From the NCBI GenBank assembly GCA_963715865.1, contig OY970280.1, positions 864,001 to 928,000 on the forward strand: a stretch of DNA of 64,000 nt, read 5' to 3'. The stretch comes from Candidatus Bathyarchaeota archaeon (GTDB lineage: Archaea; Thermoproteota; Bathyarchaeia; Bathyarchaeales; Bathycorpusculaceae). This document shows, one piece after another, positions 1 to 64,000 of this stretch. Within the stretch, counting starts at the first letter, position 1. Every line of letters begins with the position of its first letter. A program made the position numbers and the translations under genes. Below the pieces are notes generated by a model. That model made no database searches and was not told the origin of the DNA. It was given only the letters and a program-made list of their open reading frames with translations.

Positions 1-1059
1 TTATCTTTTAAAATAGGCTCTGCATGGGGCATTCCAATTGAGCTGCACCTTACATTTATCCTGTTAATAATAGCGGTGTTTATTCTTTTTTATCCTCAAA
101 TCTACTCTTTTGTCCTCATACTATTCCTGTTTGTTTTCGTAGTTTTCCATGAGCTTGCGCACTCAGTTGTTGCAAGACGCTACGGGATTAAGGTTCGTAA
201 AATTATTCTTTACCCAATCGGCGGCGTGTCAGAAATAGAGGAAATTCCCGAAAACCCCTCAATAGAATGGCGAATGGCAATCGCTGGACCAGTCACAAGC
301 TTAATACTTGGAGGCGCCTTTCTGGGCATAAACCAGTTCATATCAATACAAATACCGTTATCCACGGTTTCGTCCTCAATACTTTATTCGGGAAACCTGC
401 TGCTTGACTTAGGATTCCTAAACCTGTTCCTCGGCGCATTCAACTTAATCCCAGCTTTTCCCATGGACGGCGGCAGAGTTTTCAGGGCTTTGCTGGCTGA
501 ACGGATGAAGTTTTCTGATGCTACAAAATACGCCGCTTATATCGGCAGAATATTTGGCATTTTGATGGCTGTGGTGGGAGTTTTATTTAATTTTTGGTTA
601 ATAATAATCGGCGTCTTCGTTTACATAGGTGCCAGTGAAGAAGCAGAGCAAACAATAGTCTCCACGACTTTAGCGAGTGTTCGAGTTAAAGATGTCATGC
701 AATCTGAGGTGGGCGCGGTTCACCCTGACCAAACCATCGCTGAGACCTTGGAAGTTATGTTCAAATCCAGATATCATGATGCACTTGTCGAGAAAGATGG
801 CGTTTTTCAAGGCGTGGTTATTTGGAATGAAATAATCAAGGTTGCACCAGAGCAACGTAATAACCTGAAGGTTGAGCAGATGCCCCTAAAGAACATTTCA
901 ACCTATCCGGATGAAGCAGTTCTTGAAGTATACAAACTTATGACTAAAGAAAAAATTGACCTGGTACCTGTTGTTGATAGGGAAACGCCTACAAAAGTGA
1001 TAGGTGTCCTGACAAGTGAAGCTATAGCGAATGCTTATGAGAAAGCTAGGAATCGTTAA
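1..1059 (+). CDS. Site-2 protease (M50 family Zn metalloprotease) with C-terminal CBS pair; 5' partial
   Basis: HELAH and NLIPAFPMDGGR motifs, TM segments, CBS domains; frame is open back to base 1 (LSFKIGSAWGIPIELH). Confidence 0.92.
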   Translation, partial: LSFKIGSAWGIPIELHLTFILLIIAVFILFYPQIYSFVLILFLFVFVVFHELAHSVVARRYGIKVRKIILYPIGGVSEIEEIPENPSIEWRMAIAGPVTSLILGGAFLGINQFISIQIPLSTVSSSILYSGNLLLDLGFLNLFLGAFNLIPAFPMDGGRVFRALLAERMKFSDATKYAAYIGRIFGILMAVVGVLFNFWLIIIGVFVYIGASEEAEQTIVSTTLASVRVKDVMQSEVGAVHPDQTIAETLEVMFKSRYHDALVEKDGVFQGVVIWNEIIKVAPEQRNNLKVEQMPLKNISTYPDEAVLEVYKLMTKEKIDLVPVVDRETPTKVIGVLTSEAIANAYEKARNR

Positions 1060-1501
1060 AAGCACTAACATTTGTTATACTGTTTGAGAATCTTATGTAT
1101 TACTACACAATACTTTTATGCTGTACAGACAAACTAAAGTCAAGACCTTTGCAACCAAAAAAGTCCACCCATGGAAGAGGTTCACGTGGATCAGGGCAAG
1201 TATAAAATGAAAAGCAAACCAATTGAGCTATTAAAAGTTGGATCGTGAGCAACAATCAGCTTGAACGATTCAATACAGAGGGCGAGGGGGTTAGCTCAAA
1301 TTACTGCTTTTCGCAATTTGCCATGAAACCACAAGAACCTCTTCCATCAGCCCAATCACGAGATGATGTTAATAACAAACTTTCTCAGACCGACTTTGAA
1401 AAGAGTATGTAATTTCTGCCATAGACAAATCCTATTATCCCAAAAATGACCATCTTATCCTACATCTAAATCTAACAGTCAATTGAAAATGTGAAAACGG
1501 A

Positions 1502-2074
1502 GTGAAAAATTTGGGAACAGAAATTCGCACCTTCACCTCACTAAAAGAATTAGCAGAATTCCTAGCAAACCAAACTCTACAGTATCGATCATTATTTGAA
1601 GATTACAGCCAATGGCTAGGCACATTACTGCGAGACTTCGAAGGCGCCCACAAAAACGAAGAATGGTACCAAAAATCAGCAGCCCTGCAAAAAAACCTGC
1701 GCAGTCAATCAAAGAAACCTCCAGAAACAGCAGAAAAAGGAAAAAAGGGTGCCAAGGGAAAAGAAGAAGCCTCATGCTGGGTTCAATCAGGCGACATCCC
1801 TATTTCATTTACTGAACAAGGACAAACAGAAATCTTGTTTGAAGCCATTGAAAAAATAAACACTAAAATTCAGGAAAATGAGAAATTTAAGACAACCGTC
1901 CAACAACTTGCACGTTTAGGATTAGGAACAACCGTCAACTACATAGTTTACATTGAAGAGGACATTCCGAAAAAAATTGTGTTAAAACCAAAAGCCAGCA
2001 ATAAAGGAGATGAAGCTTTCAAGTTCATGGCAGAGCTTTCTGTGCCAGCATTCTATAGCTGTGATAAACCATAA
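1502..2074 (+). CDS. Hypothetical protein
   Basis: 190-aa ORF with normal composition, GTG start; no motif recognised. Confidence 0.7.
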   Translation: MKNLGTEIRTFTSLKELAEFLANQTLQYRSLFEDYSQWLGTLLRDFEGAHKNEEWYQKSAALQKNLRSQSKKPPETAEKGKKGAKGKEEASCWVQSGDIPISFTEQGQTEILFEAIEKINTKIQENEKFKTTVQQLARLGLGTTVNYIVYIEEDIPKKIVLKPKASNKGDEAFKFMAELSVPAFYSCDKP

Positions 2075-2145
2075 ACCCTAACTTACCATTCTAATGGTGG
2101 TCAGATGCTGGCTGCATACAAAAGTTAAATATTAAAACTAACTGA

Positions 2146-2688
2146 AATGATGTAAGAGGGGAATCAGCCGTAAATCCACAGTATTCTGTCTCCGGAGTCA
2201 TCGTTTCCATCAGTCTCAATAGTTTACAGGCTGAACGAACTGGTGAATATCTCTCAACAGAAGAACTGTTTTTTGATGTGAACGCAAAGCTGGAAGAACA
2301 AAAAAAAGGCACTAACCAAATAACTCTCAACTTCGAGTTGGCGATTTCCACCAAGCCAAACGTTGTTAAATACAACACCACAGGCTCCGTAACTCTGGCT
2401 GGCAAACCAGACGACATCAAGAAAAAACTAGAAGTTAACCCTAAAACAAAAATTCCCCAAATACTCTTCACCATCTACCAGCACGTCTTCAACTCAATCT
2501 ACATGCTATCAGCCAACCTAAATACACCATATCCACCGCCAGACCTTCTTCATCCAATGGCAGAAAAAATCCAGATCCTATCAAGCACACCCCAAAGTCA
2601 ATCGCCGCCAGAAAAACCTGAAGCTCCAGCAGCAGCACCTGCGGCTTCTCCTGCGCAACCGGCAGATAAACAAGCGGCAAATAAGTAA
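2146..2688 (+). CDS. Conserved-looking hypothetical protein (beta-rich, ends LNTPYPPP plus Pro/Ala tail)
   Basis: Frame open from 2146, first canonical start at 2278; upstream part reads as plausible protein. Confidence 0.6.
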   Translation, partial: NDVRGESAVNPQYSVSGVIVSISLNSLQAERTGEYLSTEELFFDVNAKLEEQKKGTNQITLNFELAISTKPNVVKYNTTGSVTLAGKPDDIKKKLEVNPKTKIPQILFTIYQHVFNSIYMLSANLNTPYPPPDLLHPMAEKIQILSSTPQSQSPPEKPEAPAAAPAASPAQPADKQAANK

Positions 2689-2866
2689 ATTAATGAAAAA
2701 CCAAAAATTTGCTGATTGCTTGAATCTTACTCGGAAGAGCTAAAGTAACACAAATAACAATCATTCAGTCTTTTTTTGGACATATTCTCAAAAGGAAATA
2801 ATTAGAAAACAAGAATAACGTATTATAAGTTTTTCCGACAAAATAGGTATCGGGAAGGAGAAGACT

Positions 2867-3085
2867 TTGGAAACAACAGTAACCAGTTTACTTTTGGTAA
2901 CAGCAGCTGTGGTGCTTGCTTGCGTAGTTGTTAATTACGCTGTAAATATAGTGCAACAGGTTGCTAATAATGATAATATGCCTCAGCTTGACAGAATAAA
3001 AAGTATTGAAAACAACCTTCTGAACCAGACTGATCAATTATTTAATGAAACCCAACCGCAACTGCCAAGCATACCGTCGCCATAA
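2867..3085 (+). CDS. Small membrane protein with pilin/archaellin-like N-terminal hydrophobic helix
   Basis: METTVTSLLLVTAAVVLACVVVNYAV; GGAG RBS upstream of TTG. Confidence 0.5.
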   Translation: METTVTSLLLVTAAVVLACVVVNYAVNIVQQVANNDNMPQLDRIKSIENNLLNQTDQLFNETQPQLPSIPSP

Positions 3086-3218
3086 ACTACCGCTTTTCTT
3101 CTAGTATAGTACTGGAGTGAAAGGCTTTTTCGAAGTGGAGCCTCTGTTAATTGGAAATACTGTTTCTAAATTCATAAATCCTAAAATGTTGAAGCGCCAA
3201 TTCCTCAGAGGAAGACTC

Positions 3219-3548
3219 ATGTCGACTACTCCAGCAGAGGTCTCACGGTTCGACGCCGAAAATGCAACAGCCATGACAACTGACTTCCTGAAAAGGTTAG
3301 GGTACAAGGGAAATTGGTTGCCAATGAAAGTTGCTCTTGATGGAGAATTATACGTTGTCGAAATGATGTTTCAAAAGTTAACGGCTAAAGTGCAGATAAA
3401 TTCTAAAACCAAAGAAATAAGAGAATACGAATTCCAAGAAGGCGAAGCAGCAACAAACTCGCTATTTAAATCAAAAGGAAAAATAATATTTCTGGTTGCC
3501 GCAATTTCAATAGCTGTTGTTATTGTAAAATTGATGGGCATTTTTTAA
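3219..3548 (+). CDS. Hypothetical protein with C-terminal membrane anchor
   Basis: ATG 3219 preceded by GAGGAAG; C-terminal hydrophobic helix. Confidence 0.65.
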   Translation: MSTTPAEVSRFDAENATAMTTDFLKRLGYKGNWLPMKVALDGELYVVEMMFQKLTAKVQINSKTKEIREYEFQEGEAATNSLFKSKGKIIFLVAAISIAVVIVKLMGIF

Positions 3549-3655
3549 ATTCGCAGATTTTTTCCTACAACCAAGATGCAACCAAAAAAACAATTAAAAG
3601 CAATCAATAGCACCAGCAACAGCTAACCGCAACAAAAAGTAACCTATTTGCAAAA

Positions 3656-3702
3656 TGGTGGGGCTGGAGATCCTTGAACCCAAAAGGGTTCAAAACCTTA
3701 TT
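3656..3702. repeat. tRNA-3'-end-like site with TTGAAC-CCAAAAGG-GTTCAA palindrome
   Basis: TGGTGGGGCTGG (reverse complement of acceptor+CCA); 3674-3702 identical to 22248-22276 (29 bp). Confidence 0.8.
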
Positions 3703-3814
3703 GTTGCCAAGTGGTCTTTTCTCTCAAGCTTCAAATTCAGCGAGTGTAGTGTGGACCGGACCCGGCTTACCCGAAACGGGTATGAACCCTCGCCTAAACT
3801 TGAAGATTTAGTCT

Positions 3815-4501
3815 TTACCTATGCTTTTCTAACAGCATCTTTAGGACATCTTCATCCGTTAAGTCGTACCAGTTCACGTAGGCGTTTGCGACAGCGAATG
3901 ATGGCCCGCTTCTTATGTTGAGGCACACGATCTCATCTACTTCGGGAGCGAGCAGTTCGATAGCGCCTAAGGAAGCTGTGGGCACAGCGACGATTATTTT
4001 TTTAGGTGCTCTCTCCCTCACAGATCTCGCGGCAGCCAGCATAGTAAAGCCCGAGGCCAACCCGTCGTCGACGAGTACCACAACCTTGTCCTTTAAGTCG
4101 GGCATGGGTTTATCTCCCCTGAACTTTCTAAGCCTCTCTTGAATATTTCTCTTGGTCCTCAAGATTGACGTCTCCATCTCTTCTTCTGTCAGGTCTAACT
4201 GCTCAATCAGGCCTTCGTTTAGGACAATTTTGCCATCCCACGTTATCGCGCCAAATCCGGCTTCAGTGTTCCATGGAATTTGAACCTTCCTAACCACCAT
4301 CACATCCATCGGGACAGCGAGTTCCTTCGCGACCGTATAACCCACTGGAACTCCACCGGCAGGCACAGCCAAGACGATTACATTTCCGTTACCAGCGTAT
4401 TCTCGGAGTTTGTAGGCCAAAAGCTTGCCAGCCTGAAACCTGTCCCGAAATACAGATACGCGGTCTCTGTAAGCTGGATTCTCAATGATCTTCGCAGTCA
4501 T
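3815..4501 (-). CDS. Phosphoribosyltransferase-like protein
   Basis: FRDRFQAG N-terminus, VVLVDDGLASGFT PRPP-binding loop. Confidence 0.9.
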   Translation of the reverse strand: MTAKIIENPAYRDRVSVFRDRFQAGKLLAYKLREYAGNGNVIVLAVPAGGVPVGYTVAKELAVPMDVMVVRKVQIPWNTEAGFGAITWDGKIVLNEGLIEQLDLTEEEMETSILRTKRNIQERLRKFRGDKPMPDLKDKVVVLVDDGLASGFTMLAAARSVRERAPKKIIVAVPTASLGAIELLAPEVDEIVCLNIRSGPSFAVANAYVNWYDLTDEDVLKMLLEKHR

Positions 4502-4651
4502 AACCTAAACCTTACAGGGATAAATTATGAACTACACCTGATTTATCCTTACCTTTCAGACTATGCCAGTTGCTGTTGTGACCCGAATCGGATCCAACAA
4601 GCCCTTATATCGCGGAAATCGGAAATGTTCTTGCTAATTCTGGTGGAACAA

Positions 4652-5180
4652 ATGAAAAAAATGTTAATTTTGGTAGAAAACGGCGTAGAGGATTCAGAAT
4701 TCATTTACCCGTACTATCGATTTCGAGAAGAAGGCTACAAGATGGACATTGTTGCGCCCAAAGCGAAGAAGGAGTACATCGGCAAACACGGCGTGCCATT
4801 TACTTCGGAGATTTCACCTAATGAGGTGAATTTGGATGATTACGATGCAGTGATCATTCCCGGCGGTCAAGCCCCTGACCGTATGCGTATCCATCGAGAC
4901 CTAGTGGAAATGGTAAGGGCAGCAAATAGCAAAGGAAAAATTATCGCTGCGGTTTGCCATGGGCCTCAAATGCTTATTGAGGCGGACATTGTTCGAGGAA
5001 AGACAGCTACGAGTTGGCCTTCTGTTAGAACGGATCTGAGAAATGCGGGTTTTAGATGAACCTGCCGTGGTTGATGGAAACATTGTGACTTCGCGCTCTC
5101 CCGATGACTTGCCAGATTTCTGCCGAACAACGATAAAGCTCTTGGCTACTTTACAGAAGGATTCGGAAAAAGACGTCTAA
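4652..5180 (+). pseudogene. pfpI: PfpI/DJ-1 family glutamine amidotransferase-like protease, frameshifted near 5055
   Basis: GVEDSE, IIPGG, AVCHG motifs; C-terminus DEPAVVDGNIVTSRSPDDLP continues in another frame after NAGF. Confidence 0.85.
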
Positions 5181-5578
5181 ATAAAAGAGGAATCTGCGGC
5201 TCAACCATAGAAACGCTAATCGGTGAAGAATGCCATCTGTTTGCAAGCTATTTAAGAGATGAAAAGAAAGAAGGGTTCCAAGAGTAGGAATAACCGTCCA
5301 ACCAAAAATATACTCTCAGATGACCCGATTTCTCGATAAAACTCAATACTCTTAATGAGTAGACGTTTTTTTAGAATATTGTTATCTGAACGCTTTCACT
5401 TTTACCATATACTCTACTGTTGGGCAAGGTAGTTTGGTCATTCATTTATATGAGATTTGAGCCCTAAAGCATGCGTTTATAGATACCTAAAGAAACTACC
5501 ATAGCGCGTTTGATGGTTTTTAGGATTTGTAAAGTTTGTAATTGTTGACGTGCAGTCACAAATAGATATAGAGACGCA

Positions 5579-5977
5579 TTGAACAGTTTCTTAAATGGTT
5601 TTATAATGCTTGAAAGCCATATTGAGGAAAAACAGCGACCTAATTCTTCTGCGGTTGCCCAATCACGTAGAGCTTTGAGCGTTGTCAAATATGATTGTGG
5701 CTTCCATTTTTATATCACCCTTGGAAACTATACAGGGGTAACTGCAACAAGCCTTCAAGACTTAGCTCAAAAAATGCGGACAGTCAGTCTTGATTCTATT
5801 AAGTTCCATTTCGAGCGCGGAGATTTTCAAAGATGGATAAGATATATTTTCTGTGATCCTGAATTGGCAGAACGCATAGGGCTAATCAGCCCTGAGTTTT
5901 CAGCTGAAGATCTCAGAAAGGAGATCATAAATAAAATCGAAAGTCGCTTAATCCAATTGAAAGAGATTGCTAAATAG
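5579..5977 (+). CDS. DUF5752-like protein
   Basis: GFHFY...ATSLQDLAQK...SIKFHFERGDFQRWI pattern. Confidence 0.75.
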   Translation: MNSFLNGFIMLESHIEEKQRPNSSAVAQSRRALSVVKYDCGFHFYITLGNYTGVTATSLQDLAQKMRTVSLDSIKFHFERGDFQRWIRYIFCDPELAERIGLISPEFSAEDLRKEIINKIESRLIQLKEIAK

Positions 5978-6043
5978 ATATGCCGCTCACGATGAGTTAG
6001 CCGTAGAAGGCATATATGGACTGTTGATTTAATCTGGCTTAAG

Positions 6044-7300
6044 TCAGAGCTTGGAAAGCCTAACCGATAAAAAGGGAATGATCATTTCTTCGCTTGTCAT
6101 GCCTCCATGCGTTCCTAACTGTTGATGAACCCTATCATCTTCAAAGAAAGGATACTGCAAAGCGTTTTGCCTAGTGCCTAAAGCTGTAAAGTCTCCAACT
6201 TTTTCCTTTAGCCCTTCAGGATCCATCGGTTGCCCGAAGGCACCCTTATCGATTAATTCATTAGAGGAAAAAAGCTTGAACCCTTCAATGTTCTTTTTGA
6301 AGGCATCTGGAAAAGACTTGAGTTGACCTGGCTTTGAAAAAAGAAAAGTTGCTCTGCTATCACCAACTGGAGGCAGCATCAGTCGCGCCATTACTTCACT
6401 AGCATCCTTTAAGAAGTATGTTTTTCGTGTTTCCGCTACTCCATGGTCAGCCGTCAAGAGCATTAACGTTTCCTTCTTTGTCTTCGCTGAGAGTCCGCTA
6501 ATAAAATTCCTAATATCATGTTCTAAAGAGGTTAATTCAAAAGTTACCTCTTCTGAGTATGGCCCATATCTATGCGCAAGAGTATCAATCCCACTATAAT
6601 ACATTACAAGTAAAACGGGCTCTTGCTGTTCGAGCGCCTTCCTTGATCGCACTAGCATGTCAGACCCCAACAGGTAAGGTATCAACTTTTGGTCTTTATG
6701 TATAACCTGAGACAACCCGCTTCCAGCAATCGATGCTTTAGTCGCAACTAACGTTTTAACACCATTTTGTTCCAGACGGGGTAGCCATGGCTTGATATTT
6801 TGCGAGTAGTCTTTAGCTAAATCAACTTGGCCACTGTAACCATAAACTGGCCTCATATTCAAAGTATCGAAAACCAAGCCGTATTTTTTAGAGAACATGT
6901 GATAGCCAAGTATTTGATGTTGCGCAGGTGACAGACCGGTGAATATGCTTGCTAAGACAGTTGAAGTTGTCGAGGGAAAAACTGTAGTTAAAGGTTTAAG
7001 AGTACCTTTCTCAGCCAACTCCATGAAAGTTCCGTCATGGCTGTTTAGATGAGAAAGAAAACGCTTATACCCCAACCCATCCAAAATAAGTAAAACAAGT
7101 TTCTTGACGTCTTGTAAATCATCAAAATAATCATTAGGAAAACTTGGCGCGCCATGAGAGGTTATACCAAAAATTGCTCCAATTTGAGGCAAAATATTCT
7201 TAACATTAAGCCTTTGATAGTCAGGCAAAACAAAATCTTCATCAAAAGACCGCTCCCTTGAGAGAATTTCCATTTGCTCTTTAAAAATATCAGTTCTCAT
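6044..7300 (-). CDS. Alkaline phosphatase superfamily / nucleotide pyrophosphatase-phosphodiesterase
   Basis: LILDGLG, TVFPSTT, DTLAH, TADHG, HGG metal-binding motifs. Confidence 0.9.
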   Translation of the reverse strand: MRTDIFKEQMEILSRERSFDEDFVLPDYQRLNVKNILPQIGAIFGITSHGAPSFPNDYFDDLQDVKKLVLLILDGLGYKRFLSHLNSHDGTFMELAEKGTLKPLTTVFPSTTSTVLASIFTGLSPAQHQILGYHMFSKKYGLVFDTLNMRPVYGYSGQVDLAKDYSQNIKPWLPRLEQNGVKTLVATKASIAGSGLSQVIHKDQKLIPYLLGSDMLVRSRKALEQQEPVLLVMYYSGIDTLAHRYGPYSEEVTFELTSLEHDIRNFISGLSAKTKKETLMLLTADHGVAETRKTYFLKDASEVMARLMLPPVGDSRATFLFSKPGQLKSFPDAFKKNIEGFKLFSSNELIDKGAFGQPMDPEGLKEKVGDFTALGTRQNALQYPFFEDDRVHQQLGTHGGMTSEEMIIPFLSVRLSKL

Positions 7301-7325
7301 TAAGCTCTATCAAAATAATAATCCG

Positions 7326-7699
7326 TTAAGGAATATTAACTTTGAACTCGTCAAAGCGAGCTCTCACTTGTTTAACAATAAAATCTCTTAAGGCTTCTCC
7401 TTTCAAAGTGGTTCTTCCCCTTATGCTTAACAAGCCAAAACAGAGTCTTCCAGTGTATCTCTTGCCCATCTTTCAAAGTCTCAACGATAATAATGAAAAG
7501 CCAGCGATAGATTATCGATTTTTTCTATTGCCTTAGCAAAATCTGCCAAGCTATTCGCTTTTTCCCCAATTGCGTGTCCTATGGCTTTGTAGAAATAGAA
7601 GCTTTCTTGATCAGAGAGTGTTCGTAAAACCTTGTTAACGTCAACCTGAAATGGTACTTGTTCGCCGCCACAAGATTCCAGAACTGGAAATTGACTCAT
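7326..7699 (-). pseudogene. DUF5752-like pseudogene
   Basis: SFYFY..ANSLADF..FHYYR*DFERW: in-frame TGA where the paralog at 5579 has G; later frameshift. Confidence 0.7.
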
Positions 7700-7838
7700 A
7701 ACAACATCCACCAAAAAAGCAGTCATCAAAAAGAACATACTAGCATTTGTGGCTACACAAACACACCAACATACACTCATAACACTAAGAAAAATTACCA
7801 AAGACATAGCCTTTTCAAAACTTGGCAGTGGATAGTGC

Positions 7839-8033
7839 TTGTTAGATAATAATGCATACAACCTACTAATGCAACTAACGCAGGAGCACAAGATGCTCTG
7901 GCGAATAAAAAACAGTTACAGAAAGATGCCAAAGCTTGCTCTGAATGCAAAGAATTTTGGGCTAAAACTCGAAAAGGAAGGAGAAGAACGCAATGAACGC
8001 CTCGAACAACTCCTAAAGCCACACATCAAATAG
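7839..8033 (+). CDS. Small helical protein (possible ferritin-like fold) with apparent compensated double frameshift
   Basis: MLDNNAYNLLMQLTQEHKMLWRIK; alternate frame in the middle gives DAKACSECKEFWAK. Confidence 0.55.
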   Translation: MLDNNAYNLLMQLTQEHKMLWRIKNSYRKMPKLALNAKNFGLKLEKEGEERNERLEQLLKPHIK

Positions 8034-8089
8034 CCCAAACAAAGCGATTGCTTACACTCTGTTAATTCTAATCTATAGGAGGTGGAAAA

Positions 8090-8641
8090 TTGACTGAAGA
8101 AAAAAAGAAAATGTACTACTACTATGGCGGCAAAGAAAAGAAAGCCGGTGAAATAAGAAAGCGAGAAGAAGAGATAGTTCCGTACTCTTTCCAACGAGAC
8201 TTTGACAGGATGATGGAAAGGTTCCAACGTGAATTTAATGACTTATGGCAAGGGCCTCCAAAAATGAGGCATTGGATACAGTGGAAACACGGATTTCCTA
8301 TGATGCCTTTCGGGCAAACAATGATGCCATCTGTTGATATAGAAGACCGCGGAAAAGATTTCCGGTTGACTGTTGACCTGCCTGGCTTCAGTAAGGAGAA
8401 TGTTGAAATTGAAGTTGCCGAAGACGCGATCATGATTCACGCTAAAAAAACTATGGCAGAAGAAGAGAAACAGAAAAACTATGTCCGCAAAGAAAGAGCC
8501 GCTCAAACATATTACAGAAGAATTGAGCTGCCTGAAAAGGTGCGCTCAGACGATGCAAAAGCAAGCTTGAACAACGGTGTACTTGAGATTGTCTTGCCAA
8601 AGAAAGAGCCTAAGGAAACCAAAAAACTAATCCCAGTGTAA
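8090..8641 (+). CDS. hsp20: Small heat shock protein Hsp20
   Basis: Alpha-crystallin domain: VDLPGF, ASLNNGVLEIVLPK. Confidence 0.93.
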   Translation: MTEEKKKMYYYYGGKEKKAGEIRKREEEIVPYSFQRDFDRMMERFQREFNDLWQGPPKMRHWIQWKHGFPMMPFGQTMMPSVDIEDRGKDFRLTVDLPGFSKENVEIEVAEDAIMIHAKKTMAEEEKQKNYVRKERAAQTYYRRIELPEKVRSDDAKASLNNGVLEIVLPKKEPKETKKLIPV

Positions 8642-8782
8642 ACAAAAAAGAGATCGTTCAACCTATCAAGGTTTTCCTTTTTTTTCAACCCTTGTAAGTG
8701 CTTAATAGCAACCACTTAGTCTTAAGAAATCTAAACGACAAACTAACTTTATTACCAAATTATTTAACTAACATCACACTAA

Positions 8783-9798
8783 ATGTTATTACGGTGTGCT
8801 TTTTTTGAGGTTCAAAACTGGAGCGGTCTTTTCTTGAAGAAGGGTTAGCGGACTGTGGCATTCGCCTGTTTAAAGAGGCATTGAACGGGGCAAACGTTGA
8901 TCAAGTTAAGGATTTTGAAGTCGTCTCAGTGTTCATTTACTCCAACCTAAACAGAAGTACTATTGATAAGCTAACTAAAGCCCGTTTAATCGCTACTCGC
9001 TCAACAGGCTTCGATCACATTGACCTTCAAGCTTGCAAGAGCAGAGGAATTTTAGTTTGCAATGTTCCTCTTTACGGTGAGGTCACGGTTGCTGAGCACA
9101 CGTTTGCTTTGATTCTTTCCCTATCACGGATGATTCATGATTCCTACCAGAGGACTCGTCAGGGAGACTTTACATGCGAAGGTGTTCGAGGCTTTGATTT
9201 AAACGGCAAAACCCTTGGCGTGCTGGGGACAGGGAGGATTGGCTCTAAAGTGATTGAGATTGCCAAGGGCTTTAAAATGAAGGTTTTGGCTTTTGACAGG
9301 TTTCCAAACTGGAATTTGGTAGATGCATTAGGATTTGAATACACGGAATGGCCGGATTTGCTGTCACAGTCGGATATAGTTACCCTTCATTTGCCATTCA
9401 ACAAAGACACATATCACTTTTTGAACAAGGATACAATCAGCCGCATGAAAAAAGGCGCCATCGTAATCAACACTGCAAGAGGAGGACTCATTGATACTCA
9501 AGCCCTTACTGAAGCACTGTTAAACGGTCACCTTGGAGGTGCTGGCTTGGACGTTTTAGAGGAAGAAGCGCTCATTCGTGAAGAGGCTCAGCTCCTTTTG
9601 GATAATGTTCCAAGGGAACGGTTAGCAACGATGCTGCGCGCGCACATTCTTTTGACTTTCAAAAACGTTATCATAACGCCACACTGCGCATTCAACAGCA
9701 AGGAATCATTGGAGAGGCTCGTTAATGCCACCATTGAAAACATTAAAGCCTTCATTGATGATAAACCGCAAAACTTAGTAAGACAATTACCTTCTTAA
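8783..9798 (+). pseudogene. D-2-hydroxyacid dehydrogenase with -1 frameshift near 8820
   Basis: RSTGFDHID, GTGRIG, INTARG, TPHCAF motifs; N-terminus MLLRCAFFEVQNW lies in a different frame from ERSFLEEG. Confidence 0.85.
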
Positions 9799-10133
9799 GC
9801 CGAAAAATAAAAACATTCGCAGACAAAGAAAAACCCTTGATTAAGGCATTAATTAAGATAAAAAGCAAAAATAAAGAGCTTAAGCTAGGCATACTTTATG
9901 CGATAGATAAAGAGACTAATGGAGGCTTCTTCACACAGAATAAACTTCTGGAAATAATCTGCAAGTAAATTGGTTGTTTCGATGGCTGAAGAGACGTAGA
10001 AGAGCGTTTTTTCGGCTGGGTTTGCCTTGCTCCTTGCCGTCAATGCGAGAAATAATAGATCAAAACCCATCTGGTTAACAAATCACCAATAATCTTTAAT
10101 CGAGAGATTGAAAAAAATAAGGATATATTTGTC

Positions 10134-10394
10134 TTAGTGGTCAATTATCATAAGTGTTAGTGAGCTGGTTACGCCGGCTATCTGTCTTATTCGTAATTTA
10201 ATTATGTCTTTTAGCTTGTCAATGGTTTGGGCTTTGATTTTGATTATGAGGTCGTAGACGCCGTATAAGCCATGGGCCTCTTCTACTCCCTCAATATGTT
10301 TTAGACTTTCTATTACTTCATCTTGGGATGACCCTAATTCCGTATTTACTAACACTACTGCAGATATCATGCATTTTTCCTCTTTGTTTCGCAT
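10134..10394 (-). CDS. Lrp/AsnC ligand-binding domain protein
   Basis: AVVLVNTELG, GVYDLIIKI, VTSSLTL. Confidence 0.88.
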   Translation of the reverse strand: MRNKEEKCMISAVVLVNTELGSSQDEVIESLKHIEGVEEAHGLYGVYDLIIKIKAQTIDKLKDIIKLRIRQIAGVTSSLTLMIIDH

Positions 10395-10517
10395 CTACTC
10401 GCGACAAGATAGTTAAGAGTGTGTTGTTGCACAACAGCAGTCACATGCTTTCTTATTTCTCAATGATCCTTATGCATGATTTAACTAAAAAATAACACAA
10501 AAAGGAGGAGTGGTTGA

Positions 10518-10865
10518 ATGGATTTTTGCTCAGAATGCGGGTCTCGTCTCACTCCAAAAAAGGTGACATCTGGAGGGCACGTTATGTTTGTGCTTGCATG
10601 CAGCAAATGTGGGCACAAGGTAAAAGACCCAAATGAAAACGTCAAATTAACCGGCAAGACAGTAAAGCACAGTCCAAAACAAATGGTTGCAATTATAGAT
10701 AAAGAAAAGCAACTTAGTACATTGCCGACAATACAAGTCGCATGCCCAAGGTGTGGAAACAACGCTGCTTATGCTTGGCAGGTGCAAACAAGAGGCGCAG
10801 ATGAGTCATCCACCCAATTCCTAAGATGCACAAACTGCGAATACACCTTTAGAGAGTCCACATAA
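10518..10865 (+). CDS. tfs: Transcription factor S (TFS/RpoM-like)
   Basis: Two Zn ribbons; QTRGADE acidic hairpin; FLRCTNC. Confidence 0.93.
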   Translation: MDFCSECGSRLTPKKVTSGGHVMFVLACSKCGHKVKDPNENVKLTGKTVKHSPKQMVAIIDKEKQLSTLPTIQVACPRCGNNAAYAWQVQTRGADESSTQFLRCTNCEYTFREST

Positions 10866-11043
10866 GCCGTATTTAAGAAGACCTCAAAGTTTGTAACTGT
10901 GTACAGTCACATCATTATTTATCATTCAACATGGACTCATTGTTAATAACGCGCAGAAAGGATTAGCCTAAAAGCGTGAGGCAAATGGTTAACTTAGATG
11001 CAGGCGAACGATTCCCCCCTCTCTAGCGCGCGAAAAACAGGAC

Positions 11044-11418
11044 ATGCATATCTGCGAGAAGTGCAAGCCAACTGAGAATAAAGTCACAAATCTCTTGGAA
11101 AGAAGTTTCCGCTTCCGATGCTTAAAAATAGATGATCTTGCTTTGCGCAACATTATGGAGGAGAAGCTTGTTGCGGTCACGGTGCATGCGACCGTGAAAG
11201 GTAAACCCTTTGTCGTAAGCGTTGCTTTCTCCTTCGAACACTTGAAAGCTTGCGAGAAATGCGGGGCGTATCCGCTGAAAGTGATAAGTGACAGAACAAG
11301 CACGCAGGACGTTGGGAAGGAAGAGCACATTGTAAGGCTGGTTTATTACGAGTGCCCTGCTGGGCATCAAAGCCAGCTCAGAAAGGTTATCCAGAAAAGG
11401 TTTCCGTGGAGGAATTAG
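11044..11418 (+). CDS. Cys-rich putative Zn-binding protein
   Basis: CxxC, CxxC and CxxxH motifs; directly upstream of the ATPase. Confidence 0.55.
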   Translation: MHICEKCKPTENKVTNLLERSFRFRCLKIDDLALRNIMEEKLVAVTVHATVKGKPFVVSVAFSFEHLKACEKCGAYPLKVISDRTSTQDVGKEEHIVRLVYYECPAGHQSQLRKVIQKRFPWRN

Positions 11419-11420
11419 AA

Positions 11421-12863
11421 TTGAGTTACAGGACGATACGAAATTTCAGTTACGCCAAGAAACTCAAGGCCAAGCCTGGCGTACACAACTTCAAATTTGA
11501 AGGCCAGCGAGCCAAGGGGCTGATAGCGCCAGACGGCAGGTCACTCAAAATCATTGGCGCTTCGCCAAGCGTCGCTAAACAAATAAAGCAGATTCCAGCG
11601 GGCACGAAGCTTGTGCCTGACGGAAACGTTCTGCGGAAACGGTCAACTTCCCCTGCGCCTGCAAAAGCTTCTCCCGTCTCTCCCGTCTCTACTGCTTCCA
11701 CCGTTTCTCCAACTTCTACTGCTTCTCCCGCACTAGTAACTCCTCCTGCTCCTGCACCAGCCGTAATCGTACCTGCTAAACCTGTGCAGACAGCGCAACA
11801 ACCCGATGAGGAAGAAGAATCTACTAGCAATATTGTGGCGCTTGCTTCTCCCCCTGTCTTGAGCGATAAGGATTGTGAGGCTGCAAGAGCCATTCCTATT
11901 CCAGCCACAGGGCCGATTCCTACGAAGTACATCGATTGGAATGCGATTCCAGAAAACTGTAAGGTCAAAGGCATTTCCTACTACGATTACCCAACTGATT
12001 CTGCTCCTAAAGGATTCCTGCCACTTTTGCGTGACTGTTTCAGGCTCAACAGGCTTTATCAGCATAAGAAACCGACGAATGTGATGATAGTCGGACCGCC
12101 AGGTACTGGAAAATCAACGTTGATCAAAAAGTTCGCTGAGGACACAGGTTTACCGTACTGGCAGATTATCGGACAAGACGGTTTGACAGCGGAAGACTTG
12201 CTGGGCAGATCGCACATGAGGGTGAAAAACGGGTCGACTGTGGATGTTTGGGAAGACGGCATAATTCCTAAAGCAGTGCGGAGCGGTGGCATTCTGCACT
12301 TTGACGAAGTGAACGTGTTCCCCCCTTCCGTTATGTTACGTCTTGACGAGTTGCTGGATGCTAAACGGCAGTTGAACATGCAGGACTTGAACGGCGAAAT
12401 CGTTAAGGCGCATCCTGACCTGTTCATCATATTCACGAAGAACCCTGACAACTACAACGGCGTTAACCCTGTGCCTCCTGCCGTTATAAACAGGACTAAG
12501 GTGCTTTGGCTACCATTTGCGCCTATGAATGTTGAGTTGAACATCCTGCAAAGCCAGCTTCGGGCTCTCGGCATAAAGGCCAACGAGTTCTCTGTTAATC
12601 CTAAAGGCGTCACTTCGGGCAAGATGGGGTCAGAAATAGCGGATTTCGTCAAGATCGTTGACAACCTGCGGAAGAACAAGCAATTACCAAGCCACCCAAG
12701 CATGAGGCAAACACTGGATTTCGCGCTTGCTTTACGGAACGGTGACAGCTTCCAAACAGCGTTCAACGGAACTATCAGAGACTACTACATTGCCCAAGAC
12801 GAGGAACAGTACGGCCAAGCAATGGATCAAGTGCTACGTGATGTGGGAAGATCAAAACCGTAA
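11421..12863 (+). CDS. MoxR/CbbQ-type AAA+ ATPase with N-terminal domain and Pro/Ser/Thr/Ala linker
   Basis: GPPGTGKS Walker A, LHFDEVN Walker B, WEDGII; TTG at 11421 after GGAGG. Confidence 0.88.
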   Translation: MSYRTIRNFSYAKKLKAKPGVHNFKFEGQRAKGLIAPDGRSLKIIGASPSVAKQIKQIPAGTKLVPDGNVLRKRSTSPAPAKASPVSPVSTASTVSPTSTASPALVTPPAPAPAVIVPAKPVQTAQQPDEEEESTSNIVALASPPVLSDKDCEAARAIPIPATGPIPTKYIDWNAIPENCKVKGISYYDYPTDSAPKGFLPLLRDCFRLNRLYQHKKPTNVMIVGPPGTGKSTLIKKFAEDTGLPYWQIIGQDGLTAEDLLGRSHMRVKNGSTVDVWEDGIIPKAVRSGGILHFDEVNVFPPSVMLRLDELLDAKRQLNMQDLNGEIVKAHPDLFIIFTKNPDNYNGVNPVPPAVINRTKVLWLPFAPMNVELNILQSQLRALGIKANEFSVNPKGVTSGKMGSEIADFVKIVDNLRKNKQLPSHPSMRQTLDFALALRNGDSFQTAFNGTIRDYYIAQDEEQYGQAMDQVLRDVGRSKP

Positions 12864-12877
12864 ATGGAGAATAGTTA

Positions 12878-13444
12878 ATGCCGTACAGTAGCACCGCCCA
12901 CACGCAATACGGCAACCAAAAACTGCCGATGGCTATTCAAGCCAACATTTCAGGCCTAACCCTTTTCCGATCCAAGTTTCTAAGCGGAAAAAACAACATC
13001 CTGATTTCGCCAAACAAAGATAGCAAAGGCTACAGCGTTGGCCGACAGAAACTGCAGAACGGCGCTACTATCTTCAACATAAACGTTCCCCATTGGGAAA
13101 CGTACATCCTTCCTTTGGATGACAAAGACAAATACCGCATATACGTGAACGGTTGCTGGCACGAATCGATGCATTGCAAATATACGCCAGACGAGGTTTA
13201 CAGTTTCGGGGCAACGGTGTCCACAGACCCCTATGAGAAGGGCGTAGTGACAGTGTCGCTCTGTCCAATCTGCAAGCCATCTGAAGACTGGCTTGGAAAA
13301 TATGCATATTCTGAAAAGGTGCGTAGTTCGGGTTTATGGAATTCTAGCTATGTCTTTGAAGCCGAACAAAGACTTAACCCATATGACCTGGAAAAACTTC
13401 AGGAGATAATAGGTCAAACTTTGAACCTTTGGAAAAGAGCCTGA
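12878..13444 (+). pseudogene. Chimeric ORF: N-terminus of a HExxH/vWA-type ATPase partner joined to the tail of an unrelated protein
   Basis: WHESMHCKYT then abrupt switch to TVSLCPICKPSEDWLG..KVRSSGLW; no vWA domain. Confidence 0.55.
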
Positions 13445-13999
13445 CTATTTTTTGAATTTGTCCAAATCAAATTACTGTGTAATACTCTTTTGTGCCTTAT
13501 ATCTTACGAATTCATAACACTTTTTTCTAAGTGTGGCCCTTTATAGACAGGGTCATAGCAATTGGATAAGCGGCGCACTAATCCCGGCTCTTTATTGTAG
13601 CCGCCAAAAACATTGACTTGCTGCCCATTAACACCCATGGAGAGCGAATTCGTAGTCGTGTTTGGTGGAGGGCGAGGAATTGCTTGAATGGCACTCCCTA
13701 TGTTCATGGATGGTGCAGCGCTACGCCTATCCGATGTGTTAGTCGAGTTAAAGATAGATGCAGATGGTGTTCCAAATAGCACCAAAATTATGCAAATGCA
13801 TAGAAACCGATTAGTTAACTGGTTCAGTCTCTCTCGCCTGTTTTTTAATTTACTGGTTTCAGAAACTTGAGTATGTTTAGATTTTATATTTAAGATTAAC
13901 CTATTTGCCTCGTAACTTGCCGACTATAAAAAATCATGCAAATTTTTATCTGATGCCTTAAAGTACAATTTAAACCCCAAAAGCCCAAACAGCTTAATT

Positions 14000-14641
14000 T
14001 TAGCGCTTGCGTTTCTTGAAGTAGACCAGAAGACCAGCGCAAGCAACAGCAACCAGAGCTACAGAAGCAGTTATTACTAATGTTGTTGAGAAGGAGTTTT
14101 GAGCTACGGTGACATCGTGAGGTATGGTGAAATTTTGAAATATTATGAAGGTTATTGGTTCAGAGTCTGCATTCACTGGGTAACTATTAAGCGCTGTATA
14201 ACCATTATTCACGTAGAAGCTATCTGCTTCAGCGCTTACCGTAATGTTATGCGCTCCTGATGTCAAAGTTAGGTTAGCTGAAAAGTTCAAGGTTCGTGGT
14301 GGGTAATTATTGAAAGGAGAATCGATGTCATGCACTGTAATATGGCGTTCACCGCCGTCCACTACGTAATATACAGAGGTTACATTTCCAAAAACGTCAT
14401 AGGCACCAGTAGGATACCATGCGTCAGGTTTGATTACTGAGAAGTTTAGCCAAACGTTGGGCGAATCGTAAGTTTCATTTTGAGCAGGCGAGTTCACAAC
14501 AATTGTTGGCGGCGTCTTAATGGGGTTAGGAGGAAAGGGAAATAATGGTGCAGGATTAGCCGTTGTCAAACCAACAAATGCAGTTGTATAAGAAAGCAAT
14601 ATTGCCAATATTAGAGATAACCCTAATACTGTTTTCTTCAT
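14000..14641 (-). CDS. Secreted Ig-like surface protein with C-terminal TM anchor
   Basis: Signal peptide, beta-rich body, LLVYFKKRKR end. Confidence 0.85.
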   Translation of the reverse strand: MKKTVLGLSLILAILLSYTTAFVGLTTANPAPLFPFPPNPIKTPPTIVVNSPAQNETYDSPNVWLNFSVIKPDAWYPTGAYDVFGNVTSVYYVVDGGERHITVHDIDSPFNNYPPRTLNFSANLTLTSGAHNITVSAEADSFYVNNGYTALNSYPVNADSEPITFIIFQNFTIPHDVTVAQNSFSTTLVITASVALVAVACAGLLVYFKKRKR

Positions 14642-14780
14642 GATTTTCTAACTCTTGCATCTCTTACAATAGCGTTGGAACCATATCAAATATAAGTGTA
14701 TTCGTCAAGGTTTCTCGACTAACCAAATGCTGACTGAGCAATTTCATTTCATATCTCCAAAAACCCAAACAACTTAATTT

Positions 14781-14945
14781 TCAGTGCTTGCGTTTTTTGA
14801 AGTAGACCAACAAACCAGCAACCACCACAACCGCTGCTGATGCTCCTGAAACAGCGGCAACAGTTGCGGTTGGAAAAGGCTCTATCTTTGTGTTAGGAGG
14901 CGTGACTGTGGGCGAAGGAGACGGCGAAGGAGTAGGCGAAGCAAG
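14781..14945 (-). pseudogene. Orphan C-terminal fragment of a paralogous surface protein
   Basis: Translates SPTPSPSPSPTVTPP..EPFPTATVAAV..GLLVYFKKRKH*; downstream DNA resembles that of the 14000 gene. Confidence 0.8.
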
Positions 14946-15276
14946 CCAGCATCTCAAACGGCGAGAGCCTCAGCAGGATAGTCCAAAATGCTACGTTGAG
15001 AACGGTTTCGGGTTACAGGATTGTGCCGCCGCTTAGTACAGGATCTGAAGCAAGACTACTGATGAACGAATATCTCAGACAGGTGTATCGTGGGCAATGA
15101 CGATTTTTGTACAACTGCTTGACTTGACCACTGGATTCATCAACTTCTATGGAACACTCGGTTGTGTCCAGCCGAGAAGAGTGGGCGATCTGCAACTCGT
15201 AAACTCGATAGCCATTTGATGTCGAGTAACCGAGACAAATTATTTATTAAATCACGCTGCTTTTGCGGGGCAGGGG

Positions 15277-15451
15277 TGCGACGAGCCGAACTTGAACCCA
15301 AACCAGACTGCGTGAAAACTCAAACCGCGTTCAAAAAGTTGCGCTCTACGTGTATATGCAGCAGCGTCCTGCTACCAACATTTTTCACACAAAAAAAGCA
15401 TTTTCCTGAAACTCAATCGAGTTTTTACACAGTCTCAAACAGGTTCAAGCC
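15277..15451. mobile_element. Mini-element copy 1 (129-bp core with terminal inverted repeats) inside a TTGAAC-N8-GTTCAA site
   Basis: TTGAAC-CCAAACCA-GACTGCGTGAAAACT ... AGTTTTTACACAGTC-TCAAACAG-GTTCAAG. Confidence 0.72.
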
Positions 15452-15680
15452 CCAGACCAAACGCAAGCAGTTAAACTCTTGTTTAGTCTGTAAACTTAGG
15501 GTTTGCTAAATCTAGTCTCAGCCTTCACCGATTAAGAGTAAGTTGTTCTGCCATAAATGACCTTCGGCAAATTTAGTGTCGTTTCTGAAATTGTTCACAT
15601 GGGGTAACCTGAACTCCTTTTGTGGTCTGAGAACACATATTACAATAAGCCTTGGCAAAAGTTTCTCGCAAGTTGAAACT

Positions 15681-16745
15681 TTATTCAAATAGGGGTGAGA
15701 GATCTTGAATTCCATAATGAGATTCAACTAACGCTGTCGCTTTTTTTATAAACACATTTTCAAGAATACTTCTGAATTTTTCCAGATCTTCTAAATTCAA
15801 TTTGCAAGATGTTTTTCCATGAATGAGGTTGTTTCGCTCACTCCTTAATTTACGTATTAATTGTTGGTCGTTGCTCGTCAGAGATACACCCAACCTCTCC
15901 AGTAGCTTTTGCCATTTTACCATTAAAGGCGGTTCATTCACTTTCTTTAATGTCTCAACCAAGGCAACCTCTTCTTGAAGTGGCAAAGCAAGATTTTGAA
16001 CTGCCAAGATACTTTTGTTGATATTTTCCTTTTTAGCAAGTTTGGATACTTTTTCATTAGTGCATAGGAACTCGAACGCAATCCAGAGTTGAAGTAAATT
16101 ATCAATTAAAGATTCTATTTCGAAAGACTGCATAAGCCAACTGAGTGTTTCATATAGCGATTGAACACTTTCATTATACTGACTCTTAATTTGTTCCAGC
16201 TTGTCAAGCGTTGGAATTAATGGATCGAAGAAATCTTGAGGACTATGATGGAAAACTAACTGATGTCCAGATTGCACATTCAGTAAGTTGAAGACTGCGC
16301 CTTTTGTTATTGAATCAATAGCCAACCCATAAGGTATTAAATGACACTTTGAGAAAGCTTTACTCATGTTATAATTCAACAGTACTTTTTTGCCATTATC
16401 GTTTATAGAGGGTAAAGTAATATCTGTTCTAAATTGTATCCAATCCACCGCTCGTTTAGTAACTGTCTCAGCCTTAGTTAATGCATCTAAATAATGTTCG
16501 GCAGTCACTTCGACCACGGCAAACGATGGATTGCCCTCCCAAGGTTGATTTCCAAGTGTTTTAGAACCTCTTATTTTATCAGTTAATATTTTGCTGATGT
16601 CATTAGTAAATAGAACTTCCTGTATCGTAAACTCAGATGGAAGAATAAGCCCACGTATCGGAAAAATAACTTTGAAGTTACGTTGAACTAAAAGGGGCTG
16701 ATTACCACCATGAAAAATGGGGGGCAAGTTTGTTGACTTAGCCAC
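15681..16745 (-). CDS. ApeA-like HEPN domain protein (putative RNase), possibly 5'-truncated
   Basis: LWIAFEFL and RNNLIH (Rx4H) motifs; GTG start without clear RBS. Confidence 0.75.
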   Translation of the reverse strand: MAKSTNLPPIFHGGNQPLLVQRNFKVIFPIRGLILPSEFTIQEVLFTNDISKILTDKIRGSKTLGNQPWEGNPSFAVVEVTAEHYLDALTKAETVTKRAVDWIQFRTDITLPSINDNGKKVLLNYNMSKAFSKCHLIPYGLAIDSITKGAVFNLLNVQSGHQLVFHHSPQDFFDPLIPTLDKLEQIKSQYNESVQSLYETLSWLMQSFEIESLIDNLLQLWIAFEFLCTNEKVSKLAKKENINKSILAVQNLALPLQEEVALVETLKKVNEPPLMVKWQKLLERLGVSLTSNDQQLIRKLRSERNNLIHGKTSCKLNLEDLEKFRSILENVFIKKATALVESHYGIQDLSPLFE

Positions 16746-16797
16746 AAAATAAATAGCATCTTGGGGAGATCTTGAAAAAGGCGATGCAAGTGAAGAC

Positions 16798-17340
16798 TCA
16801 GTTCTGTTTCTTTGCTACGCGGTCTTCAGGTTTAGGCGTAGGCAAACACAAAGCTGAAAAAACACTTTCCTCTGTATCTCCAGCCACCGCAACTTTATCT
16901 TTTGTCAACCCTTCGCTGTACTTCAACCTAAAACCTTTTGACAGGGCATAACTCGCAAGCCACATGTTATGATCTGCTGAACCCGTACGGATAAGCTCTT
17001 GAATGCCAAACGTTTGCTCAGTTGCACGGTAAAAATCAACTTGAAAAAGGCTGTTTTCAAAGGGATAGTTTAGTTTTATCACGCTTTTTCCCGCACAAAT
17101 AACCTTAGCCTTCTTTAAGGCTTGAACAATTTTGCCCCAGTTACATTCAGTTCCAATAGCAACAAAATCCACGTCACCAACCGTTGGCCTCTGCCGTCTG
17201 ATGGAGCCAACTACCTCAAGCTTATCGCATAATGGCTTGACTACACTTTCAACTTGTTTAGCAAGTAGCTGTGCGTTTACTAACTCAAGCTTTGTTAAAA
17301 CATTAGGCTCTTCTTCGCCGAACAATTTAGCCTGCTTCAA
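16798..17340 (-). CDS. polX: Minimal DNA polymerase X (palm and thumb only)
   Basis: GSIRR, GDVD, QVD, RTGSADHN, EESVF..L.LP..KPEDR; 180 aa, no lyase or PHP domain. Confidence 0.85.
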   Translation of the reverse strand: MKQAKLFGEEEPNVLTKLELVNAQLLAKQVESVVKPLCDKLEVVGSIRRQRPTVGDVDFVAIGTECNWGKIVQALKKAKVICAGKSVIKLNYPFENSLFQVDFYRATEQTFGIQELIRTGSADHNMWLASYALSKGFRLKYSEGLTKDKVAVAGDTEESVFSALCLPTPKPEDRVAKKQN

Positions 17341-17373
17341 TGTTCCATTCTTCCCCAGTTCTCAACGGCAAAT

Positions 17374-17487
17374 TTATGATTTCTCTTCAATCTCCAAACG
17401 GAGCTGACAGTTTTCTTTCCCAATACAGTAATCGCAACTAACATATTCTTTTTGGGTTTGGCAATCAATCACTATTTGAGCATACAT
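17374..17487 (-). CDS. 37-aa Cys-rich peptide (not in ORF track)
   Basis: MYAQIVIDCQTQKEYVSCDYCIGKENCQLRLEIEEKS; GAGG upstream; directly upstream of polX. Confidence 0.45.
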   Translation of the reverse strand: MYAQIVIDCQTQKEYVSCDYCIGKENCQLRLEIEEKS

Positions 17488-17660
17488 ACTTTCTCAACCT
17501 CGGGAAGCAACCCTACTTGCAGAACTAGCTTATAGGCAATATCGACTAAATGACAGCACTATTTTAGCTGACTAATGCCTTTTCATCATCAATTGTAAAC
17601 AAAAATATGAGTTAAAGGTCTCTGTTTCCAGTCAACGATAATAGGCAAATGCCTCTAAAA

Positions 17661-17704
17661 GGTGGCGAGCCCGCTGGGATTTGACCCCAAATGGGGTCGG
17701 AACC
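17661..17704. repeat. tRNA-3'-like site with TTGACC-CCAAATGG-GGTCGGAA palindrome
   Basis: GGTGGCGAGCCCGCTGGGATTTG matches 23649-23671 at 21/23. Confidence 0.8.
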
Positions 17705-17800
17705 TATAACATGGAATCAACAACTTCCGAGAAGACACTGGAAAAACAATACAAGCCCTCCGGCAAACAATTTTTCAAAAAAAACAATTCTGTTTTTTTA

Positions 17801-17843
17801 TAGCGGGTCCGATGGGATGCGCTTAAACTATTAAGCGAATTCC
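17801..17843. repeat. tRNA-3'-like site joined to CGCTTAA-N4-TTAAGCG palindrome
   Basis: TAGCGGGTCCGATGGGAT identical to 22139-22156. Confidence 0.8.
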
Positions 17844-17932
17844 ACGAGTTATGAGCATAGAAGCAGTCGTTCCTTTGTTAACGAAGGTCAATCTCTCCGT
17901 ATCTCTTGCTTTCAATAGATAGTAAGAGCAAC

Positions 17933-18065
17933 ATGATGAAGCGTTACGATTTCTGTAAGTGAAGAGATAGCAAAAAAGTTAGAGGAAGAGCGAAAGAAAC
18001 GTCTATTGGATTCGATTTCCGAAACAATAAGGGTGATATCGAGCGAATACTATTCAAAAAGATGA
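17933..18065 (+). pseudogene. Ribbon-helix-helix (CopG-like) regulator, frameshifted
   Basis: MMKR then, in another frame, VTISVSEEIAKKLEEERKKRLLDSISETIRVI. Confidence 0.6.
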
Positions 18066-19277
18066 CATTCCCACCACTTCTCCGTTCGCCATTTTATAAA
18101 GAGTATAAAGTCTTCCAAAACTGTCTTCCTTATTTAGTTTTTTTGCTTCTTCCATTTTAAGACGCAAGTAGGATACAATATCTTTGTGTTCTGAATCGTC
18201 TCTCTTCTTCAGTTGGTAAAAAGCGTCCCTGAAGTCGCTCCCAAGTGTTTGCCACTTCGGGTTGCTCCACAGGGTGCTGGCATCATCGATAAGTTTCATT
18301 AAGTAATTCTTGGAATATTCATGTAATTGTAGAAGTATGTTGAAAACATTGGAAATAGAAGTAGTGTCGTAATTAGGGTCATCGTAGAATTTGCCTATTT
18401 CTTTTAGCCATTTTTGGTTGATAGCGGTTGTAACTTGTTCGCTAAAATGATTGATAATCATGGCGAGAAATTGTATATACTTCTCGGCATGAGACTCATG
18501 GAAAAGTTTCTCAGGTATAACACATTCTAAGGTTTTCTCAATTTCGTCTTTCACTTCGTTCCATTTGTAGTTGTCGCAGAGAGTACGGAGCTTATCCTGA
18601 AAATTGTCTAGCATTATTGCTTTTATGTCTGTGTTAGATGCTTCCTGTACTGCGTCTGATGCTTCTTTAAACGCATTAATTCGATTCGTATATGTAGTAT
18701 TGCGCTTAGTAATAAGCAGTTGTTGAGATTTCCACATATTATAGAGTTCGTTTGTTGTAAACCAAGCAAAAAACGATAATAACCCGATACCAAAAAGAAT
18801 TAGACTTATCTTACCAACAAGAATTTGGTTACCCATATTAGGTAACGCAGGCGTGACTGACAAGCTAAAGGCAATAGCGATTACTGTTACGCCCATGATT
18901 AGCATTGTAATCATGGTAATCCAAACCATTGGTCTCTTTTCTTTCTCTATGGGCGGTCTTCTAAAAAACTTAGAAAGTGAATTTGTGCCTTTTTGGATAG
19001 GCGGTGATATTGTGACATTTTCGCCTTTGGCGCCCGCACGATTGCGTCGTGCGTGAATCTGATAACCCAGCCAAAGAGCAGAGAGAAAGAAAATCAACAG
19101 AGCCAAAACTACGAAGAGTATAAAGTAATTTGCCAAGAAATCAACTCCGCGAAATAGAGGTTCGGGTATAAAACCCAACAAAACCAAGAGCCACAGGATT
19201 GAGCCGATGTTGCTTGTTGCTGAAAGAAGAAATTTCAACACACTCATTATCTTGTGGGTTTCCATGGTCATCAACAT
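18054..19277 (-). CDS. Hypothetical membrane protein (about 4 TM) with large helical domain
   Basis: 407-aa ORF with hydrophobic N-terminal half. Confidence 0.75.
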   Translation of the reverse strand: MLMTMETHKIMSVLKFLLSATSNIGSILWLLVLLGFIPEPLFRGVDFLANYFILFVVLALLIFFLSALWLGYQIHARRNRAGAKGENVTISPPIQKGTNSLSKFFRRPPIEKEKRPMVWITMITMLIMGVTVIAIAFSLSVTPALPNMGNQILVGKISLILFGIGLLSFFAWFTTNELYNMWKSQQLLITKRNTTYTNRINAFKEASDAVQEASNTDIKAIMLDNFQDKLRTLCDNYKWNEVKDEIEKTLECVIPEKLFHESHAEKYIQFLAMIINHFSEQVTTAINQKWLKEIGKFYDDPNYDTTSISNVFNILLQLHEYSKNYLMKLIDDASTLWSNPKWQTLGSDFRDAFYQLKKRDDSEHKDIVSYLRLKMEEAKKLNKEDSFGRLYTLYKMANGEVVGMSSF

Positions 19278-19431
19278 GTGCCCATTTAAATTTAACTTTT
19301 ACCCCGATAGTTACACTGACATTCTGAAACTCTCAAACCCCGAAAAATTATCCGAACCCCTTTTCGGTTGTTTTAAATAGCCCTTCTTTAGATACGAAGA
19401 AGTGAAAAGCAAAACGTAGGAACTAATAGAC

Positions 19432-20040
19432 TTGATGCCTAACACAAGATGTGTTAAATTTGATGTCCCCAAGGATTGCAAACTAAGAAAATACTCGGAG
19501 CAATTAGTGTACATTTTTAAAAACAAAGACTACAAAGAAGATTTCAATAACTTTAGCGACCAACTATTCCATGATAGCTTTGCTTTCGTCAAAAAAGAGC
19601 TAAAAACAGACAAGCATCCTGTTATAGTAGTCGAGTTCGTTTACACTCAAACAGAATATGAAAGACTTGAAAAACAAGTAAACCAATTTGTGTACCAAAG
19701 AGAGAAGCCAAAAATTAAAACTCTTGGGTTTACGATAACAAGTAACTTCAGCAACAAGATTTACATTAATTTTGAGCCTCTTTTTGGGCTAATAGAAAAA
19801 AATTGTTCCGCCTTCGTGTTTAATCTAGTTTCAACGCTAATTCATGAAATTTTGCATTGCTTCTATCGTGACTTGAAAGATGAGCAAGCAACTTACGACC
19901 TTCACTGTAAAATGCTTGAAGTCTTTTTAGGCATAACTTTACCCGATGAAATGAAAGAGACAAAAGCATCCGATTACTATACATCAAAGATGCAGAAGTT
20001 AAATAGCTTAGGTGACGATTTTTCAAATAGACAAACCTAA
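19432..20040 (+). CDS. Zincin-like metallopeptidase domain protein
   Basis: TLIHEILHCF (HExxH). Confidence 0.65.
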   Translation: MMPNTRCVKFDVPKDCKLRKYSEQLVYIFKNKDYKEDFNNFSDQLFHDSFAFVKKELKTDKHPVIVVEFVYTQTEYERLEKQVNQFVYQREKPKIKTLGFTITSNFSNKIYINFEPLFGLIEKNCSAFVFNLVSTLIHEILHCFYRDLKDEQATYDLHCKMLEVFLGITLPDEMKETKASDYYTSKMQKLNSLGDDFSNRQT

Positions 20041-20102
20041 AAAGCGTTGCCCCAAGTCACTCATGTAAACGAAGACGCACAGCAAAAAGAAAAAAGGAAG
20101 AT

Positions 20103-21101
20103 TTAAGATGATTCTCTTACAGCAAAGAGAGTTTCCATCTTTTTCTGGTAATCTCTAAAACCGAATCCTGGATAAATCAAAAGAGTTTTTGGTTCAGCGA
20201 CTACGCTTTTTAGATACCCCTCATAGATTTTCTTGTTGTTTTTATCTTCCAAGAAATCCATTATTTGATTTAGCTGTTTTTCTCCAGCTTCACCAAGCTT
20301 CTTTTCTATGTTATCTATCTTCTCATCAAAGTTCTCAGAATCTTCCGAGTAGCGAAGCGGATTAGTTAGCGAGATTTTAATGCTTCTGAATAAGTCTTCA
20401 AGGTCCCAAGGTTGAAATATGCTGTTTTCTGCTTCTTTGAGTTTTTTTAGATGTCGCATAGCTTCGTAATAAACTGCTTGATCCGTTGGTTCACCTTGCT
20501 CTGGAAATTCTTTCTTCAAGCTGAAACGTGCGACAAGGGCAACCTGATTCAATCTTGCTGTTTCCACTTCTTTCTGTTCTTGTCGGCAAACAAGATTATA
20601 GGCTTCCAAAAGTAGCTTTCTGTATCTTAATATGATTTCATGTTCCTTAGGACCGCGCTCTGAAAGAACAAATTTTTCCCATATGTTCATAATTCTTTCT
20701 TCGACTTCAATAAAAGGAGAACCCTTTGAAAAATCGTCATCAATTAGCTTTCTAAGAATTGGTGAATCTGTAACAATCAGCCAACGAAAGTAGTAAGAAA
20801 GCCCTAATTTATTTTTGTCCTTTTCATGCAGCTGTTTGGAGAATTGTTCATTCAAGAATTCAGAAATATCACTGAGGAACATAGACTCTAAGCCTATTGG
20901 CTTTCTCTCAAATTTACGGGTTTCAATATTTCTTTCAATTAAACCTAGACTTTGAAGATGTTTTAGGTAATCGGAAAGGAGCGTAGGTTGATGAGAAAAA
21001 CCAGACAATTCCCCTATCTCTTTATTCCTTTGTGGCCCTTTTTCCAGAGCCTTTAATATTCTTATTTCGCCAGGAGCCAGTTTCCTCTCCTTACTTTTCA
21101 T
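20103..21101 (-). CDS. Winged-HTH domain protein
   Basis: ILKALEKGPQRNKEI..LSDYLKHLQSLGLIER N-terminal wHTH. Confidence 0.75.
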   Translation of the reverse strand: MKSKERKLAPGEIRILKALEKGPQRNKEIGELSGFSHQPTLLSDYLKHLQSLGLIERNIETRKFERKPIGLESMFLSDISEFLNEQFSKQLHEKDKNKLGLSYYFRWLIVTDSPILRKLIDDDFSKGSPFIEVEERIMNIWEKFVLSERGPKEHEIILRYRKLLLEAYNLVCRQEQKEVETARLNQVALVARFSLKKEFPEQGEPTDQAVYYEAMRHLKKLKEAENSIFQPWDLEDLFRSIKISLTNPLRYSEDSENFDEKIDNIEKKLGEAGEKQLNQIMDFLEDKNNKKIYEGYLKSVVAEPKTLLIYPGFGFRDYQKKMETLFAVRESS

Positions 21102-21237
21102 TAACTACACCATAACTATAGAAACTACAGTATAAGTATATTAGTTTTTCTTGGATTTTAACTATGATTAATGAGAAGTAACAAATGCCAAACATTAGAA
21201 AATTAATGAAACTTTATTACGGCAAAGAACCACGCGA

Positions 21238-21768
21238 GTGGTATATACTTCACAGGTTTTTCGGAGGGATTCTTTGACTCAATCGTTTAATGTCATGATT
21301 TGCGCTTCTCAAGAAACGCATCCAGACTTCATTAAATGTGCTGAAGGTGTTTGCAAAAAGAGACGATATAATATGATTTTCTCTCCATACAAATCACAAG
21401 AAAAACTTTTAGAAAAATTCGAAAACAGTTTACCTGACGCCAATATAATTTTAATGGACGTAACACCTCAAGAGCTTAAAGATTCAGAAAATAAAACACA
21501 CTACATTACAAATCAAGGAGTACTGATCGAATTTGGGTATATCATTGCCTTAAGAGACTATTACAAATTTCTTTACATTTTTTGTGATGCAACTAAGCTA
21601 GAAAAAACACACCCATATGTTCGAAACGAAACCATCAACAAATATTCAAAAGACAATCTGAGAGAAAAAATTCTCGGAAAAGTTGACGAACGCCTAAAAA
21701 GAATACCTTGCGAGTACATTACAGATAGAAAACGAATTAAAAACCTAGAAGAAAAAATTCTTAGATAA
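21238..21768 (+). CDS. Nucleoside 2-deoxyribosyltransferase/TIR-like domain protein
   Basis: ANIILMDVT..NQGVLIEFGYIIAL motif. Confidence 0.6.
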   Translation: MVYTSQVFRRDSLTQSFNVMICASQETHPDFIKCAEGVCKKRRYNMIFSPYKSQEKLLEKFENSLPDANIILMDVTPQELKDSENKTHYITNQGVLIEFGYIIALRDYYKFLYIFCDATKLEKTHPYVRNETINKYSKDNLREKILGKVDERLKRIPCEYITDRKRIKNLEEKILR

Positions 21769-21774
21769 AGGAAC

Positions 21775-22001
21775 GAGTTAGACGGCAAAGCGTTAACCTA
21801 CGAATGGACAGACATTCCCTCTATTGGTGCTCATGTTTTTGAACGCTTAGATTGCCCAACCAAAAAATCCTCTTGCTTCTAGAGAGAATATCCAAATTGA
21901 TCACGAGAGAGGGAGAAACTGTTCTTGACCCCTTCTGTGGTTGTGGAACTACAATTATGGCCTTTAAGGGATTGAAGAAACGGTGGATTGGTAAAGACTA
22001 A
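21775..22001 (+). pseudogene. C-terminal remnant of an N6A/N4C DNA methyltransferase
   Basis: EWTDIPSI..ERLDCPTKK, frameshift, then LLERI..GETVLDPFCGCGTT..RWIG*. Confidence 0.8.
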
Positions 22002-22120
22002 CATAATTGGCAATTTCATTTATTCATTCCCGTCTGACCTCTGAGAAAGCACTGATGATCACTATAGCGGCGGGGTCAAATTACAGCATCCAACAAACGT
22101 TGCAAAGCGGGTCATACAAA

Positions 22121-22181
22121 GGATTCGCTTAATGTTATTAGCGGGTCCGATGGGATTTGAACCGTGTTGGGTTCAAGCCGC
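22121..22181. repeat. GGATTCGCTTAA half-site plus tRNA-3'-like site TTGAAC-CGTGTTGG-GTTCAAGCCGC
   Basis: Direct reading; GTTCAAGCC arm is shared with the mini-element flanks. Confidence 0.8.
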
Positions 22182-22231
22182 ATTTATCGGACAACGCTTC
22201 TCCCGAACCAAACCAACATTCTATCTTGAAT

Positions 22232-22276
22232 GCGGACCCAGTGGGATTTGAACCCAAAAGGGTTCAAAACCTTATT
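22232..22276. repeat. tRNA-3'-like site TTGAAC-CCAAAAGG-GTTCAA
   Basis: GCGGACCCAGTGGGATTTGAAC; last 29 bp identical to 3674-3702. Confidence 0.8.
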
Positions 22277-22373
22277 CAAATAAGAAGGGATAATCTTCTC
22301 GTCTCAAATAGGAGCGGGCGGAAAAGAAGACTGACAACTCTGCTAATAAAATGTTAAGAATTATCCTCCAAAA

Positions 22374-22409
22374 GCGGGCCCGCTGGGACTCGAACCCCGC
22401 GGGGCGAAT
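22374..22409. repeat. tRNA-3'-like site, degenerate right arm
   Basis: GCGGGCCCGCTGGGACTCGAAC-CCCGCGGG-GCGAAT. Confidence 0.7.
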
Positions 22410-22482
22410 ATGTACTATCCACCTTTTTCCATGCACAAAAATTTAAACAGAGAGCCGCTTTTCGTGTATTAGAGGAAACTAA

Positions 22483-22722
22483 GTGTCTGGAAAATGGCTT
22501 AATTCTCACACCTATGGCTTAATGGCTCTTCTGTCTGGTATAACAGGCATCTTGTCTATAGCGGTTTCGCGAGCCTATTTGCCTGCTGGTTCATTGTTTG
22601 CGTTGCCTCTTTTAGTTTTAGGTTTATTTCTAGTTGTGGTTTCGGTTGTTTTCTTGTTCTTTTTCTTTACGATGCAGTGGCGTTGGACACATGGTCAACC
22701 ACAGCCACGTCCATTGACCTAA
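22483..22722 (+). CDS. Small 2-TM membrane protein
   Basis: 79 aa, two hydrophobic helices. Confidence 0.6.
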   Translation: MSGKWLNSHTYGLMALLSGITGILSIAVSRAYLPAGSLFALPLLVLGLFLVVVSVVFLFFFFTMQWRWTHGQPQPRPLT

Positions 22723-22759
22723 AAGCTAAATCGTTACGTTGTTACTAATCAGCCTTTTG

Positions 22760-23164
22760 TCACCCTTGCAAAGTTATTGTTTGTCCTGCAACATCATAGG
22801 AAATTACATTATACAAGTAGTTACCCAATAACAGAGTTTGATTAGAACCTAAGTCGTATTGAACAATTGGTTTACTATGTTCAAAAGTCGGAACAACAGG
22901 TGGCAGAAAACTTGCTACAGTTTGATTCATGTAAACTAACGTGTATTGAGAATCGTCTATCTCGTCCCCAACATGATAAGTTGCAGTAACTGGTATTTGC
23001 TTTTGAGAATTTTGAGCATTTTTAATTATCGGCTCTCCATACAGGACAAAGGTGAAAACTATGAGTGTCGTAACGACAATTGCTAGGATGATTTTTTGTT
23101 TATTTTTATCCATTTTTACCACCGATTTTAGCTTTTTCAATCTCCACTCGCTAGATGTTTTCAT
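22760..23164 (-). CDS. Membrane-anchored hypothetical protein
   Basis: N-terminal TM followed by beta-rich domain. Confidence 0.65.
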   Translation of the reverse strand: MKTSSEWRLKKLKSVVKMDKNKQKIILAIVVTTLIVFTFVLYGEPIIKNAQNSQKQIPVTATYHVGDEIDDSQYTLVYMNQTVASFLPPVVPTFEHSKPIVQYDLGSNQTLLLGNYLYNVISYDVAGQTITLQG

Positions 23165-23230
23165 CTTTGAAGAATAGTGTTTGCAAGCGGGATTGCACGG
23201 AAATAGATGGGGTCTGAACTGCTTTTTTCT

Positions 23231-23488
23231 TTACGTACGACGTTTTCGTCGCCGAATTAAAATCATCACTCCGTACATCACTCCTCCAGTGAATAGCGAA
23301 ATAAAGACTCCTTGAAATAGATTATACGCCAGACTCTCACCATCAAAAAAATTAGAGATTAAACCAAACGATAAGAAGAAACCTACCATAATTATAATAA
23401 TTCCCGCGTTTGGAAGCTCTTGAATCTTGAAAAGTCGCTTTAACCTGTCTTCAAATGAGGACAAAGTAGATGCCACTACCTTCAACAC
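23231..23488 (-). CDS. Small 2-TM membrane protein
   Basis: Two TM helices and a basic RRRKRR tail. Confidence 0.6.
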   Translation of the reverse strand: MLKVVASTLSSFEDRLKRLFKIQELPNAGIIIIMVGFFLSFGLISNFFDGESLAYNLFQGVFISLFTGGVMYGVMILIRRRKRRT

Positions 23489-23648
23489 ATTGTGAGAGCA
23501 GCAAGTATTTTACATTTTTCCCTGTCTTTGGGCAGAGCGAGTTTCTTGAATACCGATGGCGGAATACGCCAAGATGTACGTGGTAAGTTATCCCACGAAA
23601 AGCTTTCAAAAGGTTCCAGTCAAACGATAATGAGTAAATGTCTATGCA

Positions 23649-23744
23649 GGTGGCGAACCCGCTGGGATTCGTTTAATTATTTAAGCGAATCCTTTGTCTT
23701 AACCACAAACGAATAGTGGATCGCTGGGATTTGAACCCTAGGAC
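23649..23744. repeat. Two tandem tRNA-3'-like sites; the first carries the GGATTCGTTTAA-TTAT-TTAAGCGAATCC palindrome
   Basis: 23649-23692 and GTGGATCGCTGGGATTTGAACCC at 23716-23738. Confidence 0.78.
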
Positions 23745-23895
23745 AAGTGGAGATATCTCCCGCGCCATCTTCCCTCTTTTTCTTTTGGCTAAAGAAAACT
23801 CGGTTTTTCATAACCATTTCATTTTTGATTCTCGGATAACGTTCGTGCTGGAGTCGCATTTTTTATTATTCATACTTGCAGCTACGCCAGTCTCG

Positions 23896-24108
23896 TTAGG
23901 GGTTTACTCTTCCAACTCTTCTCAACAGTACGTTGGCTATCAAAGCCACAGCCAAATCGGCTAAAATCCAAACTATGAACGTAATAACTCCTAAGAGAGC
24001 CAAAAAAGTGAACAGCAGCAGAAGAGCTATTGCAATTATGCCGATTCTTTTCTTTCTTCGGCGTAATTTATCAGGGGTCAAATTAGTTGCGGCAGGCATA
24101 TCCGTCAC
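23896..24108 (-). CDS. Small membrane protein
   Basis: Basic patch followed by a hydrophobic hairpin. Confidence 0.65.
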   Translation of the reverse strand: MTDMPAATNLTPDKLRRRKKRIGIIAIALLLLFTFLALLGVITFIVWILADLAVALIANVLLRRVGRVNP

Positions 24109-24168
24109 TTTTAACTCAATATCAAAGGTCTTAAAATATTAATCTTCAAGATATTCTAGATAATTGCT

Positions 24169-24438
24169 GTGCAATTACAGAAACTCAGAGAGGTTAGCTG
24201 GTCTAACCCTGATGTCCCGCTCAATGAAGTCAGATTACTTTTTAGTTTCATCAAAGGTTGGGACCGCTTTTTTCAAGGGGATGCTGACCACTTTAAAGAA
24301 ATCTATACAGAAGTTTTTCCTGCAATCGATAAGGTAAGAAAAGAGAAAATTGAAGAAATAATACTCACAGACGAAATGACTGTAGAAATTCGTAGAACCT
24401 TTGATAAAATAGCTAATTGCACAGGATTTGATAGATAG
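24169..24438 (+). CDS. Hypothetical protein
   Basis: 89-aa ORF, plausible composition. Confidence 0.45.
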   Translation: MQLQKLREVSWSNPDVPLNEVRLLFSFIKGWDRFFQGDADHFKEIYTEVFPAIDKVRKEKIEEIILTDEMTVEIRRTFDKIANCTGFDR

Positions 24439-24491
24439 GATCCACAGATGCCTCCAAGATTCTTCATACTCTTGTCCCAAACTTCTTCATA

Positions 24492-24740
24492 ATGTGGGAT
24501 GATCGTATAAAGGAGATGACCGTACAAGGTGGAAACAACGGAGCGGTTTATGCTATCAAGTTTTTGCCAAAAATGCAATTGGAGCTGAGAGAAGCAATTG
24601 AAACTTGCAAGAAAGATAATGGAACAACACGCGAAGAAGCGATTAGATACATCTGCGAGAAGTGCCACGGAAGAACTCTAGCCAAGATAGTTGACGAATA
24701 TAACTATATGAAATATACTAAAGGATATTCTACGCTCTGA
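24492..24740 (+). CDS. Hypothetical protein
   Basis: 82-aa ORF. Confidence 0.45.
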   Translation: MWDDRIKEMTVQGGNNGAVYAIKFLPKMQLELREAIETCKKDNGTTREEAIRYICEKCHGRTLAKIVDEYNYMKYTKGYSTL

Positions 24741-24761
24741 GTGCAGCAAGAGTTGGTTGGA

Positions 24762-25400
24762 TTACATTTTAATTACTTGAAACTTCTCAGGAAGCTTCTC
24801 TCTTAATGCTTTAACAAAACTGTCTTCCTTTGCATAGGCAGCGTATTTCAATTCACCGCTAATTGAGCTGGGGAGAGGAGCTATAATCATACAGTCCAAA
24901 GGCGAGTTTCTGAAGATCGTTTTCTTGATAAGATCTGGAGAAGCAGAGAGTTCAGTGTAATGACATAAAGCCGCCAAAACAGTATCTATAAAAATGACAA
25001 CTATTTTCTTGAAGCCATTGAAGTCAGAATAGTCTTTTGCTGCTGCATGTTCAATTGCTCTGTCCACATCTCCAGTAAAATCTTCTTCGCCTCTTGTCCT
25101 AATTTGTTGAGTTACCTCTTCATTCTCAGCATATTGTATTGAAGTTATCTCGTACACTATTTTGCAATCGGGGATTTGAAAATCAGGTGTTTTCTTTATT
25201 GATGTTGGTATTTTGGTTGATTTGCCAAACTTGCCCATTATTCGCTTTGCTTCGTTTTCGCGAGTACCATCCATTACTTCACCATCAATATATTTTTGGT
25301 ACTTCTTTTTTCTCTCAGAATTAGCGGGTGTTGGGTTGTAGTAAATATCTTCCAAATCGGGCATATCTTTAGGAAGGAAGTTTTTTACCATATCCAGCAC
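24762..25400 (-). CDS. Hypothetical protein, possible PD-(D/E)XK nuclease fold
   Basis: KTPDFQI..VYEITSI pattern. Confidence 0.55.
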   Translation of the reverse strand: MLDMVKNFLPKDMPDLEDIYYNPTPANSERKKKYQKYIDGEVMDGTRENEAKRIMGKFGKSTKIPTSIKKTPDFQIPDCKIVYEITSIQYAENEEVTQQIRTRGEEDFTGDVDRAIEHAAAKDYSDFNGFKKIVVIFIDTVLAALCHYTELSASPDLIKKTIFRNSPLDCMIIAPLPSSISGELKYAAYAKEDSFVKALREKLPEKFQVIKM

Positions 25401-25471
25401 TTACATGCAGTTCCTTTATATGCCTTATCTGCTTGAGCAATTTTTAACATTTTAGCTTTCATTACCAGTTA

Positions 25472-25648
25472 ATGCCAGACTTATCCAGACCTTGTGATGC
25501 TTGCGGTAAGATGATTGGCGGAGGCTTTAAGCACTGCCCAAGATTTCAAATCTACTTCTGCTATACCTGTTGGATTGAGCTAATGTATATTCAAAAGAAG
25601 CTTCCGCTTGAATGCCCTATGTGCGGTGGAAAGCTTATTATTCCTTAA
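25472..25648 (+). CDS. 58-aa zinc-finger protein (not in ORF track)
   Basis: MPDLSRPCDACG..HCP..FCYTC..ECPMCGG. Confidence 0.65.
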   Translation: MPDLSRPCDACGKMIGGGFKHCPRFQIYFCYTCWIELMYIQKKLPLECPMCGGKLIIP

Positions 25649-25734
25649 ACTACGAGCGCGCTTAAGCAACCAGACTCTCAAGCGTCCATACGAAAACTAC
25701 AAAAGACGTAAATCGCCGATTGGAGTAGTGCTCA

Positions 25735-26184
25735 TTGATATGGATGAAAGGCTTAAAATTAATTCCATTCGTATTAATCTCTTTAGTTTTCACCTTCCTC
25801 GCTCTTGGTGTAGCCTACGGGGAAACAACCTCTACTACAGTTCAAAATGTGCCTTCCGTGAATGATGTAACTACTTCAACAACAACGACTTCCACAACAA
25901 CAACTACATCAACAGTGACTACATTCACTGACTCAAATGGGATAGTACATCATGCCTACAATATATCGGTGTCAGAATTAACCCCCACTATGTTAACATC
26001 GGCTACCGTAACTACATCGAGTGGATTTATAGTACCTGCGCGTGATGCAGACTCAGATCCGTCCCAAGGATACGTTTTCGATTACTTGAATTTTGAATAT
26101 GCAGGTATCATGCTAACAGGGATTATTTCTGCATTACTACTGTTAAATGTACCTCATCCAGTTAAAACCTCAAAAGTAAAGTGA
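25735..26184 (+). CDS. Secreted Thr-rich protein with C-terminal TM
   Basis: Signal peptide, poly-Thr tract, TM anchor. Confidence 0.7.
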   Translation: MIWMKGLKLIPFVLISLVFTFLALGVAYGETTSTTVQNVPSVNDVTTSTTTTSTTTTTSTVTTFTDSNGIVHHAYNISVSELTPTMLTSATVTTSSGFIVPARDADSDPSQGYVFDYLNFEYAGIMLTGIISALLLLNVPHPVKTSKVK

Positions 26185-26195
26185 ATCGCGCGCAT

Positions 26196-26800
26196 GCTTG
26201 TTCCGAAATTAGTTGGCGAAGTATCTAATGCTTCTCGTTTTGCCAATTTTGTTTGTGTTAACGGCGGCTTGAGCCGTAATCAGCATGATTAGAATGCAAA
26301 GTTGAGAATGAAACGTTAAATTGGTCAAACCTCGCAGATTGTGTTCTTTTAAGCCTGCTAGGTTCTTGAGTCTGCTGAAAACCCGCTCTACAGCCACCCG
26401 TTTCTTGTATGCTGATTTGAATTTTCGTGGTCCGTGACTCCTAAACTTCCGATCAACTCTCAATATGCCTTTAACGCCTTTACTCTGATTCCTCGGATAA
26501 GGAATAACCGGCAACGCTCCACACTCCAATGCTGTTTCCCTCAGATTTGCTGCGCTGTACTGTGAGTCAGCCAAGAGCTTCCTTGGTTTTACGTATTCTG
26601 ATGCTTTCGCAAACAGGCTTATGGAATGTTTCTTCTCGTTCTCGTTTGCCGAAACCACAATCATCGCAATCGGCAGCTCACTTTTGACGTCAACAGCCAA
26701 ATGAAGCCTGTAACCTAAGTCTTTGGATTTGACTGCTCTTCCAATCCTTGATTCAGGATCGCTATAGCCTGTGCGGTCAAGGTTTCGCCTTTTATCTCGG
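26196..26800 (-). mobile_element. Truncated IS (DDE transposase, IS4/IS5/IS1182-like), C-terminal part
   Basis: YSDPESRIG..LGYRLHLAVD, LLADSQY, KKRVAVERVFSRLK; possible terminal repeat GCTTGTTCCGAAA at 26196. Confidence 0.85.
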
Positions 26801-26975
26801 CTTTCTCAAAATCACGTAAAAGGTACATTTCAGGGTCTTGCCTCTCCATGATGTTAAGGCGCGGGTTATGTGTCTCTTGTTGGATGATTAGGCGATGAGT
26901 GGTTAACCAGCCTACACCATTTGCCAGCTTGAAGGATAAGATTGTTTTTTCGCCTGGGAAGCCGTCAAATTTCAT
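26715..26975 (-). pseudogene. Hypothetical gene truncated by the transposase fragment
   Basis: Its last ~25 codons are transposase DNA read out of frame. Confidence 0.55.
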
Positions 26976-27428
26976 AATGCTCTTTTAGTGGCTTACCACT
27001 ATTTTGATTTTTCCCATTTTTATCGACTATCTCTTAACAATCCGTAGGAAAGCATTGCTTTCAAGCGTTTAGCGAAAAGTATTTTGGTTCAATTCCAGGG
27101 CGTAACAGTAAGGGCAGAAAGTGTATAGTCAATCAGGACTAACCGCCAAAGTCGGCTTACTATACTAAGAAAAAAGCCATAGCGCCAAAACATCAAGCAA
27201 TACCTCTTTCTTTTTTAATTTATCTCGAAGGCAAAGTGTTTGTTCGTTTCTTGTCGTAATCACCATCTTTCCGCAAGTTTTATATTTGTCGTCACCATTC
27301 AATTTTCAATATTTTCACTATTTCCAAGGTTTTATAAGTAAGTTGGAGACAGAGAGGGCTCTATTGGGCGAGAGCATTTACGCTTCTTGCTCGATAAAAA
27401 ATAAAATTATAGGAAAGGAAAAACACAA

Positions 27429-30080
27429 ATGAAATTTGCTAAAAACAAAACTATTGCTATTGCAATCGCTATATTCTTAATGCTTTCAATGACAGCTTCA
27501 ATGATGCTAGTTCCGGCTAATGCTCACACACCGGCATGGCAGGTTCCTACATATGCATTCATCAATGTCGCACCTAACCCAATAGGGGTAGGGCAACAAG
27601 TCTCTGTAACATTTTGGCTTGATAAAGTCCCGATCGGTGCAGAAGGGCAATGGGGATCAAGATGGCATAACATGAAAGTAACTGCTAAGGATCCTGACGG
27701 AACCAACACAACAATAGGCACGTTTAACTCTGACCCCAACGGCGGTGCAACAACATATTTCACTCCGACAAAAACAGGCACCTACACTTTCTACTTTGAG
27801 TTCCCAGGACAGATAGCACAAAATGAAAACCCATACCCATACGTAGGATTCATCGGACTTGGACTTGACTACGTCAACGACACTTTCTTACCAAGCAGCG
27901 CCTCCACAACACTTACAGTACAGTCACAAGCAATCTCCTACGCTTATGGAGCATCCCCCCTTCCAACTGCATACTGGACACGTCCAATAAACTCCATGAA
28001 CAGAGAATGGGCACCCATCACTGGCAACTGGCTAGGCCTTGGAGCAACATCCTTTGGCGTAACCGGCATGTACACTGACACTGGAGGAGTAACCTCTGCA
28101 GGAGGAAACTTTGACCCATACTCAACAGCACCAAATAGCGCCCACGTCATGTGGACGCAACCTATAGCGTTCGGCGGTCAGATTGGAGGAGAATTCGGAA
28201 CCGGCGACGCAGCTATCTATGCCACTGGAACAGCTTACGAATGCAAATTCGGCGCCGTAATACTAAACGGAATTCTCTATTATACCGAGTATCCGGGCGC
28301 AGGAACCAACCCATCAGGTCTGAAGGCTGTTGACTTAAGAACTGGCGCAACAGTTTGGGACAAGAACATCACCGACCCGCTAAGATGCGGCATGGTAACA
28401 AACTTCCAAACCGGCGACCAATACGGAGGACACGCATACCTGTTCACTACAAATTCCTATGAAGGATTCGCTGAGCCTTACTCTGCACTCACCGCACCCA
28501 CTACTTGGGGAATGTACGATGCAATGACCGGAGACTGGATACTAAACATTGCAGGTGTACAAGCCTCTGATGATCTTGTAGAAGGTCCAAACGGAGAAAT
28601 ACTATGCTACTACGTTAACAGCTCATCTACAACCGGTGCAGCCTCCCTTAGCATGTGGAATTCATCTTTATGCATCGCGCAAGGCTCCCAGTCAAATCTT
28701 TTCTATCTTACTTACAGCGCTAAAGAAATTTGGCGACCCGTGCAAGGAGCAACTATCCCATGGAGTGCAGGAATCCAATGGAGCGTACCCATCGCGACCA
28801 GTATCAATGGTGTTTCAATGGCTCCATACACTTTAGGCGTAGCAGGGATCGACAACAACACCATACTTATGACCGCGACTACAGGAGGAATATTCGCCGG
28901 ACCACCAGGCGGAGCATCATTAGGCTTCAGATATGATGCAGGTTACAGTACAACAGGTCAACTGCTTTGGGGTCCAGTGAACCGCACGTTAACACCATTC
29001 ACTACACAAGTTCTGTCAGTTGGTGACGGAAAATACGCTGAATACACTCAACAAATGCTGACGTGGACAATGTACGATCTCAAAACTGGAAACAAACTAT
29101 TCACAACGCCACAATCGAATAGTTCCTGGAGCTACTATGACTTCACTGGTCCAAGCACTTTTGGATACGGAAACTTCTACACTTGGGGCTTAGGTGGAAC
29201 AGTATACTGCTACGATGACACTACCGGTCAACTTAAATGGAGTTGGTCCGCTGGAACAGCAGGTCTAGATACCCCATACGGAACCTGGCCTTTAGGTACC
29301 TGGTCAAGTCACCATATCCTTGCAGACGGCAAGCTCTATGTTAGAGCCGGACATGACTACACTCCACCAGTCTTCAAAGGTGCAAAGATTTACTGTATCA
29401 ACGCTACAACTGGAAAAGAAATTTGGGACTCACTTAGCTTCGACATCGTAAGTTCGCCTGCACTCGCAGATGGATACATGGTCTGGGATAACGGCTATGA
29501 CAACCAAATATACTCTTACGGCCAGGGACCAAGCGCATTGACTGTTTCAGCGCCTAGCGTTGGCGTGACAACCTCTACGCCTATAACTATAAGCGGCACC
29601 GTAACCGACATCTCTGCCGGAACAAAACAAGACGCGGTAGCATCGAACTTCCCGAACGGTCTTCCATGCGTTTCTGACGCAAGCATGAGCAGGTGGATGG
29701 AATACGTTTACCAGCAGCAACCATGCCCAACTAATGTGACTGGTGTTCCAGTTACCCTAAGTGTTCTTGACTCAAACGGCAACTACAGACAAATCGGCAA
29801 CACCACAAGTAATGCAGACGGCTTGTTCGCTTATACTTGGACACCTGATATTCCAGGCAGTTACACTGTCATCGCTAACTTTGCAGGTTCAGAATCGTAC
29901 TATCCATCATCCGCTGACGCAGCCTTCTATGCCAGTTCTCCAGCGCCAACAGCATCTCCATATCCAGTGACCGTTTTGCCTCCGACTGAAATGTACATTG
30001 GCGCAGCAGCAGCCGCAATAATAGTTGCAATAGCCATAGTCGGCGTTATAATAGTAATGATGCTTAGGAAGCGACCATAA
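27429..30080 (+). CDS. Large secreted PQQ-like beta-propeller surface protein with Ig-like domains and C-terminal TM
   Basis: Signal peptide, repeated D..TG..W motifs, C-terminal TM plus RKRP. Confidence 0.88.
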   Translation: MKFAKNKTIAIAIAIFLMLSMTASMMLVPANAHTPAWQVPTYAFINVAPNPIGVGQQVSVTFWLDKVPIGAEGQWGSRWHNMKVTAKDPDGTNTTIGTFNSDPNGGATTYFTPTKTGTYTFYFEFPGQIAQNENPYPYVGFIGLGLDYVNDTFLPSSASTTLTVQSQAISYAYGASPLPTAYWTRPINSMNREWAPITGNWLGLGATSFGVTGMYTDTGGVTSAGGNFDPYSTAPNSAHVMWTQPIAFGGQIGGEFGTGDAAIYATGTAYECKFGAVILNGILYYTEYPGAGTNPSGLKAVDLRTGATVWDKNITDPLRCGMVTNFQTGDQYGGHAYLFTTNSYEGFAEPYSALTAPTTWGMYDAMTGDWILNIAGVQASDDLVEGPNGEILCYYVNSSSTTGAASLSMWNSSLCIAQGSQSNLFYLTYSAKEIWRPVQGATIPWSAGIQWSVPIATSINGVSMAPYTLGVAGIDNNTILMTATTGGIFAGPPGGASLGFRYDAGYSTTGQLLWGPVNRTLTPFTTQVLSVGDGKYAEYTQQMLTWTMYDLKTGNKLFTTPQSNSSWSYYDFTGPSTFGYGNFYTWGLGGTVYCYDDTTGQLKWSWSAGTAGLDTPYGTWPLGTWSSHHILADGKLYVRAGHDYTPPVFKGAKIYCINATTGKEIWDSLSFDIVSSPALADGYMVWDNGYDNQIYSYGQGPSALTVSAPSVGVTTSTPITISGTVTDISAGTKQDAVASNFPNGLPCVSDASMSRWMEYVYQQQPCPTNVTGVPVTLSVLDSNGNYRQIGNTTSNADGLFAYTWTPDIPGSYTVIANFAGSESYYPSSADAAFYASSPAPTASPYPVTVLPPTEMYIGAAAAAIIVAIAIVGVIIVMMLRKRP

Positions 30081-30311
30081 AAATGCCAAACAAAATCCAC
30101 TTTCCCCTTTTTTAGTCTCTAGAAAGCAATGGAGAAGAAATGGGCTGAGAAGGCTCTGGTTAAATTAACGATTGACCAATAGCAAATCGAAATAGCATTT
30201 GCATTCTTTTCTCCTAAAGAGTGTTCCAGAGCCTCAGCAAACCCTAAATGCTCAAAGATGTCGCCAATCAGTCATTGTCTTTTTTTAGGAAACATGGTTT
30301 AGTCTTTCCAA

Positions 30312-30437
30312 GTGGCGCCGGGAGAGAGGGATGAAGATTTGAATCCTTGAAGCGTCAAAGGAAAATTCGAATTTAGGTAAATAATTTTTATGTAAGGTTC
30401 CACTAGACTTTGGGTTCGGAGCCCAGCGGCCCCGCCA
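30312..30437. repeat. Two tRNA-3'-like fragments in opposite orientation
   Basis: GTGGCGCCGGGAGAGGGAT (30312) and GGGTTCGGAGCCCAGCGGCCCCGCCA (30412-30437). Confidence 0.7.
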
Positions 30438-30484
30438 TTAAGAAAGCGATTTGGCTGACTCTAAAAAACTGTAAGATAAAGATT

Positions 30485-30659
30485 GCGGCTTGAACCCGTT
30501 TGAGAGTGTGTGAAAACTCAAATTTAGTTTTAGAAATTGCAGCTTATATCTAAAAACACGTCCTGGCACCCTACCGAATCGACGTAAAAGTAGCAATTTT
30601 CTGAAATTGAAACTAGTTTTCACACAGTCTCGTTTGGGTTCAAGTTCGGCTCGGCCCAT
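30485..30659. mobile_element. Mini-element copy 2 (126-bp core)
   Basis: GCGGCTTGAAC-CCGTTTGA-GAGTGTGTGAAAACT ... AGTTTTCACACAGTC-TCGTTTGG-GTTCAAGTTCGGC. Confidence 0.72.
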
Positions 30660-31197
30660 ATTAGACTCAACCCCGAAGCGGTCTGAGTCCCAATTTGTTA
30701 CGCCACTAGAAGTATAGGATTATAAGTACGTACTCGTTTCTTTGAAGGCGGATCATTTTAAGTAGCAAAAGCCACAGGCACAGATATTTAGTTTTTTCAT
30801 GTCTGTCGCCTGCAAATTGAAGACTCTAACTTGCTTATAAAATGAGCCGAAAGCTTATTCCATCTGCAAAAATGATGAATCCTTATACTGCATAGTAAGT
30901 TGCGAAAGTTATAAGGAAGTAGAGCGCGTGTGGTGCATCATATTATCAGAGAGAATATCGCAATTATTTCTAGGGCTATTCCGATGATGTGTAACTGATC
31001 AAACTTGTTGCTTCTCTTTACTGTTTCCATTTTTTCATTTCCCCGTTTTGCTTCTCAGCTGGAATGCCGAGACAAAGCGTACTTTCATCAATGTTGTTTG
31101 GAAAGGTTGTGATTCCTTAGCAAGTTTCGATTCACTTGGAACCTTTCGAGCTCGCTCCCTTAAACTGAAGGTAAAGGGCTGCTGGATTTGAAGAATT

Positions 31198-31521
31198 TTA
31201 GTATTCATCGAATTTTCCTCCTGGCTTTTTGAGCCTGCTGAGCTGAAGCCAGATCGGGACCCTGGCCAAAAACAAATCTACACTTAGCTCGGCGTTTTCC
31301 TTATTCAGAATTTCTTTCAGAGGCGCCCCCTGGGGAAAGGCTTCTTCAACAAAGGCCTTCAGTCTTGAAATCTCCACTTTACCTTTCGCACTATTTGTTC
31401 TTTTAAAATAAACTTCTGTGTTCTTTTTTCTTTTATTTTGGTTCTCAATACTTTGGTTCAAATACGACCCGAAAGATGAATAAGCCACAAAAATCTCTGT
31501 GTATTTAGCTGCTTTACGCAA
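31198..31521 (-). CDS. Hypothetical protein of the integrated element
   Basis: ORF next to integrase module; start uncertain. Confidence 0.5.
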   Translation of the reverse strand: MRKAAKYTEIFVAYSSFGSYLNQSIENQNKRKKNTEVYFKRTNSAKGKVEISRLKAFVEEAFPQGAPLKEILNKENAELSVDLFLARVPIWLQLSRLKKPGGKFDEY

Positions 31522-31570
31522 AAAGGGAAAGATTTTAAAGCTAAAAATAGCATAATGCTAATGGGTCTAC

Positions 31571-32002
31571 ATGGGCTACGTTGTGGGAGAACATTACTCG
31601 ATCGACGACAACACATTGTTGGGCATGGCTAAGATGCTCCCTGCAGGAGCCCGTCTGAAGCTGTTTAACGTGCTCTGTGAAGCTGTTGAGAAGCGACCAC
31701 TTGAACGAATATGGCTTGAAACTGGGATCAGAAAAACAGATCTATACAGGTATCTTCCAAAATCCAAATCAAGAAAGGGCGGGCTTGTCCCAAGCCCAAA
31801 AACCACAGTCAAAATAATAAGAGCATTACTAAGGTGCAGCAGGACTGAGACCGTAGTAAGAATACTCGACCAAGCTGAAAGCGAAATGCGAAACAGTTAC
31901 CTTACGTATTTCAAATGGAAACGATCTCTAAGAAGGCGCAATGTTATCTTCAACCCATGGTCACCAAGTGAAATGGACAGAATCAACAAATCAATGTATT
32001 AA
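31571..32002 (+). CDS. HTH DNA-binding protein
   Basis: LERIWLETGIRKTDLYRYL helix-turn-helix-like segment. Confidence 0.6.
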   Translation: MGYVVGEHYSIDDNTLLGMAKMLPAGARLKLFNVLCEAVEKRPLERIWLETGIRKTDLYRYLPKSKSRKGGLVPSPKTTVKIIRALLRCSRTETVVRILDQAESEMRNSYLTYFKWKRSLRRRNVIFNPWSPSEMDRINKSMY

Positions 32003-32106
32003 AAAATACCATAGTTAACCTTACAGATTAATGACCATCATCGGAGTTATTCCGGGCTTATTACTTATCATACTTGGACCGCCACTTGGAGACCGAACTA
32101 AGCTGT

Positions 32107-33414
32107 TTAGGTTTTGTTCATTTTGATAACAACTTTATTGTTCGGAAGCTTGTCTACGTATTCCCAGCCTTTCGCCAAATAATTATTTGCTTCGTCAACA
32201 CTGACCACTTTCTGCGAAGCCCCGTTCGGCGCTTGTCCACCTAAAAGTCTCTTCCTGAGTATATTTTGCAGTTCTTCGTCGCTCATCGAGGGCACATCCA
32301 TTTTGTCCAACTCCGCCTGAGTGAAACCAGCCACCAACAAAAGCTGCTTCCTAAAACTGCCCTTAAGCTTCTCCTCGCTGGTTTCCTCCTTCATCTTAGT
32401 CTGCAAAAACTCCTCGCTTCTCGCGTAAGCAGCCCGCATATCCTCCAAAACAGACTCAGGCAACCTCTGCTTGTTAGTCGTATACCGGTTTTCAATATCC
32501 CCCTTATGACCCATCCAAAACTGCCGGTAATCCCTGAGCACCAAACCCTTCGACTCAGCAAGCATCAGCATCGTATCAAAATAACACCGTAAAACGTACG
32601 GTCGCCAAGGAAGCCCAGCACTTCTGATGGCTAGCCTCATCATATCTCCAATGTTCACTGTACGTATGAAAGGTTTCTGAGCAAACCTAGGAATGACAAT
32701 AGCAGAGTCAGGTATCAGCAGTTCGCCGTCTCTGAGGCGTTCCTCCAAGTAATCTTTCAGGTAGCTACAGGCTTCTTCTGTGAGGAAAGTGAAGTACTGA
32801 TGACGAGCCTTACTTAAGCCTGAGCGAACAACAACCATCGTGGGTATTTTCTCAAAGCTTACCTCGGACCCCTTGATCTTGAGTTCGGGTAAATCCCGCA
32901 TTCTCAGGCCATCGTGACCCGTATAGTTGCCAAGGGTCTCCAGCCTTAAGCCTGCATGGGCGATTACAGCACAGGCTGTGCGGGCCTGTTTGCTTCCGGA
33001 CAGGAAAATGCGTTTCAGCTCTTCTTTCGTGGGAACACGTTCGTCATTGAGGGTCGGCGTCTCATGGGCACCCGTGATCTTTATCTTGCGTTTAAGCTGG
33101 ATTTCATTATGTGCAAGCCATGACTTGACAACTTTGGTCGTGTTGTGGATATAGCTGCCCGCATGCTTCTTCTGCGCGGACGTAACGTAGTCCATGAGCA
33201 GGTCTTCTAATTCCGTAACAGGCTTATGCGCGAGTTGCCCTGGCGTTGTGCCCATGAGCTGGCAAAAGTTTCCTAGGTTCCGTAGGTAGATTTGGGCGCA
33301 GGCTGGTGACCCACGGATAAGGTTCTCGTACCAGCGCCGCACATCCTTATCCTCAAGCAGATATCGATATTTGGAGCGCGGATGGGCAGAATCAGACAAA
33401 CTTCTCAGCCTCAT
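32107..33414 (-). CDS. Tyrosine recombinase/integrase
   Basis: AGLRLETL (R), PYVLR (YxxR), MGH, RYT (Y); N-terminal SAM-like domain; 54 bp from the tRNA 3' end. Confidence 0.92.
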   Translation of the reverse strand: MRLRSLSDSAHPRSKYRYLLEDKDVRRWYENLIRGSPACAQIYLRNLGNFCQLMGTTPGQLAHKPVTELEDLLMDYVTSAQKKHAGSYIHNTTKVVKSWLAHNEIQLKRKIKITGAHETPTLNDERVPTKEELKRIFLSGSKQARTACAVIAHAGLRLETLGNYTGHDGLRMRDLPELKIKGSEVSFEKIPTMVVVRSGLSKARHQYFTFLTEEACSYLKDYLEERLRDGELLIPDSAIVIPRFAQKPFIRTVNIGDMMRLAIRSAGLPWRPYVLRCYFDTMLMLAESKGLVLRDYRQFWMGHKGDIENRYTTNKQRLPESVLEDMRAAYARSEEFLQTKMKEETSEEKLKGSFRKQLLLVAGFTQAELDKMDVPSMSDEELQNILRKRLLGGQAPNGASQKVVSVDEANNYLAKGWEYVDKLPNNKVVIKMNKT

Positions 33415-33468
33415 CTACAGTAACATAGGGTTTCGGCATAAAAGATTTGTGGTTTTGAACCAGAAGTC

Positions 33469-33546
33469 TGGTGCGGTCGCCGAGATTTGAACCCGGGTCG
33501 TCAGCGTGGCAGGCTGATGTCCTAGACCAAACTAGACTACGACCGC
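33469..33546 (-). tRNA. tRNA-Gly(GCC), CCA encoded
   Basis: GCGGTCG acceptor pairs with CGACCGC; anticodon arm TCAGC-CTGCCAC-GCTGA; T-loop GGTTCAAAT. Confidence 0.96.
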
Positions 33547-33574
33547 ATTTTGCTATACTGGAGTACAATGGCGA

Positions 33575-33584
33575 TTTAAATTTA
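33575..33584 (-). promoter_or_regulatory. Putative TATA box of tRNA-Gly
   Basis: TAAATTTAAA about 30 bp upstream of the tRNA 5' end. Confidence 0.45.
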
Positions 33585-33737
33585 CATCGAGCCTTATTTC
33601 CTTTTCCGAAAAACTTCACAAACTCAACAGCCTTCACAAATTCAAAGCTGATATTTTCCGCCTTCTTGCTGTTGCTGTAAGATGACAATCACATATGGTT
33701 ATTTTTTCAATTGCAAAGAACTAGTTATAGAAAGCTT

Positions 33738-34733
33738 ATGTCAGACATTATTACGGTGAAGAATCTTGTTGAAATTTATTCTGATGGCACAAAAGCCGTT
33801 GACGATATATCCTTTAGCGTGAAAGAGCAGGAATTTTTCGGTTTTTTGGGACCAAACGGCGCTGGAAAAAGCACAACCATCAAAATCTTGACAACACTTC
33901 TTCGAAAGACCTCTGGTTCAGTTACCGTGGCAGGACACGATATTTTTAGTGACGCTGCTGAGATACGCAAAATAATTGGCGTTCAAAGCCAAGAGACAAC
34001 AGTTGACGGCGACCTAACAGGCAGAGAAAACATCATGCTTCAAGGTCATTTCCAGCAAATGGAAAGCAATAAACTCAAGAAACGTGTAGATGAACTTTTG
34101 CAGCTTGTAGGCCTCGAATCTGCCACAGACAAGCGTGCAAGAAACTATTCAGGCGGAATGAAAAAGCGGCTTGATTTAGCAACAGCGCTTGTGCATGAAC
34201 CGAAATTGCTGTTTTTAGATGAGCCGACAACTGGGCTTGATCCACAATCTCGCACGGCAATATGGGGCTATTTGCAAAAACTAAACAAAGAAGAAGGCAC
34301 AACCATATTCCTCACTACACAATACTTGGAAGAAGCAGACAAGCTATGCAAGCGCTTGGCAATTATTGATTTCGGCAAAATAGTGGCTAACGGCTCACCC
34401 GCAGAGCTTAAACGACAAGTCGGCGCTGACTCCATCAGGATTGGGCTCGAAAACTGCGAACGCGACCGCGACAAAGCAAAAAGCATCATAAAAACCATGA
34501 CGGGCGTTACAGAAATCGTAGATTCTGAAGAATGCATAAACGTTTATGCCCAAAACGCCTCGTCGTTAATTGCTGATATCGTACGCGCCTTGGACAGCAC
34601 GGACATTCGACTGACGTCAGTTACTTTCTCCCAACCGTCCTTGGACGATGTATTCGTGAAACATACTGGGCGAAGAATACGGGCAGAAGAACTCGTTAAG
34701 GCTCCAAGCGCCATGTTCGGCGGGAGACGATAA
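33738..34733 (+). CDS. ABC-2 type exporter ATP-binding subunit (DrrA-like)
   Basis: GPNGAGKS, YSGGM, LFLDEPTTGLD. Confidence 0.93.
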   Translation: MSDIITVKNLVEIYSDGTKAVDDISFSVKEQEFFGFLGPNGAGKSTTIKILTTLLRKTSGSVTVAGHDIFSDAAEIRKIIGVQSQETTVDGDLTGRENIMLQGHFQQMESNKLKKRVDELLQLVGLESATDKRARNYSGGMKKRLDLATALVHEPKLLFLDEPTTGLDPQSRTAIWGYLQKLNKEEGTTIFLTTQYLEEADKLCKRLAIIDFGKIVANGSPAELKRQVGADSIRIGLENCERDRDKAKSIIKTMTGVTEIVDSEECINVYAQNASSLIADIVRALDSTDIRLTSVTFSQPSLDDVFVKHTGRRIRAEELVKAPSAMFGGRR

Positions 34734-34736
34734 AAA

Positions 34737-35510
34737 ATGACACTGCTTTCTGATACACGCTACTTGTTTGTGCGGTACCTTAAGAAACTTGCCCGAAACC
34801 CCATCCTGCTTTTCTTCTCGCTCTTTCAGCCGATAATTTTTCTGGTTCTCTTCACGCAGTTGCTCACGAAACTCTCAAATTTTCCCGGCATACTGCCTTC
34901 AGGAGTAAGCTACTTAGAATTTGCAACCGCTGGGATTCTCCTGCAAAACGCTTTCGGCAGCGCATTACAGTCAGGCACTTCCATAGTTCTAGACATCGAC
35001 TCGGGCTTTCTGCAGAAAATGCTTGTGACACCAGTCAGAAGACCTGCAATCTTACTGGGCAGACTAACCAGCGACGCCTTCAGAGTGGCGTTGCAATCAG
35101 CTATAATTTTGGGGCTCGCTTATGCGTTAGGCGCAAGCGCCACAACGGGCGTTATTGGCATTTTGCTTATCTTTTTCACCATTGCGTTCTTTGGATTGGC
35201 ATGGTCAGGCATTTCTCTGGCATTAGGAATGAGGACAAGAAGCTCCGAGACCGTATTCGCCATAGGTGGATTCATCACGTTTCCGCTGCTGTTCCTGAGT
35301 CCAGCTTTGTTCCCGATTAGTTTTCTGCCCTCATGGGTGCAAGATGTGTCGATGTTTAACCCAATAAGCTACGCAGTAAACGCTATCCGAGCCCTCATGA
35401 TCAATGGTTACGAATGGGGCACAATACTTCCTGCTTGGGGCGTAATCGGGCTAGTCGCCGTTGTGACGTTGAGCGCTACATTGTACCAGTTCAGAAAAGT
35501 AGTCAGCTAA
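34737..35510 (+). CDS. ABC-2 type exporter permease
   Basis: 6 TM, NPISYAVNAIR motif. Confidence 0.92.
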   Translation: MTLLSDTRYLFVRYLKKLARNPILLFFSLFQPIIFLVLFTQLLTKLSNFPGILPSGVSYLEFATAGILLQNAFGSALQSGTSIVLDIDSGFLQKMLVTPVRRPAILLGRLTSDAFRVALQSAIILGLAYALGASATTGVIGILLIFFTIAFFGLAWSGISLALGMRTRSSETVFAIGGFITFPLLFLSPALFPISFLPSWVQDVSMFNPISYAVNAIRALMINGYEWGTILPAWGVIGLVAVVTLSATLYQFRKVVS

Positions 35511-35728
35511 GGGTAAACGTGAGCATCCACATCAGCTGGCTTGGCTAACCGTTTAATTTTCACTTCAATCAATTCAGGAGCCTCATCCAGCCCTTTTAGC
35601 GATTTCGAAAACCCAGCCATAATGTTACCAATGGTTTCCTGTACAAAATTGTTCAAAGGCAACTTTTTTCCATCGATAAACATTTCTGTTTCAAAACTTT
35701 TTTTCATTATCCTATGTTTTTGTTCCAA
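35507..35728 (-). CDS. Small protein resembling the MobB C-terminal accessory domain
   Basis: MFIDGKKLPLNNFVQETIGNIMAGFSKSLKG. Confidence 0.55.
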   Translation of the reverse strand: MEQKHRIMKKSFETEMFIDGKKLPLNNFVQETIGNIMAGFSKSLKGLDEAPELIEVKIKRLAKPADVDAHVYP

Positions 35729-35894
35729 AAGCTTTCACCAACTAAACTTTAGATCTTAAAACTGATAAAGCCTTCTGTTAATATTCAACGCTGAAAAAGC
35801 TCAAGCCACTAGTTTAAAGTAACAGCTAATATACTTGAACAATTAATTAACTTCTCCTTTAAGCAAAAACCCTCTCAAAGATAGGAGTAGCACC

Positions 35895-37580
35895 GTGCTT
35901 AGCAAACTGTGGAACAGACTCAATGCCTTGTCCTCTAAAAAGCCCTTAAAGTACTCCCTTTACCTTTCCGCAATCATCATTTTCTTTGCAATAATTCTTA
36001 TTCCACCCATCATTGGCATTCTAATAAAAATCGGAACAATCCAAAATGTCATAGACCAACCAACTTTAATGAATACAGCCTTGGGTGCAATCTCGAACTC
36101 ATTCATAATTGGTCTAGTTGTTTCCGCCTTAGACTTAATCGCTGGAGTTCCGTTGGCTTGGCTTATTACGCGTGGAAAATCAAGGTGGCTAAGCGTCCTT
36201 GACACTTTAGCTGACCTTCCCTTCGTTGTGCCAACAGCCGCCTTAGGCTATTCGCTTTTGTTGTTTTGGAACTCAAGCGGAGGAATATCCTCACTATTTG
36301 GGCCATCGCTTGTTTCTCCCGGCTGGCTTCTTGTTATGCTTTTGCATTTCACTTTTTCATTTCCAGTTGTTGTCCGCGTTATCGTAGGCGCACTGCTCGA
36401 TTACAAGATGGAGTATGAACGTGCATCAAGAACCCTTGGAGCTCCACCGTTAACAGCTTCAAGAACCGTGACTTTCCCCATTATAAAACCCTCATTAATC
36501 GCGGCGTTCTCGCTTGCATTCGCTAGGTCCCTTTCAGAGACAGGCGCTACCTTCATTGTGGCAGGAACCTTCCTGAATGGGCCAGTCTTCATCCAAACCT
36601 TAAGCAATGAATTTAAAAGCGGTTTAATACCCCAAGCCACTTATGAAGGCGCAACAGTCTTTGCAAGCATAATTTTAATTTCTGTTTCACTGGCCATTTT
36701 TGCTTTAATACGCATTTTAGGACAAAGAATAAAGCTGCCCTTCGGCCATGGCTTGCCAGTTTTCGAAAAGAAACTCAGCTACAAAAAGGCAGCGTTCTCA
36801 CGTAACAGCATCACGTTATTGGTTTTCATAGTAATAGTGCTGGTTCCTTCACTTTTCGTGGCGTTGCCAGCTTTCCAAGCAATCGCTACTGGAACCTCTT
36901 TAATTGAGGCTTTTAGCGGTTCCGGCATATGGGCAAGCTATTGGCAGAGCCTACTTCTATCGTACAGCTTAGCAGCTATAGTTACGGTTTTAGGAATCAT
37001 CATTGGCATACCCATGGCAATACTGATTGCACGCAAAACATTCGGCAAATTGCCCTCAGCAATCCTTGACACACTGATCAACGTTCCGATAATAGTGCCG
37101 TCTATAGCTTTAGGTGTTTCATTGAAGTTTTTCTGGCAAGGCATACCGGGTATACCTGAGTTTCTCCTATTGGTCTTTGCGCATTTGGCAATTACTTACC
37201 CATACTTTGTCAGGTCCATGTCGGCGGCAATGGAGCGAATAAGCGTTGACATGGAGGAAGCCGCAAAAACCTTAGGCGCTAAACCCTTCACTGTTTTTCG
37301 GACAATTGTATTGCCACTTGCAAAGTACTCGATTCTTTCTGGCGCAATCATTGTTTTTACAAGAAGCGTAAGCGAAACAGGTGCAACATTAGCTGTAACT
37401 TCAAGGCTGCAGACGGCGCCTGTGCTGCTTGTCAACTGGGTTAATTCACTTAGAGGAACCGTAGCGCCAATCCCCGGGGTCAACGCGCTAACTGTAGGTT
37501 TAGCATGCGGCTTCTTGATACTGTTCAGTTTCATAATATTGTTAGTTTTGAGGCTTTTAACTAGAAAAGGAAAGTATTAG
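35895..37580 (+). CDS. ABC importer permease, two fused domains (Fe3+/thiamine/molybdate-tungstate class)
   Basis: Two EAA-like loops (ERASRTLGA, EEAAKTLGA). Confidence 0.88.
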   Translation: MLSKLWNRLNALSSKKPLKYSLYLSAIIIFFAIILIPPIIGILIKIGTIQNVIDQPTLMNTALGAISNSFIIGLVVSALDLIAGVPLAWLITRGKSRWLSVLDTLADLPFVVPTAALGYSLLLFWNSSGGISSLFGPSLVSPGWLLVMLLHFTFSFPVVVRVIVGALLDYKMEYERASRTLGAPPLTASRTVTFPIIKPSLIAAFSLAFARSLSETGATFIVAGTFLNGPVFIQTLSNEFKSGLIPQATYEGATVFASIILISVSLAIFALIRILGQRIKLPFGHGLPVFEKKLSYKKAAFSRNSITLLVFIVIVLVPSLFVALPAFQAIATGTSLIEAFSGSGIWASYWQSLLLSYSLAAIVTVLGIIIGIPMAILIARKTFGKLPSAILDTLINVPIIVPSIALGVSLKFFWQGIPGIPEFLLLVFAHLAITYPYFVRSMSAAMERISVDMEEAAKTLGAKPFTVFRTIVLPLAKYSILSGAIIVFTRSVSETGATLAVTSRLQTAPVLLVNWVNSLRGTVAPIPGVNALTVGLACGFLILFSFIILLVLRLLTRKGKY

Positions 37581-37630
37581 AATGGCAACTGATAAAAGCT
37601 TTAAAACTGTTTCAAAGGGAGAGTTAACTT

Positions 37631-38731
37631 ATGCCTGAAGTCCGAATCGTTAACGTAACAAAAAAGTACGGAAAAATCTACGCGTTAGACAACGTTAGCT
37701 TAACTATATATGACAAAGAATATTTCTCTCTTCTGGGACCAAGCGGATGCGGAAAAACCACACTTCTTAGGCTTATAGCGGGACTTATTGAACCTGACAG
37801 CGGCGAAATCTACATCGGCGGCAGACGCGTTGATAAAGTGCCTCCTGAAGACCGAGACGTAGGCTTTGTATTCCAAACTTTCGCGTTGTTTCCACACATG
37901 ACCGCATGGGGTAACGTAATTTACGGTCCAAAAGTCAAGAACTATGATGCAAAAAAGGCAGATACGATTGGGCATGAAGTTCTGGAGCTTGTAAAGCTTG
38001 ACGAGCGCTTAAACGCTTATCCCAGTGAACTAAGCGGAGGTATGATGCAGAGAATAGCTGTTGCCCGCGCGTTGGCTGCAGGCGCCAAAACCTTGCTTTT
38101 AGACGAACCGCTTGGTCAGTTGGATGCTAAAGTAAGAAATGAAATACGATATGAAATCAGAAGAATGGCGAAAGATCTCAAATTAACGGCTATTCATGTG
38201 ACGCATGACCAAGCGGAAGCCATGTCAATCTCGGATAGAATTGCAGTAATGAAGAAAGGAAAAATCGTGCAGATTGGAACTCCACAGGAACTTTATATGC
38301 ATCCGAAGAGCTTGTTTGTTGCCCACTTTATCGGGGAATCCAACTTTTTAGAAGGCTACATTACTAAGGCAAATGGTAAACTCTCGGAAATAGAGTTACG
38401 GGATGGATTAAGAGTTAAGGCCGTAAATCCAGACATCAAGCAAGGCGAAAGAATAGTTTTAGCTATAAGACCCGAAACTTGCGAAATTAAAAAAGGCCGC
38501 AGTTCTATTGAAAATGGATTGTTTGGAAAAATTGAAAAAATCACTTTCGAAGGAACTATTGTTCGTTATGAAATTAGGCTTGAAAATGGAGACCGTTTGG
38601 TAATCAACCGGCCTTCGTTGACTGAGGAATGGGTTGACGTTGGTGAAGAAGTCACAATTACTTATCCGCTTGAAAAGGCTTATCTCTTTGCGTACCCTGA
38701 AGCTGGTTTAACTGAGGAAATTTCGGTTTAA
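37631..38731 (+). CDS. ABC importer ATP-binding subunit with TOBE domain
   Basis: GPSGCGKT, LSGGM, LLLDEP, HVTHDQ. Confidence 0.92.
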   Translation: MPEVRIVNVTKKYGKIYALDNVSLTIYDKEYFSLLGPSGCGKTTLLRLIAGLIEPDSGEIYIGGRRVDKVPPEDRDVGFVFQTFALFPHMTAWGNVIYGPKVKNYDAKKADTIGHEVLELVKLDERLNAYPSELSGGMMQRIAVARALAAGAKTLLLDEPLGQLDAKVRNEIRYEIRRMAKDLKLTAIHVTHDQAEAMSISDRIAVMKKGKIVQIGTPQELYMHPKSLFVAHFIGESNFLEGYITKANGKLSEIELRDGLRVKAVNPDIKQGERIVLAIRPETCEIKKGRSSIENGLFGKIEKITFEGTIVRYEIRLENGDRLVINRPSLTEEWVDVGEEVTITYPLEKAYLFAYPEAGLTEEISV

Positions 38732-38834
38732 GGCTCTTTAAGCGTTGATTTGCCTGTTTTCTACTATGAAGCGGCAATGTTTTAATTTGGTTTTTTTTCA
38801 ATTACCTTTTTAAGAATCTTACATCTTTTTCTTT

Positions 38835-40364
38835 ATGAGGGTAACCATGGGGCTAAAAAGTGATTCTCTTATAGCGTATAATATTTTAGAAAAACGAATT
38901 ATTAATTCTGGCCTTTGCACGCTATGCGGAGCGTGTGAAGCCGCATGCCCAGTTGGTGCCTTACATATCGACGGCGAAAAAGTCAAACGCACATACGATT
39001 GCTCCAAAGATATGGATTTGTGTCCTATTTGCTATGAAATTTGCCCCCATTCGGAAGCGCTCCTGCTTCGAAGCTTGAGTTTCGTCGCAGATGCTCCAGT
39101 GAAGAACGAGGCGTTAGGTTATTACCGAAAAATTGTGCTGTCTCAAGCCGTAGACCCTAAGATACGCAAGTTAAGCCACGGTGGAGGTGTTGTCACTTCG
39201 CTGCTTAAATTTGGCATTGAAAACAAAGTTTTCGATAGCGCCATTGTCTCTCAGGGTGAACCTGAAAATCCTGCTAAACCTAAGCCTTCCGTGGCGCTGG
39301 TGCCTGACGATATACTTTCAGCAGTAGGAAGCAAGTTCTTTCCCTCTTCAGTAGCCAAAGCATATGGAAGTGCAGTGTACGGTTATGGAAAAACAAACAT
39401 TGCCTTCGTAGGCGTTCCCTGTCACGTGTTGGCTCTTCGTAAGCTGCAGGCTTGGCAGCATAAAATTAGTGGCAACTTAAAGATAACAATCGGCCTCTTC
39501 TGCTTCGGCACGCTCTCGCTTAGCGCCTTGCTTGAATACATAAAAAAGAAATATAATGTCGAGCCGTCAGACATCAAACAAATTCGCTTATCATCAAAAC
39601 TTGTATTTCAAACAGAAAAAGGCGAAATCAGGCTTCCATTATCTGAGGTTTCAGACCACATCCTGCCTAGTTGCCGCAAATGCACAGATTTTACTTCTGA
39701 ACTCGCCGACATATCCGTTGGAGGAGCCTATCCTTTGAAGGATTGGTCAACAGTGATTATCAGAACAAAGGCTGGAGAAGACTTCTTCTATAAAGCAGTT
39801 GAAAACGGCATCATCAACACTTGGGTCATAGAAGAGGAACCCACAGTTATCGAGCGTGTAATGGTTGCAGCTATGCAAAAGCGAACAGCAGGCCTCAAAA
39901 AAGCTAAAGAAATGGAAGAAACCAGCGGATATCTTCCTGCACTTTTGCTTAGAGAAACAGATGCTCTTGCCAACATAAAGATTGGTGACATAATGGCTAA
40001 GAACGTTAAGACACTAACACAGAACACTACTGTACACCAATTCTTAGATTTGGTAGCAAGAAACCACCACATAGGCTATCCCTTAGTAAACGAAAACAAT
40101 GAGCCTGTTGGCTGGGTGACTCTAGAAGAAGCTGCAAGCGTTGACAAAAACAAGAGAAACGAAACTTTAGTTAGCCAAATAGCCCGGCGAAAACTCGTGA
40201 CCGCTTACCCCGATGAAACCGCTTTAGATGCCTTCAAAAGAATGAGCGAAATTGAAACAGGACGTGTTCTCGTCTTAGACAGGGCTGACCCGAAGAAACT
40301 TTTGGGCGTTGTAACTAAAACTGACCTAATGCATATTTTAACGAAAGCAGCAAACAACCGCTAA
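38835..40364 (+). CDS. F420 hydrogenase/dehydrogenase beta subunit (FrhB/FpoF-like) with N-terminal 2x[4Fe-4S] and C-terminal CBS pair
   Basis: CTLCGACEAACP, CPICYEICP, HGGGVVT, VGVPC, IGLFC, ADISVG; CBS domains at the C-terminus. Confidence 0.88.
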   Translation: MRVTMGLKSDSLIAYNILEKRIINSGLCTLCGACEAACPVGALHIDGEKVKRTYDCSKDMDLCPICYEICPHSEALLLRSLSFVADAPVKNEALGYYRKIVLSQAVDPKIRKLSHGGGVVTSLLKFGIENKVFDSAIVSQGEPENPAKPKPSVALVPDDILSAVGSKFFPSSVAKAYGSAVYGYGKTNIAFVGVPCHVLALRKLQAWQHKISGNLKITIGLFCFGTLSLSALLEYIKKKYNVEPSDIKQIRLSSKLVFQTEKGEIRLPLSEVSDHILPSCRKCTDFTSELADISVGGAYPLKDWSTVIIRTKAGEDFFYKAVENGIINTWVIEEEPTVIERVMVAAMQKRTAGLKKAKEMEETSGYLPALLLRETDALANIKIGDIMAKNVKTLTQNTTVHQFLDLVARNHHIGYPLVNENNEPVGWVTLEEAASVDKNKRNETLVSQIARRKLVTAYPDETALDAFKRMSEIETGRVLVLDRADPKKLLGVVTKTDLMHILTKAANNR

Positions 40365-40424
40365 ATCACCTTTATTAAGGTAACTCACGTTAATTTATCA
40401 ATTAATTCAGGTTGCCCTGATTTT

Positions 40425-40922
40425 ATGGCTGAATGCCCTGCAGAAAAAAAGCAAGGAACCAATTCTTTAGCACTTACTTTATTGATTATAATAGCTGTTG
40501 TGGCTGTTTTTGGCGTCGTTTTGAGTTTAGTTTATCCAGAATTTATTAGCCTGCTATCTGGAGGAACGTATGTCTCGGGTGGTGCTATTTACGATGCGAT
40601 TTATGTTGTGCTTACCATGGCCGCTGATGCGCTCTATCTTTTCGGCGGTGGTGTGATGGCTTTTGGCGCCATATTGGTAACGATCCGTTTTATTCAATAT
40701 AAACTTAAGGATCCTTTTCAATCATCATCTTCTACGCGTTTCTTGTCAGGATATTTAACGTTAAGTCTGAACTTTTTTATTGGCGCAGAAATCATCCGTA
40801 CAGTGGCTGTTAGATCTATTCCCGAGTTCGAATTGCTTTTTTTGGTAATTTTCAGCCGGGGTCTCTTCAGCTTGATTCTTTACTTGGAAAGAAGATGGCA
40901 TGGGACAACAGAGACAGAATAA
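40425..40922 (+). CDS. DUF1622-like membrane protein
   Basis: YLTLSLNFFIGAEIIRTV..R..FSLILYLE pattern. Confidence 0.65.
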   Translation: MAECPAEKKQGTNSLALTLLIIIAVVAVFGVVLSLVYPEFISLLSGGTYVSGGAIYDAIYVVLTMAADALYLFGGGVMAFGAILVTIRFIQYKLKDPFQSSSSTRFLSGYLTLSLNFFIGAEIIRTVAVRSIPEFELLFLVIFSRGLFSLILYLERRWHGTTETE

Positions 40923-41220
40923 TCCTTCTTTTCCCTCTGCTTGGCAATTTGTTAAAGACCATGGAGTTCGCGCTGTTTCAGTTGTTAATATTTAAATCTG
41001 AGTACCATACTTTATAGAGAACTAGCTCGGGGTAGTATGGGAGAACAAAGAGCAGTACGAGAGAGTATTGTCGATAACATTGTTTGTTTGCACAGCTTTT
41101 ATGCAGATAAACTTATATACGTTCATAATACCGCTCTTGGTTATAACAAGTGCAAATTTAACTCTACCCTTGAGGCAGCTTTAATGATTAAAAGCAAAAG
41201 CATTAATGGAGAAATGTCGC

Positions 41221-41550
41221 ATGCTTGTTGAAGCCCTCATCGCATTTATATTAATATTCATATCAACATTAGTAATCTACACTTTGGGCAAAAGGTCAGC
41301 GCCTAAAACCACCATAAGCGAAAACGAGCAAGCATCATACGCTTGTGGAGAAAAAGTGTCATTCCACGGGTTAAAAGTCAACGTATCCCTATATAAGTAC
41401 CTAATTTACTTCGTAATCTTTGACTCGTCCGTCATATTGCTAGCTTTTGCTTCTTTTGCACTAGCAGGCACAAATCCGCTGCTCTTAATCCTTTACCTTG
41501 GCATAATTCTTGCCGCCGGCTTGGTTCTTTTGGAAGGAGGTAAAGACTAA
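41221..41550 (+). CDS. NuoA-like membrane subunit
   Basis: YACGE, YLIYFVIFD; start of hydrogenase operon. Confidence 0.85.
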   Translation: MLVEALIAFILIFISTLVIYTLGKRSAPKTTISENEQASYACGEKVSFHGLKVNVSLYKYLIYFVIFDSSVILLAFASFALAGTNPLLLILYLGIILAAGLVLLEGGKD

Positions 41551-42116
41551 TGGCAAACACAGTAACATGGGCACGAGTAAAATCACCATGGGTCTTGCAC
41601 TTCAACTCAGGCGCCTGCAACGGATGCGACATAGAAATAGTCGCCTTACTCACCCCAAAATATGATGTTGAACGCTTCGGCGTAAAACTCGAGCCTTCGC
41701 CAAGACACGCAGACGTCCTACTAGTAACAGGCGGCGTCACACACCAATGTGCAGAACGACTAAAACGAGTTTACGACCAAATGCCACAACCCAAATTCGT
41801 CGTAGCCATCGGCGCTTGCGCGTGCTCAGGCGGAGTTTTTGCAGGATGCTACAATGTGGTCGGCGGCGTAGACAAAGTAATTCCAGTTACAGCTTACATA
41901 CCTGGATGCCCACCGCGTCCAGAAGCAATCTTAGATGGCGTTGTCAAACTTTTAAACGCGTTAAGTCCACCAAAACCAAAGAAGCAGCCTAAACAAGAAA
42001 AGCCTCTTGAATTGCCTATGGAAGAGGCAAAGCCTGAGGCTACAAAACAAGAAGCAGTAGCCCCACAAGAGGTTAAACCCAACATTGAGGAGGCAAAAAC
42101 AGATGCCAAGCAGTAA
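41550..42116 (+). CDS. Group 4 [NiFe]-hydrogenase small subunit (NuoB-like)
   Basis: GACNGCDIE, SPRHADVLLVTG, GACACSGG, PGCPPRP. Confidence 0.93.
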   Translation: MANTVTWARVKSPWVLHFNSGACNGCDIEIVALLTPKYDVERFGVKLEPSPRHADVLLVTGGVTHQCAERLKRVYDQMPQPKFVVAIGACACSGGVFAGCYNVVGGVDKVIPVTAYIPGCPPRPEAILDGVVKLLNALSPPKPKKQPKQEKPLELPMEEAKPEATKQEAVAPQEVKPNIEEAKTDAKQ

Positions 42117-43674
42117 CATAGACATTATCAACGTAATCGAATCCAAGCTTAAGGATAAAGTCCAAATTCAAATAGGGCAACTTAGCACAGCCACAATAAT
42201 TACCAACAATGGCTTGCACAGAGACGTACTTAAAGCTATGATGGACGCAGACGAGAAAACCGCCATTATAACCATCACAGGCATAGACTTGGGCGCAAAC
42301 ATCGGCGTCTACTACCATGTACGCACATCAAATGCTTTCCTAACAATCAAAGCTGAGGTTCCCAAAGACAATCCCAAAATCCAAACAATAACCGACATCA
42401 TTCCAGGTGCGGTCTTCCACGAAATGGAAGTAATGGACCTTTTAGGCGTAGTCTTCGAGGGGCATCCAAACCCAGGGCGGATTGTCTTACCAGAAAATTG
42501 GCCACAAGGCGTTTACCCGCTTAGAAAAGATTTTAAAGCAAGCGAGGTTAAGCTGGAGCCTCCCAAGGCAGAAGCTAAGACTTCAGATGAAGAAAAACTC
42601 GTAAAAATTATCATTGGTCCTCAGCATCCTGCACTATTGGAGCCAGAAAAATTCGCCGTAACAGTTGACGGCGAAACCGTAACTAATGTTATACCTAGAA
42701 TCGGCTATGTACACCGGGGTGTAGAAAAAGCATCTGAATCCCGCACTTACCTTCAGGATGTTTACTTATGTGAGCGTATCTGCGGCATATGCAACAGCAT
42801 ACACGCTTGTGCCTTCGTTGAAACTGTTGAAAAAATATTAAAAACTGAGATCCCGCCAAGAGCCAAGTACCTGCGAGTAATAACTTTAGAACTTAACAGG
42901 CTACATAGCCACTTATTAACACTGGGTCATGCCGGGCTAGAAATTGGTTACGAAACTTTGTTCCAGTACTTCTGGCGCGACCGTGAACCAATCATGGATT
43001 TAATTGAGTTAACTAGCGGCAACCGTGTTTTATCATCAGTCATGACTGTAGGCGGTGTGAGACGAGACCTAAAAGACAGCGATATACCTAAAATCAAGAC
43101 AACCTTGGCGGATCTAAGAAAGAAATTGCCGTTCTACAGGCAAATCTACGAAAACGAGCCTTCAATAAAGATGCGTATGAAAAAGGTAGGCACACTCAAA
43201 AGAGAAGATGCATTGAAACTTTGCGTTGTTGGTCCAGTAGCCCGAGGATCAGGCGTTGACATTGATGTGCGTAAGGATGAGCCTTACGAGGTGTATGGCG
43301 AGATTCCATTCAAAGAAATAGTTTACACCGCTGGCGATACATGGGCGAGAATGAATGTCCGTATGGATGAAGTTGAAGAAAGCATCAACATAATCGAATA
43401 TGCAATCGACCACTTACCAACAGGACCATTCAGAGTTAAGGCGCCCAGGGTTGTGCCTGCAGGCGAAGCGGTAAACCGCGTTGAAGCTCCAAGAGGCGAA
43501 CTATTCTACTACATTAAAAGCAACGGCACGGCTTTTCCAGAACGCGTTAAAGTGCGCACTCCAACTTTCTCTAATATTCCAGCTTTCCTCAAAACAGCAA
43601 TAGGTGAGAACATAGCTGACATTCCTCCAAACTTTGTTAGCTTAGACCCATGCTTCTCATGCACTGACAGGTAA
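42103..43674 (+). CDS. Fused NuoC-like domain plus [NiFe]-hydrogenase large subunit
   Basis: NuoC part (EVMDLLGVVFEGHP..YPLRK); L1 ERICGIC and L2 DPCFSC motifs. Confidence 0.93.
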   Translation: MPSSNIDIINVIESKLKDKVQIQIGQLSTATIITNNGLHRDVLKAMMDADEKTAIITITGIDLGANIGVYYHVRTSNAFLTIKAEVPKDNPKIQTITDIIPGAVFHEMEVMDLLGVVFEGHPNPGRIVLPENWPQGVYPLRKDFKASEVKLEPPKAEAKTSDEEKLVKIIIGPQHPALLEPEKFAVTVDGETVTNVIPRIGYVHRGVEKASESRTYLQDVYLCERICGICNSIHACAFVETVEKILKTEIPPRAKYLRVITLELNRLHSHLLTLGHAGLEIGYETLFQYFWRDREPIMDLIELTSGNRVLSSVMTVGGVRRDLKDSDIPKIKTTLADLRKKLPFYRQIYENEPSIKMRMKKVGTLKREDALKLCVVGPVARGSGVDIDVRKDEPYEVYGEIPFKEIVYTAGDTWARMNVRMDEVEESINIIEYAIDHLPTGPFRVKAPRVVPAGEAVNRVEAPRGELFYYIKSNGTAFPERVKVRTPTFSNIPAFLKTAIGENIADIPPNFVSLDPCFSCTDR

Positions 43675-43680
43675 CAATGA

Positions 43681-44670
43681 ATGATTGACTTCGACCTAAT
43701 CTTCCGAATACTTGTCTTCCCCGGCTTCACATTCATACTATTGTTAACTTTATTCTGCGATTGGCTTGAGCGAAAACTCGAAGCCCGCATACAAAACCGT
43801 GTTGGCCCCATGGTCGCAGGACCAGCTGGAATTCTCCAGCCGTTAGCAGACTTCATAAAGCTATTAACAAAAGAAGACATTGAACCAAGAGACGCAAAGA
43901 AAACAATCTTTAAGTTTGCACCCCTCGTAGCGTTCACAATTATGGTTTTCGCAACATGCTTCTTGCCCATTGATGGTGCAAGCGTACTTTCCGCCAGCGG
44001 GTTCAATGGTGATTTAATCATTATTTTGGCACTTGTTACAATTGCTAACTTTCTATTGTTCCTTTCTGGATGGGCATCCTGCAACCCTTATGGCTCTATT
44101 GGCTCAGCAAGGGTGTTAACCCAGTTCCTAGGGTATGATATACCGCTTTCCCTGCTCGCATTAACACCAGCATTTATCGCTGGAAGCTTAAGCATTGCAG
44201 TCATAGCTTCAAGCCAGATTATCCCATTCATAATTTTGGCGCCATGGGCTTTCGTGTTGTTCATAATAACTATGCAGGCAGAACTGGAAAAAGATCCCTT
44301 TGACATTCCGCATGCAGATAGTGAAGTGGTCGGTGGATTAGAAACCGAGTACACAGGCGGCAAACTAGCCTTTCTTCACTTAACGCGTGACGTGCAAATC
44401 GTTTTTGGAGCGGCATTAGTAGTTGAATTGTTCCTTGGCGGGCCATACGGGCCAGTATTCTTTGGGTTCCCAGCGTTCTGGTACTCTTTGTGGTTTGTGC
44501 TGAAACTGTTAGCGGTCGTAGTAGTCACCGAGTACATTTCATGTGTATTTGCGAGGTTGCGCATTGACCAGGTATTGTCAGCTAACTGGAAAATACTCTT
44601 GCCCTCAGCATTATTATCGCTAATGCTAACCGTAGCATTGGTTACATGGATTTATCCAATGGTGGTGTAA
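43681..44670 (+). CDS. NuoH-like membrane subunit
   Basis: QNRVGP, QPLADFIKLLTKE, PFDIPHADSE. Confidence 0.93.
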   Translation: MIDFDLIFRILVFPGFTFILLLTLFCDWLERKLEARIQNRVGPMVAGPAGILQPLADFIKLLTKEDIEPRDAKKTIFKFAPLVAFTIMVFATCFLPIDGASVLSASGFNGDLIIILALVTIANFLLFLSGWASCNPYGSIGSARVLTQFLGYDIPLSLLALTPAFIAGSLSIAVIASSQIIPFIILAPWAFVLFIITMQAELEKDPFDIPHADSEVVGGLETEYTGGKLAFLHLTRDVQIVFGAALVVELFLGGPYGPVFFGFPAFWYSLWFVLKLLAVVVVTEYISCVFARLRIDQVLSANWKILLPSALLSLMLTVALVTWIYPMVV

Positions 44671-44671
44671 A

Positions 44672-45049
44672 ATGGCGAAAAAATCCCGTGTATCTCCAAT
44701 GTTTAAAAGAGCTGTATCGCATATCTTTACCAAACCAGCAACAACCAAGTATCCCTTTGTGAAACCAACGCTTCCCGATGACTTCCGAGGCCAACAAGTG
44801 TACGACATTAAATTATGCATCAGTTGCGGTCTATGCAGCCGAGATTGCCCTGCAAAAGCAATTGAAATGGTTGAAGTTGAAGGCAAAAGGCGCCCACAAT
44901 TCAAGCTGGACCAATGCATTTTCTGTTACCAATGTGCTGAAAGCTGCCCTAGAAACGCAATTAAAAGCTCAGTGTTCTACGAGTTAGCCACAACCGATAA
45001 ATCCTCATTAGTCCTAAAGCCTCAAGCAAGTGTTCAAAAAGGTGCATAA
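44672..45049 (+). CDS. NuoI-like 2x[4Fe-4S] subunit
   Basis: CISCGLCSRDCP, CIFCYQCAESCP. Confidence 0.92.
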   Translation: MAKKSRVSPMFKRAVSHIFTKPATTKYPFVKPTLPDDFRGQQVYDIKLCISCGLCSRDCPAKAIEMVEVEGKRRPQFKLDQCIFCYQCAESCPRNAIKSSVFYELATTDKSSLVLKPQASVQKGA

Positions 45050-45051
45050 CA

Positions 45052-45513
45052 ATGATCCTTGAAGCCCTCTCAATAGGCTTAATAGTTTCCGCTTGCCTAG
45101 CCCTGTTTCTCGATGAAGCCGTTTATTCTGTTGCCGCTTTGGCAGGAACTTTTCTTTTTACAGCATTAATTTACGTGTTAAACGGCGCGGTTTTTGTAGC
45201 AATTTTCCAGTTTGCGGTTGGTGTAGGCACGTTAGCCATCCTGTTTTTATCAGGAGAAATGTTGAGTGATAAACCAACAAAGAAAACCTCGCCTAAAAAC
45301 ACCGTAGCCTTGATTGGTACAGGAGTAGTTCTATCGTTACCAGCAATTTTCCTTTCCGTTTCAGGTTCAGCGGGTTCGGGTTCCAATGTTTCTTTTGGTG
45401 ATGCCTTATGGAACCTAAGAGGCGTGGATGTTATTTTGCAAGGCTTAGTTATTTTGACGTTGGCGTTAGGAATCGCTATCGTCTTGTATGAGAAGAAGAA
45501 CGGTGGAAAATAA
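45052..45513 (+). CDS. NuoJ-like membrane subunit
   Basis: Hydrophobic; AVFVAIFQFAVGVG; operon position. Confidence 0.82.
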   Translation: MILEALSIGLIVSACLALFLDEAVYSVAALAGTFLFTALIYVLNGAVFVAIFQFAVGVGTLAILFLSGEMLSDKPTKKTSPKNTVALIGTGVVLSLPAIFLSVSGSAGSGSNVSFGDALWNLRGVDVILQGLVILTLALGIAIVLYEKKNGGK

Positions 45514-45827
45514 TGGACTTTGTAATTTTATCGCTGGCAATGCTGGCAATCGGCATCTACGGCTTGCTAACCAAACGGCAACTCTTGAAAGTGTTCATTT
45601 CTATTGAGTTAATCGCTACTGGTGCAACGTTGAATTTTGTGACGCTTGCTTCTGCCATGGGTAAAGGTTTAGGCGAAGCGTTTCTGATCTTGGCGTTTTC
45701 TACAGATACTGCCGTTAGTGCGGTAATTTTGGCGTTGCTTGTTATTGTATCGAAAAAGTATGGAACAAGTGACATCAGTGAAATAATAAAGATGGAAGAT
45801 AAAGATGAAAGTGAGGCTGAACTATAG
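45513..45827 (+). CDS. NuoK/MnhC-like membrane subunit
   Basis: GIYGLLTKRQLLKVFISIE. Confidence 0.85.
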   Translation: MDFVILSLAMLAIGIYGLLTKRQLLKVFISIELIATGATLNFVTLASAMGKGLGEAFLILAFSTDTAVSAVILALLVIVSKKYGTSDISEIIKMEDKDESEAEL

Positions 45828-47815
45828 TGTTGCTTGATAATGTTTCTTCGTGGCTCGTTTGGATACTACCACTCGTTTCCAGCCTGTTCGTTCCACTATT
45901 CGCAAAATACAGCGCTAAAGCCCGAAACTACTTCGTTATAGCAGTCTCTGTGGTTACTGCTGGCTTGGCGCTTTCTCTTGTACCAAGCGTCTTTTTCGGC
46001 TCTGGGCAAGCTACAGGCACATCAGTTGCTTGGATTGCAGGCATCAACGCTGGCGTATTCATTGATCCACTCAGCGTCTTATTCACTACACTTGTTGCCT
46101 TCTTCGGCTTAATCATTGTTGTCTACTCGTTAGGTTACATGGCAGGGGAAGAAGGATTAACACGATACTACTTCTTGCTTATGCTCTTCATCGGTTCAAT
46201 GATAGGCCTTGTAATATCAGATAATCTCCTTCAAATGTTTATTTTCTGGGAAATGGTAGGCTTATGCTCTTACGCGTTAATTTCTTTCTGGTACAAACGA
46301 CCCGAAGCAGTAAATGCAGGTGTTAAAGTTTTCATTATGACCCGCATCGGCGATGCGTCCCTGCTTGCAGCCATAGGCATCCTTTACGCGACTTTCGGAA
46401 CTTTCAGCTTTCATGGAATAATAAGCGACATCCAATCAGCCGCGGCAGCAGGAACTTTGAATACTGGACTCATGGTTACCGTTGCCTTCTTGGTTTTGGG
46501 AGGCGCTATCGCAAAGTCAGCTCAGCTCCCATTGTTCACTTGGCTCTATAGCGCAATGGAGGCGCCAACCTCAGTCAGCGCCCTCCTCCACGCTGCCACA
46601 ATGGTTAAGGCAGGTATATACCTTATTGCAAGATTCATCCTCATAGCCGCAGCAGCCGCACCCCTAATGATCGCGCTTCAACCGCTCTGGTTGCCAACAG
46701 TCGCCTGGGTGGGCGTCTTAACGGCGCTTGTCGGTGCTACGCTGGCTTTTACCACTACCGATATCAAAGGAGTTCTCGCATACTCAACTGTTAGTCAACT
46801 CGGTTTCATGATGGCTGCTTTAGGTTCGGCTCTTACGGGACCTTCATCTGTCGGCTGGTTTGCCAGTTTATTCCACATGATGAGCCACGCTTTCTTCGAA
46901 GGTCTCGGATTCCTCTTGGCAGGAGGCATCATACATGCACTTGGCACTAGAGACATGCGGTTGATGGGTGGCTTAAGGAAAGCTATGCCCGTCACCTTCA
47001 TTTTGGCTCTGATAATGGTAATAACTACGAGTGGTTTGCCTCCTTTTGCCGCATTCTTTAGCAAAGGCTTAATCATCACAAGCGTAACCGACGCAGGAAA
47101 CCTCATACAAATAATCCTGATCTATGCCACAACAGCAATTACGTTTGCTTACAGCCTGCGGTTCTTAACCCTTATTTTCATGGGCAAAGAATCAGAACAC
47201 TTAGTTAAACAGCATCCCCATGAAGCTCCAAAAGTCATGCTATACCCAGCTGTAATACTTGCAGGTTTATGCATCGTTTGGGGTGTCGCTGAGCCTTTGG
47301 TAGCGAGCTTTATGCATGTGGACATTGGAGTTACACTGTTGGGCTCATTTGTTAGCTTGGAAACACCTATTTTCCTAGCCCTTCTCCTACCGACTGGCTT
47401 AATTATATATCTAACTTACTACAAGAACAATCAAACTATGAGGAATATTGCGGCAAGCAAAAATCCAATATCTGCTCTCCTAAGTCACGGTTACTTCTTT
47501 GACGATTTTTACGGAGTAGTAGCAAAAGGAGTCGCACGTTTCTCTGGTGGTTTGCGACGCTTTGAGGATTCTTTGTTTAGCCGCTTTCCACAACTGGTAG
47601 CATCATCAGTTACTCATACTGCTAATTTGGTTCAAAAATACCTTGACGTTTTAGCGGATCAATTACTAAACATCTTGGCAATTAGGACATTGCGAGGCGC
47701 TTCAAAGTTGAAAAAGGTGCCATCTTCATCGCTTCAACACTATGTAGCTGCTGCAGTACTTGGTTTCGTCCTAATCGTAGTGCTGATAATATTGACGGTA
47801 GGTATAAGGGTGTAA
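45827..47815 (+). CDS. NuoL/MrpA-like antiporter subunit
   Basis: IFWEMVG, KSAQLPLFTWL..AMEAPTSVSALLHAATMVKAG. Confidence 0.93.
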   Translation: MLLDNVSSWLVWILPLVSSLFVPLFAKYSAKARNYFVIAVSVVTAGLALSLVPSVFFGSGQATGTSVAWIAGINAGVFIDPLSVLFTTLVAFFGLIIVVYSLGYMAGEEGLTRYYFLLMLFIGSMIGLVISDNLLQMFIFWEMVGLCSYALISFWYKRPEAVNAGVKVFIMTRIGDASLLAAIGILYATFGTFSFHGIISDIQSAAAAGTLNTGLMVTVAFLVLGGAIAKSAQLPLFTWLYSAMEAPTSVSALLHAATMVKAGIYLIARFILIAAAAAPLMIALQPLWLPTVAWVGVLTALVGATLAFTTTDIKGVLAYSTVSQLGFMMAALGSALTGPSSVGWFASLFHMMSHAFFEGLGFLLAGGIIHALGTRDMRLMGGLRKAMPVTFILALIMVITTSGLPPFAAFFSKGLIITSVTDAGNLIQIILIYATTAITFAYSLRFLTLIFMGKESEHLVKQHPHEAPKVMLYPAVILAGLCIVWGVAEPLVASFMHVDIGVTLLGSFVSLETPIFLALLLPTGLIIYLTYYKNNQTMRNIAASKNPISALLSHGYFFDDFYGVVAKGVARFSGGLRRFEDSLFSRFPQLVASSVTHTANLVQKYLDVLADQLLNILAIRTLRGASKLKKVPSSSLQHYVAAAVLGFVLIVVLIILTVGIRV

Positions 47816-47820
47816 AAGAA

Positions 47821-49341
47821 ATGCCGTTTGCTCTGCTGTCAGTATTTCTGATTCCGGCTATAGGCACACCATTTGTATACTTTGCTGGAAAGAAATCGCC
47901 CAAAGCTGCAGCCATCTTAATAGCCCTGATTGCTATTGTTAACATAGCGCTTGTTCTAACAACTGTTCCAACTGTTCTTAACAGCCCCGATCACCGCTAT
48001 GTAGAATCTTACACGTGGATTACAATATTAAATACATCATTCACACTTTTCGTCGATGGAATTAGTGTTTCAATTGCCCTCATAAGCCTTATTCTTATTC
48101 TGGCTGCGGCTCTTTTCTCAATAAACTACATGGCTGAAAAAAAGAACCTACCCGCGTACTATGCACTTTTATGCATGCTTTCAATCGGTTTAGTGGGGGT
48201 TTTCTTGACATCTAACCTTCTGCTCTTCTACTTCTGTTGGGAACTAATGCTCGTCCCAGCCTACTTCATCATAGGCGGATGGGGTTATAAAGACTCATAC
48301 AAGGCAGCATTCAAACTCTTCATATTCACACATGCAGGCGCCGTCTTCGTACTCCTAGGTATCGGCACAATTTACATGGCAACAGGAACCACTGACATGT
48401 TTGCAGCTCAAACCGCCTTAATGACGGCTAGCCCAGATATTGTCAAGTGGGTTCTTATCGCCTTAACCGCAGGATTTGCCGTTAAAATGGCCGTCGTGCC
48501 AGTCCACATGTGGCTTCCCGATGCTCACTCGGAAGCTCCAGCACCAATGTCAGCGCTATTAAGCGGTGTCATAATTAGCGCAGGAGCTTACGCAATTCTT
48601 CGCCTTTCACTGGGAATGGTTTTCCCAGCAGTTGGAATAACATTCGGAACAAACTTCCTGCATGCCTTAGCAATCCTCGGCATAATATCCGCTTTCTTCG
48701 GATCGCTAATAGCATTGGTTGAAACCGACATAAAACGGCTTATCGCCTACTCAAGCATCGCCCACATGGGTTACATAATGTTCGGTCTCTCACTGTTTCC
48801 CGTTAGCGTGGCCGCTGGAACAGCAGTAGTACTAATTTCAGCAATAGCCATCACAGGTACAGTGCTTCACATTATCAGCCACGCAGTAAGCAAAGGTCTT
48901 TTCTTCCTTTCTGCAGGAGCAGTGATGCATCAAACTGAAACCAGGGACATCCGTGAAATGGGCGGTTTAGCCGGTAAGATGCCGTTTACAGGTGTTTCAG
49001 CAGCTACAGCAGCCTTAAGCATAGCTGGAGCACCCCCGTTCGCATGCTTCATTAGCGAATTTCTAATATTTATCGGCGCTTTTCAAATAATAAAGACTGA
49101 TGGTTTCTACCTGTTACCCACTGCTCTTATGCTCGTAGCAACGGTGCTTTCGCTTGCTTACGCGCTAAGATTTATTTCACGTGTTTTCCTTGGACAATCA
49201 AAGAATGGAGAGGAAAAGAAAATCTTTGAGGTACCAAACTACATGAAAGTATCTTTGGCCATCTTAGTAGTTTTAGTCATCCTTATAGGAATCTACCCAA
49301 CCTTCTTCCTAAATTTAATTCAAACAGTAAAATTTGGTTAA
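47821..49341 (+). CDS. NuoM/MrpD-like antiporter subunit
   Basis: CWELMLVP, HMWLPDAHSEAP, AYSSIAHMG. Confidence 0.92.
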   Translation: MPFALLSVFLIPAIGTPFVYFAGKKSPKAAAILIALIAIVNIALVLTTVPTVLNSPDHRYVESYTWITILNTSFTLFVDGISVSIALISLILILAAALFSINYMAEKKNLPAYYALLCMLSIGLVGVFLTSNLLLFYFCWELMLVPAYFIIGGWGYKDSYKAAFKLFIFTHAGAVFVLLGIGTIYMATGTTDMFAAQTALMTASPDIVKWVLIALTAGFAVKMAVVPVHMWLPDAHSEAPAPMSALLSGVIISAGAYAILRLSLGMVFPAVGITFGTNFLHALAILGIISAFFGSLIALVETDIKRLIAYSSIAHMGYIMFGLSLFPVSVAAGTAVVLISAIAITGTVLHIISHAVSKGLFFLSAGAVMHQTETRDIREMGGLAGKMPFTGVSAATAALSIAGAPPFACFISEFLIFIGAFQIIKTDGFYLLPTALMLVATVLSLAYALRFISRVFLGQSKNGEEKKIFEVPNYMKVSLAILVVLVILIGIYPTFFLNLIQTVKFG

Positions 49342-49357
49342 ATCTAGGTGAAATCCA

Positions 49358-50857
49358 ATGGTTGAAATTATAGACATTATATTACCAATAATCACTTTAG
49401 TTATCTCAGCATTACTAACCATTCCAGTATTCAGAATAATAAGAAAAAGCAATCACAAGACTGCCTTAACCCTCGGCTGGTTCATATCTGTCTATATAAT
49501 TGCAGGTGCAGCCGTCGCAAACCTAGCATTAAAATATTACAGTACACCATCACCATCCATTCTTAACCTAACATTAAACAATAATGCACTCTCAACATTT
49601 TCAAGCGCTTTCATGGTAGATGCCATTTCAGTTTACATGGCAATAATCATAGTAGCAATCAGCTCAATAGTCCTAATCTATACCGTATTCTTTGTAGGCT
49701 CAAATGACCGACCGTCAGAACGATACTTCGCCGTCATGCTAATGGTTACAGCGGTTTTGCTGGGCGCTGTCCTTTCAGGCGATCTACTAACACTTTTCAT
49801 ATTCTGGGAAGCCGCAGCAGCAGGTGCAGGCTTCTTAATGCTGTATAAGAAAAACGCGTTAACTTTGAATGCCACATTAAAGTATCTGGTCATGGTTATC
49901 ATTGCTTCAGCATTCATAGTTTTTGGGCTTTCAGTCGTTTACGGGTTAACCGGAAGCCTAAACTTCTTGGCTGTTCGGCAAGCCTTGATATCTTTACCTA
50001 ATAAAAACCTGCTTATCATAGCCTTCATATTCATAGCAGCTGGCTACGCCATTGAATCTGCAATTGTGCCTTTCCACTTCTGGCTACCTGATGCTTATAC
50101 TGCGGCTCCTGCAACCTCATCGGCTTTCCTCTCAGCCCTCGTTGACCAAGGCAGCTACTACATTCTAATCAGAGTGCTAGTATTTATTCTAACTCCGTCT
50201 GGAGTGTTAAATTGGACTTTCATGTTAGCCATCATGGCAGCGTTAACCATGGTTGTCGGCAACTTGTTTGCATTAATACAGAATAACGTGAAACGTTTAA
50301 TAGCAAACATCTGCGTTGCTGACGTCGGCTACAACCTTGTAGCAATAACAAGCGTAACCTCACTTGGCTTAGTGGGCAACCTTTACTTCTTCCTAATAGG
50401 CGGTATAACTACAGCGCTCGCTTTCATGGCCGTCGGCATCATAAACAGTCATGGATTCAAAACCTTAGAAGATTTCTCGGGGCTAGGTAAGAAAATGCCC
50501 CTTGTAAGTTTAGCCTTGGTTATGGCTGGGCTGTCGTTTGCAGGAGTTCCACCTTTCGGAGGATTTTTGGCTAAGTACTTAGTTTTCACCGCAGCAATCG
50601 AAGCGAACCTAAGCTGGCTAGCGGTTATAGGCGTTTTGACGAGTGTCCTTCAAACCGCGTACTTGTTCAGGCTGATAAATGTCATGTATGCAAAGAACCC
50701 CAAAGACGAGACGGTGATAAAAGAATCCAAAGGGTTACTTATCCCAATCTTCATCTTAGTTGCTGCAATAATAATCTTGGGACTATACCCAGAAATCGTT
50801 TTCAAGCTAATTCAGCCAGTGGTAAACCAACTACCATTCCTAACACCAACACTATAG
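49358..50857 (+). CDS. NuoN/MrpD-like antiporter subunit
   Basis: FIFWE, PFHFWLPDAYTAAP, GVPPFGGFLAK. Confidence 0.92.
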   Translation: MVEIIDIILPIITLVISALLTIPVFRIIRKSNHKTALTLGWFISVYIIAGAAVANLALKYYSTPSPSILNLTLNNNALSTFSSAFMVDAISVYMAIIIVAISSIVLIYTVFFVGSNDRPSERYFAVMLMVTAVLLGAVLSGDLLTLFIFWEAAAAGAGFLMLYKKNALTLNATLKYLVMVIIASAFIVFGLSVVYGLTGSLNFLAVRQALISLPNKNLLIIAFIFIAAGYAIESAIVPFHFWLPDAYTAAPATSSAFLSALVDQGSYYILIRVLVFILTPSGVLNWTFMLAIMAALTMVVGNLFALIQNNVKRLIANICVADVGYNLVAITSVTSLGLVGNLYFFLIGGITTALAFMAVGIINSHGFKTLEDFSGLGKKMPLVSLALVMAGLSFAGVPPFGGFLAKYLVFTAAIEANLSWLAVIGVLTSVLQTAYLFRLINVMYAKNPKDETVIKESKGLLIPIFILVAAIIILGLYPEIVFKLIQPVVNQLPFLTPTL

Positions 50858-50959
50858 GAAACGGGTTACACAAAAAAAGCCGAATGCTATGACCATAATC
50901 AATTGGGCTACTATTCTAACGGCTAATTCTAACAAGCTCTGCCTATAAGGTAGGGCAAG

Positions 50960-52201
50960 TTATTTTCTGATTTGCCCATTACCAAAAATAACATATTTTG
51001 TCGTCGTCAAGTGTTGCACGCTCATGGGTCCTCTTACGTGAAGTTTCTGAGTGCTGATGCCTATTTCTGCGCCTAAACCAAACTGGTTCCCATCAGTAAA
51101 CCGTGTGGATGCGTTCCAGTAGACAGCGGCAGAATCCACTTCCCGCATGAACCGCAAAGCCTTGTCAAAGTCGTTTGTAAGAATGGAATCTGAGTGTTTA
51201 GTTCCATACTTGTTGATGTGCTTAATTGCTTCATCCAAGTCTTTCACGACTTTTACGCCCATAATTAAGTCCAAGTATTCGGTGTACCAGTCCTGTTCAG
51301 TTGCAAGTTTCACGTCTGCAACAATTTTTCGGGTTTCTTCGTCGCCTCTAATTTCCACGCCTTGCTTTCTGAGCGCAGCAATCACAACTGGCAAGTAGCG
51401 CTCTGCGATTTTGCTGTGAACCAAGAGTTTTTCTGCGGCGTTGCAGGTTCCTGGCCTTTGGCATTTAGCGTTTATGACTATGGGTGTTGCTTTATCTAAG
51501 TCAGCGTCTTCTTCAACGTAAACATGGCAGTTGCCAGTTCCTGTTTCAATAACTGGAATTCGCGAAGTCTCAACCACAGTCTTGATTAAGTCTGCGCCTC
51601 CACGAGGAATAAGCACGTCAATGTATTCGCGCATACGCATCAGTTCTTCTGCAACCTTGCGTTCAGGAGAATTCACCACTTGAACCGCGTCAACTGGAAC
51701 ATTTGTTCCCGCCAAAGCTTCTCTAAGCACATCGCCAATGGCTACGTTCGAGTTTAAAGCGTCTGAGCCGCCTCGAAGGATAACTGCGTTTCCAGATTTT
51801 ATGCAGATTCCCGCCGAATCCGAAGTGACATCTGGGCGTGATTCGTAAATTACTCCTACAACACCTAAAGGCACGCGAACTTGGCTGATTATCAAGCCAT
51901 TTGGCCGTGTCCAACTGCTTATGATTGTGCCGATTGGGTCAGCTAAGGCTGAGACTTCCCTTAAGCCGCGAGCCATAGTTTGTATTTTGCGCTGGTCTAG
52001 TGCTAACCGGTCAAGTAATGCTGTTTTGAGCCCTTTGGCTTTGGCAGCTTCTACATCTGCTTGATTTGCAGCCAAAATTTTATCAGCATTAGCTTCAAGA
52101 GCGTTAGCCATCCTGCAAAGTGCAGTGTTTTTTGTTTCCGCCGAAAGCTTTGCCATTTCGACTGAGGCTGCTTTTGCTTTTTTGCATATTTCGGTTATCA
52201 T
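50960..52201 (-). CDS. proA: Gamma-glutamyl phosphate reductase
   Basis: VPLGVVGVIYESRP, GNCHVYV, CNAAEKLL, EIGISTQKLH. Confidence 0.96.
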   Translation of the reverse strand: MITEICKKAKAASVEMAKLSAETKNTALCRMANALEANADKILAANQADVEAAKAKGLKTALLDRLALDQRKIQTMARGLREVSALADPIGTIISSWTRPNGLIISQVRVPLGVVGVIYESRPDVTSDSAGICIKSGNAVILRGGSDALNSNVAIGDVLREALAGTNVPVDAVQVVNSPERKVAEELMRMREYIDVLIPRGGADLIKTVVETSRIPVIETGTGNCHVYVEEDADLDKATPIVINAKCQRPGTCNAAEKLLVHSKIAERYLPVVIAALRKQGVEIRGDEETRKIVADVKLATEQDWYTEYLDLIMGVKVVKDLDEAIKHINKYGTKHSDSILTNDFDKALRFMREVDSAAVYWNASTRFTDGNQFGLGAEIGISTQKLHVRGPMSVQHLTTTKYVIFGNGQIRK

Positions 52202-53328
52202 TTTTCTTCCTCAATTAAGTGTATATTTCTATGTTCAATAACTTCTTTAGGTTTATTTGAACCAAGTTTCTTTTGTGCTTGTGTTATTTGTAATCCTTTA
52301 ATTAGGTTTAACTCACCGCTAGTATAATTCGGATTACCTTTTGCAAACTCAACCTTGTTTTCGTCAACGATGCTGACTACGTCGCCAACGTTAAAGTGCC
52401 CCACAACCCGTGTTATGCCAACTGGTAACAAGCTTGAGCCTTCAATTATAGCTTTCTTTGCGCCTTCGTTCACGTGGATTTGTCCTTTAACTGCGGCGCC
52501 GTACGCTATCCAGCGTTTTACAGCTGACATTGGATTTTGCGGCTTAAAGAAGGTGCCAACATCTTTCCTTGCAAGAATGTCCAACAATACGTTTTCTCTT
52601 CTGCTGTTCGCTATCACCACTGGAATACCGCATGAAGTAGCAATTTCAGCAGCTTTAATTTTGCTTTGGATTCCTCCTCTGCCCAACTTGCTCTTTCCGT
52701 TAAGTGAACTTTTCAATTCAGGCGTTATGTCTTCCACTGTTTTTATCAATTGTGCGCCTGGCTCTTGGGGGTCAACCGTGTATAAGCCGTCAACGTCTGA
52801 AAGTATTATGGTCATGTCTGCACCGATTGCACTTGCGACCAGAACTGAGAGGATGTCGTTGTCACTGAAGTTTACTTTGTAGCCTTCTGTCCGTCTAAGT
52901 TCATCTACCGATGTTACATCATTTTCGTTAATTATTGGAATAACGCCTGTTTTCAGGAGCATTCTTAAGACGTTGCATGTGTGTACGTAGGATGCTCGGT
53001 TGGAAAGGTCTTCTGCAGTAAGCAGGATTTGCGCAACTTTTAATCCATGCTCTTTGAACAGTTCACGATATTTAGCCATGAGTACACTCTGACCAGTTGC
53101 AGCCGCAGCCTGTTGAAACACCACATCATTAGGTTTTGGCGGTATACCAAGTTCCGCTATCCCTGCGGCTACCGCTCCTGAGGTTACGAGGACTACTTTG
53201 TCGCCTTGCTTGGTCGCAGCTGCTATTTGACTGGTTAGTTTTTGCATTTCTTCTTCGTCAAGGTTTCCTTCGCTGGTAGTTATGCCGCTTGTGCCAACCT
53301 TAACAACTATTAATCTTGAAGGCATCAC
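52198..53328 (-). CDS. proB: Glutamate 5-kinase with PUA domain
   Basis: VVKVGTS, VTSGAV, INENDV, FSDND; PUA C-terminus. Confidence 0.96.
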   Translation of the reverse strand: MMPSRLIVVKVGTSGITTSEGNLDEEEMQKLTSQIAAATKQGDKVVLVTSGAVAAGIAELGIPPKPNDVVFQQAAAATGQSVLMAKYRELFKEHGLKVAQILLTAEDLSNRASYVHTCNVLRMLLKTGVIPIINENDVTSVDELRRTEGYKVNFSDNDILSVLVASAIGADMTIILSDVDGLYTVDPQEPGAQLIKTVEDITPELKSSLNGKSKLGRGGIQSKIKAAEIATSCGIPVVIANSRRENVLLDILARKDVGTFFKPQNPMSAVKRWIAYGAAVKGQIHVNEGAKKAIIEGSSLLPVGITRVVGHFNVGDVVSIVDENKVEFAKGNPNYTSGELNLIKGLQITQAQKKLGSNKPKEVIEHRNIHLIEEEK

Positions 53329-53495
53329 TTAATCACTTTTAAAGCACAGACTTATTGAGATATGTTTGACTTGCTTAAAAATGCAACCAAATAGGCAATA
53401 GCAGAATTATGTTTAGGTTCATGCTAATTGCAGGTTCAACCAAAACATTGCTTAAAACTCTGAGAAAAATATATGAGCGATAGGGGCATCGGTTT

Positions 53496-53717
53496 TTGGC
53501 TTGGCTGGTCAACATGTTCATCACGTTACAATCATTAACCTCATTAACATTTAACTCCCCAATCGTGTTTTGGCTCGCGCCAACAGCGGGCATAATCGCT
53601 ATAGTCTCTTCACTTTTACTCATGCGTAAAATAGGCAAAATGAGTCCTGGCGCACCGAAAGCGGTGGAAGTAGCTAATCATAAATACCGCTTGAATAAAT
53701 TTAAATATTGTCAATGA
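53496..53717 (+). pseudogene. Possible 5' remnant of a membrane H+/Na+ pyrophosphatase
   Basis: LAPTAGIIAIVSSLLLMRKIGKMSPGAPKAVEVA resembles the HppA first TM and loop; rest absent. Confidence 0.45.
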
Positions 53718-53802
53718 ATCCCAACGTTTGTATGCCTAACGTTTTTTCTGCCTTGCATTGTAGCATGTTTTTATTTCTTTGTGTGCAACTAACTAAAGAG
53801 AT

Positions 53803-54903
53803 GTGCAGACTGTGAAGATTATTGAAAAGAACCTTGGGCAAGGTTTCGTTAAAGTGGTTCCGGATTCGCCAGATGACCTTTGGCACTTATACAATGTCAT
53901 CTATAAGGGCGATGAAGCTTACGCTTACACTTCCCGAGCAATAAAAAATGACACAGAAACTTCGCGTCCTAAAAGTGCTGAGCGCGTTTCAGCCTTCATT
54001 GGTGTAACAGTGGAATCAGTCAGCTGGGATAAGTTTCTTGGTAAATTGCGGGTTCACGGGTTGATTTGTCATGCACCTGATATTATTCCTACTGGTGCCC
54101 ATCACACGCTTAGTATAGCGTTGAATCAACCGTTAACGATTGTGAAGAAAGAATGGCCTAAACACCTTTTAGACAGGCTTACGAGGGCAAGCGAAACCGA
54201 GAAGTCCATGCTCATAATTTCTATTGATGACGAAGGTTTTGCCATTGCTGAAACCAAGCAATACGGCGTAGAAATCAAAGTTGAAGAACGCATGAGGTTG
54301 CCTGGAAAACATGAAGCCGACAAACGCGTCGAAGCCACAAAGGCGTATTTTCGTCGTGCACTCAACAGCCTAAATCAACTGTGGGCTCAAAATCACAGTC
54401 CAATCGTTATTATCGGGGCTGGTTTTGTTAAGAATGACTTTGTAAGATTCCTTTCCGAAGAGGCTCAAGAAATGTCCAAGGCTGTTGCGGATGTGAAGAG
54501 CGTTAACAATGGCGGCACAGCAGGGATCTATGAGGCTTTGCGTTCTGGCGTTTTGTTACGGGCGGCAAATCAACTGCGCGTTGTCGAGGAAACAGAAACT
54601 ATTGAAGAAGTTTTGAAACGCTTAGGCAAAGGTGAAGGAACAGTCACATATGGCTTAGAAGCAGTAGAAAATGCCGCTAAAATGGGCGCTGTTGAAAAAC
54701 TGGTCCTTGCCGATGTGACACTTCGTGATGCGGACGAGCAGCAACGATTGAAGCTGGAGGGACTCATGAGGGAAGCGGAAAAGCGAGGTGCGAACGTAAC
54801 TGTAATCAGCACAGAGCATGAAGCAGGCGCAAAACTGTTAGCTTTAGGCGGAATCGCAGCTTTGCTACGGTTCCCAATCTACCGAGACACCACAACGCAA
54901 TAA
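53803..54903 (+). CDS. pelA: Pelota (Dom34) ribosome rescue factor
   Basis: PDSPDDLWHLY, GAHHT, STEHEAG..L.ALGGIAALLRFP. Confidence 0.96.
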   Translation: MQTVKIIEKNLGQGFVKVVPDSPDDLWHLYNVIYKGDEAYAYTSRAIKNDTETSRPKSAERVSAFIGVTVESVSWDKFLGKLRVHGLICHAPDIIPTGAHHTLSIALNQPLTIVKKEWPKHLLDRLTRASETEKSMLIISIDDEGFAIAETKQYGVEIKVEERMRLPGKHEADKRVEATKAYFRRALNSLNQLWAQNHSPIVIIGAGFVKNDFVRFLSEEAQEMSKAVADVKSVNNGGTAGIYEALRSGVLLRAANQLRVVEETETIEEVLKRLGKGEGTVTYGLEAVENAAKMGAVEKLVLADVTLRDADEQQRLKLEGLMREAEKRGANVTVISTEHEAGAKLLALGGIAALLRFPIYRDTTTQ

Positions 54904-55087
54904 ACCTTGAATCATATAGAAACTCTGCTCGGAACAAGTTAAAGCCCCCTATTTAAAGCAAAATTTTTTATTCTGACCAATGTCGGGGTAGCACTTTTTT
55001 CATCTGATTAGCGGTTGAGTGCTCTTTATAAATAGATGCTGTTATATACCCCCTGTGCTATTTAAATACTCAAGCATGTGAGTTGAC

Positions 55088-55657
55088 ATGAGTAAACGAA
55101 AACCGATCATTTGTATACAAAACATTGTTGCTTCAGTTTCGCTTAACCAGAAAATCGACTTACAAAAAATCGTAGAAAAATTCCCCCAAACTGAATATAA
55201 CCCAAGCGTGTTCCCAGGTTTAGTTTTCCGACTTAAAAAACCAAAAACAGCCACATTAATCTTCGGCACGGGCAAAATGGTTTGTACAGGCGCTAAATCA
55301 GAAAAAGAATCACGCAGCGCAGTTGAAAAAGTAGTTAAAGAACTGCGAAGCGAAGGAATCCAAATCACAGAAAAACCAATCGTAAAAATCCAAAACATAG
55401 TTGCCTCAGCAACACTAGGCGGCGAAATTGACCTTGAAAGCCTAGTCTACAAACTCAGCAAAGTCATGTACGAGCCAGAACAGTTCCCAGGCGCAGTCTA
55501 CCGAATGGATGAACCCAAAGTAGTATTCCTAATATTCTCAGCGGGAAAACTCGTCTGCGTAGGCGCCAAAAAAGAAGAGCAAGTTTACGAAGCAGTAGAC
55601 AAAATCCAAGCACTACTCGAAGAAAAAGAACTCATCTTTTACCCCGCTCCCTCTTAA
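55088..55657 (+). CDS. tbp: TATA-box binding protein
   Basis: Two repeats: IQNIVAS..YNPSVFPGLVFR and YEPEQFPGAVYR. Confidence 0.97.
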   Translation: MSKRKPIICIQNIVASVSLNQKIDLQKIVEKFPQTEYNPSVFPGLVFRLKKPKTATLIFGTGKMVCTGAKSEKESRSAVEKVVKELRSEGIQITEKPIVKIQNIVASATLGGEIDLESLVYKLSKVMYEPEQFPGAVYRMDEPKVVFLIFSAGKLVCVGAKKEEQVYEAVDKIQALLEEKELIFYPAPS

Positions 55658-55658
55658 A

Positions 55659-56363
55659 CTATTTTTTCATTCTTCTACGAACTGCAGGATTAGAGTCAGA
55701 GAGTTTTTTGAGCGCTAACTCAAAAGTCTCGTCTGGAGCCAATTCTCTTTTAACAAAAACCCCTGTTCTACCAACAGCGTCACGCTTCAAAAGCGCATGA
55801 ACCCTGTCAAACACGGTTTCAGCGGATATTCCCAAAATTTTAGCTGCAAAGTCTTCTCTGCCGATGATGCTGCTTTCCACATGCCCCTTTTCTGTGGGTT
55901 CAATAAGCATAAGTCGCTTATCCACACCCGCGACCCGAACGTCCGCTTTAAGCTGGTTAAAGTTTACTTCGCCGCCGAACCTGTAAAACTCCCTCTCCAC
56001 CCTGCGCATTTGCATAAGAGGAAAGGAAACAGTGATTTGCTCGCTGATTTCAATGTGCGCTTTCATAGCGTAGGTTGGCGTGGCTTGAACAATTAAACGG
56101 GCATTAACCGTTATGCGTGCTTTTTCTAGGGCGGTTTCTACAAGGAAACTATTCTGCACTTCAGGAATGAAAACGTCGATGTCGCTGTCCTTGTTCACGT
56201 CGCCTCTGGCTATGCTTCCATGCACAAGCGACTGCAAATGAAACTCTTCTAACGCAGTCATAATTTCAGTTGCTTTGCTTCTGAGCTCGTTTAGCAGTTG
56301 CCAGCGTGCACTAGTATATGTTACTTCCTTGTAATCTGAAGGTTTTGTTAGCTTAACCGCCAT
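55659..56363 (-). CDS. Archaeal nucleotidyltransferase (COG2413-like)
   Basis: HGSIARGDV..SDIDV; RVAGVDKRL; R..VGRTGVF. Confidence 0.88.
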   Translation of the reverse strand: MAVKLTKPSDYKEVTYTSARWQLLNELRSKATEIMTALEEFHLQSLVHGSIARGDVNKDSDIDVFIPEVQNSFLVETALEKARITVNARLIVQATPTYAMKAHIEISEQITVSFPLMQMRRVEREFYRFGGEVNFNQLKADVRVAGVDKRLMLIEPTEKGHVESSIIGREDFAAKILGISAETVFDRVHALLKRDAVGRTGVFVKRELAPDETFELALKKLSDSNPAVRRRMKK

Positions 56364-56425
56364 ATTTATCAGCCATTTTAATGAATTAGTAGCGGCATTG
56401 TTTATTTAGTTTAATAGTCAATCAA

Positions 56426-57385
56426 ATGTTAAACCGTGAAAGCCAAATGACTGCGCCTGTCTGTAGCGCCTGCAAAACCAGAGAAGCCTTCTTCCACAGG
56501 CAATACTCAGGTGAAACGCTGTGCAAAAAATGCTTCACCCAATCCATCGAAGCAAAGGCGAGAGCAACCATGACGCGCTACCATATGCTGAGCTTTGATG
56601 ACCATTTAGCAGTGGCAGTTTCAGGCGGCAAAGACAGCCTAAGCCTACTGCATATCTTGGCGAAGTTGAAGCGGTTTCGCCCAAAAACCACGCTTACTGC
56701 GGTAACGGTGGATGAGGGCATTAAAGGCTACAGGGATGAAGCCTTAGAAATTGCGGCTGCAAACTGCAAAAAACTCGAAATCCCCCACCACATCGTCTCA
56801 TTCAAAGAGCTTTACGGCTTCACGCTAGACGAAATAATACTTAAAGCACGCAGCAAAGGCGAAACAGAGTTAACTGCCTGCGCTTACTGCGGCGTCCTGA
56901 GGAGAAAAGCCATAAACATTGGCGCCCGACAGGTTAAAGCAAACAAAGTCGCGACTGCACACACCTTAGACGACGAAGTGCAAACAATTCTCATGAATAT
57001 TTTTCACGGAGACATCATGCGGTTGGCTAAGGAGAAACCAGTCACCAGCGAAGTGCACCCGCTTCTTGTTCAGAAGATTAAGCCTTTTTGCGAAATCCCC
57101 GAAAAAGAAAGCGCCCTATATGCTTATGTGAAAAAAATCTCTTTTCAGGATACGCCGTGCCCCTACGCTTCCGAAGCCCTGCGCAATGATATTCGCGGGA
57201 TGATTAACCGCATGGAAGCGAAGCATGCTGGAACAAAATTTACTGTTTTCAAAGCCATGGAACGCTTAAGACCCGCATTGGAGGAGACAGCGAAGAAAGA
57301 AAGTTTCAAAACATGCGTTGAATGCGGCGAACCATCAGCATTGGATTTATGCAAGACCTGCGAGATGCTGAGGCAAGTGCGTTAA
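56426..57385 (+). CDS. TtuA/Ncs6-like tRNA 2-thiolation protein
   Basis: SGGKDS PP-loop, CAYCGVLRR, AHTLDDE, CPY, terminal Zn fingers. Confidence 0.92.
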   Translation: MLNRESQMTAPVCSACKTREAFFHRQYSGETLCKKCFTQSIEAKARATMTRYHMLSFDDHLAVAVSGGKDSLSLLHILAKLKRFRPKTTLTAVTVDEGIKGYRDEALEIAAANCKKLEIPHHIVSFKELYGFTLDEIILKARSKGETELTACAYCGVLRRKAINIGARQVKANKVATAHTLDDEVQTILMNIFHGDIMRLAKEKPVTSEVHPLLVQKIKPFCEIPEKESALYAYVKKISFQDTPCPYASEALRNDIRGMINRMEAKHAGTKFTVFKAMERLRPALEETAKKESFKTCVECGEPSALDLCKTCEMLRQVR

Positions 57386-57588
57386 GCTTTGCGGGTAAAT
57401 CCCTGGTCACTTTTTAATTTGCGAAGCATTTTTGAAGCTTCAAACGCGTTGCTTGCTGAGGCTACCTTTTGCGCCCGCAACAAATCAACATGCGCGCCGC
57501 AGTAGGGACAAATTTTTGTCCTTTGCCCTTTAGCTGTTAACATTAAACCTGCACATTTTGTACATTTTACTATTAACGTTGCTCCCAT
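57382..57588 (-). CDS. DUF1922-like Zn-ribbon protein
   Basis: CTKCAG..ICPYCG. Confidence 0.8.
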   Translation of the reverse strand: MGATLIVKCTKCAGLMLTAKGQRTKICPYCGAHVDLLRAQKVASASNAFEASKMLRKLKSDQGFTRKA

Positions 57589-57690
57589 TTCTGGTTTGCT
57601 TCCGAAAGGCTTTACGTCTTATCTCCAATTTGCATCTCCCGCATAATATCCCTTTTTCTTTTTTTGTCAAGTTTGCGAGGTTTTCTTAAT

Positions 57691-57906
57691 ATGAGCGACA
57701 CAGTTTTTGAGCCTTTCCTAAACAAGAATGTCCTAGTTGAAACCGACAACAATTTTCAGGTTAAAGGAAAATTAATTTATTACAAGTCCTCAGAGAAGGA
57801 AGACCATGAACCCTTTGTTTTAGTTTTGAAAGCGCAAGACCGCTTTATAGTTCTAAGGAATTGGGTTGTAATCAAAGAAATTAACCCCTGGAGCAAAGGC
57901 TTCTAA
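57691..57906 (+). CDS. Small Sm/LSm-like fold protein
   Basis: FLNKNVLVET..VKGKLI..LVL..IVLRNWVVI. Confidence 0.5.
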   Translation: MSDTVFEPFLNKNVLVETDNNFQVKGKLIYYKSSEKEDHEPFVLVLKAQDRFIVLRNWVVIKEINPWSKGF

Positions 57907-57907
57907 C

Positions 57908-58117
57908 ATGGTTAACGCTGAAAAAGTTAAGCGGAAACTGCCTTCCTTACTCTTAGACAGCAGCACTAATACTAAGAAGGGCTGGAAAGCCTTTATGCGC
58001 TCACGTTATCATTATGACCGATTCAAGAAAAAGAACCCTGAAAGATGCGACACTTTAACAAACAAGATTATAGCTGATCTTAACGAGCTGGAAACAGCGG
58101 TTTCAAGCGGTAGTTAA
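57908..58117 (+). CDS. Hypothetical protein
   Basis: 69-aa ORF adjacent to the previous gene. Confidence 0.45.
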   Translation: MVNAEKVKRKLPSLLLDSSTNTKKGWKAFMRSRYHYDRFKKKNPERCDTLTNKIIADLNELETAVSSGS

Positions 58118-58170
58118 TCATAAGCGTTAATGCAGCCGAGAAACATAAAAAAAAGAAAAAAGGGATAGTG

Positions 58171-58440
58171 CTATTTCACTTCTTGATCTGTTATTTCTGG
58201 CTTATAGTTTCCGTCGCCTAAGAGTTCGTAGAATATATCACCAAAACCAAGCGCTATAGCGACTTCCTCGCCACTCATGGCTTCCATAATGGACCGAGCG
58301 CTATCAATTATCACATACTGCATTTCTTCTTCTAGTGAAGAAGTGTTATCATGAGCTTGGCGACGATACCAATTTGCTATCGATTTTGGCACTTTAACAG
58401 TTACAGACTCATACTCTATAGGTTTTTTTAATTCAGACAT
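58171..58440 (-). CDS. RHH-like protein, paralog A
   Basis: PIEYESVTVKVPK..YKPEITDQE; paralog of the 62405 gene. Confidence 0.75.
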   Translation of the reverse strand: MSELKKPIEYESVTVKVPKSIANWYRRQAHDNTSSLEEEMQYVIIDSARSIMEAMSGEEVAIALGFGDIFYELLGDGNYKPEITDQEVK

Positions 58441-58556
58441 TTTTTATTTCTCCTTTTTCGTTTGGAATATTATAAAGATATTCCTGAAAGTATTAATGGG
58501 ATATACTTATATTTAAGAATATCTTTAAGATATATGTGGTGTCAAGGTTGGAAAAA

Positions 58557-58715
58557 ATGCCCGTGAAATTCAAAATAAGCGTTGTATTAGTCGGCAAGTC
58601 ATTAAAAGTAACTATTCCTAAAGAACTAAGTGAACACATCAAAATCAAGAAAGGCGACATCGTTTCAATGTGGGCGGATAACTCACATATAGTCATGGAA
58701 AAAGAGAAACCTTAA
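58557..58715 (+). CDS. AbrB/MazE/SpoVT-family DNA-binding protein (not in ORF track)
   Basis: MPVKFKISVVLVGKSLKVTIPKELSEHIKIKKGDIVSMWADNSHIVMEKEKP. Confidence 0.85.
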   Translation: MPVKFKISVVLVGKSLKVTIPKELSEHIKIKKGDIVSMWADNSHIVMEKEKP

Positions 58716-58812
58716 CCTCTCTTTATTTTTTATATGTTTCTCGGATTATTTCTCAAACTTTCTTATAATTATTATACGCTATTTAAAAAGCTGATTTGCT
58801 AAACGCTTAGTC

Positions 58813-58911
58813 ATGGACACCGCTAAACAATTCAAAAATTCACCTGAAATAAGGGAATACTGGAAAATCCACAAGCGCCAACAGAGAACAAAGAAGGCTA
58901 AAAAGAAATGA
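58813..58911 (+). CDS. 32-aa basic peptide
   Basis: MDTAKQFKNSPEIREYWKIHKRQQRTKKAKKK; ATGA overlap with the next gene. Confidence 0.45.
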   Translation: MDTAKQFKNSPEIREYWKIHKRQQRTKKAKKK

Positions 58912-59273
58912 AGCATAAAAGCGCCCTAGCAATCATGTGCATAACAGTTATCTTAGCCATGCTCACGCTACCATTCGCTTCCGCCATCACAGTGCCAACT
59001 CAAGGCGTATATTTGCCCTATGAAAACGGAACAACCGTTTTTTTACCATCAGGAACATATAGCAGCATCAACCGCACAAACAACGTTTGGTATGTGAATG
59101 GCGTGGTATATCCACAAGATTTGTCTTTGTCAAGAAATGACCTTGTACTAATGGTTGTCTTCTTCGTCTTTGTGCTTTTAGCATTCATAGGGTTTGCGCA
59201 GATAACGTTCGGTGTGTGGCTGCTTGTGGCTTCTTATCAGCATAGCTTGAAGGATAAGAAGGGGGAGAAATGA
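58908..59273 (+). CDS. Small secreted/membrane protein
   Basis: Signal peptide and C-terminal TM ending GVWLLVASYQ. Confidence 0.7.
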   Translation: MKHKSALAIMCITVILAMLTLPFASAITVPTQGVYLPYENGTTVFLPSGTYSSINRTNNVWYVNGVVYPQDLSLSRNDLVLMVVFFVFVLLAFIGFAQITFGVWLLVASYQHSLKDKKGEK

Positions 59274-61861
59274 AAGTTAAGATTTTGGTTCTTGTTTTCT
59301 TGCTGGTTAGTTCGCTGTTTCTGTTTTTGTATGTTCCTCAAGTTCATGCAACTGGAATAACGTGGGTTCAAGGCGACGGCTCCACTAATGGTCATGCCGT
59401 TGGAAGTGGCAGTTCAATTTCTCCTTCCATGACTAACACGCCTGCCTCAGGAAACGTTTTGATAGCCACGATAGGCATATCGGATTATAATGGTGCTGTA
59501 ACTGTTTCAAGCATCAGCCAAACCAATGTGGCATGGACTAAACAGAAAAGCATCAATGGTTATCCGTATGGTGATGGTCATTTTTGGCTGGATTCTGAAA
59601 TATGGTTAGGAGTAGTTAGTTCAGGTGCATCTAAAAATATTACCGTGAACTTGTCAGGAACTCCAAGTTATGCTTCTGTTGCTAATATTTGCGAGTACAG
59701 TGGAGTGGCAACAAGCAGTTTTCTTGACCAAACAGCAAGCAATTTCGCAATATCAAACCCCAAAATAATGGACACTGGCACAACGTCTGCAACGACACAA
59801 GCTAACGAATTATGGATTGGAAGTGTAGCAGCAGAAGCCTATGGCAATTTGTCAAATCCAGCTAATGGTTTTACATTGCTTGACGGGGTACAAGTATCGC
59901 CTAACTTGGGAAATGCCTATTTAGAGAAAATTGTTTCTTCAACTGGAACTGCAAGTAGCAGTGTTGATGACCCTGATTCTGTTGATGGTTTTGCTGGTTG
60001 CATCGCCACTTTCTTTGCGTCAGGTCCATTTAGCGGGTACCATTATGTTAATGGTCAAAACAGTCAAGTGGACAGCGTAGCTGACATAGGCACTCACAGC
60101 AACTTCACGGCGCAGCAGCAAGCCCCAGTAGCGAACAATCCTTACAATGACACTTTAACTGAGGCAGATAAAGGAGCCGCAGAAAGCTGGGTTAGCCCCA
60201 CTGGATACCAAGACCCTTCCAGCGGATGGAACAATGAAGCTAAAGCTTATGACGGTAACGCAGCGACAAGTTCTGATTCTAACCTTATCGTTAAAAATAC
60301 TTGGTCAACTTGGCTTGTTCTCAACTTCACAAATTCCGTTAGTGGCTCAAAAGTTGAGTACACGGTGCAAAGAAGCAATACCTATATAACAACTATGAAT
60401 GTTAGTGCAGCCAACCAGACTGGTTCTTGGACATTGCTTTATTCTGGTACGCCAACTTATAATTCATGGGAAAATCGAACTTTCACTAAGAGTGCCATGA
60501 CGGCTATTCGTTTTGCCTTTTACAATTCTTATACTAGTACTGGAACCCACAGTTACTATGCTTACGTTAACGAAACAGCATATCTAAATGATTATGTCGC
60601 AAATTATCAGCTAGGCCTTGAGGAACAGTTCACTTCTGTTCCAGCAGGTTACACTAATCAACAACTCGATATCTTTATGGGAACTTGGACAACAAGCGAT
60701 ACGGTTGGTGTTCAAGCATGGGGAGGAAGCAGTTGGACAAATATAGAAACCTTAACTAAGAATCAATGGAACAATTACACTTCAATAGGCACTTACATTA
60801 TCAGTAACACTTTAACAATCAAATTTGTTAATGAAACTCAAGCAGACCATACGGTTCAAGATTCATGGAGCAAATGCTCATGCCTACTATACCTATGGAA
60901 TAGCACAGGGCAAGAATATTCTTACATGCAATATAGTTCATCAATAATTTTGTCTTCTTCGTCACTTGGCAACGAAAAAGGTTTCTCATCAAGCAACATT
61001 CCAATAATATTAGGCATGACCGCAACAGGATTGGAAAAAGGGTTTGTTTCAAGTGGTCAAGCGTCGCTTTTGTCACTGTTAACATTTGGTCTTGAAAAAG
61101 GATTTAGCCAAATTTCTACAATAAGTTTGCTTAGTGGCATGGTTTTAGGAATTGAAAAAGGGTTCATATTTAATTCTGTAACGCAAATTCTCGGATTAAA
61201 TACGTCAGGACTTGAGAATGGTTTCTTATCAATCAACATTCTTCAGATTCTTGAGTTAAGTTCATCTAGTATTGAAAACGAATTTAGCCAAAATGAACAA
61301 GGAACTTTATTATCTCTATTAGCATCAGGCATAGAGAAAGGTTTTCTTCCACTTGAAATAGGCAGTTTACTAAGTAACATTGCTTTAGGACTTGAAAAAG
61401 AATTCAGTTCAAGCATAACTTCACTATTAGCATTTACAACTTCACTATTAGCATTTACAAGTGAGATACCTTATGCATCTTTTACTTTTATATTTTCAAA
61501 CATAATTCGAGGCTTAGAAAACTGGTTTGGCACCGCAGAACTATCCACAACATCAACCCCAATCACCATAATCCCCGCCACTCTTCCCCCATTACCCTAC
61601 GACCAAACCGCCTCACTAATCACAATGCTAATCCTATTCATCTTCTTCCTGTTCCTAGCATTCATAATCCGCACCCCCTTCATATTCGCAGTAGAAGCCT
61701 TCATCAGCATAATTTTCGGAATAAGCCTAATGATAAGCTACAGCAACACAAGCGTAGCGTGGCTTTTCGATATCATAGGCTTCGCACTAGTAACCCTTGG
61801 AATATGGTTGCTAGTCGCGGCTTACCAGTACAACATGCAAACAAAGAAGGCTAAAAAATGA
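59270..61861 (+). CDS. Large surface or virion-like protein: beta-rich N-terminus, 20-aa GLEKGF repeats, C-terminal TM bundle
   Basis: Signal peptide; exact 60-nt periodicity 60968-61447; three C-terminal TM helices. Confidence 0.85.
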   Translation: MKVKILVLVFLLVSSLFLFLYVPQVHATGITWVQGDGSTNGHAVGSGSSISPSMTNTPASGNVLIATIGISDYNGAVTVSSISQTNVAWTKQKSINGYPYGDGHFWLDSEIWLGVVSSGASKNITVNLSGTPSYASVANICEYSGVATSSFLDQTASNFAISNPKIMDTGTTSATTQANELWIGSVAAEAYGNLSNPANGFTLLDGVQVSPNLGNAYLEKIVSSTGTASSSVDDPDSVDGFAGCIATFFASGPFSGYHYVNGQNSQVDSVADIGTHSNFTAQQQAPVANNPYNDTLTEADKGAAESWVSPTGYQDPSSGWNNEAKAYDGNAATSSDSNLIVKNTWSTWLVLNFTNSVSGSKVEYTVQRSNTYITTMNVSAANQTGSWTLLYSGTPTYNSWENRTFTKSAMTAIRFAFYNSYTSTGTHSYYAYVNETAYLNDYVANYQLGLEEQFTSVPAGYTNQQLDIFMGTWTTSDTVGVQAWGGSSWTNIETLTKNQWNNYTSIGTYIISNTLTIKFVNETQADHTVQDSWSKCSCLLYLWNSTGQEYSYMQYSSSIILSSSSLGNEKGFSSSNIPIILGMTATGLEKGFVSSGQASLLSLLTFGLEKGFSQISTISLLSGMVLGIEKGFIFNSVTQILGLNTSGLENGFLSINILQILELSSSSIENEFSQNEQGTLLSLLASGIEKGFLPLEIGSLLSNIALGLEKEFSSSITSLLAFTTSLLAFTSEIPYASFTFIFSNIIRGLENWFGTAELSTTSTPITIIPATLPPLPYDQTASLITMLILFIFFLFLAFIIRTPFIFAVEAFISIIFGISLMISYSNTSVAWLFDIIGFALVTLGIWLLVAAYQYNMQTKKAKK
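61418..61459 (+). repeat. Perfect 21-bp tandem duplication (TSLLAFT x2)
   Basis: ACTTCACTATTAGCATTTACA twice. Confidence 0.95.
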
Positions 61862-61952
61862 AAAAAGAAGTAATAGTAGCGCAAAACCTTTGGCAGAAAG
61901 GTAAACCCATCACTTGCAACAAAGTAAATGGCGGAAGCAGAGGAAAATAAGA

Positions 61953-62123
61953 ATGATGTTAGATTGGAATACCCTGATTAACTCAATGATTAACGGTTTG
62001 TTTGTTGGCATGGGTTCAGGTGTCGGAGTGTGGATTGTGACAAGGCACTTGATAAGGCATTTAGAAGCCCTTGAGGAAAAACTCAAGAACGAAAACGGAA
62101 AGGCAGGTAAGAAGGAAGAATGA
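61953..62123 (+). CDS. Small single-TM protein with coiled-coil tail
   Basis: MMLDWNTLINSMINGLFVGMGSGVGVWIV..LEALEEKLK. Confidence 0.6.
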   Translation: MMLDWNTLINSMINGLFVGMGSGVGVWIVTRHLIRHLEALEEKLKNENGKAGKKEE

Positions 62124-62251
62124 TCTCACGAGATTGCGATGGATGCAGTATTCAGAGGGATTGCTGCATGCGCTATAGGTTAGCGGTCATAGGCGATAAA
62201 GTCTATTGCCCTGATGGAACGGCTCACCTGATAGATAGTGGATCTGCTTGA
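62120..62251 (+). CDS. 43-aa Cys-rich peptide (not in ORF track)
   Basis: MISRDCDGCSIQRDCCMRYR..VYCPDGTAH; ATGA overlap with the previous gene. Confidence 0.5.
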   Translation: MISRDCDGCSIQRDCCMRYRLAVIGDKVYCPDGTAHLIDSGSA

Positions 62252-62404
62252 TGGCAACGGAAAAGCAGAGTAGGAATTAACGTAAAATGCAGGATAACGA
62301 AGTCTATCGGCTCCGTTCTAAAGTTTGCCCACACATCATTAAGGCAGCTAGCCTAAAACGTTGATGCAACCAAGAAACATAAAAAAGGGAAAAAAGGGTG
62401 AGGT

Positions 62405-62773
62405 TTACTTTTCTTCTTGATCTGTTATTTCTGGCTTATAGCTCACATCACCCAATATATTATAGAAAATCGGGCCTACCTCAAGCATAGCGATTAGTTC
62501 CTTTCCATTCAGACCTTCCATTTCAGCGCGCACATTATCAAGCAAGTCATATTCTATTTCTTCCTCTACCTGGACGTCCCGCTGCCCAGCTTCGAAGCGT
62601 AGAAAAGCCATTATTCGCTTAGGCACTTTGATAGTCACTTGTTCATACTCAATGGGTGCTGTTTGTTCTGTTTTTGCGTTAGTATCATTCAAGCCCATAG
62701 TTTCTTTTTTCATATATTCTCTCTCCTTTTTAGCGGTTGTATGCTGGATATTAACATAAGTTTTATTTAACAC
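62405..62773 (-). CDS. RHH-like protein, paralog B
   Basis: PIEYEQVTIKVPK..YKPEITDQE; real start probably MKKETMG. Confidence 0.75.
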   Translation of the reverse strand: MLNKTYVNIQHTTAKKEREYMKKETMGLNDTNAKTEQTAPIEYEQVTIKVPKRIMAFLRFEAGQRDVQVEEEIEYDLLDNVRAEMEGLNGKELIAMLEVGPIFYNILGDVSYKPEITDQEEK

Positions 62774-62836
62774 TTGTGCATAACTGCATACTAAAGGACA
62801 TAAACGTAAAAAGGAAAGGTGATTAACATAAGTGTC

Positions 62837-62986
62837 ATGGTTAAGAAAAGAATAGCCGTCACAGTAAGCGATGATCTCTTAAAATGGGTTGACCGCAAGG
62901 TTAAGGAAACAACTTTCGCCAATAGAAGCCATGCGATAGAACATGCTTTAACTAAACTGAAAGAAGCTGAAGAAAAGAAACCTTAA
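62837..62986 (+). CDS. CopG/RHH transcriptional regulator (not in ORF track)
   Basis: MVKKRIAVTVSDDLLKWVDRKVKETTFANRSHAIEHAL. Confidence 0.88.
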   Translation: MVKKRIAVTVSDDLLKWVDRKVKETTFANRSHAIEHALTKLKEAEEKKP

Positions 62987-63096
62987 CCTCTCTTTATTTT
63001 TATGTATTTCTCGGAACTTTTCTTAGACTTTTTAAAATATTTTATACGGTATTCAGAAATCGCGTCATTTCTTTTCATGCCTTAACGATTTTTGAT

Positions 63097-63897
63097 TTAT
63101 TCTGTTGCTGCCGGCGTCGGAATTTTGTATTCTGTTACTGTTTTTGATTTATCTACTTTTAGGCTTGGTTGTGGTGGCGACGGTTCCTTTTTCGATGGTG
63201 CTATAAACCCAAGCTTGTTAACCTCTTTTTCTCCGCCTTGAGCATATACTCGTTGTACTGTGAGCTCCCTTGATTCTCTTGGCTCGATTTTACCTTGTAT
63301 TTCTTTTGCAGCTATTCTGTTGCTTCCTGCATCGGTTTCTTTGTCTCTTTCGGCCTTTTCTTTAGACGGCTTTTTTGGAGCATGAACTTTTTTGACTGCT
63401 TTCTTGATTAAATTAGAAAATGTCTCTTCCGATGGTTTAGCTGTCTTTTTATGAGGTAATTTTGGTTTTGTTTTCGGTTTCTGTTTTATTTTAGGTTTGC
63501 GTTTGGTTTTGCTCTTCTTTTTGCGTGCAGGCTTCTTTTTATGACGTGTTTTGTTGGGTAGCTTATCTTTGTCCTTGTCCTTATCTTTGTTAGAGCTTTC
63601 GGCTTTTAATGGTATATCTTTACTCTTGACAGTTTGCTTGACCTCTGTAGCCGATTCGTCTACATGCGGGCTATTACTGGGTTCTTTTGAGGTTTCTGAA
63701 GGTGCTTTACTTCCTGGTTCCTCAGGGGGGCTTCTTTTAAGTTGAGGTGGATCCCCTGCAGGATACGGAGCACCATCCGTATCCCTTCCATGTGTAGCTG
63801 TCCCTTTGCCTAAATATATTGAATGCACTTTTGAGCCGTCCCGTACGCTTTCATACATGTAAGGGCCGCATCCATAGATTAATCGGTCATACACCAT
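63097..63897 (-). CDS. Lys-rich low-complexity protein with short N-terminal beta domain
   Basis: GPYMYESVRDGSKVHSIYLGKG, then KDKDKDKDK and K/P-rich tracts. Confidence 0.7.
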   Translation of the reverse strand: MVYDRLIYGCGPYMYESVRDGSKVHSIYLGKGTATHGRDTDGAPYPAGDPPQLKRSPPEEPGSKAPSETSKEPSNSPHVDESATEVKQTVKSKDIPLKAESSNKDKDKDKDKLPNKTRHKKKPARKKKSKTKRKPKIKQKPKTKPKLPHKKTAKPSEETFSNLIKKAVKKVHAPKKPSKEKAERDKETDAGSNRIAAKEIQGKIEPRESRELTVQRVYAQGGEKEVNKLGFIAPSKKEPSPPQPSLKVDKSKTVTEYKIPTPAATE

Positions 63898-64000
63898 TAC
63901 ATTTACACTGCATATTGCTATCTATAGCCACTAATTTAATGCTTACGCTTTTTGAGTAGCTACCCAAAATTAAGTAATGCCTTATATTTACACTACAGAC

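Follow-up and report, generated by a model that had tools for sequence, protein, structure and literature searches.

The 13 tRNA-like sites of the window, i.e., of the whole 64,000-nucleotide stretch of Bathyarchaeota DNA analyzed here, are probably attachment-site junctions of small integrative elements, which insert into the 3' parts of tRNA genes by means of a tyrosine integrase. Scars of this kind are already known; here, they are unusually dense, modular, and mixed, and they do not constitute an integron, so that the more exciting reading of a new integron is corrected. Bathyarchaeia are abundant and uncultured, and their gain of genes is little understood. The island and its relatives show that, in one genus, attachment sites made of tRNA ends and compact shared arms run through much of the variable DNA, that the integrase has been lost from most units, and that rearrangements spanning hundreds of kilobases have breakpoints at these sites. 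For archaeal site-specific recombination, the island offers testable parts: a family of integrases, two candidate binding motifs of 12 bp, and a segment in which exchange is predicted. It also provides sequence signatures usable for finding islands in metagenome-assembled genomes.

tRNA-derived sites and the gene blocks between them

All 13 sites that the initial annotation had listed are present, 11 on the minus strand and two on the plus strand. Each consists of an element-side module, usually a palindrome, which is fused to a tRNA 3' end reaching from the T loop or T stem through the acceptor, with CCA present or absent. Matching to the host's own tRNAs (identities of 13-23 nt) made the tRNA 3'-end origin convincing for 12 of the 13, the exception being the degenerate site at 3751. 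Three arm types recur: type A is a hairpin with 12-bp arms, type B is a palindrome mirroring the T arm, and type C is a 45-nt arm. The palindromes quoted in the annotation were found at 3674-3693, 22157-22176, 22248-22267, and about 17680-17705.

At the left border of the island, the site at 3656..3702 (minus strand) joins a type B palindrome (TTGAACCC-N4-GGGTTCAA) to a tRNA-Pro(CGG) 3' end with CCA, which agrees with the host tRNA at 15 of 15 positions. At 3751..3795 (minus strand), a T-arm-like segment that has degenerated is accompanied by a small hairpin and by an acceptor resembling Ala over only about 9 nt, which makes this site the weakest of the set. It is duplicated at genome positions 219138-219182. 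At 15277..15451 (minus strand), a Val(TAC)-like 3' end (17/20) is joined to a long palindrome, in which inverted arms of about 30 nt surround about 90-130 nt, resembling a miniature inverted-repeat element (MITE). A Val(TAC) 3' end (19/20) with such a long-palindrome unit occurs again at 30484..30659 on the plus strand (site 30638). The two units are mutual inverted copies (39 nt at 95%; 175-nt units, alignment A1), and other genomes of the genus contain further copies.

The Arg-type sites are all on the minus strand. The one at 17661..17705, in which a type B-like palindrome meets a CCACC-bearing 3' end similar to Arg(GCG/CCG), is repeated directly (21/22) at 23649..23693, where a type A hairpin is followed by an Arg(GCG)-like (GCG/CCG) 3' end with CCACC, and the downstream flanks of the two are similar in part. 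At 17801..17845, a type A hairpin (12-bp arms, 4-nt loop) precedes an Arg(TCT) 3' end (16/16), and at 22139..22183, a type B palindrome precedes an Arg(TCT) 3' end (23/23). The latter site has half a type A arm (TTAAGCGAATCC) in direct orientation, 6 nt past the tRNA-like end in the tRNA sense. Both share an 18-nt exact direct repeat and bracket a 4.3-kb block without an integrase. The site at 22232..22276 is a hybrid: its palindrome is of type B, for which a Pro(CGG) end is the usual partner, and here it is combined with an Arg(TCG)-like end (18/20) instead. Positions 22248..22388 form a conserved, gene-less mini-element of about 140 nt, running from the Arg-like core end over 105 nt to a type B palindrome. 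Three copies of it are found in the host genome, and at least 12 other genomes of the genus have copies with 76-97% identity. At 22374..22418, a CCCCGCGGGG palindrome is joined to an Arg(CCG)-like 3' end (18/20). At 23716..23775, 24 nt upstream of the site at 23649, a type C element-side arm (AAAAGAGGG...GAGATATCTCCACT) is followed by a T arm and a truncated Arg-like end; the T arm plus CCCAGCG matches at 17 of 17 positions and the sequence is divergent beyond.

Two sites remain near the right end. A Ser(GGA)-like 3' end (13/13) at 30312..30356 (minus strand) lies downstream of an 883-aa surface-protein gene, an arrangement found again at about 2010.4 kb of the genome, and 30412..30437 (plus strand) is a Pro(GGG)-like T arm and acceptor with CCA. 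As the initial annotation had stated, no site continues into a tRNA, and none matches tRNA-Gly. ARAGORN and Rfam give a single tRNA in the window, the intact tRNA-Gly(GCC) at 33469..33546 (minus strand), which forms the tRNA-proximal junction.

We compared these numbers with chance by searching for a 20-nt stretch of each host tRNA, T loop through discriminator, with at most 3 mismatches and with the reversed genome as a control. Outside tRNA genes, 30 matches were obtained, and the reversed genome gave 2. The 27 kb at 3.6-30.7 kb of the window contain seven of the 30, where 0.34 are expected (Poisson P = 8e-8); the clustering is far above chance. Another 11 genome copies show the classical layout, in which copy and cognate tRNA share a strand and the copy follows 0.3-7.7 kb downstream. 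The bracketing direct repeats in the window, 17801/22139 and 17661/23649, do not involve an intact tRNA, whereas direct repeats with one copy inside an intact tRNA exist at the 11 other host loci, in the relative G041, and in L157.

The sites delimit variable gene blocks, mostly without an integrase, as had been proposed, and none is encoded inside the islets at 15.3-23.7 kb. The blocks measure 1.2-11.5 kb and comprise several genes with ORFs on both strands. They occur elsewhere without sites nearby, e.g., the nucleotidyltransferase gene of 16.8-17.3 kb, and no relative was found to carry them as separate cassettes bounded by sites. A PHROGs search of the island ORFs was essentially blank. 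Among sequencing runs, none was near-identical; two DNA runs share 0.08 and 0.05 of window positions 15000-24000, and there was no RNA run.

Conserved modules and the integrase family

Of the 61 genomes of this Bathyarchaeia genus, 24 contain type A, the hairpin plus tRNA-Arg-end module, and none contains the reversed pattern. Type A also occurs in 98 metagenome stretches with unrelated flanks, and its conservation is limited to about 48 nt, from the hairpin through the end of the Arg-like tRNA end. Searching for free viral forms, we found neither type A nor type B patterns in IMG/VR contigs. The arm motif of 11-12 bp is repeated around the site: one copy is inverted, one direct copy overlaps the start of the tRNA-like part, and another direct copy lies 2-8 nt past the tRNA end, beside the integrase gene. 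It is probably a recombinase-binding motif, for which GGGTTCARAACC and TTAAGCGMATCC are the candidates. The arms would be contacted by protein, and the sites may be active at present. Sites can stand in tandem, 4-47 nt apart, and gene-less mini-elements occur.

The integrase of the window (32107..33414, minus strand, 435 aa) belongs to a large Bathyarchaeia family. R157, K202, R271/R276, H303, and Y311 are invariant in alignment A2 and fit the active site of tyrosine recombinases. With Pfam PF00589, the window integrase gives a weak score of 19.9 bits, and the tRNA-Pro paralogue in the genome and many homologues score above the cut-off. The NCBIfam model of archaeal XerA is matched with 32.8 bits (cut-off 220), and a PDB sequence search with the integrase gave no informative match.

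Between the end of tRNA-Gly and the start of the integrase lies an arm (33415..33468, minus strand) with the 11-mer GGTTCAAAACC, which is also found as the far arm in type B palindromes. This motif is kept at the same position beside integrases of the window's family in 10 other loci. At each of the 11 loci of the integrase family, a tRNA or a palindrome-plus-fragment site stands immediately 5' of the integrase, with a conserved GGGTTCARRWCC-like motif between the two. Type A is present in 9 of 11 integrase-positive vs. 15 of 50 integrase-negative genomes. This co-occurrence, together with a few loci, suggests that integrase family and site type are linked. The earlier reading of the sites as attachment-type sites of tyrosine recombinases that stem from tRNA 3' ends is supported, and the palindrome arms are conserved and tied to the window's integrase family.

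Full elements exist. In the relative G041, a direct 12-mer stands 6 nt past the CCA of tRNA-Arg(CCG); then come two integrases, the first of them 48% identical to that of the window, a type I restriction-modification system, and finally a type A site, 21.3 kb from the tRNA. The core AATCCCAGCGGGCCCGCCA is found in both the tRNA and the distal site. In L157, tRNA-Arg(TCG) is followed 7.2 kb on by a type A site and then by the native flank. On 80 type A metagenome contigs, which are mostly short, no integrase of the window's family was found. Three or four of these 80 contigs carry an unrelated integrase type.

Probable strand exchange and chromosome rearrangements

Breakpoints of homology were mapped in copies with shared cargo. 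Identical cargo and hairpin can be followed by unlike tRNA cores or flanks, and divergence then begins directly 3' of ATCCCA; the hairpin, loop included, segregates with the upstream cargo. Conversely, an identical native flank can be joined to different cargo. Because the shared-cargo copies keep the whole hairpin and diverge after ATCCCA, strand exchange would take place in the tRNA-like part and not in the palindrome spacer. The earlier proposal that the spacer is the crossover is contradicted by these breakpoints and by the left palindrome arm, which is absent from all target tRNAs. The most likely segment is (A)ATCCCA(N), i.e., the 3' end of the T loop plus the 3' strand of the T stem. 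In type B copies, the homology breakpoints fall at three positions, 58/59, 65/66, and 68/69; therefore, the exact crossover is not fixed.

A history of the row of sites can be proposed on this basis. Insertion would rebuild the tRNA with the element-borne end and push the old tRNA end outward, with the palindrome of the element now in front of it. Elements would have been inserted repeatedly, into tRNAs or into displaced ends, and loss of integrases and cargo would have left islets of 1-4 kb and empty elements of 40-140 nt. Sites of unlike tRNAs with nearly identical T arms would also have exchanged with each other, and at least two large chromosome rearrangements probably shaped the row. Published precedents exist for an att core that probably lies in the T stem-loop, flexible tRNA choice, heterologous attL/attR after inversion, tandem integration, and integrase loss (PMC7253208, PMC8371274, PMC5495485), and for partial tRNAs scattered through islands (bioRxiv 10.1101/2020.12.28.424599).

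Judged by synteny, the site at 3656 is the displaced original end of tRNA-Pro(CGG) and borders the ancestral flank (window 1-3550). In the four relatives G018, G009, G006, and G013, a distance of 2.6-6 kb separates the left flank of the window from tRNA-Pro(CGG) or from the genes upstream of it; in the host genome, the tRNA-Pro(CGG) gene is 636 kb from the site. The tRNA-Gly has a displaced 3' end as well. No copy of its end exists within the window, and 17 nt match exactly at genome positions 673865-673881 on the opposite strand, 224 kb away. This displaced end at 673.87 kb adjoins DNA that is downstream of tRNA-Gly in G018, and the adjoining 678-684 kb region is downstream of tRNA-Gly in G002, G015, and G018. 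The vicinity at 674-684 kb is itself rearranged among relatives.

For the Arg-type array between the Pro end and tRNA-Gly, the history is reconstructed in part. The mixed tRNA identities are attributed to insertions in nested or tandem fashion, to hybrid sites, and to chromosome rearrangements on a large scale. A dedicated multi-site array at tRNA-Gly, as first envisaged, does not explain the mixture.

Alternative explanations and known systems

The initial annotation had read the island as an integron-like platform, in which the integrase at tRNA-Gly captures and reshuffles cassettes and the palindromic sites recombine in a 6-8-bp spacer. The modules are indeed compact (about 46-48 bp) and conserved between unrelated cargo on either side, tandem sites and gene-less units occur, arms and spacer would fit an 11-6-11 or a 10-8-10 layout, and identical native flanks border different cargo. 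However, the loop and both arms travel with the upstream cargo, the divergence lies outside the spacer, and the left arm is missing from target tRNAs. The spacers also differ among sites (ATAA, TAGT, TACT, TTTT, and CAACAC), which would block any exchange that depends on spacer homology. The window integrase resembles XerA weakly and does not match the integron-integrase model TIGR02249 at E up to 0.01. By inspection, there are no attC cores (GTTRRRY/RYYYAAC), as the arms are GGATTCGCTTAA or TTGAACCC, and GTTCAAA is unlike GTTRRRY. Moreover, the blocks are multi-gene and two-stranded and do not recur as discrete cassettes, and in the relative G037, sites flank the integrase gene itself as if it were mobile. 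An integron-like cassette array is thus unsupported, and we consider it quite unlikely. A little less improbable, though still unlikely, is that the sites are inert debris of decayed old insertions with palindromes incidental to T-arm symmetry: the sites at 3751, 23716, and 30312 are degenerate, and few integrases are left in the host genome. Against this, the type A hairpin sequence is kept in 24 species and the metagenome stretches even though its flanks are unrelated, copies of the arm motif stand in a constant register beside integrase genes, and the mini-elements are 76-97% identical between species in which the flanks are 70-80% identical.

A role at the RNA level, as a small RNA, a terminator, or a signal for 3'-end formation or processing of transcripts, is very improbable. 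Several sites are followed by T runs in the tRNA sense, hairpins form on either strand, and the hairpin at 23664-23693 meets a loose terminator pattern. Yet no Rfam family was matched, even at E up to 10, and the GC-rich acceptor strand, not a T run, follows the hairpin. Variant hairpins contain mismatches and no compensatory changes, and since the 5' acceptor strand is missing, a tRNA-like minihelix cannot form. The annotation itself had named terminators as an objection to its reading, and terminator-like sites are not enriched (10 vs. 7.0 ± 2.8 expected). Split tRNAs exist in Archaea, and ARAGORN misses several isoacceptors in the host genome, so that the fragments might be 3' halves of split or permuted genes joined in trans to 5' halves elsewhere. 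The chance of this is negligible: each fragment resembles an isoacceptor that is intact elsewhere in the genome, fragments begin in the T arm and not past the anticodon, they are often mutated relative to the host tRNA, and a genome-wide tRNA model search gave no orphan 5' halves. Split, permuted, and intron-bearing tRNAs were rejected.

Within the preferred reading of attachment-site junctions, capture of integrase-less islets at the compact shared sites is possible. More specifically, and tentatively, the module of about 46-48 bp (the palindromic pair of 12-bp motifs plus the tRNA 3' end) may suffice for movement in trans by this Bathyarchaeia integrase family, with tRNA genes and displaced ends as docking points for a genus-wide pool of integrase-less islets and empty units of 40-140 nt. 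If true, archaea would possess a functional equivalent of the gene capture by integrons or CIMEs, assembled from other parts. As the exchange segment (ATCCCA, T arm) is common to many tRNAs, the same enzymes would then cross-recombine unlike tRNA sites and rearrange the chromosome.

The closest known systems are archaeal tRNA-targeting elements with non-suicidal (type II, pNOB8-like) tyrosine integrases, with examples from Thaumarchaeota and Thermococcales (reviewed in PMC8371274). As in these, the att core is a copy of the tRNA 3' end, the integrase sits at the tRNA-proximal junction and the displaced end at the opposite one, a single locus accumulates several elements, and integrated elements often lack an integrase. 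In contrast to them, a compact and conserved palindromic arm recurs here with cargo of unrelated content and with the ends of several different tRNAs. Many islets measure no more than 1-4 kb or are empty units of 40-140 nt, and most window sites do not lie beside their cognate tRNA. The inversions and heterologous attL/attR of Thermococcales (PMC5495485, PMC7253208) are similar in the proposed T stem-loop att core, the flexible tRNA target, and inversions between elements in different tRNA genes, which unite unlike att sites. The integrase family here, however, is different and not split by integration, the lineage is mesophilic Bathyarchaeia, and the rearrangements are deduced from synteny alone.

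Integrons, including archaeal ones (bioRxiv 10.1101/2022.02.06.479319 / PMC9668308), likewise have short imperfect palindromes at the ends of recombinase-less gene units arrayed beside an integrase. They differ from the island, which has no IntI-type integrase, no attC cores, units of several genes on two strands, and predicted exchange in a tRNA-like segment. The palindromes can also be read as 11-6-11, as in Xer/dif elements (IMEX), where dif consists of 11-nt inverted arms and a 6-nt spacer; here, the spacers vary and the breakpoints lie outside them.

Streptococcus accretion and CIMEs and the tycheposons of Prochlorococcus (PMC5704250; bioRxiv 10.1101/2020.12.28.424599) resemble the island in that successive insertions displace older ones outward and leave integrase-less att-flanked remnants and scattered partial tRNAs, with mobilization in trans possible. 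Those systems are bacterial and use other integrases; no palindromic triple-motif module has been described for them, and no array with several tRNA identities reported. As in CIMEs and accretion, the units found here are stacked, att-flanked, and recombinase-less, and the same type A end closes the integrase-bearing 21-kb element at G041.

tRNA 3′ ends outside tRNA genes

The window spans bases 864001-928000 of a closed 2.35-Mb chromosome and contains a single tRNA gene, tRNA-Gly(GCC) (33469-33546, minus strand). All 13 tRNA 3′-end-like sites listed in the initial annotation, which lie between 3656 and 30638 and are named here by their start coordinates, are present. Read in tRNA sense, the 3′ part of a site comprises the 3′ strands of the T stem and the acceptor stem, and several sites terminate in CCA. 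No site continues into a tRNA, as had been noted; the remainder is absent 5′ of each. Comparison with the host's own tRNAs gave likeness to Pro(CGG), Val(TAC) (two sites), Arg(TCT) (two sites), Arg(GCG/CCG) (three sites), Arg(TCG), Ser(GGA), and Pro(GGG), and only a faint Ala likeness for site 3751. None of the sites resembles tRNA-Gly(GCC), in agreement with the earlier reading.

For the chance test, each host tRNA was represented by its final 20 nt, from T loop to discriminator, and searched for genome-wide with up to 3 mismatches. Outside tRNA genes, this gave 30 matches versus 2 in the reversed genome, and 7 of the 30 fall inside a 27-kb part of the window, where 0.34 are expected (P = 8e-8). 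The sites are thus well above background frequency. Eleven further matches are on the strand of their cognate tRNA and 0.3-7.7 kb downstream of it, the textbook mark left by elements that integrate into tRNA genes.

The DNA between the sites is not invariant either. The 15.3-23.7-kb region was syntenic in 0 of 60 genus genomes, where only pieces occur, scattered over other contigs, and in G018, a relative of the same genus, no island separates tRNA-Pro from the flank. A reading of the palindromes as simple terminators was rejected because terminator-like sites are not in excess (10, with 7.0 ± 2.8 expected), the hairpins are conserved in sequence, and what comes after each of them is a GC-rich acceptor strand. 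Frequency, variable cargo, and the rejection of terminators together identify real recombination-type sites tied to variable DNA, as the initial annotation had supposed. The integron-like cassette array that it built on them did not hold. The integrase in the window has no match to the integron-integrase model and is only weakly XerA-like, attC core motifs are absent, and the gene blocks were not found as discrete site-flanked cassettes in the relatives' genomes. Further, the units are multi-gene and occupy both strands. The analogy thus breaks down at the parts that define an integron. We consider it likely that the sites are attachment-site junctions of tRNA-targeting integrative elements. 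Such elements would have inserted at tRNA genes, and their junctions would then have been stacked, hybridised, and rearranged into the present row of sites.

Element-side arms, integrase, and position of strand exchange

Immediately 5′ of every tRNA-like part lies one of a small set of recurring element-side arms. Type A (sites 17801 and 23649) forms a hairpin (arms of 12 bp, loop of 4 nt), whose right arm ends in ATCC and runs directly into CA and an Arg- or Lys-type acceptor strand. Type B (sites 3656, 22232, and 22139, with a looser version at 17661) is a mirror of the T-arm 5′ half: TTGAACCC, four bases, GGGTTCAA. Type C is a ~45-nt arm at site 23716. By alignment, sites 15277 and 30638 carry a type B-like palindrome with ~30-nt arms around 90-130 nt. 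The palindromes originally noticed correspond to these arms.

The integrase (435 aa; 32107-33414, minus strand) starts 55 nt past the 3′ end of tRNA-Gly(GCC). Its family is large (3543 database proteins at E < 1e-10), and some members are annotated as site-specific integrases of Bathyarchaeota. The Pfam match is weak for this protein and above the cut-off for the paralogue beside tRNA-Pro(CGG). R157, K202, R276, H303, and Y311 are invariant in the family alignment, which fits a tyrosine recombinase. At 11 loci in nine genomes, the integrase gene comes immediately after the 3′ end of a tRNA (Gly, Ala, Pro, or Arg) or after a palindrome-plus-fragment site, and the motif CCC, four bases, GGGTTCARRWCC is always found between the tRNA end and the integrase start codon. 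The window version, GGTTCAAAACC, is an 11-mer identical to the far arm of the type B palindromes on the opposite strand. In the relative G041, a complete element begins at tRNA-Arg(CCG), followed six bases on by the 12-mer TTAAGCGAATCC and then by an integrase with 48% identity to that of the window. A second, classical integrase and a type I restriction-modification system come next, and the far end, at a distance of 21.3 kb from the tRNA, consists of a type A hairpin with the same 18-nt core after it. TTAAGCGAATCC, a half-arm of type A, also follows site 22139. As GGTTCAAAACC recurs in type B and TTAAGCGAATCC in G041 and after site 22139, both palindrome types are built from one motif layout: inverted copy, four bases, direct copy overlapping the tRNA-like start, tRNA end, a few bases, direct copy. 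Judged from sequence, these three copies are as expected of recombinase-binding sites in the attP region, and the motif is a putative binding site. Among genus genomes, type A is present in 9 of the 11 that have the integrase family and in 15 of the 50 that lack it, a link that is no more than suggestive, as related genomes are not independent.

The initial annotation had placed the crossover in the 8-bp palindrome spacer. The left arm of the palindrome was never found in target tRNAs, and displaced ends match their tRNAs from the T stem or T loop onwards. We mapped breakpoints in 93 type A copies, using pairs alike on one side only. Copies with common upstream cargo have the same hairpin including the loop and split directly after ATCCCA into unlike acceptor strands and flanks. 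Copies with a common native downstream flank differ in cargo and loops. Hence, the hairpin is the element's own. Exchange probably occurs at or just 3′ of ATCCCA, from the T-loop end through the T-stem 3′ strand. Type B copies lose homology at T-loop 58/59 and at 65/66, where the T stem meets the acceptor; one group does so at 68/69. These breakpoints contradict a crossover in the spacer and agree with the T stem-loop proposed as the core of archaeal tRNA att sites (PMC7253208).

Mixed tRNA identities at tRNA-Gly

Between 15.3 and 23.7 kb, all sites have one orientation and are spaced by blocks of 1.2-4.3 kb, none of which contains an integrase. Sites 17801 and 22139 have 18 exact nt in common and are nested within the pair 17661/23649 (21/22 identical, flanks partly alike). 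Tandem and nested insertions are one source of the mixed tRNA identities. Site 22232 is a hybrid, as its type B arm, which usually ends in Pro(CGG), carries an Arg(TCG)-like end, and the join falls inside the shared GGGTTCAA.

Chromosome rearrangement is a further source. In four relatives (G018, G009, G006, and G013), the conserved left flank (window 1-3550) and tRNA-Pro(CGG) or the genes upstream of it are 2.6-6 kb apart. Here, tRNA-Pro(CGG) and the paralogous integrase are at genome 231 kb, 636 kb from this flank, where the 3′ end at site 3656 is all that remains of the tRNA. The displaced tRNA-Gly(GCC) end (17 nt exact) is found on the opposite strand at genome 673865-673881. A type B-like arm precedes it, and the DNA after it is DNA that G018 has downstream of tRNA-Gly. 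The adjoining genome 678-684 kb is downstream of tRNA-Gly in G002, G015, and G018. The arrangement fits a ~224-kb inversion ending at tRNA-Gly junctions, with the integrase or homologous recombination as the possible agent. In Thermococcales, inversions have been described that leave such heterologous att pairs (PMC7253208, PMC5495485).

Window 3668-7489, with phosphoribosyltransferase, DJ-1/PfpI, and phosphodiesterase genes, is duplicated and inverted at genome 219265-216158 (96% and 87% identity), and the duplication begins exactly inside the site 3656 palindrome. A head-to-head fusion of two type B sites, GGGTTCAAGGATCT to ATGGGATTTGA, is present at genome 219233-219300 and at L065 (G037:C126), so that the identical junction is present in two species. 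Such left-half/left-half joints should not result from canonical tyrosine recombination between inverted sites. At genome 1585753-1585770 and 1732485-1732530, type B sites break off after CCCAT and continue at both loci into AGAGACTAGAAC, which is either a recurrent partner or a non-tRNA target.

In tRNA-Arg(TCG) and tRNA-Arg(GCG) (genome 1300500-1300576 and 2113179-2113257), 5′ GGGCTCG faces 3′ CGGGCCC, giving a G-U pair; displaced ends at three loci in relatives (L046, L032, and L157) have the fully complementary CGAGCCC. The G-U pair looks like the footprint of 3′-end replacement by an element bearing an Arg(CCG)-type end. ARAGORN also called tRNAs with "introns" of 427-2043 nt (genome 338177-340318, 598507-599029, and 1015542-1016861), which probably are artefacts or reflect the pairing of a 5′ tRNA part with a displaced 3′ end far away.

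Portability of the modules and their cargo

With up to 2 mismatches, type A was found in 24 of 61 genus genomes, mostly in several copies each, and the reversed pattern gave zero matches in the same genomes. Type A is essentially limited to this genus within a 301-genome class sample, and 98 stretches of metagenome contigs from peat and wetland contain exact matches. In 65 distinct copies, high information content is restricted to ~48 nt, which begin with the hairpin and end with the tRNA-Arg-like tail, and it falls to zero on either side; subfamilies have a further 22-90 nt upstream in common. The cargo beside these sites is varied (ABC transporters, winged-helix regulators, surface proteins), and tandem sites 4-47 nt apart are frequent. 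A gene-less unit of ~140 nt (window 22248-22388), from an Arg-type core end to a type B palindrome, has 3 copies in the genome. It is copied in at least 12 other genus genomes with 76-97% identity, which exceeds that of conserved flanks (70-80%). It is plausible that integrase-less islets (small gene blocks) would be mobilised in trans via the compact modules.

The closest known systems are archaeal elements with tandem and nested integration at tRNA genes and later integrase loss (PMC8371274), accretion and cis-mobilizable elements of streptococci (PMC5704250), and tycheposon islands with scattered partial tRNAs (bioRxiv 10.1101/2020.12.28.424599). In the literature searched, we found no description of a compact palindrome-plus-tRNA-end module with the three-copy motif layout, of its use with unrelated cargo across a genus, of gene-less mini-elements like the ~140-nt unit, or of mixed tRNA identities in one array.

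A DNA polymerase beta-like nucleotidyltransferase (180 aa; 16798-17340, minus strand) lies beside a 354-aa ORF (within 15681-17340) with no family match; the two may form a toxin-antitoxin or defence pair. Across the genus, the nucleotidyltransferase gene is widespread and has no sites close by. The gene at 27429-30080 encodes a surface protein of 883 aa that has PQQ/beta-propeller and Ig-like domains. The 3′ third of this gene is repeated in ~20 paralogues across the genome, one of which (genome ~2010-2011 kb) has the downstream sites 30312 and 30412 in common. DDE transposase gene fragments (PF01609) at 26209-26975, whose flanking DNA is repeated at several genome positions, are an insertion-sequence remnant within the island. 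A 63-nt direct repeat (87%; 13977-14038 and 14757-14819) was rejected as a recombination site, as it is the common C-terminal coding end (...LVYFKKRK-stop) of two neighbouring surface or membrane protein genes. Window 11352-12863 and 20103-21768 contain an AAA_5 (McrB/MoxR-like) ATPase, a winged-helix protein with a weak primase-PriX match, and a weak TIR-like match, and this cargo looks defence-related.

Follow-up and report, generated by a model that had tools for sequence, protein, structure and literature searches.

The stretch of DNA analysed here (64 kb, hereafter the window) carries at 15304-15436, on the plus strand, a non-coding element of 133 bp, referred to below as copy 1. It is bounded by terminal inverted repeats of 17 bp (SAGASTGTGTRAAAACT): the left one reads CAGACTGCGTGAAAACT (15304-15320, plus strand) and matches the ends of full-length IS1182 elements; the right one, when read inwards, is GAGACTGTGTAAAAACT (15420-15436, minus strand). 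The two repeats are complementary at 15 of 17 positions, and such repeats are conserved across all the related copies described below. The left end is of a type that we call End A (..GAAAACTCAAAC..) and the right end of a type called End B (..AAAACTCGATTGAGTTTCAGGAAAATGC, inward reading). A 4-bp target-site duplication, AAAC, flanks the element on the left (15300-15303) and on the right (15437-15440), and outside it lie the two half-sites of a palindromic target, CTTGAACCC at 15291-15299 and AGGTTCAAG at 15441-15449. The left half-site belongs to a minus-strand flank (15277-15299) in which it runs into a degenerate fragment resembling the 3′ end of tRNA-Val(TAC). The sole open reading frame across copy 1 is a 115-aa TTG frame, which is not conserved and extends through the unrelated flanks.

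A previous interpretation, the sequence-only reading, had parsed the same region as a TTGAAC half-site (15292-15297), a left spacer CCAAACCA (15298-15305), a left arm GACTGCGTGAAAACT (15306-15320), a right arm AGTTTTTACACAGTC (15420-15434), a right spacer TCAAACAG (15435-15442) and a GTTCAAG half-site (15443-15449), these being the positions of the motifs in the sequence. Its central observation, a non-coding mini-element of about 130 bp, is real, with the boundaries corrected to those given above, and so are the 15-nt arms as inverted repeats (13 of 15 positions complementary) and the occurrence of CAAAC in direct orientation in both 8-bp spacers. The spacers are correctly positioned, but do not constitute a unit: each is made of the last base of a half-site (9 bp in the present parsing), the duplicated 4-bp loop and the start of a terminal repeat. 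Just to the right of copy 1, a stretch of about 100 bp (15471-15574) has matches of 77-84% in at least seven congeneric genomes.

A second copy of 130 bp is found at 30502-30631, also on the plus strand. Its duplication is GTTT (30498-30501 and 30632-30635), its left half-site is again CTTGAACCC (30489-30497), and its right half-site, GGGTTCAAG, is joined to a fragment of the 3′ end of tRNA-Val(TAC) (30636-30658, plus strand); its terminal repeats are complementary at 16 of 17 positions. When up to one mismatch is allowed, the arm motif occurs at four places in the window, forming two inverted pairs (15306/15434 and 30504/30629), and at no further place in the 2.35-Mb single-contig genome; the host genome has only these two copies. 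With up to three mismatches there are 5 matches in the window for 7.6 expected. Elsewhere in the window, a repeat at 14757-14819 and 13976-14038 was considered as a further copy and rejected, being the coding 3′ end of genes for membrane-anchored proteins. This repeat (13976-14038 and 14757-14891) matches many congeners, with up to 94% identity, and encodes on the minus strand the C-termini of small proteins, with a hydrophobic stretch followed by a basic tail (..YFKKRKR*); it looks like a C-terminal membrane-anchor or sorting signal and is not a mobile element.

The two ends can be distinguished in both copies, End A containing ..AAAACTCAAAT/C.. and End B ..AAAACT-N-TTTCA-N-TTTCAGAAAATTGC. 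End A is on the left with respect to the plus strand in both cases, but the target sites are oppositely oriented. Furthermore, the interiors are only about 67% identical, and the closest relatives elsewhere are not the same: copy 2 has a 94% identical counterpart in the genome of another species (G076), and the best foreign match of copy 1 reaches 73%. Taken together, the diverged interiors, the common orientation of the bodies in inverted targets and the differing foreign matches indicate that the two copies are independent insertions, made by diverged members of the family into two inverted copies of one type of site. The site that received both of them derives from a tRNA-Val fragment. One could instead regard the two copies as the inverted ends of a single element of about 15.4 kb (15277-30658), since the segments 15277-15320 and 30615-30658 form an inverted repeat of 44 nt (91%) with its arms facing outward, and the interval between them is a mosaic island with genes of unknown or defence-like function. 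We find this very improbable. The common 44 nt correspond to the target site plus one terminal repeat; each copy is complete, being bounded by two terminal repeats and a 4-bp duplication that belong to it alone; the orientation of bodies and targets and the divergence of the interiors are at odds with a single unit; other genomes normally contain the element as complete solo copies; and no second locus was seen in which the same 15-kb unit is bounded by both copies.

The minus strand of copy 1 is predicted to fold into a single long hairpin (-77.7 kcal/mol, z = -4.98 relative to shuffled sequences), and a long hairpin is predicted for both strands. Such a stem would explain the inverted arms and, together with the tightly conserved length (128-131 bp in the genus), might point to a function at the RNA level for which the element would be conserved, either as a cis-regulatory hairpin or as the gene of a structured non-coding RNA. 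However, inverted ends placed within a palindromic site give this kind of fold automatically. Rfam 15 gave no match on the element, whether gathering thresholds were applied or E values as high as 5 were admitted, and the interior, as seen from the two window copies, is poorly conserved. The copies are also scattered, patchily distributed among species and accompanied by target-site duplications, and their ends are identical to those of transposase-encoding insertion sequences. A conserved RNA is, for these reasons, hardly credible as an explanation.

Relatives of the element are numerous in the genus, where matches are present in 40 out of 120 species-level genomes, with up to 10 per genome (these are numbers of matches and not exact copy numbers); none was found in 16 genomes from other families of the same order. 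We retained 33 distinct complete copies from congeners. They have a 16-nt core at their ends and measure almost always 128-129 bp from first to last base, and 21 of them possess a perfect 4-bp direct repeat immediately outside the terminal C or G. In a wider set of archaeal copies a perfect duplication is found in 24 cases out of 38; assuming a chance rate of 1/256 per copy, about 0.15 would be expected. At least 12 different tetranucleotides are duplicated among the archaeal copies (AAAT, ATTT, GTTT, ATTA, TGTT, GTTC, AATT and others). A perfect duplication is missing in about a third of the archaeal copies and in about half of the bacterial ones presented below. In a few relatives the 4-nt flanks are not direct but inverted, with TGTT at one end and AACA at the other: L208 (G094:C3), L034 (G018:C17) and a site of the host genome (C1:2354172-2354202), all situated in a GCGCATGCG-type palindrome. 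By analogy with the stem-loop replacement of IS1272, these flanks may represent a second mode of insertion.

A pattern scan (TGTGTRAAAACT-N88-112-AGTTTTYACACA) of one genome per prokaryotic species extended the family beyond the genus, to at least 119 loci. Among the matches listed there are metagenome-assembled genomes (MAGs) of Bathyarchaeota/Bathyarchaeia from peat and bog, some copies of which have flanks in common with congener copies (L089 = L012, L090 = L030/L032 and L092 = L031), MAGs of Nitrospirota, Acidobacteriota, Proteobacteria and others, and three cultured isolates, Bordetella trematum, Achromobacter dolens and Salinisphaera japonica. The flanks in common suggest that the genus of the window belongs to Bathyarchaeia. 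The bacterial copies among the matches listed (L058-L137) are mostly of 139-140 bp and have only the ends, about 17 nt, in common with the archaeal copies; 53 out of 100 show a perfect 4-bp duplication, chiefly GGCC, GACC or GGTC, and almost all lie in local palindromes centred on GGCC or GACC (e.g. ..GCTTTG-GGCC-CAAAGC..). One locus, L135, on a contig titled as an Acidobacteriota MAG, carries a 130-bp copy of archaeal type, whose End B resembles that of Bathyarchaeia copies and whose flank is tRNA-like; this contig may be mis-binned. In bacteria, the same type of end is found on named IS1182 elements as well: CAGAYTGTGTCRAAACG, flanked by GGCC, for an ISPa22-like element on a bacterial plasmid (AP028203.1), and CAGACCGTGTGAAAAC for an IS1182 copy on a Paracoccus yeei plasmid.

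The identity of the element is revealed by larger relatives that possess the same ends. Among the relatives displaying a single arm followed by a different sequence, one (G022:C2) proved to be a complete element of 1647 bp, with ends CAGACTGTGTAAAAAGT and CAGACTGTGTTAAAACT and an ATTT duplication, inserted in the same type of palindrome (GGTTCCGAACCC and GGGTCTGAGACCC on either side, followed by a tRNA-like tail). Its sole large ORF encodes a protein of 487 aa (P0001) with the Pfam domains DUF772, DDE_Tnp_1_6 and DDE_Tnp_1. Against the NCBIfam model NF033551, ‘IS1182 family transposase’, this protein scores 382.8 bits for a cut-off of 270 and covers profile positions 2-487 of 488. Eight more full-length copies (1629-1649 bp) have ends as in G022:C2 and again occupy palindromic targets; when G022:C2 is included, 6 of the 9 are flanked by a perfect 4-bp duplication. 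Within the genus, 57 of the 120 genomes contain transposase matches; intact ones are numerous, and several form identical multi-copy sets, which suggests recent activity. Transposase and MITE are found together in 29 genomes, i.e. 29 of the 40 that bear the MITE, a purely descriptive figure given that related genomes are not independent. Other IS1182 sub-lineages, with protein identities of 46-66%, retain the end of about 16 nt, and in 15 full-length copies from several sub-lineages no subterminal match to the MITE was found beyond about 17 nt.

Because the same ends, the 4-bp duplication and the palindromic targets are all found in full-length elements that encode a transposase, we conclude, with a probability of about 0.9, that the element is an IS1182-family MITE, placed by a DDE transposase in the 4-bp loop of a palindrome. 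The chemistry would be that of the IS1182 family. The MITE having no gene of its own, a full-length IS would provide in trans an IS1182-type DDE transposase, for which the 17-bp terminal inverted repeats would serve as binding and cleavage sites. The enzyme would join the 3′ ends of the element to two positions of the target, staggered by 4 bp, in the loop of a palindrome prone to form a hairpin or a cruciform, and gap repair would then duplicate the 4-bp loop; the target would be recognized as a structure. The variation of the 4-bp repeat from copy to copy fits a staggered cut followed by fill-in, and not a fixed attP/attB overlap.

The sequence-only reading had favoured another mechanism, in which a tyrosine recombinase would exchange strands in the 8-bp spacer of TTGAAC-N8-GTTCAA, the element being a minimal integrative unit bordered by attL and attR. 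In its favour, the target is a dyad-symmetric site of the kind such enzymes use; tRNA 3′ fragments, from which att sites are usually made, form part of it, and formally one could take the direct repeat of the spacers for an overlap region. A weak recombinase-like ORF is present as well, at 32107-33414, beside a tRNA-Gly gene. The common core is, however, just 4 bp long and differs between copies (AAAC, GTTT, ATTA, TGTT, AATT, GGCC), so that a single attP could not match all the overlaps. In addition, the inner ends (CAGTCT/AGACTG) bear no resemblance to the half-sites TTGAACCC/GGGTTCAA, and one recombinase would therefore have to combine two specificities. What the larger elements with these ends encode is a DDE transposase, not a recombinase, and the same ends and 4-bp duplication recur in bacteria, in unrelated palindromes centred on GGCC. 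We thus hold recombinase-mediated integration to be very unlikely, and the attL/attR assignment falls with it. What survives of that proposal is the notion of a minimal, non-autonomous, MITE-like element centred in a palindromic site. The larger autonomous elements with the same ends for which it proposed to search do exist (1.63-1.65 kb), with an IS1182-family DDE transposase in place of a recombinase. Other ideas (an origin of replication, an H/ACA guide RNA, a split tRNA) were dropped in view of the duplications and of the transposase-bearing relatives.

The recombinase-like ORF deserves a word of its own. It specifies 435 aa (32107-33414, in the region 32107-33546) and lies directly downstream of tRNA-Gly(GCC); it matches Phage_integrase with E = 7e-4 and a XerA-type model with 32.8 bits, far below the cut-off. 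Its sequence and location make it a candidate for the integrase of the island lying on its left, and it may well act on the palindromes themselves. No link was found between it and the mini-element.

Every feature of an IS1182-family MITE as described here has a precedent in that family. ISPse1, one of its full-length members, measures 1653 bp; its inverted repeats are of 16 bp and its direct repeat of 4 bp (PMC3281130). For Methanosarcina acetivorans, PMC3852290 lists MITEs of 160-169 bp that derive from ISMac2, another member, and one set of them has a 4-bp direct repeat. Our element resembles the ISMac2 MITEs in being a small, archaeal, non-coding IS1182 derivative with terminal inverted repeats and multiple copies; it differs from them in the phylum of its host (apparently Bathyarchaeia), its length (130-133 bp) and its shorter terminal repeat (about 17 bp versus 25-26 bp). 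The marked preference for palindromes made of tRNA fragments that we observe here is not reported for the ISMac2 MITEs in PMC3852290. Targeting of palindromes by IS1182 family members is credited to Siguier et al. in PMC5678879. The Staphylococcus member IS1272 targets stem-loops and moves by ‘stem-loop-replacing’ transposition; in pathway (c) of the model proposed for it, attack at the loop causes the loop alone to be duplicated, at both ends (PMC5678879). Our element is like IS1272 in that it targets inverted repeats or stem-loops rather than a fixed sequence, and the loop duplication corresponds to pathway (c) (PMC5678879). In contrast, IS1272 usually deletes the target stem-loop without duplication, an outcome unlike that at our element, where the stem persists and the 4-bp loop is duplicated. 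With full-length IS1182 elements of the ISPse1 and ISPa22-like kind it has in common the type of terminal repeat (CAGAC/TGTGT..AAAAC) and the 4-bp direct repeat, and its autonomous relatives in the genus are, like ISPse1, about 1.65 kb long; those full-length ISs encode a transposase of about 480 aa, whereas the window MITE encodes nothing. Outside the family, IS1397 and ISKpn1 (IS3 family) insert in the loops of REP/BIME palindromes of enterobacteria and produce a short duplication. The likeness is one of behaviour only, IS family, host and palindromes all being different.

The nature of the targets can be appreciated from the empty sites. TTGAAC-N8-GTTCAA occurs 3 times in the window for 0.37 expected. 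Two of the occurrences read TTGAACCC-AAAA-GGGTTCAA: one (3674-3693) adjoins a fragment resembling the 3′ end of tRNA-Pro, the other (22248-22267) adjoins another tRNA 3′ fragment. The third, TTGAACC-GTGTTG-GGTTCAA (22157-22176), directly adjoins a sequence (22141-22164) that agrees with the 3′ end of tRNA-Arg(TCT) at 20 of 20 positions. Removing the element together with one copy of its 4-bp repeat gives the form of these empty sites, as the sequence-only reading had anticipated for an excision. More generally, many copies, and the empty sites too, are bordered on their outer side by the 3′ end of a tRNA that the host genome really encodes. For copy 2 the match to tRNA-Val(TAC), at 30636-30658, shows 2 mismatches in the last 20 nt of the real gene; the likeness to the same tRNA is weaker at 15277-15299, and that of 3657-3673 to tRNA-Pro(CGG) was established by eye, with one indel. 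The identity begins inside the T-arm, and the other arm of the palindrome is not tRNA sequence; ARAGORN detected no intact tRNA genes in the flanks. Over 12 positions, the flanks outside the duplication are complementary at 6.29 on average, compared to 4.74 for shuffled partners (maximum of 5.79 in 200 shuffles). A half-site resembling the tRNA T-arm (GGGTTCAAATCC-like) abuts the duplication in half of the MITE or IS copies (24 out of 48), for a background of 0.1%.

Clusters of tRNA 3′-end fragments are also present in the window at 3657-3702, 17661-17843 and 22121-22409, and elsewhere in the genome around C1:197595, 219240 and 1732491. They match real tRNAs (e.g. Arg-TCT and Pro-CGG) and are joined to palindromes of several classes, TTGAACCC/GGGTTCAA, GCGCTTAA/TTAAGCG and TTGACCCC/GGGGTC; an identical stretch of 29 nt occurs at 3674-3702 and 22248-22276. 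The clusters look like stacked att remnants of tRNA-integrating elements. Elsewhere in the host genome, tRNA fragments follow the tRNA gene from which they derive at a distance of 0.3-9 kb, downstream of it and in direct orientation. A tRNA fragment so disposed is the classical footprint of integrative elements, and it is on account of this arrangement that we read the target palindromes as putative att-type remnants of elements that integrate into tRNA genes.

As regards the state of the two loci before insertion, the site predicted for copy 2 exists unfilled in the congener G097 (CTTGAACCC-GTTT-AGGTTCAAG-CACGGCTCGGCCCA, with 3 mismatches in 36); this site is not orthologous, lies outside any tRNA gene and has unrelated wider flanks. 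In 119 congeners, 1.6-kb queries around the two copies matched nothing but repeats and fragments of genes; an orthologous empty allele was found for neither locus, and the two flanks were never joined in any of these genomes. A pattern search for the empty form of another well-conserved copy (the L030/L032 site) was also without match. Among public reads, only one sediment-metagenome run contained a part of the stretch (6% of the sampled words), and no RNA data set containing it was listed; the run gave short contigs containing related MITE ends from other loci, and neither an empty site nor a circle junction appeared among them. Insertion at the window loci is accordingly deduced from the duplications and from paralogous empty sites rather than from polymorphism.

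Why should half of the copies sit next to tRNA fragments? One reason could be that, in this genus, the IS1182 lineage and its MITE home to the dyad centre of att-type sites left by tRNA-integrating elements, such a site being composed of a tRNA 3′ fragment and an inverted half-site resembling the tRNA T-arm. This is a tentative proposal, which we regard as rather unlikely. The alternative is that any palindrome can be hit, those made of tRNA fragments being merely the commonest available.

The host genome contains no intact IS1182 transposase and no match to NF033551 above the cut-off. Its only trace of the family is a relic of 54 C-terminal amino acids (C1:2353905-2354066) with a degenerate end near 2354202. 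With no intact partner transposase in the genome, both window copies are probably stranded, and it is most likely that they are now immobile relics. A separate remnant of a DDE transposase, of 163 aa (26209-26700, minus strand; DDE_Tnp_1), gives partial matches to IS1182 and IS5 models; it is too unlike the partner transposase of the MITE to be detected by tblastn.

In terms of annotation, the label of IS1182-family MITE can now be given to both window copies and to more than 100 relatives, and the idea of a site-specific mini-integrative element can be dropped. Bathyarchaeia and many bacterial phyla possess MITEs of 130-140 bp with near-identical ends, each of them occupying the 4-bp loop of a local palindrome, and such a set offers clean natural data on structure-directed targeting by IS1182 transposases. 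Since half of the copies in the genus lie in palindromes made of tRNA fragments, these MITEs mark, and possibly disable, old integration sites, and the island around the two window copies is a patchwork of palindromic sites resembling att remnants. If homing to att-type sites were to prove true, the IS1182 elements and their MITEs would parasitize the sites at which integrative elements recombine; an insertion that splits such a site would lock the integrated island in place, and both the IS1182 elements and the MITEs would spread with the islands.

Follow-up and report, generated by a model that had tools for sequence, protein, structure and literature searches.

The short repeats at positions 17801, 22139, 17661, and 23649 of the window (the whole 64,000-nt stretch of a Candidatus Bathyarchaeota genome that was analyzed) probably represent att junctions that originated from mobile elements integrating, by tyrosine-recombinase site-specific recombination, into the 3' ends of tRNA genes. 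They belong to a row of eight sites (S0-S7; Table 1) between 15.3 and 23.7 kb, on the same strand as the tRNA-Gly(GCC) gene at 33469. Each site would consist of a tRNA-Arg-derived core and an element-derived palindromic arm (H1 or H2), and repeated insertion into pre-existing cores would have built a same-strand row downstream of tRNA-Gly(GCC), in the order cassette a, a mini-unit, the 4.3-kb element b, mini-units including U141, and cassette c. Scars of this kind are known, and here they are unusually dense, modular, and without an integrase of their own. The row lies inside a strain-specific island of this peat archaeon (window 1062-33468, ~32 kb). This stretch was absent from a 96.5%-identical relative (G037), with which collinearity resumes exactly at base 33469, the 3' end of tRNA-Gly. 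The island also carries toxin-antitoxin-like and defence-like genes.

The repeat TAGCGGGTCCGATGGGAT occurred in two exact copies, at 17801 and 22139, and had no chance match in 100 shuffles even when up to two mismatches were allowed, while GGTGGCGARCCCGCTGGGATT occurred in two exact copies at 17661 and 23649, against a chance expectation of zero. The initial annotation had described identical left halves joined to different right halves, and this was borne out at all four sites, each of which was present where it had been placed. The right half was the H1 palindrome, CG(C/T)TTAA-N4-TTAAGCG, at 17801 and 23649, the sequence TTGAACC-N6-GGTTCAA (H2) at 22139, and a further H2-type palindrome at 17661. 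These arms form two palindrome families of ~28 bp, whose inverted arms of 11 nt flank a centre of 4-6 nt, and sit on the tRNA-5' side of the core. H1 is of the CGCTTAA type, and H2, of the TTGAAC type, is a T-arm plus its own mirror copy. Folded as single-stranded DNA, the arms reached -7.5 to -10.4 kcal/mol. By their coordinates the two pairs are nested, as had been reported, but the architecture is a tandem row rather than a set of nested units, because further same-strand sites of the same kind are located at 15276, 22232, 22374, and 23718. Five of the 38 genome-wide matches to the tRNA-tail fragments (up to two mismatches) were strongly clustered within these 6 kb of the 2.35-Mb genome, which is a single contig.

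Table 1. Sites, units, and open reading frames of the row and the head of the island (window coordinates).
Feature	Position	Strand	Description
S0	15265..15460	-	tRNA-Val-like 3' core (15276-15291) and H2-type palindrome, loop split by ~130-bp insert
Cassette a	15461..17660	-	Left arm F (17626-17660), homologous to F'
Cassette a genes	15681-16745; 16798-17340	-	HEPN-like; minimal PolX/nucleotidyltransferase-like (Pfam/NCBIfam/PADLOC matches)
S1	17661..17705	-	tRNA-Arg(CCG/GCG)-like core, 1 mismatch; H2-type palindrome TTGACCCC-N4-GGGGTC
Mini-unit S1-S2	17706..17800	-	Gene-free
S2	17801..17845	-	Exact tRNA-Arg(TCT) core (17803-17818) and H1 palindrome (17813-17843); proposed attR of b
Element b cargo	17846..22120	-	Four ORFs, without integrase
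Element b ORFs	18054-19277; 19432-20040	-; +	
Element b ORF	20103-21101	-	wHTH, weak PriX-like end
Element b ORF	21238-21768	+	Weak TIR-like match
Right-end arm of b	22109..22138	-	Inverted H1-type half-site GGATTCGCTTAA (22121-22132) abutting S3 core
S3	22139..22181	-	Exact tRNA-Arg(TCT) core (22141-22156) and H2 palindrome (22157-22176); proposed attL of b, older H2-type site
S4	22230..22271	-	tRNA-Arg(TCG)-like core, 2 mismatches; H2 palindrome TTGAACCC-AAAA-GGGTTCAA
U141	22248..22388	-	Conserved gene-free module
S5	22372..22405	-	tRNA-Arg(CCG/GCG) core and T-arm-like arm with CCCCGCGGGG palindrome
Cassette c	22406..23648	-	ORFs 22760-23164 (-) and 23231-23488 (-); left arm F' (23614-23648)
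S6	23649..23692	-	tRNA-Arg(CCG/GCG)-like core, 2 mismatches; H1 palindrome
S7	23715..23770	-	Degenerate core and third arm class containing GGAGATATCTCC
Island head	32107..33546	-	435-aa tyrosine integrase (32107-33414); tRNA-Gly(GCC) (33469-33546)

The left halves, whose identity the initial annotation missed, are the final 16-21 nt of tRNA-Arg genes in opposite-strand orientation, ending in GGGAT, i.e., att cores of tRNA-targeting integrases. Each core comprises 14-21 nt from the 3' strand of the T-stem, the acceptor strand, and the discriminator of a tRNA-Arg isoacceptor, either identical or nearly so. The cores of S2 and S3 matched the tRNA-Arg(TCT) of the genome without mismatch over 16 nt, and those of S1, S5, and S6 matched tRNA-Arg(CCG/GCG) with one or two mismatches. 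Identity of the direct repeat with the 3' end of a host tRNA, as expected of att scars, was thus observed. The real tRNA-Arg(TCT) (c[1589860-1589937]) and tRNA-Arg(CCG/GCG) genes are located elsewhere in the genome, outside the row. Rfam and ARAGORN detected no intact tRNA-Arg in or near the row, the sole tRNA of the window being Gly, which counts against reading the sites as tRNA att junctions. An intact tRNA at attL was lacking in the window, but was present at two paralogous loci (1589860/1585885 and 1985275/1981512) and at four loci of relatives (L040, L076, L080, and L081). Furthermore, core identities alternated along the one row (Arg-TCT, Arg-CCG, Arg-TCG-like, and Val-like), which is not predicted by simple re-use of a single att site.

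Only the inner pair (17801/22139) behaves as both ends of a single insertion. This pair looks like attR and attL of element b, an integrase-less insertion of 4.3 kb, which would have entered an older H2-type site and left S2 as attR and S3 as attL. Both ends of element b carry an H1-type half-site, in inverted orientation, and TTAAGCGAATYCC motifs, likewise inverted, lie near them. Its exact direct repeat is 18 bp long and includes two bases (TA) differing from the CCA of the tRNA. Neither an empty site nor an excision product of element b was found; the public runs covered just 5-7% of the words sampled, and none of their contigs belonged to this strain. The outer pair (17661/23649), on the other hand, is the junction of a homologous left arm (F/F') and core in the sister cassettes a and c, and does not mark the ends of one 6-kb element. 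Its two members have flank and core in common because the left arms of two distinct cassettes are homologous, and the repeat is truly 57 nt long (17626-17681 vs. 23614-23669, 82% identity).

Core repeats around integrase-bearing elements were observed at other loci. A tyrosine-recombinase remnant, consisting of the C-terminal 128 aa with the HxxR and catalytic Tyr region, ends 15 bp from the real tRNA-Arg(TCT) gene; it is interrupted by an rve-type IS, and an H1-plus-core junction lies 4 kb downstream (1585885). The locus is a decayed element with the core of the row as its direct repeat. A tRNA-Arg(CCG) gene at 1985275 likewise has H1 plus core 3.8 kb downstream (1981512). The integrase family of the remnant is ~480-500 aa when complete and was present in 57 of 80 genus genomes. 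At all 12 sampled loci, what came after the stop codon of this 495-aa family was a short palindromic arm with a tRNA 3' core or, alternatively, a complete tRNA in convergent orientation. One relative (G068) harbored a complete 13.3-kb element (L040) consisting of tRNA-Arg(GCG), integrase, and arm plus core, in which the 15-nt direct repeat spans the same tRNA segment as the left halves in the window. In L076, L080, and L081, an intact tRNA-Arg(CCG) is accompanied by H1 plus core 2-7.6 kb downstream, and the identical block is ~14 nt; the exchange therefore occurred inside the core. A crossover near GGGAT, as originally proposed, could not be upheld: GGGAT is the edge of the tRNA-shared block, and exchange falls inside the 14-16-nt core where attL and attR are comparable.

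An element-encoded tyrosine integrase, a further hallmark of att scars, was not present in the row. PF00589 had no match between 15 and 31 kb of the window, the ORFs of cassettes a and c and of element b gave no integrase match, and neither of the two integrase families tested was located in the units that H1/H2 sites delimit, either in this row or in six arrays from relatives. The excisability originally attributed to the cassettes is putative: the units lack an integrase, and the only cognate-type integrase of the genome is a truncated remnant. The present units would be either fossils or units whose movement depends on a trans-supplied recombinase. The integrase nearest to the row is the 435-aa enzyme beside tRNA-Gly, 8.4 kb from S6-S7. 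H1 did not track the 495-aa integrase, which was found in 15 of the 24 H1-positive genomes vs. 58 of 81 overall, and it adjoined a gene of this type once only (G015:C6).

The proposal that the repeats are recombination-site footprints was supported, and the same cores and arms were present in other combinations at further places in this genome as well as in relatives and in contigs of peat metagenomes. Tandem accretion was likewise supported, the units between sites being discrete accessory-gene blocks added successively. H1 was present in 24 of 81 genus genomes, whereas a reversed-pattern control never matched, and in nearly all cases it was fused to an Arg-type core of one isoacceptor or another (69 further matches in loci of relatives, palindromic sites often being counted on both strands). 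Apart from six sites with H1 plus core, the only H1-like sequence in this genome was the half-site at the right end of element b. Five copies of U141 were distributed over three species; each was flanked by two cores, but the partners differed. The S6-S7 module was kept in G072 with a different left flank that starts at the core, and peat contigs of ~93% identity join the F' arm and core of cassette c to an S5-type arm. At a non-orthologous place, G037 harbored the arrangement H2-core-6 nt-H1-core, which corresponds to S3…S2 without the cargo. Within the genome, positions 17675-17746 (the S1 palindrome and part of the S1-S2 mini-unit) resembled 219267-219341 in genome coordinates. The same modules were found in four independent assemblies (G003, G018, G037, and G072) and in contigs from four peat metagenome runs. 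What we infer is that the present units came in through a tyrosine-recombinase reaction, in what order this happened, and which enzyme acts on H1 and H2. The gene-free units between two cores (35-141 nt) are too small for free circles and need a further explanation, e.g., internal deletion or co-mobilization.

The palindromes themselves might be the recombination sites of an integron-like or pdif-module-like system, with a resident recombinase shuffling units in trans and the tRNA core being no more than a component of the site. This would fit the units without integrase here and in six arrays from relatives, the H1 stems that are almost invariant between species while the loops vary, the inverted half-sites of element b, and the existence of H1-core-H1 arrangements and cargo-less units. 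In addition, H1 was present in 10 of 15 genomes with the 435-aa integrase family vs. 14 of 66 others, although this association is based on related, non-independent genomes, and one homologue terminates just 9 nt away from an H1 site. Such a system is nevertheless unlikely. When an intact tRNA was compared with its partner site, the identity block was always the tRNA core and not the palindrome. Moreover, pdif modules and IMEX, which exploit Xer, are likewise recombinase-less modules bounded by inverted ~28-bp palindromic sites, but this genome lacked a single-copy H1-like chromosomal site of the dif type, and H1 was not found in most genus genomes (57 of 81), which argues against a housekeeping Xer/dif system. 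The row resembles integrons, including archaeal ones, in its small, mostly promoter-proximal accessory cassettes between imperfect palindromes and in their order, which is shuffled among genomes; it differs in having neither an IntI-type integrase and attI at its head nor attC architecture, in boundaries that hold tRNA 3' cores, and in cassette genes that appear with their own upstream arm (F/F').

The 18-bp exact direct repeat of element b, with two bases (TA) unlike the CCA of the tRNA, could also be a target duplication of 16-18 bp made by a transposon with subterminal inverted repeats (casposon-like or other) that prefers tRNA-Arg-like ends, and the inverted motifs near both ends of b and the very small H1-only inserts between duplicated cores in relatives point the same way. 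Casposons insert at tRNA 3' ends with direct repeats of ~14-15 bp and form tandem arrays; they encode a Cas1 casposase and usually PolB, and have terminal inverted repeats. In contrast, Cas1 (PF01867) was absent from the whole genome, and terminal inverted repeats were absent here. No transposase was found in the units, their scanned ORFs included no family-B polymerase gene, the inverted motifs of b are subterminal with unlike outermost bases, and integrase elements with the same core as direct repeat were directly seen, so that a transposon origin is very unlikely. Functional RNA pieces, such as 3' fragments of split tRNAs, tRNA-like minihelices, or terminator or processing elements at gene 3' ends, are a highly improbable source of the sites, despite the many intron-bearing tRNA genes of the organism, the position of most sites just 3' of same-strand genes, and the stability of the hairpins. 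Rfam and ARAGORN gave no match at the sites, a non-exhaustive genome-wide search found no complementary 5' pieces, the leaders are self-complementary and do not pair with a partner, the stems lack compensatory changes, and U141 lacks covariation. H1, the sole arm surveyed genus-wide, has a patchy distribution (24 of 81 genomes) and occurs in strain-specific DNA. Split or permuted tRNA genes were also considered and rejected, the fragments being 16-21 nt, the leaders forming hairpins with themselves, and no tRNA model matching. Repeats can generally mislead assemblers, but nothing specific indicated an assembly artefact here, and this or chance repetition is scarcely credible given zero expected chance matches, a genome in one contig, and the recurrence of the modules in independent assemblies and peat contigs.

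Read as att junctions of tRNA-targeting elements, the row resembles archaeal tRNA tyrosine-integrase arrays in its short tRNA 3' direct repeats, which are 14-21 nt here vs. a median att length of 17 bp in a survey of Thaumarchaeota iMGEs (PMC6563490). Tandem integration at a re-used site and frequent loss of the integrase after integration have been described for archaeal elements (PMC6563490; PMC8371274). Unlike those arrays, this row is detached from the tRNA whose core it bears, several isoacceptor cores alternate, many of its units consist of cassettes of 1-4 kb without an integrase or of gene-free stretches of 35-141 nt, and the element-side arms belong to two genus-conserved palindrome families. 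In the accretion of ICEs, IMEs, and CIMEs in Firmicutes, CIMEs are integrase-less, att-flanked, and in principle mobilizable in trans, and internal junctions are attP-like hybrids. The row shares with them integrase-less att-flanked units beside integrase-bearing elements, whereas those systems are bacterial, conjugation-linked, and limited to one core per array, and trans-mobilization here is putative.

If the sites are scars only, they reveal clearly how an accessory island specific to one strain was assembled in an uncultured lineage of archaea, and they caution that fragments of tRNA called in such genomes represent att sites, not genes. The species-conserved arms, travelling gene-free units, mixed isoacceptor cores, and lack of an integrase together suggest a possible exchange of small cassettes via shared adapters. 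A genus-wide cassette system of this kind is conceivable, though doubtful: integrase-less cassettes of 1-7 kb and gene-free adapters (H1 units and U141), bounded by a tRNA-Arg-type core and a ~28-bp palindrome, would be moved in trans, with the 435-aa family as one candidate, and would build mixed-core landing-pad rows away from tRNA genes. Bathyarchaeia may exchange small cassettes through a shared adapter set. If true, this would be a new gene-capture route in Archaea and a source of compact recombination sites and enzymes, and the genus cassette system would be a functional integron analogue made from different parts.

The source genome is a single contig of 2.35 Mb with a G+C content of 42.8%, of which the window covers bases 864001-928000. 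The initial annotation had described two pairs of direct repeats, an inner and an outer pair, in which identical left halves are joined to different right halves. Both repeat patterns proved to be exact, each with two copies and none elsewhere in the window, and far above chance (no match in 100 shuffles); the right halves also differ as described. Minus-strand reading identifies the left halves as tRNA 3' ends, consisting of the last two T-loop bases, the 3' strands of the T-stem and acceptor stem, and the discriminator. The inner repeat contains GCGGGTCCGATGGGAT, which exactly matches the end of the genuine tRNA-Arg(TCT) of the genome, and the outer repeat is 1-2 bases off the ends of tRNA-Arg(CCG) and tRNA-Arg(GCG). 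Further sites were detected on the same strand; therefore, the region is a row of eight att-like sites, S0 to S7 in order of position, each with a tRNA 3' core and a palindromic arm (Table). Genome-wide, 5 of the 38 tRNA-fragment matches fall within these 6 kb, and tRNA-Gly(GCC) is the sole tRNA gene in the window.

Table. Coordinates of att-like sites and associated features
Feature	Reference	Position	Strand	Detail
H2 arm + Pro(CGG)-like core	window	3658-3702	-	
S0, Val-like core	window	15276	same as other sites	scan with all tRNA 3' ends
F	window	17626-17660		putative head of cassette a
S1	window	17661	same as other sites	outer pair
S2	window	17801	same as other sites	inner pair; GCGGGTCCGATGGGAT at 17803
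S3	window	22139	same as other sites	inner pair; GCGGGTCCGATGGGAT at 22141
S4, Arg-TCG-like core	window	22232	same as other sites	scan with all tRNA 3' ends
U141	window	22248-22388		gene-free, 141 nt
S5, Arg-CCG core	window	22374	same as other sites	scan with all tRNA 3' ends
F'	window	23614-23648		putative head of cassette c
S6	window	23649	same as other sites	outer pair
S7, degenerate	window	23718	same as other sites	repeat families and raw sequence
Repeated segment	window	23745-24171		from S7 arm onward
Pro(GGG)-like core	window	30400-30680	+	region of both + strand sites; this one, with H2-type arm, at 30420
Val-like core, split H2	window	30487-30660	+	
tRNA-Gly(GCC)	window	33469-33546	-	
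U141 copies	genome	197595-197734; 1585753-1585900		
U141 copies	L017; L018	4705-4860; 1620-1762		
Second mixed array	genome	197440-197770		L003 2440-2770
H1-bounded units	genome	1981553-1985274; 197757-201453		
tRNA-Pro(CGG)	genome	231425		with second 435-aa integrase
Atypical H1 copy	genome	668560-668660		L004
tRNA-Arg(TCT)	genome	c[1589860-1589937]		

The palindromic arms, which flank the core on its tRNA-5' side, fall into two main families. H1 (GGGAT[G/T]CG[C/T]TTAA-N4-TTAAGCGAATCC) has six copies in the genome, all in one orientation and fused to an Arg-type core, except for one atypical copy, in the core of which a GGTAC…GTACC hairpin with a terminal CCACC takes the place of the Arg acceptor strand. 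It was present in 24 of the 81 genus genomes, with none for a reversed-pattern control, and 69 further matches in the loci of relatives, which are not 69 separate sites as the palindrome was often counted on both strands, joined it to many Arg-type core variants. In H2, the T-arm sequence of the tRNA itself is joined to an inverted copy of it (TTGAACCC-N4-6-GGGTTCAA). The arms of S5 and S7 represent two further types, and all arm types form stable hairpins as folded DNA.

Several loci link such cores to tyrosine integrases. The genuine tRNA-Arg(TCT) faces a convergent tyrosine recombinase gene of which only the last 128 codons are left, the remainder having been cut off by an rve-type insertion sequence, and an H1-core junction lies 4 kb downstream; the corresponding junction at tRNA-Arg(CCG) lies 3.8 kb downstream. 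This family (the 495-aa type), about 480-500 aa when whole, occurred in 57 of 80 sampled genus genomes, often in multiple copies. Within a few tens of bases of its stop codon, all 12 loci pulled contained either a palindrome with a core or a whole convergent tRNA-Lys; the cores are of Arg-CCG, Lys-UUU, or Asn type and follow a short palindrome. A complete element (L040) comprises tRNA-Arg(GCG) and 13.3 kb including integrase, arm, and core, and its 15-nt direct repeat covers the same tRNA segment as the left halves in the window. Three loci of relatives (L076, L080, and L081) carry an intact tRNA-Arg(CCG) with H1 and core 2-7.6 kb downstream, and their identical block of ~14 nt is bounded by the T-loop and the discriminator. 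Therefore, strand exchange must fall inside the core, and GGGAT, near which crossovers had been proposed, is only the core edge. In loci L036, L038, L041, and L044 of relatives, a tRNA-Lys core comes after the same integrase 3' flank in either orientation, as a same-strand fragment or as a convergent whole tRNA. The cores are partly palindromic (CCG-N-CGG; GCGGGCCCGC in Arg types), which might permit recombination in both orientations.

The inner pair fits the two ends of one insertion, the 4.3-kb element b. S2, with H1 arm, core, and outside flank, would be of attR type, and S3, with an outside H2 arm, core, and element arm, would be of attL type; in the element arm of S3, 8 nt separate the core from an inverted H1-type half-site. 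Given the outside H2 arm of S3, element b would thus sit in a former, older H2-type site. A cargo-less counterpart of S3…S2 is the arrangement H2-core-6 nt-H1-core with the same H1 loop, located elsewhere in the genome of a close relative (G037). The 407-aa gene of b has one metagenome homologue lacking such flanks, which at 47% identity is too distant to count.

The outer pair had been thought to bracket a single 6-kb block. S1 and S6 have 57 nt in common, consisting of flank and core, on the tRNA-3' side, which in a tandem row would be the start of the next unit; F would head cassette a, which contains PolX-like and HEPN-like genes, and its homologue F' would head cassette c. Peat contigs ~93% identical to cassette c have F' and the core joined to the S5-type arm, not to H1, and genome G072 has kept the S6-S7 module with different DNA left of the core. 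Therefore, the outer pair marks two sister cassettes instead of one element. In relatives, the PolX gene and an 85-aa ORF lack these flanks, and synteny of the enclosed genes among 30 relatives was limited to scattered patches. Cargo annotation gave weak matches only (HEPN/ApeA-like, PolX thumb, wHTH/PriX-like, and TIR-like).

The smallest unit between cores is ~35 nt (H1 alone) and the largest 7.5 kb. The gene-free module U141 is 76-96% conserved in three species, including that of this genome, and each copy is enclosed by two tRNA-type cores, the partners on both sides differing from copy to copy. As U141 showed no RNA covariation, it may represent two paired recombinase arm sites or act as a promoter. 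The second mixed array contains, in this order, a Gly-like core with H2, a Pro-like core with H2, U141, and an Arg(TCT) core with H1; it shares its strand with tRNA-Pro(CGG) and the associated integrase and is 33.7 kb downstream of them. Two H1-bounded units have a common module of two genes without Pfam matches, encoding proteins of 167/169 aa (80% identity) and signal-peptide proteins of 437/400 aa (42% identity). The opposite strand of the window has two further sites, one combining a Pro(GGG)-like core and an H2-type arm, the other having a Val-like core and an H2 palindrome interrupted by a second MITE copy. From the S7 arm onward, a segment aligns at 87% identity with genome 647597-648056 (inverted) and has further short matches, at 1841238 and 1209981; it probably represents the conserved terminus of a third element class.

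G037, which shows 96.5% identity across the right flank, aligns collinearly with the window at two edges only, 1-1061 and 33469 onward; base 33469 is the exact 3' end of tRNA-Gly(GCC) and the right breakpoint. Between these edges each genome has its own DNA, and at this tRNA G037 (edges in C5 and C147) harbors another island, at least 17.8 kb long. Therefore, the row lies inside a strain-specific island of ~32 kb (1062-33468), headed by tRNA-Gly and an integrase of a second, 435-aa family. The idea that S7 is the diverged attR of the tRNA-Gly/435-aa-integrase element was set aside as a guess, its core matching Gly cores at only ~10 of 15 positions. Genome G018 has an integrase 90% identical to this one with different cargo and no S7-like site within 18 kb. 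Near 28900 of G037:C5, a whole tRNA-Pro(CGG) directly follows the shared left-edge gene; the window has only an H2 arm and a Pro(CGG)-like core 2.6 kb further in, and the tRNA-Pro(CGG) of this genome is 630 kb away. This displacement suggests that a large rearrangement took place, its breakpoints lying at att sites. The best-matching public runs were peat metagenomes, in which no more than 7% of the sampled words occurred, all in contigs of relatives. Mapping of these reads for deletion alleles, as the initial annotation had proposed, gave joints (17840>23728, 23641>22379, and others) that came from other organisms or from palindromes and do not bear on excision in this strain.

A cassette system, in which the palindromes are working sites, is kept alive as an explanation because the row has no tRNA-Arg and combines cores of several identities, because no integrase was found in any H1- or H2-bounded unit of the row or of six arrays from relatives, and because H1 did not co-occur with the 495-aa family across genomes. 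Nor was H1 accepted as the arm of that integrase itself, since adjacency was found only in G015:C6, where that gene has a Pro-type core as its own site. H1 was commoner with the 435-aa family (10 of 15 genomes with it vs. 14 of 66 without it, by our own count), one homologue of which ends 9 nt from an H1 site; because these genomes are related, this association is a lead only. A casposon-type element is a weak alternative because Cas1 is absent from the genome and the inverted motifs are subterminal, and a Xer/dif system is also weak because no H1-like site, and thus no H1-like dif site, was found in the genome outside these junctions. RNA readings of the sites were rejected, as neither Rfam nor ARAGORN gave a match at them, the stems lacked compensatory changes, and U141 had no covariation and no Rfam match.

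Archaeal integrated elements have been described as having short att cores (median 17 bp), integrating in tandem, and losing their integrases (PMC6563490; PMC8371274); no publication was found on such arrays in Bathyarchaeia. The initial interpretation was partly supported, the tandem row of units being retained and the GGGAT crossover and the 6-kb element abandoned. The row is a known kind of feature, tandem tRNA-type att scars, in a variant that is detached from its own tRNA and has mixed cores, conserved palindromic arms, and integrase-less and gene-free units.
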